Assembly: GCA_027604505.1 (NCBI GenBank)
Contig: JADIIX010000099.1
Coordinates: 1-64,000, forward strand
DNA: 64,000 nucleotides
Direction: 5' to 3'
Source of the DNA: Gonapodya sp. JEL0774
Taxonomy: Eukaryota
The position numbers and the translations under genes are program-made. How positions within the stretch are numbered: position 1 is the stretch's first letter; each line of letters opens with the position of its first letter. The notes beneath the pieces are model-generated. The model ran no database searches. It had not been told where the DNA came from and was given only the letters and a program-made list of their open reading frames with translations. Below are positions 1 through 64,000 of this stretch, one piece after another.

Positions 1-77
1 AGATTGTCCCGGTATCAGCTTGGTGGTGATGGTCTTTGCGCGTGCAGGCCGCCAAGGAGTTGCCCAAGGCGGGTTTT

Positions 78-222
78 CCTAACCCTAACCCTAAGGGGAC
101 AAACTCAGAAGTCATCCAATTTCAAAAATTCCTTCAGATTTGAGCTCTACTACTCCAATTGCATCTACCTATGCATGGGTGCAGGGATCAGACGACTTGT
201 GGTTCTGGCCCAACCCTAACCC
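78..222. repeat. Short telomere-like (CCCTAA)n motifs
   Basis: cctaaccctaaccctaa at 78-94 and a degenerate cccaaccctaacccaac near 210-222; too short to be a true telomere. Confidence 0.4.
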
Positions 223-699
223 AACATCCCTATGTACCCTCAGCCTCAGAGGAAATTGATGTGAAGTCTGCCAAGGCAAGAGAGTACAGGGCTAGGAAAA
301 ACATGAAGAATTAATTAGTAGTTGTATGAGTTTGTTAGTTTGTTCCAGATGATATCAAGAGTTTGAATTGCTTAGCTCAGTGTAATTTTAGTAGAAGTTG
401 AGTGCTGGTCTTGAAACTCACTAGCCCTGATCCTTGAGCATGAACCTATGCAATACTGTTTTTGAATGGTTCAAATGCAAAGTGTAAGGATGTTCAAATT
501 GTTTGCCTAGTACAAGGATACTGTCCACCTGCTGCCACTGAAATTTAACACCATTAAATGTTCTAAGAATGGTTCTATGACCTTTTTCCTATCTCATACT
601 ATGCTGAACATTTTGCTCAACCACTAATTGGTATTCTTTAAGATGTGAAATGGTTGGATGTACAGAATCAACATTAACCTGGTGGTTCCTCGCTCCACC

Positions 700-1820
700 T
701 TCTATTTGGTCACCAATGGCACTCAATGATCATCAAGCAGTTGCAAGCACCAATTTTAGCGCTTGTAATGTGTCAAAGGACAAAAGCATTGTTAATTTCA
801 GATATGAAATGTATGGAGTTACAAATTCAACATGCCAACAGATGGACAGGGTTCCCATCCTGATTGGTTTCAATTAGAGGATGTCACTTCACTACCAGCC
901 AAATTAAATTTACATTGATATGTATTGTGTCTGCTTTGGCAAGAAAACACTTATATTAATATGTGAAATGTATTGAGTTACAAATTCAAAGTGCAGAGTA
1001 ACAGACACATGTTCCAATCACAATTCGTCACATTATGATCTTAACCCTTGACTCTTAAGCAATCTAACATCAACAGTGACATGTTTTGTGTTTGTTTTGG
1101 TAAGAAAAAAGGAATTTTAATATGTAAAATGTATGGGGTTACAAATTCCAAGAGCACCTCAATCCAAACAGTGCCCATGTCAATTGATCATCATGGGAGC
1201 ATGTTCCTTCACTCCCAAGCAATCACATATCACCCTTGACATGTATTGTGTTGACTTTGAGAAGAAAATATAGATATCAAAATGTAAACTGTATGGAGTC
1301 ACAAATTCAACGGTTCGCCTAACACCGATCAGCACCCATCACCATTGGCCATCATGGGAGCGTGTACCTTCACTCCCAAGGCATCTCACATCAACATTGA
1401 CATGTATTTTGTTTGTTTTGAGAATAAAATGGAGATCTCCATATGTAAAATGTGTGGAGTTACAAATTCAAAGGTTCGCCCAACCCATATCACCACCCAT
1501 TGCCATTTGTCATCATGGGTGCATGTTAGATCTAAACCAAGCCGTCTCACATCAACTTTAACATGTATTCTGTTGGTTTTGAGAAGAAAATGGAGATCTC
1601 AATATGTGAAATGTGTGGAGTTACAAATTCAAAGGTTCGCCCAACCCATCTCAGCACCATCACCATTGGTCATCATTGGAGGGTCTTTCAACACTTCTAA
1701 CACTTCTAGCAACAACATTGATATGTAATGTGCTGGTTTTGTAACGAAAATTGGGACTGTTAAGTGTTTCAAGTACCGAGTTACAAATTCAAAGTTTTGG
1801 GCCGTATCCCCAGTTTGGGC
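700..1820. repeat. Diverged tandem array of ~160-bp units (~7 copies)
   Basis: Core t(t/c)acaaattc recurs at 819, 978, 1139, 1299, 1460, 1621 and 1781 (spacing 159-161 bp), with shared flanks such as acattgatatgtattgtg and atgtaaaatgtatggag. Confidence 0.9.
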
Positions 1821-1959
1821 CAAAAACCCCTCTTTTCACAGGGGTAACTGTACTTGCCCCCTCACAAAAAACATTCTACTACATATTGGGAGTAGGTTGG
1901 GAGTGTTTGAGGCAGTTTGGAGGGGGTCAATAAAGTGCATCACAGTCACGCACCCCTGG

Positions 1960-3650
1960 TAGGCCACACAGATTTGTGTTCCTCGCAACTGCAAGGAGGA
2001 AATCCTTCGGACGTACCATGAAGACCCATTGGCTGGTCATGTTGTCTCTGTCAAATTGTGGGACGCCATCCATCAGCGTTTTACATGGCCTGGTATATCT
2101 TGTGTCGTGCGCCGTTGGACTGCTGCATGCAAATTTATCAACGTCAGTCATAGCAATTGGGATGTAGTAATTGAACCCATCCTGTTCGCATATCGGACCA
2201 CTGTCCATCGAGCCTTAGGAGATGTACACACCCTTCTTACTCAACCATGTGAGAGATGCAAGGCTCCCAGCAGACCTGCTATTTCCCAGTGTCACCAAAC
2301 CCCTGAGAACGAGGCCTCAAGACGTGCCAACTGTCACTGCTGTCTTGGCCCATCCGTATGACCAACTACGCACACATATGCGCCAGCATAGGAAAATCCG
2401 TCAAGCCAGTTACAACCACACAGCATCTGTTCCTGCTTTAGACATCAACCAACTTGTCATGGTTTACTACGAGGAATCCCATCTAAAAGGGGAGAGTACT
2501 AAGCTCATCTCCCAATGGACCATACTGCATCACGGAGAAGGTCAGCGAGAACCTTTTCCGGCTAAGCCACATCAGCACCAAGCATGAGATGACTGCCCAT
2601 GTCAGTTGCATGCTAAGTTTCCAGCCATGAGTGACTCATTACGTCCCAGACCCGTCACGCATGAGCATTACACCTGCTCACTCAACTCACAAAATGCAAA
2701 CGCCAGTTGATGCTGTGGTAGCTCAGCAAGACATTGCTCAAGTTGACCTGGGTCCTGACTTCCAATTAACCTATGTGGTAGAAGCTGTCCTTGACAAGAA
2801 GGTGCAACCTGAAACCAAAGGGGCACTGGTCCAATACCTCATGAAGTTGCGTGGGTATGCTACACCTGAGTGGCACCTGAAGGCCTCCTGGCGGCCGATG
2901 ACCTTATCGATGTGTACAAACGCAAACACACCCGTTCAGAAGGGAAGATCCTTACGCGCCACGCTCGCCATAGAGGATTTGCACAGCGGTGTAAGCTGCT
3001 GCAAGAATACATTGACCAAGTGCACCGCGCACCACACCACCTGATGCCGACCCAACCACCCTACCAACGTACGAGTGGTACATGTGAACCCCCATTGCTC
3101 AAGTGGGACTCGCTTTTGAGAGCCCCAGGGAGTGCTGTGAGACAACAGCTAAAAGCAGGAGTTTAGCCAGAGTCACGTGACCCCACAAGCACAACAGCAG
3201 TCGTCCCGTTCACCCCCACGCATCACCCCTGGTCGCGGCACCTGTTCCTTGTATAGATGTGATATCTACTAGTATATAGATGCATATTGAGATTTTCCTA
3301 GTGATCTTAGTTGTGCTGGCGGCTCAGTGTTGTGGTATTGACACCTTGCACATGACCACAGCCCACATATGTATTTTAGGCACAACTAGCACCACATAAT
3401 AAGATCACACTTCACATCATCTCACACTCCAGGCCTATCACTAGGCCGCCATCCCGTCATAGAGGGCTGAGACTGATACGTAGTGACAGCCCCACTACAT
3501 CAGTAAACACATTGTACGGGGAGTTTAGACACATACATTGAGTCTCGGGACAGAAACCCAACGGTTCCGTCGACCGAAATGTTTGCCTCTGCATCCTCAT
3601 CGTGAGAAGGAATGGCACTGTTGCACACAAAGTCATGTCATGACACAACA
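1960..3650 (+). mobile_element. Degenerate Ty3/Gypsy (chromovirus-type) LTR retrotransposon 3' remnant
   Basis: Frameshifted integrase fragments (YHEDPLAGH-like His motif near 2010-2040; ILFAYRTTVHRALG) and a C-terminal chromodomain YVVEAVLDKK...VQYLMKLRGYATPEW (~2770-2875). A possible LTR spans ~3135-3650; its boundaries are uncertain. Confidence 0.75.
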
Positions 3651-4519
3651 CATTTTGTTGGAGTACCTGCATGCATGACTCCAACAGAAATTCTCCACTA
3701 ACAATCCTGATCGCTTGTATTGAGATTCATTTCTTCTGATTGATGATTTGAAGCGCGACAGTGCGAACTTCTCATTCAATCGCGAGAGTATTTTGAGAGA
3801 TACCTCTGACTAGGCGTGCAGTCTTCATGCCACTGTGAACTGGGGGATCAATCGGCTGTAATGTGAAAGAGTCATCCACACGGTTGGAGTCACGTTAGGC
3901 GCGGTAATTCATATCTTCTCTAGAAATCAGCTTGAAAAGTTACAAGAGAATGCTCTCCCGCGGGCCGTGGTAACTGTTACTTATTATTCACATAATATAG
4001 CGCGTGTGGCGGAAACGGGTACATACATGAATATTCGCTCCGCAGTCAGCGTGAGCTCGCACCTGCCAAATTATCGAAGCACGTAGTTTGCTTGGTTTGG
4101 CGCAAAGGCTTTGCGTCGTCTCAGCTCTGTTGGCCATCGGATGAATGGGCGGCCCTAGCCGCTCTAGAATCACTCTCCGAGACGCGATACCCGGTTCCGT
4201 TCGATACCCAGACCTCAAACAGGTCTTTTTTAGTTATAAACAAGAAGGCAAATCTCCATCGAGGACTGCGAGACTCAGTTTTGAGGCACGGGAGACATTG
4301 AGTCACTGTCCTGGAAGGTTTGAGCGAGAGGTATTACTTATGAATTCCGGTACAAGCTTTGGAACGAAGACGGAACAAGGCGAAACTGAAGGAATCTTGG
4401 CGGTGAGTGGTTGTCGGTGGGGGAGATTCTCAGTTCTGGTGCGCTTCGTTGTTTGAAGCAAATGATTCCCCCCACACACGCACCACGCTTGATGTCGAAA
4501 TTACCCTCATTATCCATCA

Positions 4520-7500
4520 ATGGGCAACTATTCCCGGTGTTGACGATTCGCTCACGATGTCCAGAACCCTCCTCCGCTTCCTGCAAGCTCGGTGGTGTTC
4601 GCCAACGATACCCCAACTTCATCGTCAGCTCCAGTGACATCAATTCAAGAAGTGGGGACGGTAAAAACATTTCGTGCGCCTACAGCGCCCCCGCTCCTGA
4701 GTCGCGATATTCCCCTCACCCCCATGGAGCTCGATGACTCAATCACAGTCGCACCTATTCCAGCAGCGGCGACTCAACACCTCGCCACGTCCGCCCTCCA
4801 CCACATATATGACGCATCACTTGCGCAGTCTAGCAATCCTGTACATGTCGCAAGTACACCATCAGCCCCTCCACCGACGCGGCCATTTCCCATTCCGGAC
4901 CTCACTGTCCAAGAACTCGAACATCACGATGAAGCCGCTGTTGCACCCACGCGCATCGTCATCCCGCCCCCCTCTTCACCCGCTTTGGAGACCAACAATC
5001 AATCCACAACCGACTCGCCGCCCAAATTAGCACCGTCGCCACCAATGCTGGTCACCCTTGACCCCGCTGCGAAACCGCCTCTCAATGCCCTTCATCCCCT
5101 TCCTATCGCCGGGGTCTCTACCGACGCAAACCCCCACCGTGTCCCAACTCGCACTCCTACGAATCTCTCTGCATCCAGTGACCGTATTTCCATCTCCTCC
5201 CGGTCCAGTCACGGGAGCCGCGCCAGTGGGGCAAATTCGAGCATCGTTGGGAAGATCACGCGGTTCTTTCGGCTGGGACATTCGAACTCCCGTTCCGCTT
5301 TTGCAACTTCGATGGATCACAAAGTCCGCAGGAATGCTTCCGATGAGCAACTCGCGAGCTCCGGTAGGAGCAAAGCCAGTTTTGCTGGAAAAGGCGCAGC
5401 TCGGACGGACAATGAAAAGAACGGTGCGCGCAATTACCACCAATCGCTTTCTTAGCAAAGGATCTCCTTCTCATCCGCATTTTTCTACCCTCAGCATTCC
5501 CTCCCACAAACACACCCACCGCACCTCCCCCTCGGCCACCGACCCCTACCCTCGTCCCCCTTCCCGCCACCGCACCAGGTCCACCTATACTCGTCAAATC
5601 TACCTCATTGTCAAAGGCACACGACCCCATGAACCGACGAGGATCCAACACATCCGTCGGAACCACCACATCCACGACCACAGCGACCGTTCCCTCTCCG
5701 CAGCCTCTGCCAACTTCCACCGCGCTCGGATCGGCCTCCACTGTAGCCTCTCGTGTATCGCCAACCACCTCTCCCAACACCGTGACCAGCACCCCAATGC
5801 CGCCTGGGCACCCCATTCCGACACCCATTCATCCCACCAATGTCCCGTCGTCTCTCTCCTTCATTCATACAGCGCAGCGTCCTGCAGACGCCTATGTCAG
5901 CTCGGAAGTCGTTTTTGGTCTGCCCATGCGACGGTTCAACACCGCGCCTGAGCACCGAACTCCGAGGGAGGACGATGGGGACGACGACGATGGCAGCGAG
6001 AGCAGTAGTGATACGGACAATGAGATTGAGAGTGAGAGTGAGAGTGATCAAAATGACGAGGGGAGGTCGGACATTGTCGAGTTGGGGGACAGCAGAAGGG
6101 AACCAGGTACCCCTCGGAACATGGATCCGCCATCTCGAACATCTTCTGCGACTGCCACCTCCAAGCATCACACCCACAAGCACACGCACAAACGTCACTC
6201 CCGCTCCCGTCGCTGGCTCGCCGCTCTCCTTCCGTTCTCCCCCACCAAGCCGTCTGGTGCATCCAAGAAACGCTCCCCCGTAAGCACATCCGCACTCAAT
6301 AACCGATCTCGCTCCGTGAGCCCGTCAGTCTACCAACCCCGACTTCTGCCACGCCCGCCGGGACACAATGTTAGTGTTCCAGCCTCGGGAGTTGTGAGGT
6401 TGAAAAACGGTGTCGTTGTGGCCGAGGAGGATGGTGAACGTGGTGAAGCGCCAGCCGGGGCCATGAGGGTGCTGGCGTGGTTTGGGATCGATGTTGGATC
6501 TGCAGTGACTGCTGGACCAGTTTCACCCTTCGGTGGTAATGACCCGGTGGGGGAAGCGAATGGGGCTGGTTACCCAGAAGAAGATTTGGACGCCGAGACT
6601 GATCCGGCCTCCACCAACTCCCGATCAGTCGCACCCAACATCCACGGCCATCGCGCTGCCTCGTCGGTTTCAGGTTCGAAGTCTCTAGGGGGAACTGTTG
6701 GAGTCGGCGTGGGAGGAAGGCGGTTCAGTGTAGATGAAGACGAGTTTGCCTTGCCCCCAGTGGTGCTTGAAGGACGAGGAGGAGATGTGGATGAGTGGGT
6801 TCTCACAGAGGATGTTGCACAGCAGGTAGGAGAGCAGCTTTGCATTACCTTCCTTAAATCATTCTAATGCCCCAACCTTAAACACCTCACAAATCTCGCT
6901 TCAGCTGCGCACACATCTTCCTCCTCAACTCCGGCTCCTCACTCACTGGTCCCTGGCTTTCTCACTCCCGCTCCATGGTTCATCCATGCGCACCATGTAT
7001 AACCAACTCGAGAATCGAGGATCTGTGGTGCTGGCAGTGAAGGACGAAAACGGGGCGGTGTTCGGAGCCTTTGTCGGGGTAGGTGATGGAGAAGAAGTGA
7101 AGGCGAGGGTCGCAGGAAAAGGATACTATGGCACTGGCGAAAGGTGGGCCCACTGTCTTGGCTATTTTGGTTGGATATGCACATCACTATGATGCCCTCC
7201 TGTTCCTGCGTTCTCTGGTGTGCAGTTTTCTGTGGAGAGTGCTGCCCCTTCCTCGACCACCTCAACAAGACTCCACCGTCGCATCTCACAACGACACTTT
7301 ACATCCCTCTACACTCAGTTCGTCTGCGCACCTTACCTCCGCCCCACACCTTGCAACGTCCGGTACCGACCTCCCGCAACCACACCCAGCAACTATCTCA
7401 CCTCGCCGCCTGTCTCTCCCAAACGTTGATCCCACCTTGAACTCATCCGCGGGCTCAAATGTGGTCGAAGGTGGTACTCCCGGACGGATCAGATTTGCAG

Positions 7501-8035
7501 AAGGAACTCGGACGCATAACGCACCGAGACATAGAGCTGCGAGTGCAGATCCGTCAAGGAGACGTGGCGGCTCTGCATCAGGCCGACGGAATAGTACCGG
7601 TGCAGCCTCCATTGGTCTCGCGTCCCTTGCCGCCACTTCGGCAAATTTGGTGGCGGGCCGGCCTTTGGTGCAAGTCCACCCTGCCACCAGCCTGAACGAA
7701 TACTACATAGCAACAACCTACGATGGGATACAGATTGGTGGTGGAGAGGGTGGCGTGGCAATGTACATTGGGGATGATCTGGAAAGCGGTCACTCTGATG
7801 GTCGTGAGTAAACATTGTGGCTTGAGCAATCCGTTATCTCACAAGATAATGCATTTTACTTCAATCAGGGAATGAAACCTACGATCTCGGTGACATCGCT
7901 CTCGGCGCTCTCCATGCGGAAGAAGATGCGCCACCAGAGTCAAGGAATTTCACCATCGTAGGAATGGAGTGGTGGTGGTTTGATCGAGACCCCGCAAGGG
8001 ATAGGAAGGTAGCGGTGGGTTTTTCCTTCGGCTGA
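4520..8035 (+). CDS. TLDc-domain (Oxr1-like) protein with long Pro/Ser-rich N-terminus, multi-exon
   Basis: ORFs 4592-5455 and 5608-6867 join through a GT-AG intron. TLDc motifs: WSLAFSLPLHGSSMRTMY, VVLAVKDENGAVFGAF, YYGTGE|SFLW, GIQIGGGEGGVAMYIGDDLESGHS, FTIVGMEWW. The start (MGNYS at 4520) is tentative. Confidence 0.8.
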
Positions 8036-8753
8036 ACTGCAACAGAATTCTCGCTGAAGAATTGGTGGTTTGGATATGTAATAGGCCGCGCTAGATGTTA
8101 TCCGTGCCACTCGCACCATGGCAGATGCTGCGGCAGAAAGGAAGACAACCGATTATGCGCAAGTGCCGTGGTAGTGAGTTGCGTAATGTTATTTGTCTAT
8201 GTCACTGTCACGGCGTTGCATTTGTAACTACCCGGGATTGTGAATTGTCAGAGACATTTGTATGAGGGCAAGGTCGATCGTAAACGGAGCATTTCTCGTT
8301 TGCATTGTGGCTTGTGCCGAGCTATGTAATGAAAGTGATCCATTCTGCCCGGTGACTATTCATTTTGTCAAAGAATGTTCACAGCGTAATAATCATTTAT
8401 GTAATCTGCTTCGAAATTAATATGACAGGAGCATCTGTCCACCAAGTGACAATGATCTCGACGGAGCAGAGTGAGTTCTCACGGCCCTCCACTATCTGTG
8501 GTTTTAATAATTCCGACCCCCTTGAGGACGATTCCGGGGGTGCGTAAAACGCACCTCAGGAGGATAGGCTCCTTGTGGGTAAGCTGCTACTGGAGGTGGA
8601 GGAACGTTGACTGAGCTCAATCTTGAGGTTCAAACATGAATCAGGTAAAGCACCAGGAATCATGGGACTTATAAATACTTCACGTTGTTTGACCTCAAGA
8701 ATATATCAAAATCATTTCTTTTCACAGTCGACACAATTTTTAGATGAGTATCT

Positions 8754-10230
8754 TCAACGTGTTGACACATGGACCACTTTTCCCATTTCCTTGCAACTCT
8801 GCTGCAAATCCTTCAAAAAAGCCATCAATCCATCACTGATTCGACGTGATGACACAGCAATTCGCGTCTGAGCCTGGTCTAGACCGCGCGTCCCAATGAA
8901 AAAGTAGATTCGCTTTGCAGGCAACATCTGAAGCAGTGTGATCCATGTTTCAAGTTCAGCTCCTCCATTTTGTGGATAGCGCGAGGCAAGGAGCAGATCC
9001 TTCAGCCGGAAATGCACCATTTCAAGTCCTGGAAACAATTTCCGCACGGCTCCCGCAAAAGCTAGCATGGTATCTTCCTTGGAGACTCTTGGGTTTGGCC
9101 CCCTTCGTCTTGTGGGCGCAACACGAGCAGCGATGCGAACGTGGAGCGTCCGGATTTCGGGATAAGGGACGACCAGGTTGGGTTGGTTGGGGGGAAGATT
9201 CAATGGTGGGTTGAGGAGAGTGTTCCAGCGAGGGTCGTGTATGTCCACTTCTCCACACTAACATGAGAAAAGAGGTTACTCGTCATGAGTTGGCTCAGAA
9301 AGAGCATTAAAACCTGGTAGTAAAATGGCTCACCTCATTGAGGTTGGCAAAAATGGGTAGAGGAACACGAAAGAGGTCAAGAAGCGTCCACGGCGGGAAG
9401 TCCGAGCCGTAAAACGATAAGAATGTTTTCATGGATGATCTGGGTTCTTCTGGAAATGCCGTAAGCATCTCCGTTGTGCCACGGAGCCCGGAAGGATCCA
9501 GATTGAGAGATTTTATGTTTGGGAACACGGCGAAGACGTCTGAGACGTACGACGCAGTGAGTTCAGGCCCTCGCGGAGAAATGGAAAGGGTTAGGACGGA
9601 CTCGATCGTCCGATGTGACGCCACGGTACCGTTGCTGCTGAGGATCGGGTCAGTCGATAGGTTAACGTGGGTTGGGTTTGACGCCGCGAGGAAACTTAGA
9701 ATTGATTCTGCAGACGGCACGACTGCACCATCTCCAACATTTCCGAGCTTCACTAGTCCTACGAGGGGGATTACATTGCGGGGAAATTCTGGGGGATCCG
9801 TCCACTCGTTAGTATTGCGCATCGCCACAGCTCCCGCAATCAGTCGGTCCACGTCCGGGATGAGGGGAGGCTGCAGAAAAACTTCAGACGCTGAAAGTAC
9901 GACGACCATCTTAGCAGCCGCGAGTCCCTTGATTGTCCTTGAACTTGAAGTTCCTCCTCCACAGACCACGGGCTTGAATTCCTCAAAGATCTCAGCCAGC
10001 TCCACCGAAGAGACCTCATTCCACGGCTGCACATTATGTCCACGAAATCCATTTGCGATACGGATCTCCACTTCCACTGGAACACTGTCCGCACCGGCTC
10101 TGAAGGCAGTACTGGTGATGTGCCACCACCGCCGGCATGCGAGGGAAGCACACTTAAAATAATCTCGAGGTGGAAGATACAAGAGGATCTTGAGAAGAAT
10201 TTCATCTGGAAAAATGTCGTTGATGCCCAT
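8754..10230 (-). CDS. F-box protein
   Basis: N-terminal F-box signature IFPDEILLKILLYLPPRDYFKCASLACRRWWHI; one intron near 9.27-9.33 kb joins ORF 8754-9248. Confidence 0.75.
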
Positions 10231-11070
10231 CCTTGGTGTTGTGGATGGCAGCGGTACCGGCTGTGGAAGTCCCGGTGCTCAGTGATGCGAACAGTACATA
10301 TGTAAGCCCGACGCACCACAACAGATATGTATTGGATTTATTGGTAAAATGGATCAGCGATGAGTCGAGATTTGGTTTGCGAGGCTTTGAAGAGTAATAT
10401 GTACCGGAGTGCAAAGGCGGTCTACGTTACGATGTCTCTATCACGACGGAGGCCGAAGCTATATATGTAGTGGTTCCAGGTGTCCCGACACTCGAAAATT
10501 TGAGGTCCCTGGTCCGGTTGAAGGGTTCCGGATGGAGAACGACTTCCCCATAGGCGGTCAGTTTTCCAATATCTGGAGCTCTTGCAATTTTGATTCGCGC
10601 GAATTGACGTAAAGAGTATCCGGTATTTTTTGCACTGGACAAGTTAGGAATGAGTGGTTTTCCAAACAATATGCTTGTCCACCTATGCGACGAAGCGTTT
10701 GTTTTCCCCACCTGACTCTCCTGTGAACTCCACCAAGGTATCCCGGATGTCGTGGTGGTATCATACTTTACGTAACTTTTTTTAGGACCAAGAATTTCAC
10801 ACACGATGCAAATTTGTGTATAGTTACGGGTATAGGTCATCGCAACACGACGCCAAAGTACAAGTACCACAGACAGTGCAATATGCAAAACAAGACGTGC
10901 CGGCGCCCAATTAAGTTACGGATGGTAGGAGTGTAAAAGAAAGGGGCGGAGAGCAAAGGTGGCGGGGCTGGGGGGGGAGCGGAGAACAAACGGGATCCAA
11001 TGTCCAAAGCGGTGGAGCGTTCCACCCACGAGGATAACGACGTCCCAAGATGTCTTTTCTTCGGCAATCC

Positions 11071-14000
11071 TCAGTCCAAGGACCCTGTGCTCACCCCTCG
11101 GACGACACCGGACAGTGTACTCCGATGTCTGGTATCGGGATGGGGAAGAGTTACCACCACCGACGTCGGGCTTTCCCCACCATATGCTCCAATGAGTTGT
11201 TCGCTCTCGTCCTCTTGATGTACAGGTGGGGATTCTGGGCGCGCTCGCGGACGGGTTCCTGCGCTCGGCCACGTTCGGGATCGGTTCCACAAGGCCCAGA
11301 CGGGAAAGGATATTCCGGCACAGGCGGCGGAGAGGTAGAAGACAGAGGACGCACCATATCGGGCGTACAAATCAGTGCCGAGGCTGGGCACGCGCGTAGA
11401 TTTTAGAATAACAGTGTTGTGCGCGTTATCACATGCGGCAGTGAAGGGTGTTTGAACGGATTAAGAAAGCGAGTGCGGAGGTTGCCAGCATGTAGTACAC
11501 CACGCAAAGATAAGAGGTGACAAAGTATTGTGGGTCAATATTCCCAACGTCGTCATCTCACAAAGCAACTCACTAACTCCCCACCACCGATGCTACACCG
11601 AATGACACGGCATTAAGGATTCCCACCATCGTGCCCTGAAATGTGGACGGCCAAAGTTGCAGGTTAGGTATTTTCAAAGTCCCCCTCACCCAATCTGCTC
11701 CAGTACTCCAGGCTTTGTGGGTATTCAAGTATCATATCCCCGCAGACGCACCTTAACGGACTCAGGCGTTTTCTCGCTCACATGCCCGAACAACGCGGAC
11801 CAAAACAGCGCAAAACTCCCCCCTTGTAGAACATCCCCAGCCAAAATCCACCTTGCGTCTGCCAACCACCCGCCCCCATTATTCACTGCTTCTGCCACAG
11901 CAATATAGACTCCTGCACGCGCGAGTTGAGCAACGACGCCAATTAAAATGGTCGCGGAGAAACCGATGCGAGAGATAACCCGGGAGGACAGGAAGAAGAG
12001 TGGGACCTCAAGAAGTACGGAGATGGGGGCGAGAAGACCAAGGAGGGTCTTTGAGGCGTTAAGGTCGGTCTGTGCGATGCCGAAGGGGAGTGGCGGGTAA
12101 AATTAAGATAACACGGTACGACGAACGGATTTTGGGATGATCGTTGTTGATGGAAGGAGCATGCAAATGACGGGTGTTGGAAATATGAATCGAAAACGAG
12201 AATATTGCAGTTGAGGAAATTGGCGAAGAAGCATACGTCGTGAAAAGAGAAATAAATATGGAGCAATGTACGACATGAAGGCCAACTTTAGTCTGAACTA
12301 TTATACTCACCGTCAGGAAAAAGTTCACCACAGTCTGCAGCAACACCCTCGACGTGAAGAAGGTGAAAGACATAACCAAACTCAGTGCCACCACCGGCGT
12401 TTTCAGAGTGTCGACTAACCCCTTCGTCGCATTCGCCTTCTTCGTCTCTTTCCCTTCCTCCTCTCCGCTTATCGTGCTCCCTTCCTCGTCCTCATCCTCG
12501 CCTGGCTTTGCACTTAGGAAATCCCAAGGTGCTGTTAAGCACACTCCAACGGTTGCAACGCCGAATATAGCATAGAGGGACCACATGCCGTCCAGAGATC
12601 CATGCCAAACCGTGTCGACCCACAATCCAGTGATGAAGGTAGAGCTGGCTTGACCAATTGTCGCGAAGACACGCTGTTCGCCGTAGCTAGTCGTCAGGAC
12701 GGGCGGGGTAGAGATTCGTCAGGTGAGGGAAAGAGGGCCGTTTCATACAAGACAAGAATCACCAAGCTCTACCATGGAAACAACCTAACGTCGAAGGGTT
12801 CTTCAACCTCGCCTACTGGGCCTCAACTACACCCCGCTAGGCACTAGGCAGAGAAATCTCGGGTTACCTCACGAGACCAGCCAGTTCCACTTTATTCTTC
12901 CGCGCCAATAGAGATTCCCTTCACGCTCAATCCCATGCTACCGCCAAACGATCTGCCAGCAGTCTGGCTCCTTTTCAAAACCTGCCATTATTCCTTGTCG
13001 TCACAACAACACCTGCCTACCACTGACACTCCAGCTTCACGTGCACACCCTGCAAAACCTCCACAAACACTCAACTCACAGATGCTGTCTGCCCTCTCCC
13101 AGATATCTCGCCACATAAGCGTCCATCAACGGTCCCATCCCACTAACCGTAAAGCTCACGCCTCCCAACAATGCCACCACGATCCAGTACCGCTCCGAAC
13201 TCCCCACGGGTGTCCGTTTCAATGCGTCCAAGCCAAAACATAAGTTCAGCAGCGTGGATCCGATGAGACAGAAGAAGAATATGGGGCGGAAATAGCCAGG
13301 ACGGTCTGAAAGGGTGGTCCATGCTGTTCCTGAGAGTGGGTTGAGTGGGGGGGCGGGAGCGTTCATATGAGAGATCAAAGAAACAAATCAGATCTACATT
13401 GAGGCGGGAACTTTCAAGAGCCCTGAGCAGCATGTGACGTGACGGCGCAGATCGAATGATTTGCGACGATAGAAACCGTGGAGAGTAGAATCGCGCTGCC
13501 AAACTCGCTTTGTTGCTCATCCAGACCAGCTATCATATCTGACAGTTTTTGCGGTTTGATGACGGATCTGACAGCTCTTGCGGTTTGATGACGTTGGGCC
13601 GTTCTATCGAGAAAATGAGCTCCACACACTAACACCCATCAAGCCAGTCTCCGGGATAACAATCATTCATCTTTTACGAAGTTGTAGCATTTTGGCCAGC
13701 CTTTCCGAGTTTCACGTCTCTTTGGTCGGAGCGTGTGATCCCATCGTATAAAGACATATGGTGAAGGAATCCAGAACCTGCGTTCCAACAACACCCAACC
13801 AATCGTTTTAAAATCCCCATCACGTTTTCTGATTGTTTTTCATCTTCCGGTTTCGATTCGTGGAGGGTAAACAACACAGTCCGCTGTTACGTCCTGGATC
13901 CTGTTTCGTCAGTCTCCTGCAATCTCTGACTCCCGCTGAAGGAGTGTTACATCCGTTTCTTTTCCCTTGATTAAAATTATGCTCTATCTGTAATGGAAAC

Positions 14001-14463
14001 AGCGTCTGAGTCCCTGCCTCCTCGGTGTCACTGTAGTCGGTTGTGCTCGATTACGCAGCCATCCCAGTCTGGGATCACATCCAGCGAGTTGCGCCATTCT
14101 AGTAGCCATCCGCAATACGCATTTGCTTCTCAGGGCATGGTCCTGCCATCGTCTTTCTGTTTTGGTGGGTCCCCCGGGTCCATCTCCTTGTCAACCAACC
14201 TCCTATGAAGGCGCATATGGGCGTGACAAGCATGGTGTCTTTTATCTGAATGAGAGTCAATTCCAGCACGTCCCTGAGATATAGCGGCAGCAACACGGGG
14301 ACTATAGCAGCAAAACCATCAAAATAATGGTGAGCAATCTCAACGCCAGTTCGCAGGGGCATCCAGGCTCACCAGACCCGCTCATGAGTGAGAATGTCAG
14401 ATACAATGCCTTTGGAATCCAAAGCGACGCTGTTGGCCCCGTGGGTGGCTTCGGTGTCGACAT
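11071..14463 (-). CDS. MFS transporter (MFS_1-like/MFSD6-like), multi-exon
   Basis: Hydrophobic exons with MFS-like motifs: IPKALY, LLPLYLRDVLEL, WTTLSDR, PLMDAYVARYLG, DVLQGGSFALFWSA, LYARYGASSVFY; one unusually long (~0.85 kb) intron. Confidence 0.7.
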
Positions 14464-17400
14464 GGCCACCATCAGTTCAAGTGAGATTCCGACAAACGAG
14501 GCAGGAATCCGTGAGAAGGGGTTTACCCGCACTCCCACGTTCTTCGTACATACGCTTGTACATATGTGAACCAAGAACTGCCACACACAAAAATAAGCCA
14601 AATTAAATTCAGCTTCCGTCAGAAGAAAGAGGGGAGCGCGGGTAGCGTGGAGAGCGGCAAAAAGAATGGGAGGGAGATGGTATGTACCGTGGCGCGAGCA
14701 GTTACTAGTTACATGATGGTTAACGTAACATCCATCTGCGTATTACATTTTTTTTTTGCGGAGTAAAGGGGTTTGGGATGGATTCATAACTGAGTTGTGC
14801 ACTACTCATCCAGTACCATGTGACGTTCCAACCTCATGTCCTTCCATTTCCTCTCGCTCTTTCATTTGAGACATAATCCCGGATTCTCCGCACCACCCGT
14901 GAATCTCATAAATGGCCTGGAATTTTCTTCAATCCCCCTCCCATCCCTTCTGTCGCTCGCCCGATCGTTCGGTCTCGGATTCACCGCATTCGCTGGCATT
15001 CGGGACGGATCGCTGGTGGCCATCAGATCAAAAAATGAGATCCAGGCTGTCATAGCTTCGTTGGCTGTGTGGGCCGCAGGTGGGTGGTCCTTGGAGCACA
15101 TCTTTCTGGAGGAAATCGGAACTTGAGTAGGATGCATCCGATCCCGACGTTTCCGCCAGATTGATTCAAGGTCCAAATCAAGCGTTAAGCAATCCATTTT
15201 ATGTATCTTGATAGGAGGAACTCTAGTCTTCCTCCCTGAATACGCAAGCGAGAAAGAGATTGCCGTTACTTTGTTGGATTGCGTGGGTGTCCAGCTCAAA
15301 GTTACAATGCTGTGGAAGCGCCGCTTACCCCTGATTGAAATTGTGCTTCTAGGAACCCTCCCACCTCCTCATCTCTCCCGACCCGACGATACTGCACAGT
15401 ACCCTGCGCGCAGCCGAAATGGTCGGGTTCCCTGCATACAAAATCGTCACCCTCGCTTCCTCACAAAATAGTCCTTTCAACTCTGGCAAAAGCAATGGCA
15501 GTGTCACACTTGATGCTGCAGTGACGGTCCCGACATCGACAATGGCTGTGGGAACTTTCCCGACAATGGACCAAGTCTCCGAAATGGCCGAAGAGGTGCC
15601 GAACCCTGGGGATTGGCGAGGTGTGCTCGTTGAGCCGTTTCGTCCTGCAATTGTTCAATATGATGGTGGGATCGTTGGGCGTGGTGAGTACATTAGCGTG
15701 TCTGCAGTTCATTTGGCTCCATGTTCGAACCGCGCATCATCCTCGTCCACCCACGACTTCAACAGGTCACGTTCTCACCTATGCCGCCCTTGCCGCCTCT
15801 CTCCAACTCTCCTCCTTTTCTTCGCTGTCCTCTGGATCGAGTTTTGATACTCCAGTACCTCACGCTATTTTCACCGCTCTCCCGTTCTCCACTGCCGCGG
15901 GAATGGTTGCTGGTGTCTTGGGACCATTGTCAAGAGTGAGTAAGTGCCCATGTTTTATGCGGGACGCATGTTCGAGGGAGCATCGCGGTGATGGTTGCGT
16001 CGGGAACCGATATGGGCGATGCAGTGGTGGCCGTCTGAATACGTGCCTCACAACGGCACATAGAACAACAATGTTAAATGTTCGTGCTGCGGTGTATTTG
16101 TGAGCTTGCCAATGGTGCGGGCACCCCCTACAACTGGTGATGGAAGAATGACAACGTTTGGCATCAACCCATCGCAAAACTTCGAACCCTCTATCGCTTA
16201 CGACGATCCGTACGTCCCACAAGGGGATTTCTGTTATATTCGATCCGTCTTCAGCCTCTTCATCCTTGCCATCGATGCGGTTCCAGTGGTCCACTATTCC
16301 TCCGGTGGCAACATACCTCGTTCCCATATCAATCGCAGAGCCGTTGCTAGCCTCGGTATTAAGGCTAGTTCTGCTGATCTTTTTCTTCCGTCCTCATCCG
16401 TTTTATCTCTCACCACACCGTCCTCCACTCCACGACACAGTCAACCATCCACGCAGTCCCCGCCGCACCTCATATTTGTTGCTACACCATCGAATCTTCC
16501 CATACCTTCTAATCTCGTCGAAAACACCACCACCGCATGGCCTGGAATTGAGGTTTCCGTCGCAGTCGGTACGTCCTTTGTTCGACCTCATCCATTCACT
16601 GTACTCAAATGGGTGCTTAATGCCCAATCAAGCTCCGTCTGTAGCACCGGCGGTGCTCGTAGCTGTTCCTACTTCCACATCGGTGTCCGAAACTTGCGCG
16701 TTGCCGAAACCTGCACCACCACAACGCCATGTCTTGGTTGACCTCGAAGCACGACTGGGGGAAGATAAACGTGAGTTCCTCAAGCAGCGTATCCGTGGCG
16801 AATTGCGACAAGCTTCTGATACCTTTTCATGTCCGCGCGTCCCCCGCTTGCAGAAATCCACGTACGCACTCCTACCGCGGTCACTGGCCTGCTTTATAAC
16901 GAGTCAGGTACAATTGCTTTGCACGTCGGTGAAGAGCATGCGTTCTCCGGAAAGATGGAATGGGTCCGTACAGGCGTGCATGGAAGAGTGCACGAGGGGA
17001 CGCTGTTTTGGGAACAAAGAACTGAGGTAGGCTGAATCGCTTTTGGACATTGTTCAAGCGCGTAGCTCAACACAACCGCGATAACACAATCACTAGGCTA
17101 TCTTCCTCATCTCGACTGTCCCCACCTCTGCATCCGAACTTGAACGATATTTCCTGCTCAATCCCCTGGTCACAACGTGTCGTGTCTCTTTCGATCCCGA
17201 GAATCCCGACAAACCCATAGTTTACGTTACGACTCTCTCCCAAGAGCCAAGGAAACGGGTAAATCAAGTGATTGGTGCGGTGCTGGAGTGGGTGGAGGAG
17301 AACCCATTCGGACCGGCAGGGACAAGTTGGGCAGGTTATTTGCGGAAAGTGGAAGGTGTGAGAGTGGTTGTTGAGTCAGCGGAGGATGATATCCTATCAC

Positions 17401-17519
17401 TTGATAACATGAGGACGAAATTGTGATTCACATAATGTAGTTGGGTACCAATGTCCATACCCATTACACTTGCAAGCCATGATCTAGCCATCTTTCGGAG
17501 AAGCGGGTCATCTTCCCAC

Positions 17520-18667
17520 CTAAAGACACGTGTTTCTGGAGCCGACCCTGCATGTTTCTTTATGCGGTGTGTAGCGGTAACAACCACACTTGTCAGAAGA
17601 GCAATTTGGAATGCCTTCCACGCTGGTGTCAGCCTGCAATTCGATAAATGGGAAGTATTTGGATGAACACATAGATACGTGTTAATTGTAGGAAACTCAC
17701 CGCTGTGCATGCCACGGAAACAAAGATTCCAACTGGCGACTCCGTTACAGCAGAAACAACGAGACCAAGAAGGGGGCACTTGATGTACCTTAATCCGGTC
17801 CTTGGTTGGGAAAGAAATGGAATTTTTAAGCTTCTCAGCAGTGAAATAGGCATGTCAACAACATACAACAAGACGCATTCGAGGGTGTCTTGGCAGCCCC
17901 AAACGTATCCCGCATGATCAGAGTCCGGAAATTTATTATTCGAATTTTTGGCTTGGCACTGTTGCATCTCGGGGGTCAGTCCAGATGGTGGGGGTGGCGG
18001 TGCCGATGGGGGAGGGGGGGGTGCCGACGGTGGGGGAGGAGTAGGCGATGTTCCCCCAGTGCAACTGCAATCCATTGTTCACGTTAAAATTTTTTCAAAA
18101 TACTGTGAAATGTCCCCCACAAAATGTGTGCCCTACCTGTTCGAGCCACTGTTCCAGGAATACCCTGCGTTGCATGTGCATCCGCTACCGCTTTTCCAGT
18201 AAGAGTTTGGAGCGCAGCACTGTCCCTGGAACTTTGGTGACCACCCTGATATGCAAACGCAGTTTTGCCCTGAGTCGGGAACTGTCCCCCAAGGGCAGCT
18301 CGGAATCTTGCCATAACAGCTGTAACAGGGTAAGATTTAGGAAGATGCACAGTTAAACACTGTGTTGACTGGTGTGGTCTTACGTGTTGCCATTCCATTT
18401 TGTCCCAGATTCGCACACACAGCCTCGGGAGGAGTCCGCCCAATAAGAATTTGGACTACAACACTGCCCAGAACCGCTCGGTCTCCAACCAGTTTTGCAC
18501 TTGCACGCGCTACCGTTCCACTCGGTCCCCCAGGGACAGCCGTCTCGCTTGCTCAGATGAGTAGAAAACGACTGGACTTCATCTGAGACGACCTCAGATT
18601 GCTCGGCAGCGCCAAAGCAGGTTTTTGCGATGGCGAACAGGAGCAGTGAACACGTTAAAAGTCTCAT
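17520..18667 (-). CDS. Secreted Cys-rich protein: signal peptide, KR site, two ~55-aa Cys repeats, poly-Pro linker, Cys-rich C-terminus
   Basis: MRLLTCSLLLFAIAKTCFG leader; LSKR; repeats CPWGT..C.C..GW.P...GQCC.PNSYW....GC.C..G..WN in exons 1 and 2; (SAPPPPP)x2; last exon ADTSVEGIPNCSSDKCGC...NTCL*. Confidence 0.75.
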
Positions 18668-19429
18668 CAGATAGCTACGACGCCCACCACGGAGGCTGGT
18701 GCCCTTATAGCTTATGCGATGCAGGATGCGACAGTCGGGACTGCGTTGACCTCATCAGGGATAATCTTGGATGGCCATAGCAATATATCACGAGAACGGT
18801 TCACCACCCCGGCCCACAGCCACCGCCGATCACTTTTGGTGGTTTGTTCGCCGACAGTGCCTTTTTCTGTCGGCTAGCCGGTAGTCCCGGTTGAGAAGTC
18901 CGGAGTCTTCTTGTTAGTTGGCAATTGATTAAACAAATTTTGCACCTCAAAGTCGGCGGCAGCGCGTCTAGAATTTTCCTGGCTCTCGACATCACCATTG
19001 AACTTTTGATGACATCTTCTATGTTGGTTGGTGGATCCGGACAGGATCGGGAACACGAGTAATATATTGTGCAAAAGTGGCATCACACATAACGTTTCCA
19101 AAAAAGGATGGGACGACTGCCCTGCCAAGACCGTCAAGGGTTGTTCGAATGCAACATTTCGAGAGGACAATCCTGCTCGGACAACTCCAGGCACTTCCAG
19201 TATGGAAATGCTATCTGTAGAGTTTTTGCATTGGCGAAGTTGTCCATGGCGGACATAAGAAATTGAATCACGCAAAGGCCCTCAGAAATTTTGTCGATGG
19301 TACCTCTGTTCATGTTTTCCTCTTTCATTCGAGGCTCCCCCCCTCTTGCATATTCTTCTATTTATTATTTAAATTTTGATTTCATAATCTTTCTGTTCTC
19401 ATAACCCACATCCCAGATCTCCATTTCCT

Positions 19430-20574
19430 CAATCAATTTTCGAATTTCTTTTTTCGTCCACGGTATCTCTCCCAAACCATAGGGAGGTGCTTATGATCCT
19501 TCGGGTGAAGGCCTCGGTGGGACCCCTTACTGGGTCCTGGCAGGTTGGTGTAGCTACTTAGGCGGTTTGGGATCCCTGGGCAGGTGAGATGACGGAGTGG
19601 CTCGCCAACCTGGAGCAAAATCTGATGCGGGGAAGTTAATAGTACAAGTAGTTGTGTGCGTTTAGTATCTGTCCACCCGGTGCACAGACCTCCTACTGCC
19701 CTTGTAATACTTGTATGGTGGACGACACCTTGTCTGGTTTGGCAGACTCTTTTTGGGTTCAACCGGGGAACCGTAGGAAGACCAGCATTGCGTTCGAAGC
19801 AGTGCACCCTATAAGCCCACACAACTGCCGCAACCAGTCAACACCTCCAAAACCCAGATTGTAGCAATTAAAAGCAAGTGCATATAAAAACTACATGAAA
19901 AAAGCTATTTTTGGCTTATTCCGAACTCTTGATTGGACTCCATAATCCCACTGAAAAGTTCGGGCCGTTGAAGATTTTTCCGCGTCTCCCGTTCTCTGTC
20001 ACGGCGTGTTCTCCGACGTTCCTTGGACAGTTGGGCATTCAGATCTTTACCATTGAAACAATCGACATGAATGTTCAGCTCGTCATCCGGGGAGGCCCCT
20101 GTCGTGTCCGCATCATTTCTGTCCAATTGTCCAACCGCACCACCGATCTCTGCCAGCCTATCCTCGTCATTGCCAGGCCCGTGTTCGTCATGTCCTTCTG
20201 CGTGACTAGCAGTTTCTGACCCGGGGTCTGGTACGCCATCTGAGCACTCCGAAGGAGTTGCGAAGTCCTCCACGTCGTCCTCGTCAACCCAGTCCGGATC
20301 CTCAAGGTCATCATAGGGAGGTGCAAATGACCCAAAGCAACCACGAGCGCCGCGTGGTTGATGGCGCTCTCTGCGGCCCGTGAATAGGTGATAAAAGTTG
20401 GTCACAGTGAGCGGGGAGCACGGTCGAGACGTGCACAAAGTCTGACCCACCACAAAGGACCCCGCTCCAGGCGTCCCCGGCGCTGTTTTGGAGGCCGGAT
20501 AAATGTCGGAGATTAGCCGGTCTTGCTTTGACGCACTAATCCCATTGACAGCGATCGGTGTTGGGGGAACTTAA
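19430..20574 (-). mobile_element. piggyBac-like DNA transposon remnant (internally deleted transposase)
   Basis: The minus strand at ~19780-19863 reads YNLGFGGVDWLRQ-LCGLIGCTASNAMLVF, resembling the piggyBac YNxxxGGVDxxDQ motif. Acidic N-terminal ORF 19905-20453 (DDLEDPDWVDEDD); in-frame stops; TTAA at 20571. TIRs not confirmed. Confidence 0.55.
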
Positions 20575-21177
20575 TGACTAGGCTGTTTCAGAAAAAATTT
20601 CTGACCGGTGAGATTGATCAGAATTCTCTAAATAGCTGGATTATGCTTTCTATTGTACTTTGCAATAATTATTTGAGTTGTGATGAATATTTGAAAATCG
20701 GGGGGTCGTGTGTTGGCTTGGGGGGTCGTCCACAAAACATCTGTAGCCTGCACGAGCCATCCACCTGAAGGCTCACCATTCAAAATCAAATATTTGAGAT
20801 TTTGATATGTTCTTTTGCACTATTTGCCCATTTGATAAAAGCACGGGATATTGAAACTTAAATGAGTTGCGGCTGTATGAAACACACACAAAGCAAAGGT
20901 AGCCGGCTCAATTCCATTGAGTTACCCTTTCTTCCCATAAATTGGCCCCGCGCCGTCAAGGCCAGCACGGAGTTACGGTTATTTTAAACCTCTGATTTCG
21001 GGGTGGACAGAGGCTCAAGTGATACTTTGTATCATTCGAGTGGTATTCTTTGTTCACCGTACTCTCTGTCCCACGACTGCAATCGGACTTCCTGTTCGTA
21101 CCTTATCCGGGTTTTTATGTCCTGTTGCCGAACACCGCAGTGGCCTTCATTTCGTCGGAGCAAATCTTGCCCATACA

Positions 21178-24100
21178 ATGGCGACGCTGCCTCCTCCCAT
21201 CCGCCCGTCAGGCTTCCGCCGCATCTGCAAGCGGTCCTTATTTTCGTCTCTCCGTAACCGAGAGGCTGGGATGCACCTGCAGGCGGGGTCGGGAAGGCCA
21301 AACATTAACTGGGCCACGCAGAGACAGGTCACATGGAATCTAGTTCCCGATACAACCTTTTATGATTTAAGAATGCCGAATGGATGTCAACAATTGCACT
21401 TTCGGAAGTTTTCGGGCGATGGAAAGGTGGGTTTAAGTAGGGTGAGGATGGATGATGGGCTGGTGAGCGAACTCGACTCGAAGGACCAATGATACCAACC
21501 GCCCAGGGACCAAGATTGAGCGCTTGCGCACTCGGTAAAGCTGTTGTGAAGATGAAATGATGGGTGCCTGAGCTCTCCGGGGACTGATTGAGTTGACAGC
21601 GATATACTGCTATGCAGCTCACCAACACCTTCACGGATGGAGGCCGAGCAGGGGCTTTAAAGGAACAGAACAACCAGATGAACGAGGAAAGAATCAGAAG
21701 TTTCAGGAAATTGTTCGTGTTTGTGTCTTTTTTCACCCACTCCCTTGCTCACCCCATATTTCCACCTAATCACAGTATCTCGTGGCCTTCGGAAAGTCGA
21801 ACCACTCTCTCGTCCTGCTCCGTTATTTGGGTCCAGGCTGCCCCTCTGTTGCGTCCCGTAGGACCACCTCTCGCTCTCGCGGCCCAGCTGACACCTCCTC
21901 ATCAGACAGATCATCGTCCTTTACTTCTGCATCAGAAATCACTCCCTCTGCCCGTGTAGGGACGTCGACAAACGGGTTCACGTCCTCCGCTTCCCTCGCC
22001 ACGGCTGCGGAGAACGAAAGGTCTCAAGCATCTTTACCATCACTGCCGGATGGCGAAGGACTTGCGGACCAAGTGGGGAGTCCAACCGCATTTTCTGACT
22101 TCTTTGCGGTGGAGTATGAGATCAACGTGACGGCGGGAACCGAAGTGCTGTGCAAAGAGTTCTCGATGTTTACAGAGGATGGGAAATTTGTGAGTTGGAG
22201 TTAACTGTTATCTCAGTATTGTAGGGTTTTGGTGAATTGCGGATGGATTTGCACGATAACACATTTTCGAAGCACCAAGGACTGCTTAATTGATGGTGCA
22301 AACAAACTTGCTGTCCTCATTCTGTTTTCCACTTCTCCAGCTCATCCTCGCCTCCGCGGTTCCATCCTCCACACCCCCAGCTCAGGACTCTCGGACTTCC
22401 ATCCAACAGCTCGACGATGTGACGTTCTGGATTGTGGAGATATCAAGCGGTACGGTGAGTTTGCTTTTGCTATGGAGCGTTGATGAGGAGCGTGCTGTAT
22501 AAGAGTCTCCTGATTTACTCGATGTCTGTAGATTGCAGATCGACGCACGTTCAAGTCCGACTACATCTATCTCTCCAACCATGCCGGTGTTTCGCTAATG
22601 GACACCAAGCTTCTCATTACAAGCGTGCAACACCAAGCTGCATACGTTTTAGAAATTATGGTCAGTTTTCCGCTGATAATATCACCTGTTCCAAAGCGTT
22701 TGTGACTCATATCTGCGTGCACGCGCCACTTTCAGCCATCTGGTCGCCTCAATCATACCCACTCCATCGGCCCCGACGTCTTTCCCAACGACAACGAGCC
22801 TATAGGTCTACTTTCACTCCGGGAGAAAGAATGGAGGCGCGCGGCTGAGTCTTTGCCCTCCGTTCGGACTGCACCACAGCATCAGTTGCAACTTTCCCAG
22901 ACGACGGAAGTGCGATTGAGACCAGTGGGCGGCGTTCTTGGGAAGAGGCAGCGAGCCGAAGAGGATGACAGAGAAGATGCAACAGATATTCAACCCCCAA
23001 GCACGTCCGGCTTCCGTCCTGTAAAATTGTTTGGTCCACGCAGACCTACAGTTCCTTCCATCACAGCGGTATCCTCAACATCCGATCTGCTGGCCTCAAC
23101 TCCGACGATCACTTCTGGTGCAACAAGCCCACCAGGTGCATGGAGTCCCGCTTGGACAACCGGAACTGGGTCTCGGCCGACAACACGACGACTCGTCCCC
23201 GTTGACGCCATTATCCCCGCGCAAACATCTCCCACCTCCACACCTACTCGCTCTCTTCTTCGAGATGAATCGGCGTCAGATGATCTCCTTCCGGGACTGA
23301 AGCAACGTCTCATGGCGCATCTGCACCGCCTCGCTGTAGCTTCTGGAGATCCAGCCCGACTTCGATATTTCTACCTGAGCTGGGACTACTTCTCCTCCCT
23401 GGTCATGTGGCGATGTGAGTGGATGGACCAGGACACAATAGTATTCAAAATGGGTGCACCTGACTCTGTAGGGAAATCGGATCCACCACCTACTGCAGCC
23501 ACGTTTCTAATGGTGGTGGAGCTGAGTTCGGGCAAAATCTTGGGATTTCATGATTCGTGTAGTCCGGATTTGCTAGACTGGTACGAAAGAGACGACAGGT
23601 GGAGGAGGCAAGCCGCTGGAAGGGTCAATTGGTGTGGAAGTTTGGCGAATTCGGAGAGGGCGAGGGAGGCAGTCAGGAGGGCGATGTTCAGTCTATGGAA
23701 AGCGAAGAACGGAGGGTGAGTCTGTTAACTGTTGTTCTTTTCAGTTTACAAATTCGTCAACTTGATCGATGTGTTACACCCGGAAATCCAAGGTCACACC
23801 AAGCGATCAAGCGAGCACTTGCAAATGTGCCGCATAATCCGCAGTCGTACAGCGAAAGCCCCTATTGGGACCAGGAGCTCTTTAGCTACGACGAGAGAAC
23901 AATCGGTCCCTTGGAAAGGTAATTACTGGTTTCATTTTCGGTATCTGAATAGTCTGTTTTGATAAGACTTTGAAATCTCCATTTGCTGCTGATGCAGACC
24001 AAAAGTTGCTATTGACTTTCCTTACAAGTTTTTCAATCGAGTAACTGGCGAGTACGCATTTACCATCGATCCCTTCCCAACGCCATACGGGGTTGGCCCA

Positions 24101-24288
24101 GTGAGGTCAAAGTGAGTGAACTACCTTTTACGTCCGTCGAGACTTCGTCGCGTCAATACTCTTTTTTTCTTTGCAGGCACTATGCTGCCTTACTATTCCA
24201 TCCAACCGATCCCTTCTGTCTCACAGTTATGTACCAATCGCAGCAGCAAGCGACGATTAATATACATGCAAGGAGGTGTGTGGGGTAG
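21178..24288 (+). CDS. DET1: De-etiolated 1 homolog (DDB1-CUL4/COP1-associated), multi-exon
   Basis: LVPDTTFY...HFRKFSGDGK; VLCKEFSMFTEDGKF; DYIYLSNHAGVSL; LKQRLMAHL; PQSYSESPYWDQELFSYDE; C-terminal LLFHPTDPF...INIHARR. Confidence 0.88.
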
Positions 24289-24591
24289 GTGGGATAAAGG
24301 GTTGGGAATGACGGGTATAGCTATGTACTGGAACGAGGCACTGGTCCGAGTCCTTCTTCTCATCAAAATTCTCCCATACTTTACGGTCTGCTTACTATTA
24401 ATTGCAATGTTCCATGCATGTTGGAAGTTTGATTTCAATTGTAGTTCCCTCCTTTAATTCTGTATAAATCTCACTGTGTTGACCTGTTAAACCTTGTTCA
24501 CATTGTTCAGTTACGTATGACAGATGTAGTTTCAATAATTTAGAAGGTTAGAGGTACGTGAGAACATCAAAGTGCCACGACGCCGAGAGAA

Positions 24592-27500
24592 TCATACAAT
24601 TTGCCCTGCCCCCTCTGTTAATGCCGCAACGTCCATCCTCCCGATCTCCTCCGCCAAACGCGCAAGCAACGTATCCGCATTGCGGTGTCCAAGAGCTGCC
24701 TTACACATACGGTGAAGTTCACCGAGCACGGAATGTCTGGTGGTATGTTGTCATCAGACGCTTTCCTGGTGAGAAGAAACAATGACCGAATCGATACTCA
24801 CGCGCGCTCGACGAGGCCCTCAGGAGGCGGACCATCAAGAACCGTTTGCAATGCCCCCGTCGCCAGGAAGATTATAACGACCGGGCAGAGGCTAAGGACC
24901 AGTAGTTATCCAGGAGGGAAACATGTACTTCCACATGATGGCATCATAGGTTCATCAAATACAGCAGACTTACAGGAAGGTGGTTGCATCATGTGATTGA
25001 TCCGTTCTCTCCTCCAACATGATACTCTCTGACACTTTGGCAATCTCGGATGCTTCTGCAGCATGTGCGAAAGCCGTCAAAAATGCCGGTGACTGTGACT
25101 GTGAGACCGTTATCCAAGATGTTCATTTCAGCGATTTGAAGATCCTTGCGAGTGTTGAGAGTTCTGTTTTGCATCTCTCACTCACCCAAGCAACGAGTGT
25201 TTTCTCCAGCTCGTCCCGGTCGAAATTTCCAACGTGGTAGTCCGCACCAGGGTTGGGAGATGAAGCTATCCACACAGGGCGAAGGACAAACTCGGTGGCC
25301 AGCTTCAAAGTGAGGGTAGAGGGACCATGGAGAACTATGAGATGAATGACGTGGAAGGCGCCGAAAGCATTTTGATTCCAGAGGGGGGGAGGCGGGGAAG
25401 GAGGGGCGGGCGGGGGTGGGGGGGTGGGGGGGAAGGACGGTGATGAACCATCACAGCAATGCAATACATCTCCCATCTAGTGCCCGGAGACCCAACGAAA
25501 CCCACCGGTCCAAACCCCGTGATAACTCAGCCACAACCTCCTCACACTCGTTTCCGATAAACCAACGCTACCTTTTGCCACGTACTCTTCAAGCTTTCGT
25601 TTCCAAGTTTCCAGCTCCTCTTCAATCTCGGCAACTCTGGCCAGGACGCTCATTCTCTGCCTGTCCGTTAGAGGAGCGAAGGGGAGCACGCCACGGTTCC
25701 AGTAATGTTGGTGGAAATCGACCACGTGTCCAAATGGATACGATAGTGCGGCTTCGAACGCGAATTGTGACAAGGCGGTCGGTTGCGGTTCAGGAAGGTG
25801 GGAGGTCGGCCGGATGGAAAAGAAGGTGTCTAAAGTGTAAGGCGGGACGTATGTTGCAGGTGGAAGATGAGGAGAGTTCCAAACGCTGAATATAACAGAA
25901 AGTACATTCTAAGAGAGAGGTCTTTTCCGGGTGGATCGTGCAGAAATTCAACAACACACTCATCAGGACACGGCAACCAGAGCCCACAACTTTCCATATC
26001 TTGCAATAACGGTGGCCTGTTTGTCGCTGCAGCCATGCTCCTGTCCAAAATATAAGTAAACCAGAAACTCCGGCGGAAGCTCTCGCGATCGGCCCAGGAA
26101 TCAAGACGGTCAATCAATGATCTCTCAGTCGTGAAATTGAGGAGCTTAATGTGCGAGGCACATTGAATGTAATAAAAGTAGGCTTCTTTCCACTGCTCGG
26201 TTATACAACATTGTTGCGGAGACATGAGATTTCGCACAAAAAAAAAAAAAATTAGAAGTAAGTACAATGAAATACTGCTCAAACAAAAACGAAGGCGTTT
26301 AGGTTTCCCCTTGTGTTTTGTCGGGTGAAGTTTCCATCCGGAGACTTTCTTGTCCCTCCGTTCGTCTGGCCCCGACTCGAACCGCTCTTCACTCACCATG
26401 ACATGCTTAACTGCATACGTAAACCCATACAACAACCCCACCAAACCTGCCAAGCCAGGCCTGTCCGCAGATGCCTTGATAGCCCTCCTCAATCTCGGAA
26501 AAAACACTGCCCTTCCCATAGCTCTGACCTCTGGGCTTTCGTGCATGTGGGACCCAATGGTCAGTATCGCGTAGTAGACGATCGGATTAGGCGGAGTGGG
26601 GGACTGTAGGAATGATGCTCGGTGGACGAGGGAGAAGTGGACGATGGAGAAGTGTAGGGGGAAGCGGTCGAAGTAGAGGTGTACGAGTGAGTTGATAAGC
26701 TGTGGTGCGGGAACTGGTGGCAGCTGCAAAATTGACGGTCCCGAAAGGTGATGAAAAGGTGAATACGAATTGAATTGGAGGCACAGACAATGAGCATTAT
26801 AACAACATCGTCACGCAGCATGGCCCGTCTCTTCGACGTCCCTGGCAAATCCATATAGGTAAGAAATGGCTCTCTTAGCAAACAAGTTTGCATCTCCACA
26901 TGTGACGTACAGTCCTTCAGCGAATAGGCCTGTGTTTCTGCGGCTTCGGTGCACACGGTGCTCTTCAACCACACCTGTCATGCAATACGCCTTCGTGAAC
27001 TCACGTCGTCAAACGCAGTGAGAGACCGTGTCATTTGCCACGACCCCGCATCGAAAGCTGGCAAGTCTGGCATGGGCATGGCATCCCAGTGCGTCGTGTC
27101 AAAGGATCCCGTATTTATAGGTCCCAGATTTATCGACGGAAGGTCCACCAACACCGTCACTGAGGATGGACATTGCAAAGCTTCTTGGCGCTCGCCAGAG
27201 TTGACAGATTCGGCGTCTTGTGGTCCGTCGTGTGAGTTCCGCTTCGCAATCGTCATTTGACCCTCTGCATCAGTTTCGGTGAGAGCTGAGTATGAACGGG
27301 ATTTCGGCTGGGACGTGGGTGCAGAAGGAGAGATTGGATGAGAGAGAGAAGTTGAAGTCGTTTGGGGGATAGTCTGGACACCTGGTGGCGTCGGAGTCGG
27401 CGCAGGGTTATTGGGCAGAAGGAAATCGAGATGACGCAGAAAAGGCGACGAGGCAGCCGCAGCCGCAAAGTTGCCCAAGCGAGCGGGTGAGATCCGACGT

Positions 27501-28122
27501 GCAAGATGAAGAGCAGCTGATGTAGGAGATGTCGCGGGTGGACTGTGTGGAGCTGATGGGTTCTCGGTTTCGGTCCCGGTGGTGGGGAGGGAGGCCGTTT
27601 CAGGAGAGACAGATGATGATGGTAATGTCCCACCTCCAAGGATCAAGTTTTCTAAGCGAGCGAGCCTGCCGAACACCCCTTTATCGCGACGAGGTTTCCG
27701 CTGTGTCTGTCCCTGAGGGTGTTGATGCTGCAGGGGGTCTGGCACCGATATGTGCTGGCGGTGTAGCTGTTGTTGTTTGAGTTGCTGGATTTGCTGTTGG
27801 TGCTGCTGGGCGTGTTGGTGCCCAATGTACGGCGCTTGCGGTGTTTGAGGTGAAGGAAGCTCCCGCAATGCATGTGTTCCGGATATGGAGTGTGACTTTG
27901 CACGAGGTAGAAAAATTGCAGAAAATAAGATCAAAGAAGCACGATAAGGAGTTCTGAAGCTATTTGCTCGAATCAGACGACTTGGTGGGACTGGCTTGCG
28001 GTGTTCCCCCTCTGTGAGATGAGTTTAGCAGACTATACGCTGCTCACCTTGCGCTTTTTAGTCTCCCTGCCATCTTCACTTGCAACGCCGCCCGCTGCCC
28101 TCCAGACTCCATCTACATCCAT
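24592..28122 (-). CDS. Fungal-specific transcription factor (Fungal_trans/middle homology region) protein
   Basis: LVHLYFDRFP..VHRASFL, YYAILTIGS, RESFRRSFWFTYILDRSMAAATNRPPLL; Q-rich segment and RLARLE heptad near the N-terminus. Both termini are tentative. Confidence 0.75.
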
Positions 28123-28704
28123 TGGCTTTCTGTCGACAAAATCGATGTCCCTACCGATTGGAATAAAATAACCAGTTGAGCGTCCGCGTTAAAGCCCCGC
28201 GTACAAATTCCTGAGAATGCACAAGGAGTGGATTCGACAGTCCCAGAAAATTGGGCGATTGCACGCTGAGAATGATTCAGTTTGATGCTCTGCGGTTTCC
28301 TGGGTGAATTCGTTTCTCCGCGGACCTCACTCAGCTCCGTCCACAACAACCAAGGAGCTTGTGACAGCAATCAGACAACAGATATTCTCGATTTATTAAA
28401 TTAAGCGTACTAAATCAACGTCTTACAATCAATTCAGAACTTTGTCTTGAACTTCGGATTGAACAACTCCATTCAGTGAATGTTCTTCATCTCAAGAGCG
28501 AAACAGCCCGATATCAACTAGGATATAATAACGAATTTTAACTCCCGCTAAATTCCTCTCTCAACAACCTTGGATCATCTGAAGCTTTGGGTTCGTGCAC
28601 ACAAGGTTTGTGACGAAGTCGAGGCATTAATTTTATCTTTCGGAGCTTGTGCCGAGTTGCCGACTGCATCACATATTCTGCATTCGAAATCCCATCGCTG
28701 GAAC

Positions 28705-30440
28705 ATGAAAACTCGACGAAAGCGCGCCGTGGGCTCTTCTGGAGTGTCCGCTGCCCCGACGCCTCGCCCAGCGACCTTTACTGTTCAGGATCTTCTGCCC
28801 CGCGTCGCATCTCTGCTTCACTCACTCGATTACCCATCAGCTATTCTCTTTGTTCGCAAAGCTGTCGCTCTGCGTCCAGAGGACCCCAGAATACTTGATT
28901 TGGCCGGACGCGTGGCGCTGGAAGTGGGAGAGGTAGACGAGGCTCGTGAGCGGTTCGTCAAGGCGGAGGAGCTGGACCCTACACCTGCGGATGGTACTGG
29001 CGAACGTACGATGAATGCGTTTTTGGGGAATGTGGAAGAAGACAAGGCTTGGAGCGACCCTGTTCTGCGGGCTGCCCCTTGGACTCGCTGTATGTGTCTC
29101 GGGCAGCTGGTAACCGGCACCGAAGCCGCCAGCTGGTTCCAAAAGGGCCTGGCAATGTTAGAGAGCAGGATTGCAGAATTGGAGAAAGAAAATGGATTAG
29201 CTCCAGGTGCTCTAGCAAACGGGCGCTCTGACGGGACAATGGTACCCCCGATTACCCCGGCGTCCGACCAGGAAGATCCACTCACTACTCTCAGATCTGA
29301 AGCTGCTTCAGCGTTATGTGGACTTGTCGAACTCTACATGACAGACCTGTGGTGAGTTATGCATCATGCAGCACCTTGTTCGATTTGTCCTGCGAGTCGC
29401 CACAGGCGAGCACGAGAATTCACCGGAGGGCTGGAGAAGAGTACCAAAAGAAGTCAACCGTGCCGCGCTAATGTTGGAGAGACTGTTGGGAATAGGATGC
29501 TCAGTCAGGTTCGCATTGTTGGATTGAGCATTCACGGCTCGCAGTATCTTGGTTCTCACTGGTTCGTGGTTTTCGCGAGCTGCGGACCCCGATTTCACCT
29601 CCCACTATCCGCTCACTACCACACAGTGATGAACCACTGGCCGAACAGCTTGCCTCCACTTACGCTCACCGAGCACTCCACCACGCGCCTCACTCCCCAG
29701 AAGCCCTCCAAACCCTTGCATCCCTCCTCATCACCCAACAGCGCCCAAATGAAGCCCGTGAAGTTGCCAAACGAGCCCTAGCGGGCTGGCTCGACTCGGT
29801 CATCACGGCGCTTGACGGCGCAGAAGCTGCCGTCGCCCCAGTGGATCCCTCCTCCGCCACTTTGGACATGGCAATGCCGCCCTACCCCTCTCGCCTCTCT
29901 CTTGCCAAACTCCTCATTGAACTGGATGACCTCCCGCGTGCGTTTGACGTTCTTCGAACTTGTGTCGCCGAGGACGACGAGCAAATGGAGGGGTGGTACG
30001 TATGGGGCTGGGGATACTATTTGGCAGGAATGAAGGTTGGTGCGGAAGAGGGGGGCGCCGGTGCCAGCACTGCCAGCGCTGGGGAGGAAAGGACTCGATC
30101 CGAGTGGTTTGCTGATGCGCGGGACTGTTTCCGCCAATTGGAGAAACTTTACGGGCGCTATCGCCGACAACACGAGGAAGAGAAGCGGTCCGCGGTGGGT
30201 TCGGTGGATGGTGCCGTTGGGAACGGAATGGACGAGGGTGAGGAGGTGGATGAGGAACTCGCCGCGTTTACTGCAATGGTGACTCATGCTACAGAACTGC
30301 TTCAGGAGATGGAAAAGCTGGGGGGGTTTGCGGAAGGAGAGGACGAGGATGGAGACAACGGAGAGGACGGAGACGATGCCTGGGAGGAATTGGAGACGGG
30401 AGAGGACGGAGATGGAGATGAGGAAATGGAGGAGGCTTGA
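28705..30440 (+). CDS. ACL4: TPR-like assembly chaperone of ribosomal protein L4
   Basis: ALCGLVELYMTDL|C, PEALQTLASL, PPYPSRLSLAKLLIEL, DDEQMEGWYVWGW and an acidic tail; one intron ~29352-29625. Confidence 0.8.
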
Positions 30441-32951
30441 ATACTCCAGGGCGTTCTGTAACTAATATTTGAGCTCATTGTAGACCTTTACAGTTGGCGA
30501 TTGTAATTTACGTCTGTCGGTCATCGCAATGAACTCGTTCGCAAGAAGCAAAGTGAGCCTCATACCCAGCCACCTGGAAATTTATTATGACTTTCCACTC
30601 TCTTGGAGACCTTGTTGTCTGCACATAAGCAACTCCCGCGAACGCCACCTCAAAAATGGTGACGCATTCATGAAGATGCCATTCGGGGAGTGCAAATACA
30701 TCAAATAGTGGAGTAAATCACGTCCTTACATTACGGTTGCTCGCTTTCTAAACGAGATGATCGCAGCGAGATGAACACGGTTGAGATTTGTTTTAAACGT
30801 GCACCGTGAGTCTGGGTGGACAGCTCGGGACAAAGAGGGGACATGGTGCTCCTCTTGTCCTGCTCTTTCAAAAAGAAACAAATCTCATTGAGACCTCCAA
30901 GTTGTTTGCTTTTCCTTGGTGAGGAGAATGAGCTGGCTCTTTAACACGAAATCGTTTTCACGGACAACCCGCTGTGGTGGATGTTTCATCTTTTGACAGA
31001 GCAACAGCGAGAAGCGGCAAAATAGGGCTCACAAAGTTATCATAAGAATCTACAAGTTCACGAACAGAACATGGGAGAGCTAAACTTCATCAAGGTCCAT
31101 GACACTCGCGCTTACACGCGGAACTGGAGGACATGGGCTGGTTCAAGGAAAACTACTGTCGGTTCGAGGAACGGCGGTGCATCTATCCGACTCTTCTGTT
31201 GTGTGTTTGACCTGGATCCACTCTGGTCTGCATCGGCATTCGACCAGGTGCGGACGGTGGGAGGAACCCAGTTTGGAGACCTGGGCCACGTCAGCGGTCG
31301 ACTGCTGTTGTTTTGACCAGGTTGAACCACGCCACGGCTCACAGCGAGTGGAGGGAGGTCTAGTCGTGGGAAAGCTCTGTCGTCGCGAACCAGGTGTTGA
31401 GTGCCAGCTGTTTGTTCAAGGATACGTCGTGGAACCGAAACTCGCTTTTGCAAACGTGGTACTGGAGTTATCCAGACTCACAGTACCCATCATCTCTTGA
31501 ATCTCTTGAGTGGAGATACGGATCACGTCTTGATGACGACGAGACTCCGCGTTGTGAACGCGAGCCCTCAGTATCCTCTCGAGGTGGACTCCTCTCCCTG
31601 TTGGACGCGGTTGCGCGATTACATGTCTTGAGTCGATGTCGAGCGAGTACGTCTGCCTCCAATCCAAGAACTCTATTCATACTCATGCCCCTTGACTTGA
31701 GAAGGCAGTGCGCTCACCTTTGCGCGTGAATAATTTCATACAGTCGCGGCACAGAAATGTTCTCTCTCGAAGGCTACGTTTGGAGCTCGAAGCGTTCACG
31801 GCAGGGAGAAGAGGGGACATTGAACGGCAGGAGCGATTCGCTGTACGAGTGCATGGACTCCTTGCCGGGGATGTGAGCTTCAGTGCTTATGAGTTTCGCG
31901 TTCCTTGGGACATTGGGTTCTTTGTGCTCAGGTTCCCGCCAAAGGCTTTTGGCGCTTTGTGGTACCGTACATCCATAACCCCTTCTCTCACCAATCTGGT
32001 GCAATCTTTCTAACGTTCTCTTTGAGTTGGTTCCTAATGTGCTTTGAATCAGATGTCACTCGATGATTTAGGGAATTATTTGGCCTACTATAGGGTTGAC
32101 AGTATGATAATGGTGCTCGATTTGATGATGAAAGGCTCTCAAGAGAGATTCCACGCAAATGAAATCTTTGGCATTATTGAAATGGAAGACTTCCAACCAA
32201 ACTACAATACTTTGAAATCCTTGTCAGCTTTGTCTCCCTCCGACATTCTCCGCGATCGGTGACGGACCCGCTCTCCTTTGGCGTACTAAAAATCAGGCCG
32301 CCAACATGATCAGCCGGTGATCCCTGGTCGCAAAATTGCTTTCTTGACTGCCGGTTCAAAAATCTTATGTGAAAATATTTAATGTGACCGCAGGGTCGGA
32401 AAAACATGTGAATATAGTTTTATGTCTTGATGAGCGACAAGGGGACGCTCATCATAACCCGCGGGATAAAACCCGCCGCACATTCCTCCGACCGCGCCGG
32501 AAAGTCCGGATTCCAATTGGTTAATACCGGGAGTTTTGATTGCCAAGGAGAAAGAAGAACTTCGATAAACGACAGTCTCCGTCCGGTTAGTGATACATAT
32601 GTAAGTATGACGGAGCCCGTCAGTACCGCCGCCACCAGAAGAAACTCACCGAAAAGAGAACGTAGTAAAATGAGAGAATCAGTGATATCTATGCCGTATA
32701 AGTAAACATGGTTTTGCACTCATCCATTCCCATGGTCTGACACTCGCAGAATACTGTATTCGGCGCTGCAGCAGTGGACTTAGTGGACTTTCACTACTTG
32801 GTTACTCTCAATGAATCCTCGTAATTGTATCTGCAAATACATATCAATCACCACCTAGCAACTTACGAACATACACCACCACGCCCTCTGGGCGCTTAAT
32901 TAATTCAGATCGGTTCCAAGTCTAAGACCAGGATTCCACCGACATCGACTG

Positions 32952-34944
32952 TTACATCTTCTCCTTTATAACCCCAGCCAAATGCCGTTCGTCTGCCATC
33001 TGTGCCTCGCTCATAACCAACGGGGTAACCAGACTCGTTTTAGCCCTCGTGCTCTCCAGGACGCGCACGCCCGCATCGGGCCGCTCCCGCCAGCGGAAAA
33101 GATCTGTATACGGGGTGCGACGTCGATGGAAGACGTCTAAGAAGATGGTGTCCAGGACAGGAGCGAACTGAGTATGCGAGATCAAACCAGGAGTCGGATG
33201 AAAATAAAATAGACAGCACCGAGAAGGCCGCACTGACCTTGAAAGCATGACCCGATCCGCCGGTTGCAACCTGCTCGGGCAAACGCAACGGAACGTCAAG
33301 ACATAAATCTAACGTCTATGGCATCCCACTTGAAACCCAGTAATCGCACTGCACAACATCTCACCATGACCGAGCTTCCCCATCCTGGTACGTAGTCGAC
33401 GTAAAAATGTCCGTCCCACGCGTCCGTGTACCAGCACAACCTGGTCTCGTGTATTCTCATACCCGCCAGCTCCGGAAACGCTGCGTCTACAAACGTGCGG
33501 TACTCCAGCAAAGTTTGCAAAGGTATGGTGAGACCTGCGTCCGTCACCGAGGTTCGGGGTACTGAGACGGTGCGCGTTGGAGATAAAGGGACTGGGTTGA
33601 CGCAGCCTGGACCGTGGTTGGAGATTTTAAGGAGGTTCGGGGTCGATGGATTGAGGGGAAAGCCCTGTGTTGCGTGTAGAATTCACAAAAGTTAGGTGGC
33701 GGATCGAGTTGTTGAATGTGAAATAACGCTTCAAACGCACGTAGTACCCAGTGGTAGAAATGTCCGCAAACCAGACGGGAAACTTGTCGCCCGAGTACTT
33801 TGGGGCCAGGTTCGGTGGCAATTGGAAGTGGATAACCGATTGGCCGGTCGCGACAAGCTTTCCGTCTAGTTCGGGGACTATGCGAATGTGTGAAGGTGGA
33901 GGTAGTGCGTTCGAGTTCAATGTGAGTGAAAAGCTGGTTCAATTCGGAAGAATCGGATGGGAAACCAGTACGGCGACATACCCAATGAAGGCGTCCACTG
34001 TAGTGAAGCGGAGTCAGTCTCTGAAGAAAAGTCAGTAAAACGCATTCTCATGGGTTTACTGTACGTACCGCTCCACATGCGAGGACGATAAGGTCCCCTT
34101 CATGCTTAGTGCCGTCAACGGCGACGACACCAGTGGCCTTGCCCTGGGGCCCCTTGACGATACTCTTGACGGCACCAGCCTTACCGCAAACAAACTTGAC
34201 GCCCATGGAGCGTGCTGTTTCGGCCATGCGTTCGACGACCTTGGAGGAGAGCGCGTATCCGCCGATTCTATCGTTGTTTGGTGGGATTTGGGATCGCTTT
34301 TCCCGTGAGAAAAAGAGGAAATATGTTGATAGCTCGTCAAGACTCACTTATTGTAATAGCCATCAACATATTTGATGTTTGCGGGTGAGTTTCCCCATGT
34401 CGGGAAACGCTTTTCCACAGGATTGGGTTTCAGAATCTGCCCAGCTTTGAATAGCTTGCAAATTTTTGATTATTCAGGCATGATAAAACCTCTAGTAAGT
34501 TGAGTATAGAGATTTTGAATCACATTGAAGAAATGCACCCACTTCCCCATCACCGACAACTTGCTCCCGGTTCAGGCGCTCTACACTCCCTAACAATCCA
34601 AGCTCCTTGATGCCAAGAAGACTGTTTCTCTCAAAGTCGGTGTCTTCTAGTCTCCGTGTTGAGAGACAGACCACACCAGTTTCGTGGAAGAGAGGTTGCT
34701 TTCCACAATCAACGGCTTCCGTGTTCCAGACTCGAAACTTTTCGATTGCTCTGAGCGCGAGTCGTGCATACAAGCGATCGTTCCCATAATCTAATCTGAC
34801 AACTTTTGAGATGTCGGTAGAGCTGGCATCTTTTGCAGGAATGGTTTCTGACCGCTCGAGGACCAGGACTGAGTGACCTTCCGATTGAAGAGCGCAAGCG
34901 GAAGAAAGGCCAAAGATGCCAGAGCCAACGACAATTACGCGCAT
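32952..34944 (-). CDS. FAD-dependent oxidoreductase (sarcosine/pipecolate/fructosyl-amino acid oxidase family)
   Basis: VIVVGSGIFGLSSA (GxGxxG), ASSTDISKVVRLDYG, TRLCWYTDAWDGHF, VATGGSGHAFK. Confidence 0.88.
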
Positions 34945-35278
34945 CGAATTATTTTCAGCACAAGTGGAAGCAGGGAATGGGGGGATGGGGCGCAGATGAA
35001 AATTCTGATCATGCCTCCCAGTATGCGGGTATAATGTTGACCCGTTCATTTCAGTCGTTACTTTTCTCGTCCTCCAATGACCATTCAAACGTGTCCGCTA
35101 TTTTTAGTTGCATTTGTCTCAAATAGCACATGATATGCAGTCGGTCCCACCAAAGAAATAAGGAAAGTTGATGTTGGTGTTGCTGGGTACCAATAGCTGT
35201 GGTGACTGTCCACATAACAATATTCAACGAAATTTCTGAACTGGAACCTCCATTCATCCTATAGCACAGCCCTGCACC

Positions 35279-37175
35279 ATGGCGACACTCTCACCTGCTC
35301 TGCTGACAAAGCTGAAAACCAATCTGAAGCTTTCCGTGGAACGACTCAAACTCGTCCACGGGAAAAAGATGGCCCAGAACAAGGCCGCGGCGCGGGAGAT
35401 CGGGGATTTGTTGAGACAAGGCAAGAGGGAGAGCGCGAGGATTCGGGTGCGTACGCGCACCGTGTAAATTCCGGGAGGGGCAGGCAGTTGGTTGTGTGGC
35501 AGATTCTGATAACCTCTCTGCTTGATGTATTCAGGTCGAGAACATCATCAGGGAAGACTACTTCATGGAGGCACTGGAGATAATGGAGATATATTGTGAC
35601 GTGTTGCTCACTCGATTTGGCCTGATCGAGTCCCTTAGGTGGGCGTTGCGGTTGGACAAAGGAGATTCCCGTCATTTCGATCAAAGGAACGAGGAACTGG
35701 GAACGTTTCGATGCCCCCGGAATATCTGTCTTTCGTACGACTGGGAACGTAATTTGGGGGAGCATTGGGACCCACCCAAGTGGTTCCAGACTTCCGGCTG
35801 CTGGACCAGCACCTGACGAGGAATGCCGCTAAGCGCTTAAGAGGCCGGTGCCTGTAGCTCAGCGGACCAATTCAAAACGTCACGGGATGCTGTTCTACTC
35901 CATCCCCGTGGTTTTTGAAGTTACTATTCCCCCAACGCACTCCACCTTTGCCCTGGACTCATTCCCATAATTTGAAGACGCCTGGACCCCGCAATCGAAG
36001 AGGCCGTTCATACAGTAATCTATGCTGCGCCGCGGTTAGCTGATATCAGGGAGTTGATGGTAGTGAGTAGGGAGTCCTGTGAGATTGCATCTCAATAGCA
36101 AACGAACGGATCAACTCGCATAAGTGCGGCCAAATGAATAAGGAGTACGTGGATAAAAGTGTGGAGTTCTTACTCACTTCATATGGGGTCACGGAACCAA
36201 TCACATCTCATGTGATCCCCGTCCCGCGAGTTGCCTTTTGACCGGAGCCGCGCGTTTAGGCTCCACCATAAATTGCACGGACTGATTTTGATGAGCTTCA
36301 CGGGCTCGGAACCTAAGTGTGTGTGTTGTGTGGTAGCGAAAAACTTCGTATCCCACTGACCCATTTTTAACCGCTTGCAATCTGTCATATCTGTGTTTTC
36401 ACGAACTTTACATGGGTACCTTCTCAAGATTCGCGATATCTTGATTGTCAAATTTGGTAAGGACGTTGGGGTTTTGGCGAGCGAGAATCGGTATGAGACA
36501 GTAAGCACAAAGGTGAGCAATGGAGACTGAAAACTTGATGAGTAACCCTTTTTCTGTTGTTGACCCTCTCTCTGAATATACCTTCTAACAATATCGCGGT
36601 GCATTTAGATTGTCACTAAACTCCAACTCCAAACTCCTCCCTTATCCCTCGTACAATCCTACCTCATCCAAATCGCCAAGCAATACGGCGTTCCCTACGA
36701 CCCGGACCCGGTTGACGACGGTCTGGACGAGTTCGGCACAGATGCCGTGCTGCTAACGGAACCAAATTTGGTGGGGTTGCCGACGCAAACGCCCTCAGAA
36801 TCTGCACCCACCTCTTCACCAGCCGCACTGAGCGCACCTACCAGAGGAGCTGCAGCGGGCCAGTCGAAACCTGCGGTGACAGCAAAGCAGACTTCCGGAC
36901 CGACTTATCCATTCAACAGTGCCGGTAGCTTTGAGATTGGGCCGGCTGTGGGTGCCGGAATGCCTGGCGCACGGCCTGGATCAGGGGCAGGGGCAGGGGA
37001 ATATGGAGGGTACAGTGGTGGATCTACAACTGGTGGAAGTGATCCGGATTATGAGAGTTTGCTCCGACGTGAGTTGCTACCATATGTCGTCGTTCCTCCT
37101 TGACACAGGGCGACAGTGACCGGTATGCGTGCGTGTTTCTTCCAAACAGGATTTGAGGCTTTGAAGAGAGGATAA
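35279..37175 (+). CDS. IST1: ESCRT-III-associated Vps4 regulator Ist1
   Basis: KLKTNLKLSVERLKL, ARIR|VENIIREDY..EALEIMEIYCDVLLTRFGLI, LDPAIEEAVHTVIYAAPR; C-terminal MIM-type DYESLLRRFEALKRG*. Confidence 0.92.
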
Positions 37176-37641
37176 TGGCGAGAACTTGACCAATTATAAA
37201 TTCCGAATTCTCAAATATTTGAAAGAACGTATGACTGGGAAGTTGATTCCAGAGTCCCTTATGTAGATGTGTGATGAGGCCATCTTTCGTTTTGACAACC
37301 TGCGCCAGGGACAACACAATAGTTCGGTCCACCAACCACTACCCATCCGAAAATTCTACTCGGGGTTCCATTGAGAAGCGTCGCGTAGAAGGTGGGACGT
37401 GATAAAGTCGGGTAAGCGTGCGAGAAACTGCGAGTGATCATCTGGGCACCAAGACAGACCTGTCGATGGGGGACTGATTGGCATTAGCCGAGTCTTGTTC
37501 GCGTACACTCGAGAACCCGCTCTTCTCCTTCAATAAGGAGTACCGCGCGAGCTTCTGTCTAGGGAATTTGGCCCCCATAAGTGTGTCCGAATGAACTCAC
37601 AATGATCGTCCAATTTCGACTTCACCTTCTCACAGGCGACA

Positions 37642-40618
37642 ATGAAAGACGAAGATAATACCCTCCGTGGGGCGTGCTGGGAGGTCTGCTGCAAATTTTG
37701 AACACTGTCTTCCGTGGTCAAAATCCACTCACCCGTACCTACGACCATCCAAGTGTGACTGCCCAGAATATGCCCACGTTGCTGCTGCTCTCCATTGTGG
37801 TGACTGTGGGCATCTCGTCACTCACCATGCGGTCGTAGACCGCCTCACACCCATTCCGCCAGTCATCATGTCTGACGGTGCTGGAGGTACTGTGTACGGC
37901 ACCCCTTTACCAATGTCCATGACCATGCAGCAGCATCAACATTTCATGATGCAGCAACAAATGATGATGGCGGGCGGAGCCACGCCGCATTTGGGATCTC
38001 TAATGCCGTCCTATGCGGCGACTGGCGTCCCCTTCCAATCTGCCAGACCTTTTGGATCGCCTGCCGGTATGAACGAGTCACTTCACCCTACTATGTACCA
38101 GATGGAGCCTATGGGCCACACCTCAAATCCCGTCTCTGGAGTTGAAGAATGGAGAACTGTGATGCAACGTTCTGATATGGTCAAGGGCACGAACAAGGAA
38201 ACCTCAGAAGTCAGCCAGGTGATTGCGGAACAGGACTCAACACCGCCTCCGCCGGGTGTGCAGTCAAACTCCGTGGCTGTACAGGAGCTGAGGCGCCGTG
38301 AGTTCGGCCCGTTAGACCTTCGTCACGTTTGAGCTCCCTACTTTGCGTACCGGTCGAAGCTCATCGCAATGTTATCCTTATCTCCTTGGTGGCAAATAGG
38401 AAAACACAATCCATCTGATGCCAGCCAGTCCAGCTCCACCTCGGCTGCTCTTACGCCTTGCGAGGCAACCATGGAACCGGTTCAAGCAAATTGCCCAACA
38501 ACCTCCCCAACGCTGCCCGCTCACTTTAGTGTCCTTTTTATCCTCCATATTAGCGTTTGGCTTGCCGCAGTATCATACCTCTTGTTCACAAGGGACCCAG
38601 TGACAAAATTCGGAAGTAAAACCGGACGCAAAGAGTGCCAAGGATCAGGAGCGGAGAAACTTATGGAAAGGTTTGGAGTATTCGGTGCGGTGAGTTTGCT
38701 TGATGTAAAGAAGATTTACTGAGCCGTACAAACACACGAGATAACGCTATTCCTCTTCGGTGCGCTCCTCCCGCGCTCCAACGGGACTATCGGCGCTTGC
38801 TAGACCGTAATGGTTCTTAGCACGCTCGTGGCAGGGTGGATATCCGTTCGTGGTATTTCTGCACACAGGAGGGCCTTGGCCAGAGTGGTGGCAGCAGTGA
38901 GTTTCAGTCACTGTATACCACTGGTCGGTACTGTGGAGCTTGCAGTTTACTAAGTCCTGCGTCTACACACACAAGTCACTGGTTCTATCAACAATTCCGT
39001 ATTTCCTTCCTGTGATTTCCACCCTCCCAATTACTCCACTGCACCTTCTTAAAGGCATATCCCCGATATATCAGTCTGTTCTCGCCGTTTCTCGCACCGT
39101 TTCTTCAGCACTCCTCCTTCTCTTTCTATCGGCTCTTCCCTCCACGGCGACTGGCCGTGATACTGTTCCTATGTTGTCTCTCTATCTCTCCTCCATTGCC
39201 GCCATTTTCTCCATCAGTGCTTCTGCCCCTTGGCGACATCTGTTGTTTGTATTTTCGATTGCGGGACATGCTTCTGTCGTCAAAGCCGTTGCGAGGTTTA
39301 TGGATGGACAATTCTGGGGAATGGCAACGTGGATACGAGTACCGGTGAAATTTGGTCTCGTGGTGAGCTGGTCAGGCTGGCATGTCGGTTTCTTTTGTAA
39401 GTCGAATCGGTTTGTCGACGGATTACACAACTAATCTCTCTCTTCCCGGCGTCAACACCCCATTGTGTTAGTGCATATCGTCGGCATTATATCTCACGAA
39501 CGATATGAAAACACCGTCGTGGTGGCGGATGTGGTGGCCAGAATTGTTTTGGTGTGTGCTTGACAAAAGGTTGTTCCTTGGTGGTTCACGCGGTCTGTTT
39601 ACGCAACAATCCTAATGACGACAGCCGCTATTAATACTCGTGACTTATACAAACCAACAAAGTGGAGCACTCGATGAACCAAGAGCACAAAATGAAATCA
39701 CTATGGAGGACAAAATAGGCACTGCGATGGATGGTCTGCTGCGAAGTGCGTCGATCCCTAAACAGTGAGCCATATAATCCGTGCTTAGAGTCCGTGGCAT
39801 TGTGGAAAGTGTATTGCGTTATCTACCCCGGGTGCCACAATCAGAGTGCTCGAAGCATTCGAAGCCGGCGACAATGCGCCCAAGTGGTCCATCAGGACTC
39901 ACGATACAGCTGCTGTGGTGATCGTTCGGATAGCAAATTACGCGGTTTTGGAAGCAAAACTCGAAGTGAGTGGCCCTAAATCTCACACGTGCTCACGCCC
40001 AACCACTGCATACCTCCTCACTCAATTCGCTCACAGTCAAAGGGAATTGAATCTTTTTTTGCCAAGTTTAAGGCTGTATATGCTAGTCTGGGCGCCGAGC
40101 GCGGCGTTATAAGCATAGATGTGAACCCCGGCACTTGGGCAGCGGTGGCTGGCTATTGTGTCGGCGAAGTCAAAGAAATGAGCCCGTCATACGCGGTAGA
40201 CTTTGCCGTCGAATTGATGAACAAAATGAAAGAAACGAAAGTGATTATGGGTGCGAAAGGTGAGATGGCGACTTCGATTGAACTTGTAATTGGGGTTACG
40301 ACTGGTGAGTCAAGGTCAAAAGAATCCCATTTCCACACCTTAAAATACAATGTGCATTGTTTAGGATCCATCACGGTGGGAGAGACAGAAGGACGCGTTT
40401 GCGCTGCAGGTCCTCCTCTCGACAATGCGTGTTTAGCAGTTCAGATGACCAAGCACTGCGGTATCTTCGTCGATGAGTCAACGTTCGAAGCCATCAAGGA
40501 TAACCCAAAATTCAGAATGAGTGGCCCGGAGATTATTGAGCGGAAAGGAGACCGAGCAATGACAACTTATCACGTCGATCTGCGATTGACAACAGAGGAA
40601 ATTGAAGTGCTTCCATAG
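37642..40618 (+). CDS. RGC paralog A: rhodopsin-cyclase-like protein with retinal Lys->Arg and a pseudo-cyclase domain
   Basis: Starts MKDEDNTLRGACWE|CDCPEY..CGDCGHLVTHH like B-D. Exons splice in frame at paralog-equivalent positions. Helix G reads ADVVARIVL; the cyclase-like C-terminus ends FRMSGPEIIERKGDRAMTTYHV. Confidence 0.8.
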
Positions 40619-40815
40619 GAGTGAAGAATAGCCTTAGTACATGGACATTGTGCTCTAGTAACTTGTTTACTGGCTCATTGTCTTAGAACATGGGAGCTTG
40701 AAGTAGCGTTGTATTGTGTTCGTGTGATGCACCGGTTCATGTAACACCTTTGTGGTTGACCGAGACACTAGTCGCCCATCACCTGCTCTGAGAGTTTACA
40801 CAGCATACAATTCCA

Positions 40816-42378
40816 TTACTCGGGAGACGTAACTTTCTTGGGCCTCTTTGAAACATCCTCAACCACTAGTTCTCCCCTTTCCCGACGAGCCTTGATCTGG
40901 TCAAGAATAATCTTTCCCCCACCTGTTTCAATCTTTTCAACGATCTGATCGGCCAGCTTCTTTGCAGACTTAACATCCCTTGTAAATGCCTCATCTGGGT
41001 ATCCTTCAACCGCCTCGGAAACGTCTGCGAGAACAGCTTCGCCCTCCGCCCTAACTTCCTCCACCCCATCAAGGGTCCACACGGCTGCAATAACTCGTAG
41101 AACCCTCCCACCATCAGCGCCGGCAATAATGTTGGTCCTCACTCCTAGGGGTACGCTGCACCCTCCTTCTAACCGCCTCATGATCTGACGCTCGCACTCA
41201 ACACGGACGCGAGTGGGACGATGTTCTAGAGAGCTTATAATCGAGACAGTGCGGGCATCGCGATTTGGGTCACGATCATTTGTTTCAGCCGCTAATCCGT
41301 CAAGTTCGACGGATGAATCACCAGAAGCAGCCAGGATACCCGATAGCGTGGTGCCACCGGCAGGATCACGGCACTCAACGGCCAGAGCACCTTGACCGAC
41401 AGCGTAAAGCGACTCTGTGTCCTCTAGAGTGTAGGAGATGACGCTTTGGAGGTCCAGTCGGAGGAGCCCGGAGCGGGCAAGGAGAAGAGCAGAGAAGGCA
41501 GGGAAGGCAGGGTCGGACGATGGTGTGTTAAGCTTAGAGAGACGGGTGAGAACGTTGCCGCGCTAGTAGACAGGCAGAAGGGTTTATTCAGGTGGAAGGA
41601 ATTGGGGATTAAATCTCAATTAGAGTGTGATTCGGTGATTCCCCAAAAAGAGAATCCTAATAACAGCGATTAAGCTACCGACTCGCTATCCGGTCGCAAG
41701 AGAGTATGGAGGAGTATGGAAGGGCTCGCGAGGATCTTCGAGTCCGATTGCAGCGTCCCACTCTCCGCTGTCAGAAGTTCTCCTTCGGCAGTGGTCCTTT
41801 CAACTCACCACATCCCTGAACACGAGATTCGGAAATTTGCGTTTCATTTGAGCGCATCTTCGGACACTGCTGGTGCCAATAACTGCGCCGTCCGGGAGGT
41901 CTTCGAGTCGTGTGATGTGAGGAGAGTCCCGCTTAATAGCGTCACTAAGCACTACACAGTCTCTGGGGTCTTCCCTCTCCAACACTGCAGCCAGTAACAT
42001 TCCCTTGGGTAACGTCGTAGGAACGTCTTTCAAGGAATGTACAACGAGATCTGCTGTGCCCGCATGAAGAGCCAGTTCAAGCTCCTTTGTGAACAGCGCT
42101 TTAGCGCCGATTTTTGAAAGAGCAACATCAAGTACTTTATCTCCAGTCGTTGCCATGGACCGGACATCGAAGGAATATTGGGGGAATCGGTTGAGGAGTT
42201 GGTTGATCACGAGATCCGTCTGCACAAGAGCCAACTTGGAGTTACGGGATCCAACATGGAATGCTGTATCGGAGTCTTTTAAAGGCATTGGTTGGTTTGT
42301 CCCATTGCCGTCGATTCCATTGATTCCAACGATTGCAGAAGAAGACGGCTCTCTGCTTCCGGTTACGGACGTTGCCAT
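40816..42378 (-). CDS. HEM3: Porphobilinogen deaminase (hydroxymethylbilane synthase)
   Basis: GSRNSKLALVQT, GDKVLDVALSKIG.K.LFTKELE, VHSLKDVP, REDPRD, GTSSVRR, AVGQGALAVECR, LEGGCSVPLG. Confidence 0.95.
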
Positions 42379-42568
42379 GGCGAATCGGTCGAAAATTGAC
42401 AAGCGTAAGGCGCCAGGCCGGTAAGTTTATGTATACTACAGCGGTCGCGGATCGAAAGCTGCGGGATAGGTTGTTTGAAAAGGCGATTCGCTTGGCTGTT
42501 CGTTTGGCGTTGTATCACCAACAACGGAGGCACACTCGAGATTTCATTCTTCATCTCCCATCAACTAA

Positions 42569-43905
42569 TTACAAAGAGGCAGATCTTTCATCTCGCTCAG
42601 CTTCCCATTCGACGCGAAGCTTCCGCGAGAACAATTCCCACACCAGTCCGAAAGAAGCGGCCGCCATGGCAGGGTCGTAACGACCCTTGGAAAGCTCGTC
42701 CCGAATGAAAGCATGTTGTACCGAATGCAGCTCCAAGAACGTGTTGGGAATCTGTTGCAAATAATTAGGAGGACGCAATGTCAGAACACTAGCACATCTG
42801 GAACACTACCTTGTGCTTGTGGAGTGCGTTTCGAATGGCCGTTCGTCCTTCGTGCGGGATGTGGTTATCCGAGTGCCCTGTTCATCTGAGCGGTTAGAAA
42901 AATGTTCCGGAGGCACCTCCAGCTGTATCACCCACCAAATACAAGCAGAAGCTCCGCAGTTTTGATATCAGCCATCCTTGCCAAACTGTCATCATTTTTT
43001 CCCTTCCCGAGAGTCCCAGAGTGTATGTCAGTGGGTTCAATCAGTGCTCCACAACGGACACGATGGTCAAAGCAGGCACGATACGCCAGGTGGCCACCAA
43101 TGCAAATGCCTGGTTCAACAGTAAGGTCAGACACGTGCCACAAACAAACAGGCGGTGAGACCTTCTCTGAAACGTGGACGAGCACAAAAGTGGAGCTTCC
43201 AACCAAACCTCGAAACATGGAGAGAAATCCGTCCCCCATTACCTCCAAGGGGGCTGTTTCCCATCAAAGTCAACTCACCGGATACACCAATTGCTCCAGT
43301 ACACTGGGGGTGTGCCGCGATGGCATCGATAACGGCTTTGGCATCACCATCATATGATGAAAGGGGCTGCCAGAGGGGAATGACGAGGTGAGCGAAAGTC
43401 CGTTCAAGGAAAACTGAAACAAAAGCAAACCTTTTCAATTTTGAGAGCGTTGCCTTTTTCGGTGCCGGCATCGTCGTATGTGAGAGGTGTGCCTGATAAA
43501 AGTGATGGTCAATGTCATGAAATCAAGGGGGAAAAGCGGGTGCTCACCTGCAGGAATGAACTCGTGGTATATTTCTGGTGCAGCAACCAGATAGCCCTGC
43601 CCGCACACCAGCCTGCAAAAGCGCTTGATGGGTTCGGTGACTTTTGAATGAGGGATGGTGAATGAACGGAGAGGTATGGATGGCATATGCCGCATAACAT
43701 GAGCGAGAAAAGACAGCTGAATTGCTACCTTTGCATGTTGCAATTCGAATGAACTCTACAAACCTGCGTAAATTTCGCTGTAAACTACAACACCAGCGAA
43801 TCTCCCCTTGCCAGCTTTCCATCCAGGCATAGACGGAGTAAACCAATGAATTCGCATGGAGCCTGATGGCGTGGAGATATCCGTGCTAGATTCGAGGATG
43901 ATCAT
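42569..43905 (-). CDS. Dienelactone hydrolase family protein
   Basis: GVVVYSEIY, GYLVAAPEIYHEF, nucleophile motif GICIGGHLAYR, HAFIRDELSKGRYDP. Confidence 0.9.
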
Positions 43906-44229
43906 TTGGGTTGGTTTGAAAGGGAATAAAATATGAGGGCCGAAAACTTGCACCTAACCGCGTCACACGGCAAGGATGTCCCCCATCTCCTGAGAATACC
44001 CTGAGAATGAAAGAAACTGGGGCACCTTCTCGCGGGAATCTCACGGGTAATCTCGTCATCTGTTTAAAAATTTAAGTCCTCTCCGCCGACATTCATCCGT
44101 AACAACGAGAGAAGTGAGTTGTAATTGCTCATTTATTTGTACAGTATCACTTTCGTTTTGGAAACTTAATGTACAGCTGTCTGGACCTTGGACACCCTGC
44201 CCTCTTCCCACTAACGTATCCAGTTGCAT

Positions 44230-47114
44230 TTACATCCTACCCTCGACCCAGTAGGTCCTCATGACGCCCTTGCCCTTGATGTCCATGACTTCAGGACCAC
44301 TGAAGATAAACTTGTTCAAATCCTTAACAGCAAGGTACGTACTCTCGGTGATGTGGATGCGTCCGGCTTTGGAGGTGGACTCCATTCGCGAGGCTGTGTT
44401 GACTGTGTCGCCGACGATACAATAGTGAGGATTGAGGTCTCCCAGAAGACCAGCAATGACAGGACCTGTAAACAATGAATTTTTGTTTACGAGTTTGTAC
44501 CATTAGGAATTGCAGACAATTGCGTTCCCACCGGTGTTAAGTCCAACCCTGCTCATGATTCTGTCACCCGTCTCCGTCTTAAAGTCCTTGAGCATGTCAA
44601 GAACATCGATTGCGAAATCAACGGCCATCTCCGCATTGCGTGGGTTCTCTTTCGGGCAGCCAGCTACTCCGAGGAACGCGTCTCCAATAGTTTCGACCTT
44701 GTAGATTCCGTACTTCTTGAGAATAACATCATATTGCTTCCAGAGAGAGTCTAGCATTTGCATAGTGCCTTTAGCCTATGTTTAAGAGGAAATTAGTTGT
44801 AGCATTGACAGGTAGTTGTAACAAGTGTAGCACAAACAAGTCACACTCACATCCATTTTCTGTTGAAGTTGAGCGTAGTTGACGATGTCAGAGAAGAATA
44901 CGGTAACTTCCTCGAACTCGCGGGCATCCGTCCCCTCGCCGGCTTTGAGCTGTTTCACAACGCTTCAAGGAGGCACGGAGAACACGAAGGGGTGCGTACA
45001 GGGATCATGAAGATCAATGTTAAACACCGGCTTGAGACACATGACAGCCACTCACTCTTCTGGAATAAGCCGGGTGAGCATTGCGTCGGTCTCGGCGATG
45101 GCGGCGTCGAGCTTGTCCACCATTGCGTTGAGGCTCTCGTTCGCGGCTTCAACGACTTCCATCTTTTCCCTTTGCACGAGCTCCGTAGCGGCATTGAGCA
45201 AAACTAAAGTCTGTTATGAATTGCGTGAACAGGATTGCGACGGCAACATGACAGATATTAGGGACGGGAATGACGGATAACTGTGGAGAATCTACCGAAC
45301 TTACTGTGAGACCTTTCGCAACCATGTCAGAGCTGACATTTCCAAGCTCGTATGTATCAAAGGAGCACAAGTCCAGGAGATAGACTGGGCGAAAACAGGT
45401 GTCAGCGGATAGTGTGAAGAAGAGAAGGACAGAGTAGTGAGAAAATGGACGATGAAACAGAACAAGTCTCAACTACTCACTGAAGTACCACATTGTGAAT
45501 GACCACCAAGAATAGTTGGTCGCGAACCTTAGAAGGTACAGACTTGATTTGTCCACCTTACATTCGGTCTTCCCATTGATAGCGTCAGTATACACCTCCC
45601 ACAGCCTGGCTGTGCAAGGCATAAACGCGGCTTGCGAAATTAACATCCAAATGTCAGCGTACGGCCGCGCCACCCAAACTGCAATGCCTCCCGTGATGTT
45701 CATGATGTAAGACAACACCAAGATTGGTGTGGCCTTGTGTTTGGTCTTGGTTACGCTGAATGCAATACTCGCAAGAATAGGGCAGCAACAAGACCACTCG
45801 AGGAACCGAATCGCGTGCATGGCGGTGCCACGATACACGTCAGGAGCAGCGTAGTCCCAGCGATTGACCATGAAGACGTATGCGCCGCAACCCATAGATT
45901 GGCACTAAGTAATACGAAATTTGTAGGAAAGGACCAGGGAAGGAGAGAATGGCATGTTTGAGAAGGTAAGAAGCAGAAAAAAGAATTGCAATTAACGAGG
46001 GCAAGAGGTCGACGTACTGCCAGGACTGCCCAGGCCAAGAACCTCTTGTTCGGATCCTTCATGGTCATAAGATTAAGAAGAGTAAAGAATATGCACAGAC
46101 TGTATCCCCACTAAAGTTCAAAGGTTTATGAAAGAGAAGATATTAGTCACATCAGAAGACAATCCACAGAGAACCCCGCGCGCCTTCCACCAGCCACCAC
46201 CCGCTTTCAAAGCACTACTTACTATGCAATACGTATCATAAAGGTCTGAGTTGGGGCCTTTCTTGGGGTACGGATTCGTGGGACCATTTTTGTAAGTGTT
46301 GTAACCCATCAAGAGAGCGCCTGTCCACCACACGGTGAGGTTTCCGATCACTATGGCTGGGAATCTTTCTGGGAATGTTGGCCTGTTGTCCAGCACTTTG
46401 GCTTCCAATTTGGTCACAGGCAACTCTGGTCGAAGGAATGCCACGTTCAGCGGCGAAGATTTCAATAGCCCCCCATAGAAAGCCAAAATATTTCTTCGCG
46501 TTACCTTGGAATGTATTCACCGGGTTCACCTGCGGTGGCAGTGACGGCTTTAAAGCGGGTTTCGGCATCGCTGGCTTTGGCGTGACTGGAGCCTGAGCAG
46601 GAGCGGGCGCAAGAACCGAGGCCGGCATTGACTTTGGAGGGGGACTAGTGACACCGTGGCCATCGTCGTGCGAGTCGTGAGCTGGTGCTGACTTGCTGTG
46701 GTCTTCGTGACTGTGACCGTCGTGTGCAGTATTACCTCCGTGAGAAGGTGCACCGACAATATGAGGGTGCGGCACTGGCTGAGATGTACTTGGCTCTGTA
46801 GCAACTTGATGTTGTTGTGGCTGGAATTCCATAGGTGCCGGACCGCGAGATACAGCACTCTTCATTGCAGGGACCCCAGTGAGGCCAGCCGGATACTGTG
46901 CGGGGGCCCCCCAGGACGAGGTAGAGCCAGAATTGTCATGTTGTGGCAAAGGTGGCAGGGGATGGACGGTGAGTGGCGTGAGTCTGTCGATGACAGCATG
47001 ATGGGTGACGAGATGCCCGCAGTCGCCACAATTGATGGCGGTCTCGATGGTTGCGTACTCCGGGCAATCGCACTCCCAGCAAGCACCGCGAAGAACTTTG
47101 TCGTGATCCTTCAT
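44230..47114 (-). CDS. RGC paralog B: rhodopsin-guanylyl cyclase (CyclOp/BeGC1-type)
   Basis: N-terminal Cys/His motif; extra TM0; helix C RFLEWSCCCP; helix G SDMVAKG; coiled-coil linker; GC motifs FFSDIVNY, YKVETIGDA, PHYCIVGDTVNTASRMES, KGKGVMRTYWV. Confidence 0.93.
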
Positions 47115-47680
47115 TTGGATTTGGAGTTATTCAAGATTCTTTTGAGACGATGGATGCTTCGCAGACGAAGATGAAAGTTGATGAAAGGGAGCTGGATAGA
47201 TCAGGTGATCGCAGCACGATTAGCTTGATGTTAAGATAGAGACGGTGATGAAGAGAAGGCGCTCTCGCTTACGAGCATCATCGCCGATTCCACTCATCTG
47301 GAATTTGGGACAGATGCTCGAGTTTGCCATCAACAAAGTGGCAACCGCTCTCGGGAGACATCCCATCAAAGAGGTGGTCATTTGCGCAATCCACTCACCG
47401 TTCGAATCTAATGAAAAGTAGGAAGATGTTGTGGGGGTGAATGATGCAGACCTTCCTTTATGAGCTGGCTGCCTTCTTTCGCCACCAAACCCTGAACCTG
47501 AGCAAATACCTCCGAACTGCTTGACGAGAACTTCCAGGAGAAAAACATTCACGCGCGATCGACATTAAGTTGAGTGAATTCTCTATTTTACATTGACAGG
47601 CTAATAAGATACAATTAAAGGAATCGATTGCCCATTGATCACTTGATATCAACACGCAGTCCACACCACCCTCATAACTT

Positions 47681-50600
47681 TCAGATTCTATCATCGACAA
47701 AATAAGCTAAGGTTGTCACTCCTTTGATTTCTATCGGTTCTGGTCCGCTAAATCTGAACTTCCCCAGATCTTTCACCATGCTGTATGTAGTTTCGTTGAT
47801 GTGGATACGCCCGGGTTTAGAAGTGGCCTCCATACGTGAGGCGACAGTTGCAGTGTCTCCGACAACAGTGTAGTGTGGGTTCGTCTCTCCAAGGATGCCC
47901 GCAGTCACAGGGCCTGTGAAGATTGATTGCGAGAACAAACGTGTACTCAGTGATGGCCATGTGTCGTGTCAAAACAGCAAATGAGTCCTAACCTGTGTTC
48001 AGACCGACCCTAATATTGATAGGCTCACCGGCCTCTGTTCTGAAGTCTTTTATCATTGCCATGATGTCGAGGGAAAATTGGACGGCGCGTTCGGCATGGT
48101 CCGGAGTTTCGGTTGGACATCCAGCTACACCAAAAAAGGCGTCCCCAATGGTTTCAATCTTGTAAATGCCCCACTTCCTCGCAATCGCATCATACTGCTG
48201 CCAGAGGCGTTCAAGCATCTTGATCATATCCTTCGGCTGTCACGTTTCGGATTACAGTTGTTGCATGATACGGTGGCACGGGTAGATGACCAAAATGGAC
48301 AATATTAGGGTGGAAGAACAAATTAATGGAAAGAAGGGCTCACTTCGGTCCGACTGGAGAGAACAGTAAAGCTAGCAATGTCTGAGAAGAACACAGTGAC
48401 AGCCTCGAATTCGCGGGCACCTGTGTCTTGTCCACTCTTGATTTGCTGTATCACGCTATGTGTCGAAGCCGGAGAGAATTCGATCAGAAACAACGCCAGT
48501 TGTATCGTTACTTCGCTCCCAACCAGTGCTCGCACTGAAAATCAGTCAATCCAATCACGCAATCCCCATGATAAACAGAAATTGACCCTTGTGGTGCGTG
48601 AAGTAAAGTCAACTTACTCTTCTGGGATCAAACGAGCGAGAATGGCGTCCGTCTCTGCAACTTCTGCATCCAACTCCTCCACGAGCGCGTTTAGAGTGTT
48701 GTTAACTTGCTCCACCTTTTCCACAGCGAAAGTCTGAACTTGTTCGATGGACGCGTTGGTGAGAATCAAGGTCTTTGCGACGGAGTAGTATCGAAACAAA
48801 GACTTATCGACAACTGACGAGCAAAACATCAATGAGGTTTCTATAGTTACCAGTATTACTTTGGCAAAAATATCAGCGCCAATCATGCCAGCTTCAAACT
48901 GATCATGAGTCAGAATGCCACCGCAATAGACTGTGGGTAAGAACATCATTTGTTGATACATGAAGAGTTGTATTTGGACGAGATTGTGCATTGCTTACTC
49001 AAATAAGTTGTGGTGAATGTCCACCAAGCGATCATAGTGGTAACGCGAACAATCTTCAGACTCCTTGTTGGAAACCGACATTCGGTTTTCCCATCAATGG
49101 CATCAGTGTACACTATCCATAGGTTGATGATGATGTACATGAACAGTCCCTGCGATACGACAAGGGAGATGTCGGCCCAAGGTCTGGGGAAAATGGCTCC
49201 AAAGAAACCCGTCAAATCCATGAGAAAGTTCGCGAGGCGAACGTACGACACGTTGCGGCGTGTCTTGGTGATAACAAATATGATTTGAATGAGGAGAGGA
49301 CAGCAACACATCCATTCGATGAAGCGAATGGGGTGGTTGAGAGTTCCACGGAATGGATCGACGATTGCAGGGTCGAGCCGGAATATCATGATAATGTACG
49401 ACCCTATCGCCATGCCTAGACACTGTCGTGCAAACCAGGACGTTCACCTCACGTCATCAAAACGGTGTCCAATCGTTATGCTCGAACTTACGAGGAACAG
49501 CGCCAGTGATAGAAATCTCTTTTCGGGAAGCTTAGCTGTCCAATAGCTTATCAGGGCATAAACCATTCCAAAAACACACGCCCACTAAAACGGAACTGTG
49601 AGTCGAGCGCGAGGATTCGGCTAAATCAGCTCCATTTAAGCTTACAATACAAATCCAGTCGTAGGTATCGCAAGTCGGGCCTTTCAGCATGTACTGTCCG
49701 GGGAAGCCGGTCTTCCATCCCATCCAGACGCAAAATGCCGCAGAGATGCACCAATTTGTAACGTAGAAGGCCAAGATAGACGGAAACTGTTCTGGATGCG
49801 GTGGCTTCATTTGGTTGACACTTGCGGATATTGATGTATTCGTTTCGAACACTGCTTTGTTCGGCTTTTGGTGTTTGCTAATTTCATCCGTGTCCTCAAA
49901 GTTTACTTTTGGAGGCTCCATGGTTTTACCTACATAGTCATTTCCATCCGTTTATAAAAAGAAATCATGAGAAGAATCATGCAGAGACGTGGTGCTGAAT
50001 GAAGAACTGACGTTGTCTCATCTCAGACCCCTTGTTACTTTCCATGATTGGCACCAATGCAACGTCTGGTAGGCGGGGGATCGCAGTTTTTGTGATCGTT
50101 GGTGGAGATGGTGCGGTTTCTGGAACGATAGGGATTTGGATACTTGGGACAGAAGTCTGCTGGACTTCGAGCTGAGGTTGTGCTACTGTGATATTGGTTG
50201 CGATGAGCGGCTGAGGTATTGATGCTTTGTTTGGGGCTGGCGCTGGTGGCTGGGGTTCCACAACGATAGATTTATGGAAGGCATTCATTTGCGGTTTGGA
50301 CACTCCAGAACGTATTGGGATTCTCGAAGCCGGCTCTTGAAGCGCAGACGGTCCTCTGCGAAATCGCAGATAATTGAGGGTTGCGGGAATAGAAGGATCG
50401 GGACCGCATCTGCTTATACTCACGAAGGGAATGACACAGGGGCAGGTTGGCCAGCGACCGCGGTTGAAGTTCTGCTATGACGCTCGGCCAAAGCCAGTGG
50501 CGAAAGACGGCTGATGACAGCATGGTGTGTGAGCAAGTGGCCGCAATCCCCACAGTCCAGAAAATTGGTGACATGCGCAAACTCTGGGCAGTCACACTTG

Positions 50601-50713
50601 TCAGAAGAATATTAAATAGAAGCTCATTGGAATCTAGCAGCTCAGTTGGAATGCCAACTTTGAATGAATACCTTCCAGCAGGCTCCTCGCAGATTGCTAT
50701 CGAAATCCTTCAT
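47681..50713 (-). CDS. RGC paralog C: rhodopsin-guanylyl cyclase
   Basis: MKDFDSNLRGACWK|CDCPEF; helix C RFIEWMCCCP; helix G ADIFAKV; FFSDIASFT, YKIETIGDA, PHYTVVGDTATVASRMEA. Confidence 0.93.
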
Positions 50714-51228
50714 TTGAGTTGCTATGAACTGGGGAACGGAATCGGTTGAGAACAGGTCCGGGCGTTGCGCTATTTGCATATAGCAAGCAATCATCCCTTC
50801 TGTGCCGATTGAGCGATCTGTTGCGTCAATGAGTGTGCCTTATCTCCCAGCTCCATGTCGAACACAAACCCAACCACTCATGCATCTAGCACAGGGCTAT
50901 TAGATGCTCAATCCCGACATGATTGCGATCGCAGTCGATCAAACCACACCCATCTTGCTAAACCGTCACAGATTGAAGCATGCAGGCCCAGCAATTTTGA
51001 AGAGATACAAATACTATTGATTGCAAAGGAACCAACCTGATTGTACTCCTCTCCTTTACTAGAGCAGTCAATAATGAAACAAAGAGTCGATGAAGCAGAT
51101 CCAGGAAGCGGAACCTTGCAAATAATGGGGTTGATCATCAGGTGGCTCGTCTTCGCCGACTCAGGGTGGTACTATCGTGGAAGGTCTCACTCGGAAATCT
51201 CCTTCATATTTTATTATGTGCTATTATA

Positions 51229-51310
51229 AGGTGACAAGTATTGTTCCAGGGTGACGAGTACTATGAATATTACAAGGTGACTAGTTCAAGGTGAGGAGTC
51301 AAATATTACA
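51229..51310. repeat. Four short degenerate direct repeats (RGGTGAcNAGT)
   Basis: aggtgacaagt, gggtgacgagt, aggtgactagt, aggtgaggagt between the E1 3' end and the RGC-C promoter. Confidence 0.5.
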
Positions 51311-51493
51311 GCCATGCCGCCAGTTTGGAAGTTTCAAGAGATGCACACTCAGGAAAGAAACGCGCCGGATTCAGGAATTACACCACCAAACAAGATCATA
51401 ATATTCATAGTTCCGGCTCTCAGGTGTCATACATGTACATGAAACTTTATCTTTACGTAACAGAATACAAGCAACACGCGTGTGAGTGACACA

Positions 51494-53118
51494 TCAATCA
51501 TTCTTTTTCTCAGGCTGAGAAAACGGATACCACAAGCTGATGGTCACTAGTCCAACTTCAAATTTGTGGAAGTTAGCATTCATTGAGTCAGAACGGCGAT
51601 TTCAATGTCTGACACTTACTAAGTAGCCACAGTGTCGTGTTGTCCAAGAAGCCACTTTCAGTCCAAACAGTTGGCTCAACTTTCTCAGCAACGTGATCGG
51701 CATTATCCGACAACCACCGGAGTCTGAAACCATCCGTGAATCGAGATCCTGAGGACTTATCAGATGTGCTATGTTTGCTTTGGGTTTCGACCGCTTTGGA
51801 AGATCTATCAGCTCCGCTTAGCTTCAGTCCACGAGGTAAGTTCGCGTTCGCTTGATCCGGGTGTGGGCGGTTCCAACCCTTGCCGATTGCCGACGACCAC
51901 ATCTTGTTCCAGAAACTCTCCCTTTTGGTCTCATCCTCTGTCACATTTTGGATGGTCTCAGAATGTTTAACAGTCGACGGCTCTTGTTTCTTGCTCATGT
52001 CGTCCGATTTAGATTTGAATTTAACAAACGCGTCTTGGAGTTTAGCGAGCCAATCGGATCCCGCGGACTGTTCTGAGACTTTGAAGATCTTTGAGCGTTC
52101 ATTTGGATGAGAGGATGGCACTTCGGTCATCAATGGTTGCTGTGTCGAGGGGACGGACCCTTGAGCATGCTGATAGCGTTGCAACGGTGGAATCTCTTGC
52201 CGAAGCCTATCTGATCTCAGTATAGGCCATGAAGCAGGCTGCGGTGCTTCCATTGACTCCATCGCTGCGTCACGCATGTACTGGTCGTTCACAATGCGAG
52301 ATCCACTCGCGTGATTGCGCATGTAAACGGGTTCCGTCTCAACGTGAGCACTCTGTGGAGACTGCTGTTTAAGATGCCGAAGCTCAGTAGAGAGAAATGA
52401 AATGTCGGCCGCGAGGCTCCTTATATCGGAGTTCCGCTCTTTGCGATTCGTCTCCACAGATCGCTCGAAATTCAAAGCTTCTTGAACGAAGCCTTCGTAG
52501 GCGGAGCCGACGGCTTTCTTCATTTCTATCGTGAGTTCATCAAACAGTGACTTGGTCGCGATGTTCCTGTCATGGATAAACTTTTCGAATGTGTCCAGTT
52601 TGTGTTCGAAAGCCAGCTGCCGCTCAGTTGATGCTGCAGCGAAGGAGCTCAGACCTTTCTCCAAAGCTTCATAGTTGCTTGTCAGCTTGCTCACACCCTT
52701 GAGATCGGTGAATTGTTGATGGATGGAATCAAATTGTGCACGAAGTTCTTTCGATTCACGTCTCAATGCGGATATCTCAGACACCACGTCGTTGCTAGCC
52801 CGCAAATCACCACTTCCGGGGCTTGATCCGAAGCCTTTCAGCAAGTTTAGCAACAGTAAGACAGCTGCAACGCCGATGACGGCGAGCTTCGACAGTCCTT
52901 GGAGATGGATTCATGGATTAGAGTCAGAAGGTTCCCATGATGATGATGCATTCACAAATACCTCGGGATGAGCTCTCTGAGGCTTGAAATACTCCATACT
53001 GAGCACGTTTGGTTGCGTTCGTCTTGGCGAAATCGTCTCTTGAAGATGAGAGGTGTGACATCTCAGATAAGGAAGACAGCGATCCCCCAATACTTCGAGG
53101 AACGGGTGGAGCTTCCAT
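51494..53118 (-). CDS. Paralog E1: uncharacterised TM / coiled-coil / C-terminal TM protein
   Basis: MEAPPVPRSIGGSLSSLSEM; intron; TM LAVIGVAAVLLLLNLL; heptads; W..GFLDNTTLWLL|IGLVTISLWYPFSQPEKKND*. Confidence 0.8.
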
Positions 53119-53595
53119 GTTCTCGCGTCCTCAAAATATAGACGTGATATGTAGATATACAGAAGATTTGTGATTGATCCAGGCAAACCGCGTGATGTCG
53201 AAGGTAACTTGCGATAAGGGAAGGCAGCCATCCCACTCACACTCCTCCACCAACGTGATGAAAGCCAGAGGAATACGTGACTCCACAGCTTGGTATTAAA
53301 TAACCAAAAGAAAGATTCGGGAACATTCATAGTTAGAAAGAGAGCAGACATCGGTTCTCTCAAGTCTTCGTGTTTACGATGTCTGAATGATTGAGCAAAT
53401 GGCTATGAGTAGCTTCAGAAAGTAATAATATGTAATACTAGCTGTCTCCCCTCGGGTGGTTGTTTGCATTGTTTATGTTGCAAGAATCGAGTACTGCCTG
53501 CTTGCAGATGGATGTGGGGCGCGGCCGGCAAATCTTCGCAGTTCTTCTTCAAATAATCTACTTGTCTCTGCTTCAATTCGCTGCTGGAAGTAACG

Positions 53596-55249
53596 ATGGA
53601 CGCTCCGACTATTCCTCGAAGTCTGGGAGGATCGGTTGCCTCCCTCTCTGAAATGTCCTCTTCCCTTCGAGACTACAGACAGTCGCTATTCCGCAAGTCA
53701 GACTCCATGTCAACTCCGATTAGCGATCCATCAAGAAAGGCCAAGGCCCCTAGCCTTCAGTCTGAAGAGCCTTCACCTCTACAGAAGGTCCCTCAAAGCA
53801 ATTTAGATTGGTCTGCGTTCGTACAGGGAATCGTCACCTGGGCCTCAACCGACCCCCAAGGAGCGGTCAAGGTGACCGGCTTCGTTGTCGTCGGGTTCTT
53901 TGCGCTTCTGGGGTTCTTGCAAATGTTCGGACCGAGCTCCGCATTGCCCGACAATGGAGTGGGCTCTGGTGTGGCATTATTGCAGAGGGAAGCCCATGAC
54001 CTCCGGCAACAGGTGGATTCTGTCTATCAGTTATCGGCAGGTTTCAAGGGAATCAGCAAGCTGGCTAGTAATTTTGAAGCATTGGAGAAGGGAGTGGATT
54101 CGTTTGCGGCCGCAACCACAGAGCGACAGAAGTCGATCGAGCAGAAACTCTCCATGTACGAAAAGCTCAGCAGTGACCGCCACAGCATGTCTCAAGCCCG
54201 CTATGATGAACTAAAGAGGGAAGTCAAAAACTTAGCTAGCTCGAACCACGAAACTTTTGTCCAGGAGGTGCTCAGTCTCGAACGATCCGTCGATCAAAAA
54301 TTTCAGGAGCACAGTTCCGCAATAAAGAATATCGCTGCTGACATTTCACTTCTCTCCACCGAACTCCGGAAACGTAAAGATCACCCTTTTCAAAATGCGC
54401 AGTTCGAATCGGAGCCCCCTGAAGTGCGGCACCCATCTCGGGCCTACACTCATCAGGCGCACGACATATTTTTAGGTGATGCAGACGCGGAGCCCGAGGA
54501 GTTTAGACAACAGAATCCAATGTCGCAGAAGCGCAACACTAAAGGGGACACGTTCTCCTCTGAATCAAGAAGTACGCTGGCAATGAATCTAGACTCATCG
54601 GCATGGAATGAAGGTGCCAGTGATTCAGCTCAATCAACACATCACGATCCATGGTCGACATTGGAGAGCACGTTTCCCAAACTGAAACCAACGACTATAC
54701 AAGTATCCCCGGCAACAGATTCCCAGTTTGCGGTCCTTCCAGATCCCCCCGCGAATGCCGATGAACCATATGGGCCAAGCCTATTTAACGTTATCAAGAA
54801 AGGCTTGATCTCATTCTCGAAGCGATTTGATCGTCCTTACATCGATCAAACAATGGCACACGTCGCTGATCGATTAAAACTCAATAAAGTGGAAGCACCT
54901 TCCAAGGTTGACGATTCGCATCAGGCTTCGCACTCTAAGTCTCAGAAGAAGACGCAAACGCCTCCGCTATCAGAGGAACCGTCTGGAACTCGCGTGGTTG
55001 AGGGCATTAAAATACGGGTACTGTCCGAGGAGCGTGAAACCCTTAAAAAGAACGATGAGCCAACTATTTGGTACAAGAATGGGTGGGACAACATGAGCCT
55101 GTGGCTAGTCAGTGAGTGACCACTGAGATTACTGCACCGACTGATGTGAACTGATGTGAATGATAATGTGTCCATCTCTGTTCTAAACAGTTGGGCTGGT
55201 GACCGTCACACTGTGGTATCCGTTCTTGGGTCTCGAGAAGAAGGATTAA
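53596..55249 (+). CDS. Paralog E2: uncharacterised TM / coiled-coil / C-terminal TM protein
   Basis: 507-aa ORF MDAPTIPRSLGGSVASLSEM; TM VTGFVVVGFFALLGFL; heptads; WYKNGWDNMSLWLV|IGLVTVTLWYPFLGLEKKD*. Confidence 0.85.
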
Positions 55250-55930
55250 GCAGGTGATTGTGGGCAATGGTCGCACACAAAGATACGTAGAATGAACTCC
55301 GGAACTGCTGTGGAGATATGAGAGTGTAAATCCCCCTTCTACTTCCAACAATAAATCACAACCAATATCATGTCGCAGCCTCTAGCAAATTCTCGTCAGT
55401 CGGGAAATACGCGCTAAAATAGTTACGTGGGTCATACTTTATCCCAAACACGCACAGCTTCGGCTACGGCTGAACGCAGCCTTTGACAGGGTTGCCCAGG
55501 CTGCCTGCCACACCGACTAGTGTGGTCCCTGCAGGACGAATTTTAAGGCAGTTCAAATATTTCCGGTCTTCCTTCCAAGATTTGTCATCTATAAAGCAAT
55601 ATCACGGCGCTGCACGCGTTAATCAAAGCAGAACATTATCAGGTGGGCCCTCCTGCGTACATGTGGCGGTGAATGGCCGGCGATGGATAACGGTCATCTC
55701 ACGCCGAGAACGCCATCCTGAGCCGGCAACGCGTCGGGTCCCGTTCTTCACTATGACATCGTGTTTAATCACGTCCTCGTGTCTTTGATGCAAATCGTTT
55801 GGGGGTTTCCATCGAACTTTCTGGAGAGGACGATGATGGAATGAAGCGATGGTGATGAAATCGCGTAGTAATCAACTGATGATCATCCCTGCTTCATCAC
55901 CTGTCAGAACCCTTTCACGGAGCTGCGAAA

Positions 55931-58616
55931 ATGAGAGACTTGGACAACACTCTGCGAGGTGCCTGTTGGGAGGTTGGTTTGAACGCGTCTACATCAGAAT
56001 CACTGCCCCGTACTGATTCTCCCTATGCAAGTGCGACTGTCCAGAATTCGCTCATGTCACGAAAGCTTTGAATTGTGGAGATTGTGGGCATCTCCTCACT
56101 CACCATGCCGTAATCGATCGCCTCTCTCCGGTTTCTATGTTAGAGCTTCACCAGAGGGCGTCATCCGTCAGATCCAGGCGGCAGTCAGCCAAAAGCATCC
56201 CCCAGTCTGCATACGGATTCATGACTGCCATCCCTATTCAGCCTGCCCAAACCGGACCACATTCACATGACAGCCATATCGTGTCGGCGGTTTCTCCAAA
56301 CCCTTCCCACTCATTGAGTCCATCTAAATCTCCACTGCCAGGGCCAGCAAAGCCAAGCGTGAATAAAAATGCTGCAGAGCACCAACCTGTCGTGTGTCAG
56401 CCAGTCGTCACAATTCAGGAAACAAGGAACACAGAAAATGCCCGATTCCCAGAGCGAAAAATGGAATACAATCTCCCATCTCATAATAATTCTTCGCTAG
56501 GCAATGAAGAGATCGTGACCCGGCACTTACCCACTGTCAATTCAAAGAAACCTCCGCAGCCGGAGCAGTTTCCAGGCATTTTAGCGTTCTATGTTACCAC
56601 CTGGTGTATTTCTGCTGGCGCTTGCGTTTGGATGGCCTGGAAATTGAACTTCCCGGGCAAAACCATTCCGAAAGGTCCTGATTGTGACTTTTATGACTCG
56701 CACTGCATTGTACGTTCCGTCTCGGAATCTGGTTTGGACCGTGAAGGTTTTCTCATGAGCATCATTTATACAGTGGGCTTTTGTTTTCGGCATGGTTTAC
56801 GCGATGATTTCTTACTCATCAACACGGCTCCCTGAGAAGAGATTCTTGGCTTTGGCGCTTTTCCTTGTGAGTACATGTTCTCAGGCGACTACCATCTATC
56901 TACAAAGTTTTTACTTAACACTGATGCCTCTTGACATGCCAACAGTGCTTGGCCATGGAAACTTGCGCCTATGTCCTAATGATTTACAGATTGGACCCCG
57001 CATTCGTCGATCCGTTTCATGGAAACATCAGTCACCCATCGCGCTTTATTGCGTGGATGTGCACATGTCCTCTATTGATTCAAACTATTTTCGTCGTGAC
57101 AAAGACGCGGCGGGATGTTTCTTACGTCCGCCTTGCAAACTTCTTCGTGGACTTGGCTGGCTTCTGCTGTTCTTTGTTCCCGAGACCTTGGGCCGAACTC
57201 TTCGTTCTCCTTGCAGTGTCGAATTTCTTTTATGTAATAAAGAACCTTTGGCTCGCTTATTCGGAAGCCATTGATGGAAAAACCGGATGTCGGTACCCAA
57301 GAGGAAGTTTAAAGATACTGCGCATCACTACAATTGTGTCTTGGACAGCATTTCCAGTGACTTACCTTGGTGAGTGTAGCTCTGATCCGTCTTTTCTTGT
57401 GAATGGTGCTCTTGATTTGGTTTTCTGTCTCTTCGGCAGCCTACGCTTTCGGGTACATCACGCACAGCCAATTCGAGGCAGGCATCACAGTCGCGGATAT
57501 ATTTGCGAAGTTAGTTTTGGTGAGAACAGAGAGTGTACTCGACCACTCTTCAATATGGCACGGTAACAATTTGTTCCCTCCTTTAGACGTTGATTCTCAC
57601 CAACGCGTCTATTGAACAAGTGCATACAGTTCAAGTAGAGACAGTGGAAAACGTCAATACTGCTCTTCATGAGTTAGTGGAGGAGTTGGATGCGGAAATC
57701 GCGGAAACTGACGCGATTCTCGCCCGTTTGATCCCAGATGAGTGAGTAACTTTAATGACGAGGGCACATGCACATGTCCTGGACGAAAATGTGCTGAGCG
57801 AGTCATAGTCCTGATGTACGGGTTTACTCCTCCCTCCCTCTCTCTTGTCAGAGTAATCCAGCAACTTAAAAACGGTGAGGCGACAGACGCTCGCGAATTC
57901 CCGTCTGTCACCGTCTTTTTCTCGGATATTGCCAGCTTTACTGTTCTTTCTGGCCGGACGGAAGTGAGTGCCTGGATTCAACCTCAGCGATATTTGCTAC
58001 AATGTTGAACCCGAACCGTTTTCTTCTCACATTCGACGGATGGAAACTCCTGAACAGCCAAAAGAAATGATTAAGATGCTCGAACGCTTGTGGCAACACT
58101 ACGATGCGATCGCGAGGAAGTGGGGAATTTACAAGATTGAAACTATCGGTGACGCCTTTTTTGGCGTGGCGGGGTGTCCAACTGAAACTCCAGACCATGC
58201 TGAGCGTGCAGTACAGTTCTCAATTGACATCATGGCAATGATTAAAGACTTCAGGACCGAGGCAGGCGAGCCCATCAATATCAGGATTGGTTTGAATACA
58301 GGTGAGCGTTCTGGTAGAATTGCATCCGATTTCGTTCCAGAGAAGTTACCACGGTTGGTAACGTCATTTCCTCCACTTTGCAGGACCTGTAACTGCCGGT
58401 ATTCTCGGCGAGACAAACCCACACTACACCGTAGTCGGAGACACAGCCACAGTCGCGTCTCGAATGGAGGCATCGTCTAAGCCCGGTCGAATTCATATTA
58501 ACGAGACCACTTACAATATGGTGAAGGATCTTGGCAAGTTCAAATTGAGCGGGCCGGATCCCGTGGAGATCAAAGGTGTGACCTCCATGACATACTGGGT
58601 GGACGGGAGACTGTGA
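55931..58616 (+). CDS. RGC paralog D: rhodopsin-guanylyl cyclase with Ala at the helix-C counterion site
   Basis: MRDLDNTLRGACWE|CDCPEF; helix B CLAMETCAY; helix C RFIAWMCTCP; helix G ADIFAKL; FFSDIASFT, YKIETIGDA, PHYTVVGDTATVASRMEA; ends YWVDGRL*. Confidence 0.93.
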
Positions 58617-59127
58617 TTGAGGTCAACAAGAAGTCTGATGCTAGCCAGAAGTCGATATACCCTCCAGCGATGCGACGAAAATTTCAAAAGCAATACCGTA
58701 ATCTTCTTTTATTGTATTTTAGTCTGCTTTTGCTTTTACCCAGGAGCTTGCTCCATGGATTTACAAAGCGGTTGTAATTTGAGTATCATCAATCCATTCA
58801 TCCCTAAAGTCAATATCATGAAGATGTTGAATCCCCTCGTTTCACCTCATCTCGCATTTCTTTTGTAATGATGGTCGGATGGGATTTCAACCTTTAAAGC
58901 GATGTGATCACTGGATCTCGGTTCCGAGTTCCCGTTGTAAACAATTTGAAAAACGGACTGCCTATTTGTTATACATACTACAATACTGAGAATGTACTGG
59001 AAGGCTTCATTCACATCTGAAGTATCTAGATTCATTTCGGCGAGCAACAATATTCAAATATATCCTTTCGTCCTTTCGTCCTGCTCCCGCTTTCGAGTGC
59101 ATGGCCGATCTTGAGAGGTTTCGTGAA

Positions 59128-60869
59128 TCAATGGTCATCGCCTGTGGATGGGAGCCCATATGGGAACCAGAGGGACACAGTCACCAAGCCGACTGTTCAT
59201 GTTCGTAGGTGTGCCCAAATCAACGGACTGAGGTTGAAGAGCGCACTCGCGAGTGAACACAACACTTACTGAGGTACCACAGAGTGAGATTGTCCCATCC
59301 TTTGTTGACCCACTCCATAGTTTCCAGGTACATTTGGACATTCTCTGCCGTTTCTTCGACATCCGACGGTGCTGATAACACCACGAGATTCATATCTTTC
59401 TTCGAGAGATCGTTGGCGGATTTTGAATCAGTATATTCGTTCGGCCTTTTCGCTGGGCGGGCGATAATGGAAGACTTGAAGAGACTGGTGGTCTGTTCCC
59501 AAACCTTCTTCAACCCTCTGGCGTCAGATTTCACCTGGTTTGGTGCGTCGCGCGATCCGAAGCCGTTTTTGACGAACGCCTTGGGAGGAGGCACGGAATT
59601 TTCTTTTCCATTCGAGTCGGATGATGCAGACTGTGCTCTAAATGAGCCAGTAACTTTGCTATAAAAGGATGCAAAGATATTCCCGTCGAATGAGCTTTGT
59701 GCTTGAGTACGCTCTGTTGGTTCTGCTGGTGGTGTTGCCCCAGGTCTGTTCTTTTCGATTGGACGATTTAACCTGTTCGTATCCGCATAGCGATCGGCCT
59801 GGTCAGTGTCCCTTAAACGTTGCGACCCCTCAGGTTCCTTGTTTCTCTCAGATCTTTCGGGTTCCCTGTAAAGCTCGGATCTCTCTGTTTCCCTGAAGCG
59901 CTCGGATCTTTCAGGTTCCCTGTATCGCTTGGGCTGCTCAGGTTCCCTGTGGCGCTCAGACCTCTCGGTTTCTGTGTAGCGCTCGGACCGCTCGGACATC
60001 CTAGGCTGCTTCTCGGATCGATCCGTGCCCTTAGCGACCGATCCAACTTTGAGCCTTCGAACATCTTCGGACAGTGCAGCGAGTTCCATCGAAATGGTTT
60101 GAAGCGCCTGGCCTTGTTCGGTCGTGCGCCTGCCGTATTTGTGTTCGAGGCGGGCCATTTCTCTCTGAAGAGCTTCGGCACGAGTACTGATTGCCCCACG
60201 AAGGTCGTCAACTTGGGTTTGATAGTTCATCTGGCGGACAATGGCGGACTGTTCGTACGAGTCCACGCGGGAATCGACCGCCCGCCGCATTTCGTCCAAG
60301 GCATTGCGCGTTTTGGTGTCCAAGCTCTGTTCAAGGGCCTTGAGGCGATCCAAGAGGGAGCTGGCACCACCAACGGAGCGAAGGTCCGTGGTGAGAGAAT
60401 GCAGAGAGTCGACTTGGAAGCGGAGTTGCGACGCCTCCCGCTGAAGTAGCGAGAGCTGGCTGTTCACATCGAACTGATTTCCGAACGACGGGGCGTTGGT
60501 TTTGTTGACGGTACCGTAAAATACGCCGCCGAAGAGCGAAAAGAAAATCCACACTACTGTGAGGATGAGTGCGGCGGCTTTGGCTTTCCCACGGCCGTCG
60601 AGCGAAGACCACATCTGCATAGGAGTTGTCTGAGATAACATGTGCAATGTGGAACCGTCAGCTTTCAAGCTTGGTTGAGACTCCGTTTGTGCCATTGGTG
60701 TTGTGGTGCCGTGCACTTTAAATGTTGCGGAGGACTGCATCGGCGAATTGGAGCCGTAGACTCTCGAATTCCTTTCATAAGACGCAGGAAGTCCATTGAC
60801 GCTTCCGAGCGAGCCTAGTGACCCAGGCGGACTTGATTGGCGAAATGATGCGAGACTGGGTATCTCCAT
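59128..60869 (-). CDS. Paralog E3: uncharacterised TM / coiled-coil / C-terminal TM protein with 9-aa repeats
   Basis: TM AAALILTVVWIFFSLFGGVFY; LLQREASQLRFQVDS (E2 has LLQREAHDLRQQVDS); WVNKGWDNLTLWYL|IGLVTVSLWFPYG. Confidence 0.85.
59780..59997 (-). repeat. Coding 27-bp (9-aa) tandem repeat inside E3
   Basis: ERSERYTET ERSERHREP EQPKRYREP ERSERFRET ERSELYREP ERSERNKEP EGSQRLRDT DQADRYADT. Confidence 0.85.
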
Positions 60870-61894
60870 GGTGGTGAACAATTTGGGCGGTAAAGGAAGC
60901 ACAGAGTAGAAATCCTGGCGCAATTCTAAGATTTGAAATATCTAGTAAGTTAGTTGTACTGAGATGAAAGAAAGAGCGTGCAAAGAGCGAGGTCGTTTCA
61001 AAGCGTCTGCCTCGAACTTCAGAATATCCGGCCGGGGGCCCACCAACTGCTGCCCTTCTACAAGCGATGACTAACCTCTTAATTCTCTGTCGTCCGTCTG
61101 TGATGGGAATCTGTGGATCGTTTGGAGGGGATGGGAGCGAAGGATTCCCAGGCATTGGCATTCATTCTGTTCGTACTTCGCCGATGTCGCCGACAGGCCA
61201 CCATAATAAACTATGAAAGGGAAGAGTCCAGGGACCAGATCTAAAAAGGTAGAGCATCACGTCGAAAGTCGAGGGCTTGGTGTTTACATCTAAATATGCT
61301 GTTTCTCGCATGTCTGTTAAGACCATAACCCCCTACCCTCATCTCCATAATAGTTACATAATCTGCAAGAGGACGGTGTTTGAGACACTGACTGCATCAA
61401 AAATATGAATGTATTCTCCATCAGCTAAAATGATACAACTATATAGTGATTCAGTATGTACGGGCTTATGGTTACGTTCTGTAAAGCAGCTTCCCAAGTT
61501 AACTGCTACCTGATGCTTGCAGTACAAATATTTCGACTGGATTGAATGTTTCAGTTTTTTCATTTGCCAACTTTGTGCAAGAACCAGTTCTGCCAATGGG
61601 TGATTTCCCCGGCTTGATTTCACTTAAACCAGTGCTTCGAGTGAGTTGAATTGGTGGTCGCGCTCAAGATACAGGACCAGATCAGATTCGTCGAAGCAGG
61701 CCTGGCGTGATTGGCGGGTTGACGTCGTTGAGGGTCTCTTTCCATTTTGTTCTGTTCCATTCCCCACGCAATCCAGCTTTCCTCAACGAGCAATTTTGCT
61801 GTAATCTTACTCAGTTTCCACATCTTTCCTTGGGGACATTTCCGTCTTCAGACACTGTTTTCCTGATCCTCTTTGTATGCTCTCTGCCAACGAC

Positions 61895-63355
61895 ATGTCG
61901 GATTCTGCTGCCACCAAGGTATGTTCCTGAAGCATCTGCTGGGCACCGCAATTCCTCCGCACAAGATTCGCTGAGACATTTTTGACTTATGCATCTCCCT
62001 TGTCTCCAGCCCAAGTCCGCTTTTGATACCCCCGCAACCACCTCTGCCTTCTCTTTCTCTGCGTCCGCCTTCCCCACGTCCGCCTTCCCGTCCACTTCCT
62101 CCGCACCCGCGTCAACTCCTGCTGCAGGTGATGAGGAGGGTGGCGCTGATGACGGAGAGGTCGCCCCCTCCCCGGATGTACACTTCGAGCCTGTCGTGAA
62201 GCTCGAGCAGCTCGAAGAAATTAAGACCAATGAAGAGGAAGAGGAGGTGATATTCAAGATGTGAGTTTCAGTCTTTGTTACGGAGAACGCGGCTACGTCG
62301 AAGCACGGCGGAAAAATACAAATCTGAGTGTTGGCTAGCGAAATATGAATCAGGTGTTGGAAGTGATCTGGTCCACCGGTCTGAGGCTTTTCGGATACAT
62401 GAAGAGTGTATACTGGAATCTCAATGAGTGAGATCACTCACGACTCGTCCTGTACCTTGACTAAACCGCGACAGAGGAAACGATCCAAGTGCAGTTGAGG
62501 TTCTGCCCGTTCTCCAACTAGAGTTTACTCATCTCTAGTTCCCTTTTATAGGCGTGCCAAGTTGTTCCGATTTGACAAGGCCACCGCTTCGGACGTGTCT
62601 GAGTGGAAGGAGCGGGGTACGGGAGATGTCAAACTCCTCAAACACAAGGAGACTGGAAAGATTCGTCTTTTGATGAGGAGGGACAAGACTTTGAAGATCT
62701 GTGCGAACCACCATGGTGAGTGGCGGTGTTTAGGTGATACTAGGGCAGGAAGTCGGTACCAGTTGAACCGGATACGCGAGAGTAAGGAGTGCAAGTATGA
62801 CACTGTGTCTGAACCACCTTGATGCACCATCGACAGTGGAGGTTGGGAAAGAGAGGACTTGTTCTCTTCAATTCATCGGAGATGAACGTCACCCTGGTCG
62901 CTCCAACCTCCACAATATCTAATACGCGATTATTCTTTATTCCTTGCACCTCTCCATGCAGTCTCCCCGGAACTGCAACTGACGCCAAACGTGTCGTCCG
63001 ACCGTTCATGGGTATGGCATGTCCCCACCGACTACTCCGAGGAGACCCCGAGGCCCGAGCTTTTGGCGATCAGGTTCTCTAACTCTGAGAGTGAGTGGAC
63101 CTTCTACTACAATCTCTTTGTCATCACAGGTCAACACCTTCTCTGTCATTCCAATTCGCACTCACTTGTACCCCGCACTCCGTAGACGCCAACAAGTTCC
63201 GCGATGCTTTTGAGGACGCCAAGAAATCCAACGCGGCTATTGCGGGTGTCAAGGCCTCCCCGGCTGCGAAGACTGCCGAGGAAGAGGAAGCCGAAGCGGA
63301 TGCCGAGGATGCGAAAGAGGCTGCCGAGGCCACCGCTGCAGAAAAGAAGGAGTAA
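61895..63355 (+). CDS. YRB1: Ran-binding protein 1 (RanBD)
   Basis: [79 protein letters not shown]. Confidence 0.95.
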
Positions 63356-64000
63356 TTGGGCTCACCCAAATCATGGTTGGCCCTTTTCGATGACATCCGT
63401 CGTATCATGGGACCTATCGTACCATACTGTAGCGACTTGATCCTCGACCCAACCTCCAAAAACATCACTCCACCACAGCCACCCACTCCTATTCCCCATT
63501 CCCCTTTCCATTCACAAGACACCCTGCACCCCATTCTCCCCCGGCCTCGGAAACCCATTTTTTCGCTCTCCTTTAACCTCCCCTGCCTTCCAACGTCCCC
63601 TGGCGCATCCTTCCCTCGCTCCCATCTGCGTAACGTTGATTACTATTGTGTAAACGCTTAGATACGCTTTTAAATAAAACAACGGTTCAGCGAAAGTTGG
63701 TGATCCCTTCCCGCTCCATGAATGTTTGTTTCCTCATTGCATAGTTGACTACTACCTTGGAACCGGCCAGCAATACCTCTTGGGTCGTCAGACAGCAGTG
63801 ATGATCATTACGATTATTGCAATTGCTTTACCGAACTACTGCGTTCCAAAAGTGAGACGCGATGGGTCCGTCACACGGACTCAACCATTCCTTCAACCTT
63901 TCTGTGTAACGAGTATGTTGTTTATTCCAAACAAAGCTCATGTCAAACCTCCGTAAATAGGTGCAATTCCTTCATCTTCTCGAGTGGCCGTTTACCAAGA

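What the first reader, a model, noticed from the sequence alone, without database searches (positions are those of the whole stretch)
37642..60869. A ~23-kb photoreceptor cluster: four diverged rhodopsin-guanylyl cyclases plus three copies of an unknown membrane protein
Seen: four RGC paralogs (A+, B-, C-, D+) with shared exon architecture, and three paralogs of an unrecognised two-TM coiled-coil protein. Known: RGCs (BeGC1/CyclOp) are the zoospore photoreceptors and act as homodimers, or as NeoR-containing heterodimers in Chytridiales. Inference: the paralogs differ at retinal-pocket and catalytic residues in a complementary way. This suggests a combinatorial, multi-colour light-sensing system with a shared subunit (B), alternative partners (C, D), a blind and catalytically dead modulator (A) and a possible scaffold (E). 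None of them shows the NeoR carboxylate signature.
Basis: partly seen in the sequence, partly recalled or inferred. Interest (0 to 1): 0.9.

Follow-up and report, generated by a model that had tools for sequence, protein, structure and literature searches.

The report
Fungal mixed-pair light sensors, evolved independently
An aquatic fungus (Gonapodya) carries four neighbouring copies of a light-sensing rhodopsin-cyclase gene, in which one copy has worn down one side of the enzyme's active site, two the opposite side and one both, so they likely work as mixed pairs, a design described for only one other fungal order and likely evolved separately here.

Summary
Observation confirmed. The window matches Gonapodya sp. 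JEL0774 (Monoblepharidomycota). Four intact rhodopsin-guanylyl cyclase (RGC) genes share seven intron positions, and three two-TM coiled-coil paralogs (E) are real. B and C are already in the 2023 RGC survey, filed as homodimers, and RGC clusters are known.

New here: B has the cyclase signature of the NeoR partners RGC(a) (NxxxR intact, P-loop Thr lost). C and D have the NeoR-type half (TxxxR, Cys to Thr, shortened KG loop) on ordinary rhodopsins. Among 109 aligned RGCs only A loses both halves. B, C and D form one Gonapodya clade, so a B+C/D heterodimer (inferred, about 0.7) would be an independent origin without NeoR. A Synchytrium pair shows the same split.

A is retinal-less and dead but has lost its linker, so pairing is unshown. 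No evidence links E to the receptors. No expression data, and no synteny test was possible. The scan has no look-alike note on other DNA.

The parts
37642..40618 (+). RGC-A: pseudo-receptor, 757 aa, 10 exons. Keeps the N-terminal Cys/His motif, a membrane domain and a recognisable cyclase domain. Retinal Lys is Arg494, metal Asp is Arg572, second metal Asp, R545, N573 and R577 equivalents lost; linker decayed
40816..42426 (-). Porphobilinogen deaminase (HemC) gene interrupting the cluster; limits are stop-to-stop ORF limits, start not modelled
   Evidence: Pfam PF01379 E 8e-49 and PF03900 E 2e-12
42850..43914 (-). Further multi-exon gene between HemC and B, limits approximate; resemblance to dienelactone hydrolases is recalled, not confirmed
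   Evidence: reading frames; no Pfam or PDB support
44230..47114 (-). RGC-B, 718 aa, 9 exons: ordinary retinal pocket (E338, D463, K467); cyclase keeps E587, C656, N663, R667, K704 and both metal Asp; P-loop Thr replaced by Ala. Base-donor (RGC(a)-like) half
   Evidence: same state in the G. prolifera ortholog KXS22530.1 (P0002)
47681..50713 (-). RGC-C, 727 aa, 11 exons: ordinary retinal pocket (E348, D473, K477); cyclase keeps D557, D601, R645 and P-loop Thr562; base Cys is Thr666, catalytic Asn is Thr673, KG loop one residue short. Metal-donor (NeoR-like) half
51494..53118 (-). E1, 498 aa, 3 exons: TM, long coiled-coil helix, disordered stretch, C-terminal TM. NCBI fuses it to C in KAJ3338020.1
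53596..55249 (+). E2, 524 aa, 2 exons; head-to-head with E1, 35% identical to it; one predicted helix at residues 151-262
55931..58616 (+). RGC-D, 686 aa, 9 exons: paralog of C from an inverted duplication; same cyclase half (T625, T632, short loop); first counterion is Ala307, retinal Lys436 kept
59128..60869 (-). E3, 554 aa, 2 exons; more distant paralog (27-30% to E1/E2 in the coiled-coil part, 43-45% at the C-terminus)

Best explanation
The locus encodes RGC paralogs with reciprocally worn cyclase halves, which likely work as B+C (and B+D) heterodimers with one active site and likely arose within the Gonapodya lineage, independently of the NeoR/RGC(a) pair of Chytridiales. Shown by sequence: C and D keep the metal- and phosphate-binding side (two Asp, P-loop Thr, Arg) and have changed the guanine Cys, the transition-state Asn and the KG loop; B keeps the guanine and transition-state side and has changed the P-loop. 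Inferred: the working site is C/D metal side plus B base side, and the mirror site binds GTP without turnover and may damp activity, as shown for NeoR/RGC1. Inferred: light on B, probably at 550 nm or longer because B lacks the TM6 proline, triggers cGMP in zoospores; C may add input; D is likely a UV-absorbing or colourless partner. A is a maintained, retinal-less, dead paralog whose selected part is the N-terminal Cys/His motif on a membrane anchor; it likely acts as an accessory or damping factor, with partner unknown. E genes are likely passengers of the segmental duplications.
For: Residue roles from the CaGC-GTP structure and NeoR/RGC1 mutants. Survey: of 129 aligned rows, 109 cover both sites; 56 keep both, 28 lose only the P-loop Thr, 24 break only NxxxR, 1 (gene A) loses both. 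Twenty of the 28 are named Chytridiales or Cladochytrium RGC(a)-like proteins, and most of the 24 are NeoRs. The short loop is in 17 of 21 NxxxR-broken rows and 1 of 80 intact rows (rows with loop length 8 or 9, A left out). NeoR has Thr at the same Asn position (T455, PMC12264004). B's state recurs in G. prolifera (P0002), and that species also has a C ortholog (GopRGC1). Trees on 42 hand-picked rows without A: B, its ortholog, C and D form one clade at 98/87 in the cyclase with the trait columns removed and 100/100 in rhodopsin plus linker. C/D with NeoR is rejected on the joined alignment (p-AU 8.6e-6), and B with RGC(a) on the cyclase alone (p-AU 0.038). Synonymous sites are near saturation while replacements are low in C versus D and in A's N-terminus.
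Against: No activity, pairing or expression data exist for any of these proteins. C and D keep the Arg of NxxxR, which NeoR mostly loses, so C or D homodimers may keep some turnover. B keeps every canonical catalytic side chain, and the P-loop contacts are by backbone (PMC7384201), so B could work alone. On the cyclase alone, C/D with NeoR is not rejected (p-AU 0.053), and an 18-row mixture-model cyclase tree that included A did not resolve the Gonapodya clade. The survey rows are related, so the Fisher p of 0.0004 overstates independence. The cyclase of G. prolifera GopRGC1 was not visible, so conservation of TxxxR outside this genome is untested. G. prolifera is reported to lack the BeCNG1 channel (PMC9616733), so the output is unknown.
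Confidence: 0.68

Rival explanations
1. B is a self-sufficient homodimeric RGC, as the 2023 survey assumes for Monoblepharidomycota, and C and D are weak or silent homodimers or optional modulators.
For: B keeps all eight canonical catalytic residues; C and D keep the catalytic Arg; tested RGC(b) proteins from Rhizophydiales, one of them in a cluster, work as homodimers (PMC10622942).
Against: BeRGC, the CaRGC-like construct and the Rhizophydiales rows keep both P-loop Thr and NxxxR. RgRGC1/2 also keep all catalytic residues yet need NeoR (PMC8815786). C and D keep their metal side under strong constraint (cyclase pN 0.06, pS 0.74), which a silent homodimer would not need.
Confidence: 0.2
2. 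The heterodimer is ancient: the two cyclase halves descend from one old duplication shared with NeoR/RGC(a), and gene conversion or domain shuffling made the Gonapodya rhodopsins look like sisters.
For: C/D cyclases are closer to one NeoR (61%) than to RGC(a) (52-56%) by raw identity; they share N to T and the loop deletion; cyclase-only AU p 0.053; a non-fungal-labelled RGC (P0014) has the same half.
Against: With trait columns removed the cyclase tree still joins B with C/D at 98/87; B with RGC(a) is rejected (p 0.038); the linker and N-terminal motif are of one Gonapodya type in B, C and D; intron positions are shared by all four genes.
Confidence: 0.1
3. One reading: a combinatorial multi-colour complex in which C and D give different action spectra, A titrates it by pairing and E scaffolds it.
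For: C and D differ at three pocket positions (ci1 E/A, T89 site C/T, TM6 T/P); A and all E copies are intact; E1 and E2 sit directly upstream of C and D, and E3:(E1,E2) mirrors B:(C,D) in depth.
Against: In tested heterodimers the metal-donor subunit does not trigger the enzyme (PMC10622942); Ala or Gln at ci1 gave no or UV absorption in CcNeoR4 and CcNeoR3; A's linker scores below shuffles; co-duplication of E follows from segmental duplication alone, which also left unrelated genes inside the span.
Confidence: 0.1

Closest known systems
NeoR/RGC(a) heterodimers of Chytridiales (Rhizoclosmatium globosum NeoR with RGC1 or RGC2; PMC7655827, PMC10622942, PMC12264004)
   Same: Clustered RGC genes; one subunit with broken NxxxR and intact metal side, the other with intact base side; same Thr at the Asn position, same short KG loop, same P-loop Thr loss in the partner.
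   Different: No NeoR counterion triad: the metal-donor subunits carry ordinary-type rhodopsins. Ratio reversed: one base donor, two metal donors. C/D keep the Arg but lose the guanine Cys. Separate clade. B and C are in tandem, not divergent.
Homodimeric RGC(b): BeGC1/CyclOp, CaRGC, GpRGC1/2, GhRGC2
   Same: Domain order: N-terminal Cys/His motif, membrane rhodopsin domain, coiled-coil linker, class III guanylyl cyclase; about 58% cyclase identity. The published tree files Monoblepharidomycota here.
   Different: Homodimers keep both half-sites; none of the four Gonapodya genes does.
CcNeoR4 (Chytriomyces confervae)
   Same: An RGC-cluster member without retinal absorption, without cyclase-transducer element and catalytic residues, non-functional in all pairs tested: precedent for A, and for Ala at ci1 in D.
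   Different: A is not NeoR-derived, replaces the retinal Lys itself, and is far more diverged (about 29% cyclase, 14-17% membrane-domain identity to its paralogs) while keeping the N-terminal motif at 71-79%.
Soluble guanylyl cyclase alpha/beta and transmembrane adenylyl cyclase C1/C2
   Same: Class III cyclase with one active and one degenerate site built from two different halves.
   Different: Different sensors; in B the metal Asp residues are retained, as in RGC1.

Membership tests
Rhodopsin-guanylyl cyclase (RGC/CyclOp) | [quoted passage not shown] | tested here: met
   B, C, D 577-619 bits on an RGC profile; Pfam Guanylate_cyc for B, Bac_rhodopsin for C and D exons, not for B
Rhodopsin-guanylyl cyclase (RGC/CyclOp) | Retinal-binding Lys in TM7 | tested here: met
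   Lys in B, C, D (K467, K477, K436); 122 of 124 rows have Lys. Not met in A (Arg494): A is a homolog, not a photoreceptor
Rhodopsin-guanylyl cyclase (RGC/CyclOp) | Light-activated cGMP synthesis | not testable with these tools
   needs expression and assay
Homodimeric RGC(b) | Both half-sites complete in one chain (metal Asp pair, P-loop Thr, Glu/Cys, NxxxR, full KG loop) | tested here: not met
   C/D: Cys to Thr, Asn to Thr, short loop; B: P-loop N-Y-A; A: both lost. The P-loop criterion is my own, from the survey
Homodimeric RGC(b) | Active when expressed alone | not testable with these tools
   no Gonapodya assay in the parts of PMC10622942 read; the word Gonapodya is absent from its main text
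NeoR | Counterion set ci1 Glu, ci2 Asp/Ser, ci3 Glu | tested here: not met
   ci2 is C, C, T and ci3 is Asp in B, C, D
NeoR | Cyclase lacks NxxxR and donates the metal Asp pair | tested here: met
   C and D: TxxxR, D557/D601 and D516/D560; they work like NeoR in this respect only
NeoR | Belongs to the NeoR clade | tested here: not met
   (p-AU 8.6e-6); cyclase alone borderline, p 0.053
RGC(a) | Belongs to the RGC(a) clade | tested here: not met
   B groups with C/D; B with RGC(a) p-AU 0.038
RGC(a) | Inactive alone, active with a metal-donor partner | not testable with these tools
   predicted for B from the shared signature
Any described family, for protein E | Profile or fold match | tested here: inconclusive
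   no Pfam match at cut-off for 3 of 3; no usable Atlas hit for E2; model is one long helix, mean pLDDT 48; E was not searched against the large protein collections

The most novel reading that the evidence does not exclude
Heterodimeric rhodopsin cyclases evolved repeatedly in zoosporic fungi, at least in Chytridiales, Gonapodya and Synchytrium, each time by the same reciprocal decay of the two cyclase half-sites. Gonapodya shows the state without NeoR: enzyme asymmetry comes first, and the metal-donor's chromophore is then free to drift (C ordinary, D counterion-less). A two-site sequence signature then predicts which RGCs need a partner, and A is a maintained non-catalytic regulator of the system.
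Probability: 0.5. Interest if true: 0.75.

Novelty: new variant of a known kind. Interest (0 to 1): 0.62.

Why it matters
The current view is that heterodimeric RGCs arose once, within Chytridiales, tied to NeoR, and that the cyclase feature that forces pairing is unidentified (PMC10622942, PMC12264004). An independent pair with ordinary rhodopsins would separate enzyme asymmetry from the near-infrared chromophore, offer a route by which NeoR could have evolved, and name candidate determinants of obligate pairing (P-loop Thr, KG-loop length). It would also test which subunit's rhodopsin can drive the single active site. The assay is routine, and a two-gene AND-gate cGMP source is of use in optogenetics. 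It also revises the suggestion that the pathway is decayed in Gonapodya (PMC9616733).

Tried and rejected
No whole genome is held for this window, so paralogs elsewhere in the genome and a CNG channel were not checked. RNA runs: none was listed; this is no evidence on expression. Metagenome scan with the cyclase exon: 6 loci from 378 pattern matches, one an RGC with both half-sites intact and 63% identity, none Gonapodya-like, so synteny was not testable. Protein search with B's rhodopsin region returned only B. The profile search listed 120 of 144 hits and held no C, D or A ortholog from G. prolifera; A's exons were badly aligned in that query, so this is weak. Motif search in the 2023 supplement failed because cells are cut at about 400 residues. 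Trees could not place A (end branch 5.5-10); its kinship to B-D rests on introns and the N-terminal motif. Hydropathy gave 8 segments for A but only 2, 6 and 5 for B, C, D at the same threshold, so it is a crude test. A second Atlas query (E3) did not complete. No fold search was run for E, as one helix gives no usable fold. No complex prediction was run: RGC cyclase dimers resemble solved structures and would not discriminate. Rejected: C and D as alleles or assembly copies (65% rhodopsin identity, saturated synonymous sites); A as a decaying pseudogene (757 intact codons, 9 canonical introns, N-terminal pN 0.12-0.18 against pS 0.80-0.92); NCBI's E1-C fusion as a real protein (E1 has its own terminal exon and stop, shared with E2 and E3, and C its own start motif).
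Full report
1. Identity and gene structure. An exon of gene B found a 100% identical NCBI protein from Gonapodya sp. JEL0774 and a partial ortholog from G. prolifera. Models from exon coordinates give four intact genes: A 757 aa, B 718 aa (equal to KAJ3338019.1), C 727 aa, D 686 aa, with 35 of 35 introns GT-AG. Seven introns share column and phase in all four. All four begin with the same Cys/His motif, a Gonapodya form of a motif seen in 34 of 129 aligned rows, including Blastocladiella. Gene order is A(+), HemC(-), one more gene(-), B(-), C(-), E1(-), E2(+), D(+), E3(-). C-E1 and E2-D are the arms of an inverted duplication, with matching stretches at 72-83% in RGC exons, at the E starts and at the E last exons. 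The models of A, C, D and E rest on splice signals and homology, not on transcripts.

2. What is in print. PMC10622942 (main text parts 1-4 of 6 read; supplementary table part 3 and term searches; figures not seen) lists two entries for this strain, B and a fused E1+C model, and two G. prolifera proteins, GopRGC1 and GopRGC2, which by eye match C and B over the 400 residues shown. It files Monoblepharidomycota and Synchytriales RGCs as homodimeric RGC(b), restricts heterodimers to Chytridiales and C. replicatum, and describes RGC gene clusters in several chytrids. The table cells are cut, so the cyclase of GopRGC1 was not visible; the supplement's alignment figures may bear on this. PMC12264004 (passages and Discussion) shows that NeoR gives the metal Asp residues and lacks NxxxR (T455, K459), that RGC1 gives the base residues, and that only one site turns over. 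PMC9616733 (passages) found only a truncated RGC and no BeCNG1 in G. prolifera. Searches for rhodopsin + guanylyl cyclase + Gonapodya (4 papers), Gonapodya + phototaxis (2), rhodopsin guanylyl cyclase + Monoblepharidomycota (1) and rhodopsin + guanylyl cyclase + Synchytrium + heterodimer (3) gave no listing that proposes a Gonapodya or Synchytrium heterodimer. I read passages of only some of these, and subscription papers are not covered.

3. Cyclase half-sites. Numbering follows the CaRGC cyclase aligned; roles are from PMC7384201 and PMC8575461 (passages). One chain gives D457, D501, R545 and the N460-F461-T462 loop; the other gives E497, C566, N573, R577, K612. B keeps all eight side chains but reads N-Y-A in the loop; its G. 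prolifera ortholog reads N-Y-G. C and D keep the metal side and S-F-T, but have Thr for C566, Thr for N573 and a loop after K612 one residue short. I aligned the four models with 125 fetched proteins (106 new rows, which listed 120 of 144 hits, and 19). Of 129 rows 109 cover both sites: 56 keep both, 28 lose only the Thr, 24 break only NxxxR, and only A loses both. By the source names, 20 of the 28 are Chytridiales or Cladochytrium RGC(a)-like proteins, 5 are environmental, 2 are B and its ortholog, 1 is Synchytrium. Fifteen of the 24 have the NeoR-type Glu at ci3. The short loop goes with broken NxxxR (17 of 21 against 1 of 80). Cys566 is kept in 115 of 120 rows. The rows are related, so the counts describe a pattern, not independent events. 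Against the reading: C/D keep R577, and the loop contacts are by backbone.

4. Origin. On 42 rows picked by hand to span the taxa, A left out, B, its ortholog, C and D form one clade in the cyclase with trait columns removed (98/87) and in rhodopsin plus linker (100/100), apart from NeoR and RGC(a). Holding C/D with NeoR is rejected on the joined alignment (41 rows, p-AU 8.6e-6) but only borderline on the cyclase alone (0.053); B with RGC(a) gives 0.038. These trees used LG+G4. An 18-row mixture-model cyclase tree with A included was unresolved. The two Synchytrium microbalum RGCs are close kin in the rhodopsin tree (100/100 with one environmental row) and split the same way: one N-I-A-S-K with Thr kept, the other Thr lost with NxxxR intact.

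5. Retinal pockets. B and C have Glu at ci1, Cys at the T89 site, Asp at ci3 and the Lys. D has Ala at ci1, alone among 111 rows, of which 102 have Glu. None has the NeoR set. B and C have Thr where most RGCs have the TM6 Pro; PMC10622942 links loss of a proline near the ionone ring to maxima of 550 nm or more, and my matching of that proline to this column is an inference. Natural ci1 changes gave about 410 nm (CcNeoR3, Gln, still a working partner) or no absorption (CcNeoR4, Ala). A preprint passage cites 390 nm for BeRGC E254D (10.1101/2025.06.26.661701). D is thus more likely UV-absorbing or colourless than a second visible colour.

6. Gene A. It matches the RGC profile end to end (101 bits; best of 200 shuffles 5.3). 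By region: N-terminus 45 bits (best of 500 shuffles 8.7), membrane part 20 (11.8, residues 376-501 only), cyclase 50 (6.3), linker -2.5 (8.4), that is no match. It has Arg at the retinal Lys and at the first metal Asp, and lacks the second Asp, R545, N573 and R577, while keeping Asp, Cys and Lys at the base side (alignment unsure in TM3). Its first 48 codons show pN 0.12-0.18 against pS 0.80-0.92 versus the paralogs, so it is maintained by selection. Any dimer of A with B, C or D would lack a complete site. Whether it pairs is open, given the linker. CcNeoR4 is the published precedent.

7. E proteins. Three intact paralogs, each with a hydrophobic segment before a long helical region and a second at the C-terminus, and no cysteines. 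The model of E2 has one confident helix (151-262) and is otherwise disordered. No Pfam family reaches its cut-off and the Atlas gave no usable hit for E2. E was not searched in the large protein collections, so 'unknown' is provisional. Nothing ties E to the receptors beyond position. A spacer role in the rumposome, where R. globosum keeps its RGCs (PMC12264004), is speculation; that Gonapodya zoospores have this organelle is recalled.

8. Verdict. The cluster is real. Its known aspects are RGC clustering, heterodimer logic and a dead paralog. Its new aspect is a predicted second, NeoR-free origin of the asymmetric RGC heterodimer in a lineage filed as homodimeric, with a third candidate in Synchytrium. 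This is inferred from sequence and trees and is directly testable. The scan's index held no look-alike window and one loosely related note on bacterial cyclase halves. Interest 0.62; new variant of a known kind.

Noticed in passing
protein P0014 (EukProt label Clim_evm8s57): A full rhodopsin-cyclase fusion with a NeoR-type cyclase half (TxxxK, short loop). 'Clim' is recalled as Corallochytrium limacisporum, a non-fungal holozoan; if right, RGCs are not confined to fungi. No paper held rhodopsin + guanylyl cyclase + limacisporum. Contamination or transfer not tested.
   Followed up: partly
proteins P0221 and P0239 (Synchytrium microbalum XP_031024454.1, XP_031023840.1): Two RGCs with ordinary rhodopsins and reciprocal cyclase halves, on different contigs; candidate third origin of a heterodimer.
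   Followed up: partly
proteins P0009, P0235, P0164, P0210 (environmental): Mixed types: P0009 and P0235 have Glu at ci3 on a base-donor cyclase half; P0164 and P0210 have ordinary rhodopsins on metal-donor halves. P0164 and P0235 fall in one Rhizophydiales-like clade.
   Followed up: no
window 47681-53118: NCBI model KAJ3338020.1 (1201 aa) fuses E1 to RGC-C, probably an annotation error; I found no record for D or A in the searches run.
   Followed up: partly
window 47681-58616: Inverted duplication of a two-gene unit (C-E1 and E2-D) around a 477-base spacer, with a conserved head-to-head start.
   Followed up: yes
window 59830-59964: 27-base repeats in E3 encode a Glu/Arg-rich repeat.
   Followed up: no
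window 22706-23719: A Det1 (De-etiolated 1) family gene (Pfam E 7.5e-13), 14 kb from the cluster; probably unrelated.
   Followed up: no
window 7101-35097: Ordinary genes by Pfam: TLDc, F-box, MFS, fungal transcription factor, TPR protein, FAD-dependent oxidoreductase.
   Followed up: no
protein P0030 (Gorgonomyces haynaldii): An RGC-type protein with Glu and Asn at the two metal Asp sites and TxxxK: another apparently dead cyclase, matching GhRGC1 of the published cluster by eye.
   Followed up: no

Follow-up and report, generated by a model that had tools for sequence, protein, structure and literature searches.

What becomes of a light-driven guanylyl cyclase that has lost the lysine that holds retinal together with its catalytic residues, while its frame stays open among better-preserved relatives? 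The question is raised by the window analysed here, a 64,000-nt stretch of a Gonapodya sp. JEL0774 contig, in which a six-frame reading finds four genes resembling rhodopsin-guanylyl cyclases (RGCs), called A to D as in a first-pass annotation of the same DNA. Gene A (37642..40618, + strand; 10 exons, 750 aa) is an RGC paralog without the retinal lysine and with a degenerate catalytic site. By alignment, paralog B (44230..47114, − strand; KAJ3338019.1, P0003) carries all retinal and catalytic residues. Paralog C (47681..50713, − strand) keeps the retinal Lys and the metal-binding Asp residues and has Thr at the Asn of the NxxxR motif and at the guanine-site Cys, and paralog D (55931..58616, + strand) is like C with, in addition, Ala at the helix-C counterion; the phosphate Arg is kept in both. 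With the metal Asp pair kept and these two Thr, the cyclase halves of C and D resemble that of NeoR, and B is complete. A porphobilinogen deaminase (HemC) gene (40819-42426, − strand) separates A from B and is oriented tail-to-tail with A. C with its upstream gene (51591-52910, − strand) and D with its upstream gene (53557-55116, + strand) form an inverted two-gene duplication, the proteins of the upstream genes being 35% identical, with a membrane segment, a coiled-coil-like region and no Pfam family. Other neighbours in the window are a DET1-like gene (22706-23716) and genes for a TPR protein, an FAD oxidoreductase and an F-box protein, and a retroelement integrase fragment is found near 1963-2358.

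The exons of A, predicted from coordinates on the + strand, are 37642-37683, 37754-38297, 38400-38689, 38804-38896 and 38976-39396 (exons 1 to 5) and 39472-39551, 39625-39764, 39845-39965, 40037-40304 and 40365-40618 (exons 6 to 10); together they give 2253 nt of coding sequence, or 750 codons, with no internal stop, and all nine introns are GT-AG. The same gene-building procedure reproduces B identically to the NCBI protein. At least eight of the nine introns of A stand at paralog-equivalent positions: the last seven are identical to those of B, C and D in alignment column and phase, intron 1 (37684-37753) is common to C and D and absent from B, and intron 2 (38298-38399) is aligned with one C intron, but in a region that aligns poorly. 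The exons of 93 nt (31 codons) and 80 nt are as long in A as in B, C and D; the five others of the last seven differ in length between A and B (−3, −15, +9, +24 and +18), each time by a multiple of three. For intron 4 there are three in-frame AG acceptor candidates (38954, 38975 and 39074), of which 38975 gives an exon at most one codon off those of the paralogs. A G at donor position +5 is present in 9/9 introns of A, 7/8 of B, 8/10 of C and 8/8 of D, and a branch-like motif in 2/9 introns of A and in four of each paralog. Stops, frameshifts and lost splice sites, the marks of a pseudogene, were looked for in A: there are no stops, nine of nine introns are GT-AG, and the length changes are in frame. 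The first-pass reading of an open frame with introns at paralog-equivalent positions, the 31-codon exon included, is thus borne out (no stops, 9/9 GT-AG, at least eight introns matched), and at the level of sequence A is confirmed as a real, unbroken RGC paralog with predicted splicing.

Annotation hides such genes, A being filed as IST1. The 944-aa NCBI model KAJ3338016.1 (P0001), named IST1, is the upstream IST1 gene fused to A (35279-40618 of the window, with the end of IST1 near 37100); Pfam places Ist1 at residues 13-176 and Guanylate_cyc at 749-931. Compared with our model, it leaves out exons 1 and 4 entirely and the first parts of exons 2 and 5, and the exon junction sets agree for six of the last seven. 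The 1201-aa model KAJ3338020.1, which begins with the gene upstream of C, is probably a fusion like KAJ3338016.1. In the supplement of a 2023 RGC survey (PMC10622942), A is absent among the four ‘Gonapodya’ rows, which are two G. prolifera genes, B and one 1201-aa JEL0774 model.

All nine non-self matches of A are RGCs or proteins holding an RGC part, and a rhodopsin-derived domain with the extra segment TM0, a class III cyclase domain and a gene structure common to the paralogs together identify it, by sequence, as an RGC by descent. Its place among the paralogs is less clear-cut than the first-pass annotation had it. A tree of 12 rows places A beside B+C+D with low support, at the end of a very long branch (7.28 changes per column); topology tests reject neither A+B (p-AU 0.295) nor A+C+D (p-AU 0.275), and derived sites common to A and B (15/138) are matched by those common to A and C/D (11/89; p 0.83). 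The proposed derivation from the B lineage is therefore not upheld. Of the markers on which it had been based, only the NYA...KG stretch points to B, while CPEY, which occurs in the Blastocladiella and Catenaria RGCs (BeRGC and CaRGC), and the C-terminal spacing are ancestral, since outgroups carry both. A is not a NeoR subunit, as these have the retinal Lys with a counterion triad and donate the metal Asp while missing NxxxR, and A has lost both Lys and Asp; it also falls apart from the NeoR-like row P0007 in the tree. Descriptively, A is an opsin-related protein (ORP), a type-1 opsin without the Schiff-base Lys, but because its relatives are RGCs it lies outside the haloarchaeal and Dikarya ORP clades.

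The residues lost from A include those of the retinal site. The Schiff-base lysine position of helix G (Lys467 in B) is Arg487 in A, encoded by AGA at 39540..39542 (+ strand), as the first-pass annotation had read it. The comparison comprised 25 rows (B, C, D, 13 stored proteins and nine reading frames from eight metagenome loci, several of them near-duplicates), and Lys occupies this column in 24/24 rows with a letter there. A has no other mid-membrane Lys, save K426 at a helix end. The helix-C residues Glu338 (the counterion), Trp339 and Pro344 of B become S362, R363 and A368 in two alignments; the register varies between alignments, and in all three the R-x-x-E-W...P signature, already noted as missing, is absent from A. 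One metagenome contig (L006:5-2938) holds an RGC with an N-terminal extension of about 500 residues that resembles a helical-repeat domain.

Losses in the cyclase are equally broad, and here too the early reading of both metal Asp and the transition-state Asn/Arg as gone holds good. Asp547 and Asp591 of B, the metal ligands, are Arg565 (39927-29) and Gly609 (40130-32) in A; the phosphate Arg635 is Val661; and Asn663 and Arg667 of NxxxR are Asp686 (40421-23) and Leu690 (40433-35). Five catalytic residues are thus missing. The roles assigned to the cyclase residues follow published work on CaRGC (D457, D501, R545, K612, R577 and C566; PMC8575461) and on RGC1/NeoR (PMC12264004). Retained in A are the guanine-site Cys679 (40400-02), an Asp605 (40118-20) in place of Glu587 of B, the phosphate Lys727, the helix-G Asp483 and Pro535 of the CTE. 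The Cys, Lys and Glu-to-Asp retentions in the cyclase lie within the 38% background retention. Among the other rows the metal Asp are kept in 21/22 and 22/23 and the NxxxR Asn in only 17/23, so among RGC paralogs part-degenerate cyclases are common and lysine loss is not. The RGC paralogs P0008, P0010 and P0012, from other fungi or metagenomes, have part-degenerate cyclase motifs with the retinal lysine intact. None of the features of a working RGC that were sought (the Schiff-base lysine, helix-C Glu/Trp/Pro, two metal Asp, the phosphate Arg and NxxxR) is present in A, from which we infer that its product is blind and catalytically inactive; the original description of an intact, blind, catalytically dead and retained protein is supported as far as sequence can speak. 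A literature search, with most subscription journals outside its scope, found no lysine-less RGC.

The protein nevertheless retains the outline of an RGC. A low-complexity Pro/Gln/Met/Ser spacer (37856..38520, + strand), which holds intron 2 and is 11-18% identical to the paralogs, precedes a rhodopsin-derived membrane domain of eight segments, TM0-TM7 (38521..39650, exons 3-7; eight hydropathy peaks). A profile built from the membrane domains of 19 RGCs other than A gives this domain 31.8 bits; the best of 1000 shuffles reaches 8.8 and 1000 block shuffles reach at most 19.5. The cyclase-fold domain (39845..40618, exons 8-10) is recognised as class III by PF00211 at 22.1 bits, against a cut-off of 21.9. 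A structure predicted for residues 357-750 (mean pLDDT 65.6) shows five membrane helices and a class III cyclase domain, with a linker of low confidence between them, although the alignment behind it held 13 canonical RGC rows and biases it toward the canonical fold. The modelled cyclase matches RGC cyclase structures with a TM-score of 0.87, and matches RGC cyclase 5oyh with Z 21.4 and an rmsd of 2.4 over 180 residues, matches with this Z covering only residues 179-386 of the model. A is thus predicted to keep the class III cyclase fold. An Atlas search with exon 5 gave no usable match.

The linker is the exception. Exon 7 (39625..39764, + strand) encodes a degenerate signalling-helix linker (pLDDT below 50) that ends in the CTE motif SIP and is 49 residues long, with two Pro and three Gly, against a length of 54 in the three paralogs and of 47 in each of the 21 other rows. 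The B, C and D linker exons (e.g. 45056-45210, − strand) are exactly one heptad longer, 54 against 47 residues, than those of all 21 non-Gonapodya rows. The beta4-beta5 arm of the A cyclase is three residues short.

What such a protein might do depends on the partners available to it. In class III cyclases the active site sits between two subunits, the two metal Asp coming from one and the base-reading residues and NxxxR from the other. By analogy with RGC1 and NeoR, B would give the base half and C or D the metal half; from the sequences B/C and B/D heterodimers are likely, as are heterodimeric RGCs of independent origin in Monoblepharidomycota; the 2023 survey files the RGCs of this group as homodimeric RGC(b) (PMC10622942). 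Helix C of D reads RFIAW (57049-57054, + strand), with Ala at the primary counterion, a substitution also found in CcNeoR4, and D is possibly UV-absorbing or retinal-free. Our preferred reading, to which we give a probability of about 0.4, is that A acts as a silent partner of B, C or D and reduces their light-driven cGMP output. It would supply neither half-site complete, leaving any A-containing dimer without a working site; with the base-half residues D605, C679 and K727 it might compete for C or D or trap GTP unproductively, and its N-terminal Cys/His motif would bring it to the membrane or to the complex of its paralogs. Site use in RGC1/NeoR is asymmetric (PMC12264004).

Counted in support of a silent subunit are the open frame, the splice sites, the Cys/His motif, the branch codon model described below, the predicted cyclase fold, and the retained CTE Pro and helix-G Asp. 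Counted against it are the linker, the shortened beta4-beta5 arm, weak constraint, the lack of a detected ortholog, the background-level retention of the Cys, Lys and Glu-to-Asp positions, the activity of CaRGC truncated before residue 44 and a fold model driven by canonical rows. Of these the linker, which reads out of heptad register with B, C and D and holds Pro and Gly, weakens the case for a tidy heterodimer, and it likewise weakens the case for sensor signalling through a coiled coil. A precedent by analogy is NPR-C, a silent relative that suppresses the cGMP output of NPR-A and NPR-B via heterodimerising (PMC10334801), as A may do; unlike A, NPR-C is without a cyclase domain altogether, binds ligand and has an unrelated receptor part. 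An analogy with Leishmania RAC-B was dropped, since the literature passages gave no confirmation.

The part of A that has changed least is its N-terminus, where a Cys/His motif, C-x2-C-x-C-x11-C-x2-C-x-H-x3-HH (37642..37855, + strand), split by intron 1, is a putative metal-binding module identified by alignment. Its Cys/His pattern suggests metal binding, putatively of zinc. The motif matches no Pfam family, its predicted model has a pLDDT of 51.8, an Atlas search with it returned unnamed clusters only, and in the literature search described above no zinc motif in an RGC was found. It is common to BeRGC and CaRGC, and CaRGC is functional without residues 1-43 (PMC8575461). In A it keeps 30 of the 31 columns that are invariant in B, C and D, as the first-pass annotation’s “nearly invariant” implied, compared with 15/66 in the membrane domain, 7/28 in the linker and 40/104 in the cyclase.

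Recent copying is not the source of this conservation, because the four-fold sites of the motif differ at 11/18 from D, 12/17 from B and 14/16 from C. Intron 1 of A and D are somewhat alike (z 3.3; 8/2000 shuffles); among 458 unrelated intron pairs, two reach 3.6 and 3.2. Since such pairs score alike and the four-fold sites are near saturation, gene conversion from D is not accepted, though an old event may remain.

Constraint so concentrated in the motif lends itself to another reading, one that we think somewhat doubtful, in which A serves as a scaffold or decoy anchored in the membrane: the motif would bind an eyespot or trafficking partner common to the real RGCs, and the rest would be an anchor with a folded, non-toxic appendage, with no cyclase pairing. 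The broken linker fits such a role, as do membrane segments that stay hydrophobic and whose changes are more conservative than neutral (0/2000 simulations, with some bias from the alignment). Less easily reconciled with a scaffold are a retained cyclase fold of 200 residues, together with the CTE and helix G, and 0-fold cyclase sites that have still changed less than third positions (p 0.022). The Rhizophydiales have a NeoR-like rhodopsin without linker and cyclase (PMC10622942), so truncation is possible, which softens the objection from the retained cyclase.

How far selection has maintained the rest of A bears both on the silent subunit and on an unlikely alternative, that A diverged under selection in the distant past and has only very lately become a pseudogene, or persists as an unexpressed relic evolving almost neutrally. 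Identity to the paralogs is 34-38/48 in the motif, 34-40/236 in the membrane part and 53-54/184 in the cyclase, that is, about 29% in the cyclase and 14-17% in the membrane domain; B and C share 112/186 residues of the cyclase. In simulations of neutral substitution, in which indels were left uncounted, frame and splice sites stayed intact in 113, 42, 4 and 0 of 1000 runs at 0.02, 0.03, 0.05 and 0.1 changes per site. As drift of 0.05 per site breaks 996/1000, nearly all the divergence of A arose under selection for an open frame; very recent death, after drift up to about 0.02-0.03 per site (where 113 and 42 per 1000 survive), is compatible with the intact gene and speaks for a young relic. 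So do the very long branch (7.3 changes per column) and the outcome of the ortholog searches, which found no ortholog: apart from the fused model of A itself, all matches were canonical RGCs, 22-30% identical; these searches were insensitive, as one with the motif found B only and missed the G. prolifera genes in the survey supplement (PMC10622942).

Codon-level comparisons point to selection, at weak strength. In a branch codon model fitted to 522 codons, neutrality of A (omega=1) is rejected (2dL 38.9, p 4.5e-10), but with dS of A at its upper bound the omega is unreliable, and the motif alone gives p 0.69. In linker plus cyclase, 0-fold sites changed less often (112/255) than degenerate third positions (18/26; p 0.022), while in the membrane part the two are alike (70/130 and 3/7; p 0.71) and in the motif p is 0.09. 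Changes as conservative as those of A arose under neutrality in 0/2000 simulations for the membrane part, 96/2000 for the cyclase and 1583/2000 for the linker, so that membrane changes appear more conservative than neutral, cyclase changes marginally so and linker changes not; the alignment itself favours conservative pairs, and we take this result as soft. By the site counts, constraint on A is weak, and B, C and D are far more strongly constrained. For A to be a relic, moreover, the gene would have to have been caught within a short time window, with splice signals as good as those of its paralogs and a motif with one change in 62 0-fold sites, equal to D.

The emptied retinal pocket suggests a distinctly unlikely role, that of a non-light sensor which binds another ligand there and passes the signal allosterically to a catalytic partner. 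The only charged residues in mid-membrane in A are R363, D483 and R487, all at former pocket positions, with the helix-C register uncertain. Lys-less opsins of haloarchaea, which include a Lys-to-Arg group, are proposed to sense non-light cues, and two purified Lys-less opsins bound no retinal (PMC4915679). Yet of the structured parts of A none is less conserved than the membrane domain (15/66), the signal-carrying linker is broken, and A is without catalytic output of its own. A larger conjecture, which we rate as a long shot, would make the Gonapodya genes a four-gene heteromeric RGC system independent of that of Chytridiales, in which B paired with NeoR-like C or D makes cGMP in light and A, the first lysine-less RGC, is a chemoreceptor-like pseudo-cyclase. 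An anionic ligand in its emptied pocket (Arg363, Arg487 and Asp483) would then let A control the light pathway through the withdrawal or release of subunits. That A instead activates or completes a partner enzyme in the manner of a prozyme is very improbable: when the non-catalytic site of RGC1/NeoR was deprived of a metal Asp, activity rose ninefold (PMC12264004), so a metal-less site need not inhibit, but there the other site is complete, whereas with A both sites would miss either the metal Asp pair or NxxxR.

Among described proteins the closest counterpart of the proposed silent subunit is CcNeoR4 of Chytriomyces confervae, which bound no retinal when purified, was inactive in all pairs tested and whose role was called puzzling (Broser et al. 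2023, PMC10622942). Like A it is a clustered RGC paralog without the metal- and guanine-binding residues; unlike A it keeps the helix-G lysine and, in its supplement row, is without the Cys/His motif, and it is without the CTE that A keeps (PMC10622942). CcNeoR4 also belongs to the NeoR clade of Chytridiales, and A to a separate origin in Monoblepharidomycota and is far more diverged. With the homodimeric RGC(b)/CyclOp proteins BeRGC and CaRGC and with heterodimeric RGC(a)/NeoR, A shares the Cys/His N-terminus, eight membrane segments, linker, CTE and class III fold, but it differs from both in having no Schiff-base Lys, counterion, metal Asp or NxxxR and in a linker length off register. NeoR is without NxxxR only and donates the metal Asp, RGC1 giving the base-reading residues in R. 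globosum (PMC12264004). The ORPs of haloarchaea and fungi share with A a microbial opsin without the Schiff-base Lys, which haloarchaeal group A also replaces with Arg; these, however, are stand-alone 7-TM proteins (PMC4915679), while A, an enzyme-rhodopsin with eight TM segments that descends from an RGC, carries a dead cyclase.

The dead RGC as a kind therefore has a precedent in CcNeoR4, and A, known from one genome, is a second and more extreme case beside that unexplained protein. Because A keeps almost solely the Cys/His motif unchanged, it makes the function of that motif directly testable; the RGCs that have the motif range from that of Blastocladiella to the chytrid RGC(a), and CaRGC catalysis does not need it. 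Should A prove to be expressed and to inhibit its paralogs, fungal zoospore vision would have in it a natural means of gain control, and RGC optogenetics a genetically encoded inhibitor ready for use.

Follow-up and report, generated by a model that had tools for sequence, protein, structure and literature searches.

Gene D of Gonapodya sp. JEL0774 encodes a rhodopsin-guanylyl cyclase (RGC) that carries a Glu residue on helix B, at the position of bacteriorhodopsin (BR) Ala53, and an Ala residue on helix C, at the position of BR Asp85, the reverse of the arrangement in the sister gene C. By analogy with known rhodopsins, the relocated acid likely rebuilds the color-setting site of D on the pattern of an anion channelrhodopsin. 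The combination of Glu53, a neutral residue at 85, and Asp212 is already known from GtACR1 and was not seen among the published RGC sequences compared. Counterion placement sets the color, Schiff-base pKa, and photocycle of a rhodopsin. Over 500 aa, C and D match in length and exon layout, and the pair is a natural test of whether a helix-B acid can replace a helix-C acid. It also bears on the contrast between RhoGC and NeoR, which need the helix-C Glu, and Rh-PDE, in which this Glu is neutral. The genes lie as follows in the window (the whole stretch of 64,000 nucleotides that was analyzed).

55931..58616, plus strand: gene D, RGC, 9 exons, 686 aa
55931-55972, 56032-56709, 56774-56866, 56946-57369, and 57440-57519, plus strand: exons 1-5 of gene D
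57587-57741, 57852-57963, 58058-58301, and 58384-58616, plus strand: exons 6-9 of gene D
47681..50712, minus strand: gene C, sister RGC, with Ala53, Glu85, Cys89, Ser141, and Thr186, and the same cyclase substitutions as D
44230..47115, minus strand: gene B, outgroup RGC, with Gly53, Glu85, and intact Cys566, Asn573, and Arg577; possible partner subunit

The splice model of gene D was built by homology; 8/8 introns are GT-AG, and the one stop codon is terminal. Single exons match PF01036 (E = 3.5e-13) and PF00211 (two exons, E = 1e-18 and 4e-15). The PF01036 match and a fold match to Rh-PDE and BR identify a type-1 rhodopsin domain, and the linker and class III cyclase follow in the same frame of the spliced 686-aa product. 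By eye against the BeRhGC and CaRhGC rows, the N-terminus is Cys-rich, has a predicted extra helix, and aligns to homologs. Lys216, Asp212, Arg82, Tyr57, Trp86, and Trp182 (BR numbering) are all kept. On these features, gene D is an intact RGC. It is also judged not to be decaying, given the best homolog-profile score (193.6 bits, above 183.5 for C and 162.6 for B), the retention of 18 of 21 family-conserved columns, and a pN of 0.21 against a pS of 0.85 in the comparison with C, in which synonymous sites are saturated and pN and pS are hence reported in place of dN/dS. By the pattern of its family, D would couple light absorption to cGMP synthesis in zoospores. D shares Arg82, Trp86, Phe185, Asp212, and Lys216 with the fungal RGCs (BeRhGC/CyclOp, CaRhGC, and, from the Broser 2023 dataset, PMC10622942, Gonapodya RGC1 and RGC2), as well as a single-chain layout of Cys-rich N-terminus, extra N-terminal helix, seven-helix rhodopsin, coiled-coil linker, and class III cyclase. 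Of the G. prolifera proteins, compared by eye, RGC1 looks most like C and RGC2 most like B. Unlike these proteins, D has Ala for the helix-C Glu, Glu at BR 53, and Thr at cyclase Cys566 and Asn573. The canonical RGC Schiff-base site combines the helix-C Glu with the helix-G Asp, and D departs from it through Ala at BR 85. This Glu is typical of RGCs and does not define the family: CcNeoR3 and CcNeoR4 also lack it. The sites concerned are encoded on the following stretches.

56946..57369, plus strand: exon for helices B (latter half) to F (BR 49-191); AlphaFold2 pLDDT 94.5, TM-score 0.88 to SrRh-PDE 7cj3
56958..56960, plus strand: helix-B Glu276 (GAA), equivalent to BR Ala53 and GtACR1 Glu68; C has Ala here, B has Gly, and BeRhGC, by counting along its row, has Ser224
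57051..57053, plus strand: helix-C Ala307 (GCG), equivalent to BR Asp85, BeRhGC Glu254, and Rh-PDE Glu164; Glu in B and C
57042..57065, plus strand: helix-C motif of D with Arg82 (57042-44), Trp86, and Thr89 (57063-65; Cys in B and C)
57496..57510, plus strand: codons of helix-G Asp432 (BR Asp212; 57496-98) and retinal-binding Lys436 (BR Lys216, AAG; 57508-10)

The gap-free alignment of C and D from the same splice acceptor, from which the preliminary description started, holds over 500 aa, and the exon is 424 nt long in B, C, and D. Codons and structural overlay confirm the swap that it reported: gene C has the opposite state, with GCG (Ala) at 49410-08 and GAA (Glu) at 49317-15. The helix-G Asp and retinal Lys, also described as intact, are both present as codons in D. 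Among the 21 family-conserved columns, BR 85 is the sole one lost by D alone. Each swapped codon requires two base changes, giving four substitutions over both, and 5/7 helix-B residues around Glu276 are also unlike C; a base-calling error is thus unlikely. An artefact of sequencing or assembly, or wrong splicing, is very improbable as a whole: no D ortholog was found, but two substitutions per codon would be needed, the frame and 8/8 introns are intact, and the exon ends coincide with those in B and C. No sequencing run was listed for 56700-57700, which speaks neither for nor against the sequence.

To place both residues, the model of the exon was overlaid on BR (residue 1 = BR 49; Z 14.2, rmsd 2.4, 138 aligned) and on SrRh-PDE (residue 1 = 129; Z 14.7, rmsd 1.7, 142 aligned). 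The overlay output consists of range ends, and the equivalences of Glu to BR Ala53 and of Ala to BR Asp85/Rh-PDE Glu164 were obtained by counting along the helices, which together support the BR positions originally assigned. Independently of the overlay, phmmer starts exon residue 8 at BR 56 (1pxs). The model spans neither helix G, which is encoded in another exon, nor retinal, and single-sequence folding was poor (pLDDT 51). The proposed inward orientation of the helix-B site near the Schiff base agrees with GtACR1, in which the equivalent Glu68 lies 5.3 Å from the Schiff base, compared with 3.2 Å for the Asp (PMC8691836).

The premise that helix C supplies the primary counterion, on which the preliminary description relied, is not general among the enzyme rhodopsins: in SrRh-PDE, the nearest relative with a solved structure, helix-C Glu164 is always protonated and helix-G Asp292 is the sole counterion. 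In GtACR1 (Glu68/Ser97/Asp234), the ionized counterion is Asp234, and Glu68 is calculated to be neutral with a pKa of 12; Glu68 turns toward the Schiff base, ionizes in D234N, and is the likely proton acceptor in M (PMC8691836). By this analogy, Glu276 is proposed to replace the lost helix-C acid as the partner of Asp432, and the pair would keep the retinal Schiff base protonated. Approximately one negative charge would be shared by the two acids, mostly on Asp432 in the dark, and Glu276, largely neutral, would form a hydrogen bond, take up a proton, and stand by as a reserve counterion. A rebuilt Glu53-Asp212 pair of this kind, in a pigment that should absorb visible light to the blue of C, is the explanation we tentatively prefer, at somewhat below an even chance. 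Of the original claim that the counterion had moved to helix B, the residue swap stands; a charge on Glu is not established, since GtACR1 Glu68 is calculated to be neutral in the same set of residues.

Compensation by Glu53 is plausible because loss of the helix-C Glu in RGCs usually deprotonates the chromophore. Indeed, RGCs seem to need a second acid for a protonated chromophore, based on BeRhoGC E254D (390 nm, as quoted in bioRxiv 2025.06.26.661701), NeoR E136Q (deprotonated), and CcNeoR3, which has Gln for the helix-C Glu (~410 nm). Natural members of the family without this Glu are UV-absorbing or colorless, and CcNeoR4, also with Ala at the BR 85 site, binds no retinal. Against the Glu53-Asp212 pair stands Phe at BR 185 in D, which leaves the Asp without one of the two Tyr bonds by which the Asp pKa is lowered in GtACR1 (about 3.4 units; PMC8691836).

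GtACR1 resembles D in Glu at BR 53, a neutral residue at 85, Asp212, Tyr57, and Arg82 (PMC8691836). In contrast, it is a channel with Tyr at BR 185 and Ser at 85, whereas D belongs to the enzyme rhodopsins and carries Phe and Ala at these two sites; the match between the two is presumably convergent. SrRh-PDE (7cj3, 7d7q) is the best structural match to D and may share its scheme, in which the helix-G Asp is the counterion and the partner acid is neutral. It differs in having that acid on helix C (Glu164), Ala at BR 53, and a phosphodiesterase effector.

Alternatively, Glu276 may be ionized in the dark and be the principal counterion, having taken over the role of the helix-C Glu, with the ancestral state kept in C. 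This true displacement is unlikely, although several observations point toward it. In BeRhoGC, the helix-C Glu acts as the main counterion, judging from E254D and from D380N (506 nm); D380N stays visible and blue-shifts, which suggests that the helix-G Asp is not the main RGC counterion (values as quoted in the same bioRxiv source). The Phe185 of RGCs weakens the helix-G Asp, a Glu at position 53 can serve as counterion once the Asp is removed (GtACR1 D234N; PMC8691836), the C/D swap is exactly reciprocal, and in one homolog, P0033, Glu53 coincides with the absence of the helix-G Asp. However, with Asp212 present, the GtACR1 Glu is the farther of the two acids and is calculated to be neutral, and Rh-PDE, also with Phe at this site, uses its helix-G Asp as counterion.

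The proposed color of D also depends on other sites in the pocket.

57147..57356, plus strand: pocket differences from C, comprising Val118 (57147; Met in C), Ala141 (57213; Ser), Val142 (Gln), and Pro186 (57354; Thr)
57351, plus strand: Phe185 of D, same as other RGCs

In other rhodopsins, Thr186Pro and Ser141Ala cause blue shifts of 440-610 and 240-560 cm-1, respectively (PMC8815786). By these tuning rules, Pro186 and Ala141 would shift D to the blue relative to C. A red shift reported for GhRGC2 T137A was left out, as its equivalence to BR 89 is unconfirmed, with a count off by one. Pocket sites as a group are not enriched in C/D differences (9/24 vs 81/233, p=0.82). Published RGCs activate at about 480-600 nm (PMC10622942), and a blue- or UV-shifted RGC module, if real, would extend the colors of cGMP optogenetic tools.

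In another reading, D binds retinal but its Schiff base is mostly deprotonated at neutral pH; the pigment would then be UV/violet or sensitive to pH, and Glu276 would relay protons or hold a cation rather than stabilize the chromophore. This alternative is doubtful. When RGC-family proteins have the helix-C Glu removed or shortened, species at 390-410 nm result (in part as quoted in the bioRxiv source), and CcNeoR3 is functional in heterodimers though deprotonated. TAT rhodopsin of SAR11, like D, lacks acids at both BR 85 and BR 96 and has a single Asp on helix G and an additional Glu, Glu54; it has Thr at BR 85, a Schiff-base pKa of 7.3-8.4, and Ca2+ binding at Glu54 (PMC10865839). It is unlike D in being bacterial, in lacking an enzyme domain, and in reading T-A-T at BR 85/89/96, where D reads A-T-T. 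Moreover, TAT Glu54 is described as distant from the retinal (PMC10865839), its equivalence to BR 53 being only presumptive. The chromophores of GtACR1 and Rh-PDE are protonated with a single ionized helix-G Asp, and D is altered at ring-side tuning sites, which are relevant mainly to a protonated chromophore. The NeoR variants without the ci1 residue (CcNeoR3, Gln; CcNeoR4, Ala) share with D a natural loss of the helix-C Glu, but have Asp at BR 89, Glu at 212, and Val at 53, where D has Thr89, Asp212, and Glu53. The NeoR acid triad at BR 85/89/212 (E136/D140/E262) is Ala/Thr/Asp in D.

To survey the family, 43 RGC-like sequences were counted, with the repetitive, spurious P0024 left out of all counts. 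Among the 41 that cover each position, Glu is found at BR 53 in two (D and P0033), and Glu/Asp at BR 85 in 36. The preliminary description suggested a search for co-variation of the two sites. Among the sequences covering all three sites (n=28), Glu53 occurs in 2/5 without a canonical acid vs 0/23 with both (Fisher p=0.026), a post hoc comparison based on two sequences. P0029, P0031, and P0037 lack a canonical acid and have not gained Glu53. P0033 is an unrelated homolog with Glu53, Glu85, and Ser212 in place of Asp212, no cyclase, and a very long branch (3.07); in the ESM Atlas its matches are rhodopsins, all sub-0.9. No Glu at BR 53 was seen by eye in the main-sheet rows of Broser 2023 in which helix B is visible (PMC10622942). 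Word-based homolog searches gave 0/133 and 0/5 useful candidates, and 3/4591 were unrelated long cyclase proteins. The one confirmed metagenome pattern match (1/261, L001) proved to be a chance hit, out of frame, within a bacterial ABC-transporter region. A literature search found no paper on A53E as a counterion change in microbial rhodopsins, the CaRGC FTIR paper yielded no passage on the residues considered here, and no title among those on Gonapodya rhodopsin concerned the gene D protein.

In the tree, from which 5/44 rows were dropped (P0013, P0024, P0035, P0036, P0040), B, C, and D group together with 100/100 support, with C sister to D at 95/94 and D apart from the NeoR-like rows. The rhodopsin domain has 27 D-only vs 7 C-only changes (p=0.0008; branch 0.45 vs 0.12), and its faster change in D is lineage-specific. 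The D-only changes split evenly against the family consensus (13 toward, 13 away, 1 tie), which, together with the absence of pocket enrichment, leaves room for relaxed constraint. D might then be a silent or non-binding modulatory subunit with an incidental Glu, which we consider quite improbable. Consistent with such a role, the acceleration is spread throughout the rhodopsin domain, with no focus on the pocket, CcNeoR4, which likewise has Ala at BR 85, lacks retinal binding, the cyclase of D is without Cys566 and Asn573, and the cluster already contains one degenerate copy, gene A, with Lys replaced by Arg. In contrast, D keeps Lys, Asp212, Arg82, Tyr57, Trp86, and Trp182 and has the top family-profile score, its cyclase is 89.5% identical to that of C despite saturated synonymous sites, with substitutions common to C, and a buried Glu would be an improbable neutral change.

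The cyclase itself was mapped by eye on BeGC, with residue roles and numbering from PMC5967339.

57852..58616, plus strand: class III cyclase of D, with both metal Asp and the Glu497 and Arg577 equivalents kept
58428, 58449, and 58572, plus strand: cyclase substitutions in D, Cys566 to Thr, Asn573 to Thr, and a shortened KGKG loop, respectively

In the guanine-selecting and catalytic set, Glu497, Asp457, Asp501, and Arg577 are kept in C and D, Cys566 and Asn573 are replaced by Thr, and B is intact. Because the cyclases of C and D lack Cys566 and Asn573, which B keeps, D could possibly make cGMP as a heterodimer with B, a proposal put forward with some hesitation on sequence grounds. The NeoR/RGC(a) heterodimers, whose cyclases are partner-dependent, suggest a likeness to D. 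Monoblepharidomycota RGCs are placed in the homodimer branch in Broser 2023 (PMC10622942). If B paired with C or D and the counterion were truly displaced in D, the result would be a separately evolved heterodimeric photoreceptor with color set by subunit, an outcome with roughly half the probability of the displacement itself.

Finally, C and D arose by a single inverted duplication together with a neighbor gene, as shown by the head-to-head pair of related open reading frames between them, which have no significant Pfam match.

51591..55116: head-to-head related long open reading frames between C and D (52910-51591, minus strand; 53557-55116, plus strand)

By blastn, 52368-52702 matches 54378-54044 at 66% over 337 nt.

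Four rhodopsin-guanylyl cyclase (RGC)-like genes, A to D, lie within the window:

Gene A: about 37644-40618, plus strand
Gene B: 47115-44230, minus strand
Gene C: 50712-47681, minus strand
Gene D: 55931-58616, plus strand; nine exons, 8/8 introns GT-AG, one terminal stop, 686 amino acids

The architecture of D places it in the fungal RGC family, with putative light-driven activity; it is neither a neorhodopsin (NeoR) nor a TAT rhodopsin nor a channel. Over the last 500 residues, the alignment of D with its sister C is gap-free. The D codons GAA (Glu276, 56958-60) and GCG (Ala307, 57051-53) are matched by GCG and GAA in C, each codon change requires two base substitutions, and Asp432 and Lys436 of helix G are both intact in D. 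The preliminary description of these residues was accurate, codons included. The codons and splice model of D are based on the assembly and on homology, and it is highly improbable that the swap is an artefact.

To 142 residues encoded by one exon of D, an AlphaFold2 model (pLDDT 94.5) was fitted from a 30-sequence alignment; helix G is on another exon, outside the model. The model overlays on the rhodopsin phosphodiesterase SrRh-PDE (Z 14.7, rmsd 1.7, 142 residues aligned, range 129-273) and on bacteriorhodopsin (BR; Z 14.2, rmsd 2.4, 138 aligned, range 49-191). Counting from the ends of these ranges places the Glu of D at BR Ala53 and its Ala at BR Asp85, or Rh-PDE Glu164. This register agrees with a phmmer alignment in which exon residue 8 starts at BR 56, and the earlier placement of the new Glu at A53 and the lost Glu at D85 is thereby upheld. 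The BR 53 site is presumably that of ChR2 Glu90. In GtACR1, the residue at BR 53 lies 5.3 Å from the Schiff base, according to PMC8691836. At BR 50 (56946-56951 in D), where Asn or Asp is the RGC norm, C and D have Leu and B has Gln, a substitution that alters the polar setting one turn away from the new Glu.

A search over 1.84 billion representatives returned 41 homologs; removal of one spurious row and addition of B, C and D gave 43 sequences. Position BR 53, covered in 41 of the 43, is Ala in 28, Ser in 5, Val in 3, Gly in 2, Glu in 2 and Thr in 1, and BR 85 is acidic in 36 of 41 covering sequences. Outside D, Glu53 was found among the 41 only in P0033, a 271-residue metagenome protein with Glu85, Ser212 and Lys216. 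Where all three sites are covered (28 sequences), Glu53 occurs in 2/5 without a canonical acid versus 0/23 with both (p=0.026), a post hoc comparison with two cases, of which P0033 sits on a branch of 3.07. P0033, whose record contains no cyclase, is a divergent rhodopsin of RGC-like type that independently combines a helix-B Glu with canonical-acid loss. In sheet 1 of the Broser 2023 dataset (PMC10622942; 156 rows, first 400 characters, inspected by eye), no Glu at BR 53 was seen where helix B was visible, and a term search of the accessible portion of its sequence file did not find the D motifs. The Gonapodya entries in the accessible dataset match B and C, with the one long fused entry covered only ahead of its rhodopsin part. 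Neither this dataset nor the literature searched, mostly open-access papers and the main texts of preprints, contained a reciprocal sister-gene swap in an enzyme rhodopsin. The Glu53/neutral 85/Asp212 arrangement is already known in another rhodopsin class, that of GtACR1.

Counterion displacement is an idea from animal opsins, and the preliminary description had proposed that in D the counterion moved from helix C to helix B. The Schiff-base site of D is built as in GtACR1, where Glu68, Ser97 and Asp234 correspond to BR Ala53, Asp85 and Asp212 (PMC8691836), although GtACR1 is a channel and D an enzyme rhodopsin. In the GtACR1 calculations reported there, Glu68 is neutral (pKa 12) and Asp234 ionised; in D234N, Glu68 steps in, and it is likely the Schiff-base proton acceptor. 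In SrRh-PDE, the helix-G Asp is the sole counterion and the helix-C Glu is always protonated. Based on these two precedents, the dark negative charge of D would more likely reside mostly on Asp432. The residue swap stands; transfer of the counterion role itself to Glu276 is unlikely, and retains some probability mainly because Phe185 of D removes one Tyr bond that keeps the GtACR1 Asp ionised (PMC8691836).

Other RGC-type rhodopsins depend on the helix-C Glu: BeRhoGC E254D absorbs at 390 nm and D380N stays at 506 nm (quoted in bioRxiv 2025.06.26.661701), the NeoR E136Q chromophore deprotonates, CcNeoR3, which has Gln at this site, shows absorption near 410 nm, and CcNeoR4, where the residue is Ala, does not bind retinal. 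Consistent with such outcomes, D could be a UV or pH-sensitive pigment, which we consider improbable, or a silent subunit, which is more doubtful still. The same dependence makes compensation by Glu276 plausible. We tentatively favor a site rebuilt with two acids, in which Glu276 would compensate for the lost helix-C Glu and keep the retinal protonated and absorbing in the visible range. Taking the rebuilt site and strict displacement together, functional compensation by the new Glu is probable.

D carries Thr89, Val118, Ala141, Val142 and Pro186 (BR numbering), where both B and C have Cys, Met, Ser, Gln and Thr, respectively. In other rhodopsins, changes such as those at 141 and 186 each cause a blue shift of several hundred cm-1 (PMC8815786). 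Pro186 is missing from RGC(a) proteins at 550 nm or above. Because the charge loss at 85 would oppose this blue shift, the net color of D is a prediction only. Both B (45904-45481, minus strand) and C (49422-48999, minus strand) have Cys89, Ser141 and Thr186, the predicted red-shifted set, and are candidate yellow- or red-sensitive RGCs.

In a tree of B, C, D and homologs (39/44 rows), the three genes group in a single clade (100/100) and C and D are sisters (95/94), with branch lengths of 0.45 for D and 0.12 for C. Between C and D lie two related ORFs arranged head to head (51591-52910, minus strand; 53557-55116, plus strand), each upstream of an RGC gene, which shows that C and D arose from one inverted duplication. 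Each ORF contains a hydrophobic stretch as well as a region resembling a coiled coil, and Pfam gave no significant family for either. One published entry apparently fuses such an ORF with an RGC, probably a gene-calling error. Between C and D, the rhodopsin domains are 65% identical and the cyclases 89.5%, with saturated synonymous sites. With B as outgroup, the rhodopsin domain has 27 private changes in D and 7 in C (p=0.0008); those of D fall at 27/103 rhodopsin sites versus 6/104 cyclase sites. Of B, C and D, D scores highest against a profile built on the homologs, and among 21 conserved columns Glu85 is the sole one lost in D alone, which argues against plain decay. Pocket sites are not enriched among C/D differences (9/24 versus 81/233), and the private changes of D run equally toward and away from consensus; adaptive divergence of D is therefore not supported.

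The cyclase exons of D, C and B bear complementary changes:

58384-58616, plus strand, D cyclase exon
47913-47681, minus strand, C cyclase exon
44465-44230, minus strand, B cyclase exon

In C and D, the two metal-binding Asp residues and the equivalents of Glu497 and Arg577 are retained, Cys566 and Asn573 are each replaced by Thr, and the KGKG loop is shortened. B keeps Cys566, Asn573 and the KGKG loop; its phosphate-binding loop deviates, with Thr462 replaced by Ala. Base-binding and phosphate-binding residues are supplied by different monomers (PMC5967339), so B paired with C or D would make one complete site. On this sequence basis, heterodimers of B with C or with D, separate from the NeoR/RGC(a) system of the Chytridiales, are possible, at somewhat less than an even chance. 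Among other homologs showing this region, the Asn-to-Thr change is also present in P0009, Cys is replaced by Thr in P0031, whose cyclase is degenerate, and P0005, P0006, P0012, P0019 and P0020 keep both the Cys566 and Asn573 equivalents. Thr at 566 is also found in adenylyl cyclases (PMC5967339); D retains the guanine-type Glu despite this Thr.

Gene A (37644-40618, plus strand) is a fourth paralog that shares the Cys-rich start and a similar exon layout. Arg (AGA at 39540) replaces the retinal Lys, there is no recognisable helix-C motif, and the cyclase is without the catalytic Asp and Arg. Those of its exon-sized pieces that were analysed are open frames, for which Pfam gave no match. Gene A is a possible retinal-free pseudo-enzyme subunit. 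Finally, self-comparison of the window revealed degenerate tandem repeats at 794-1797 and 59803-59987, the latter apparently inside minus-strand coding sequence.
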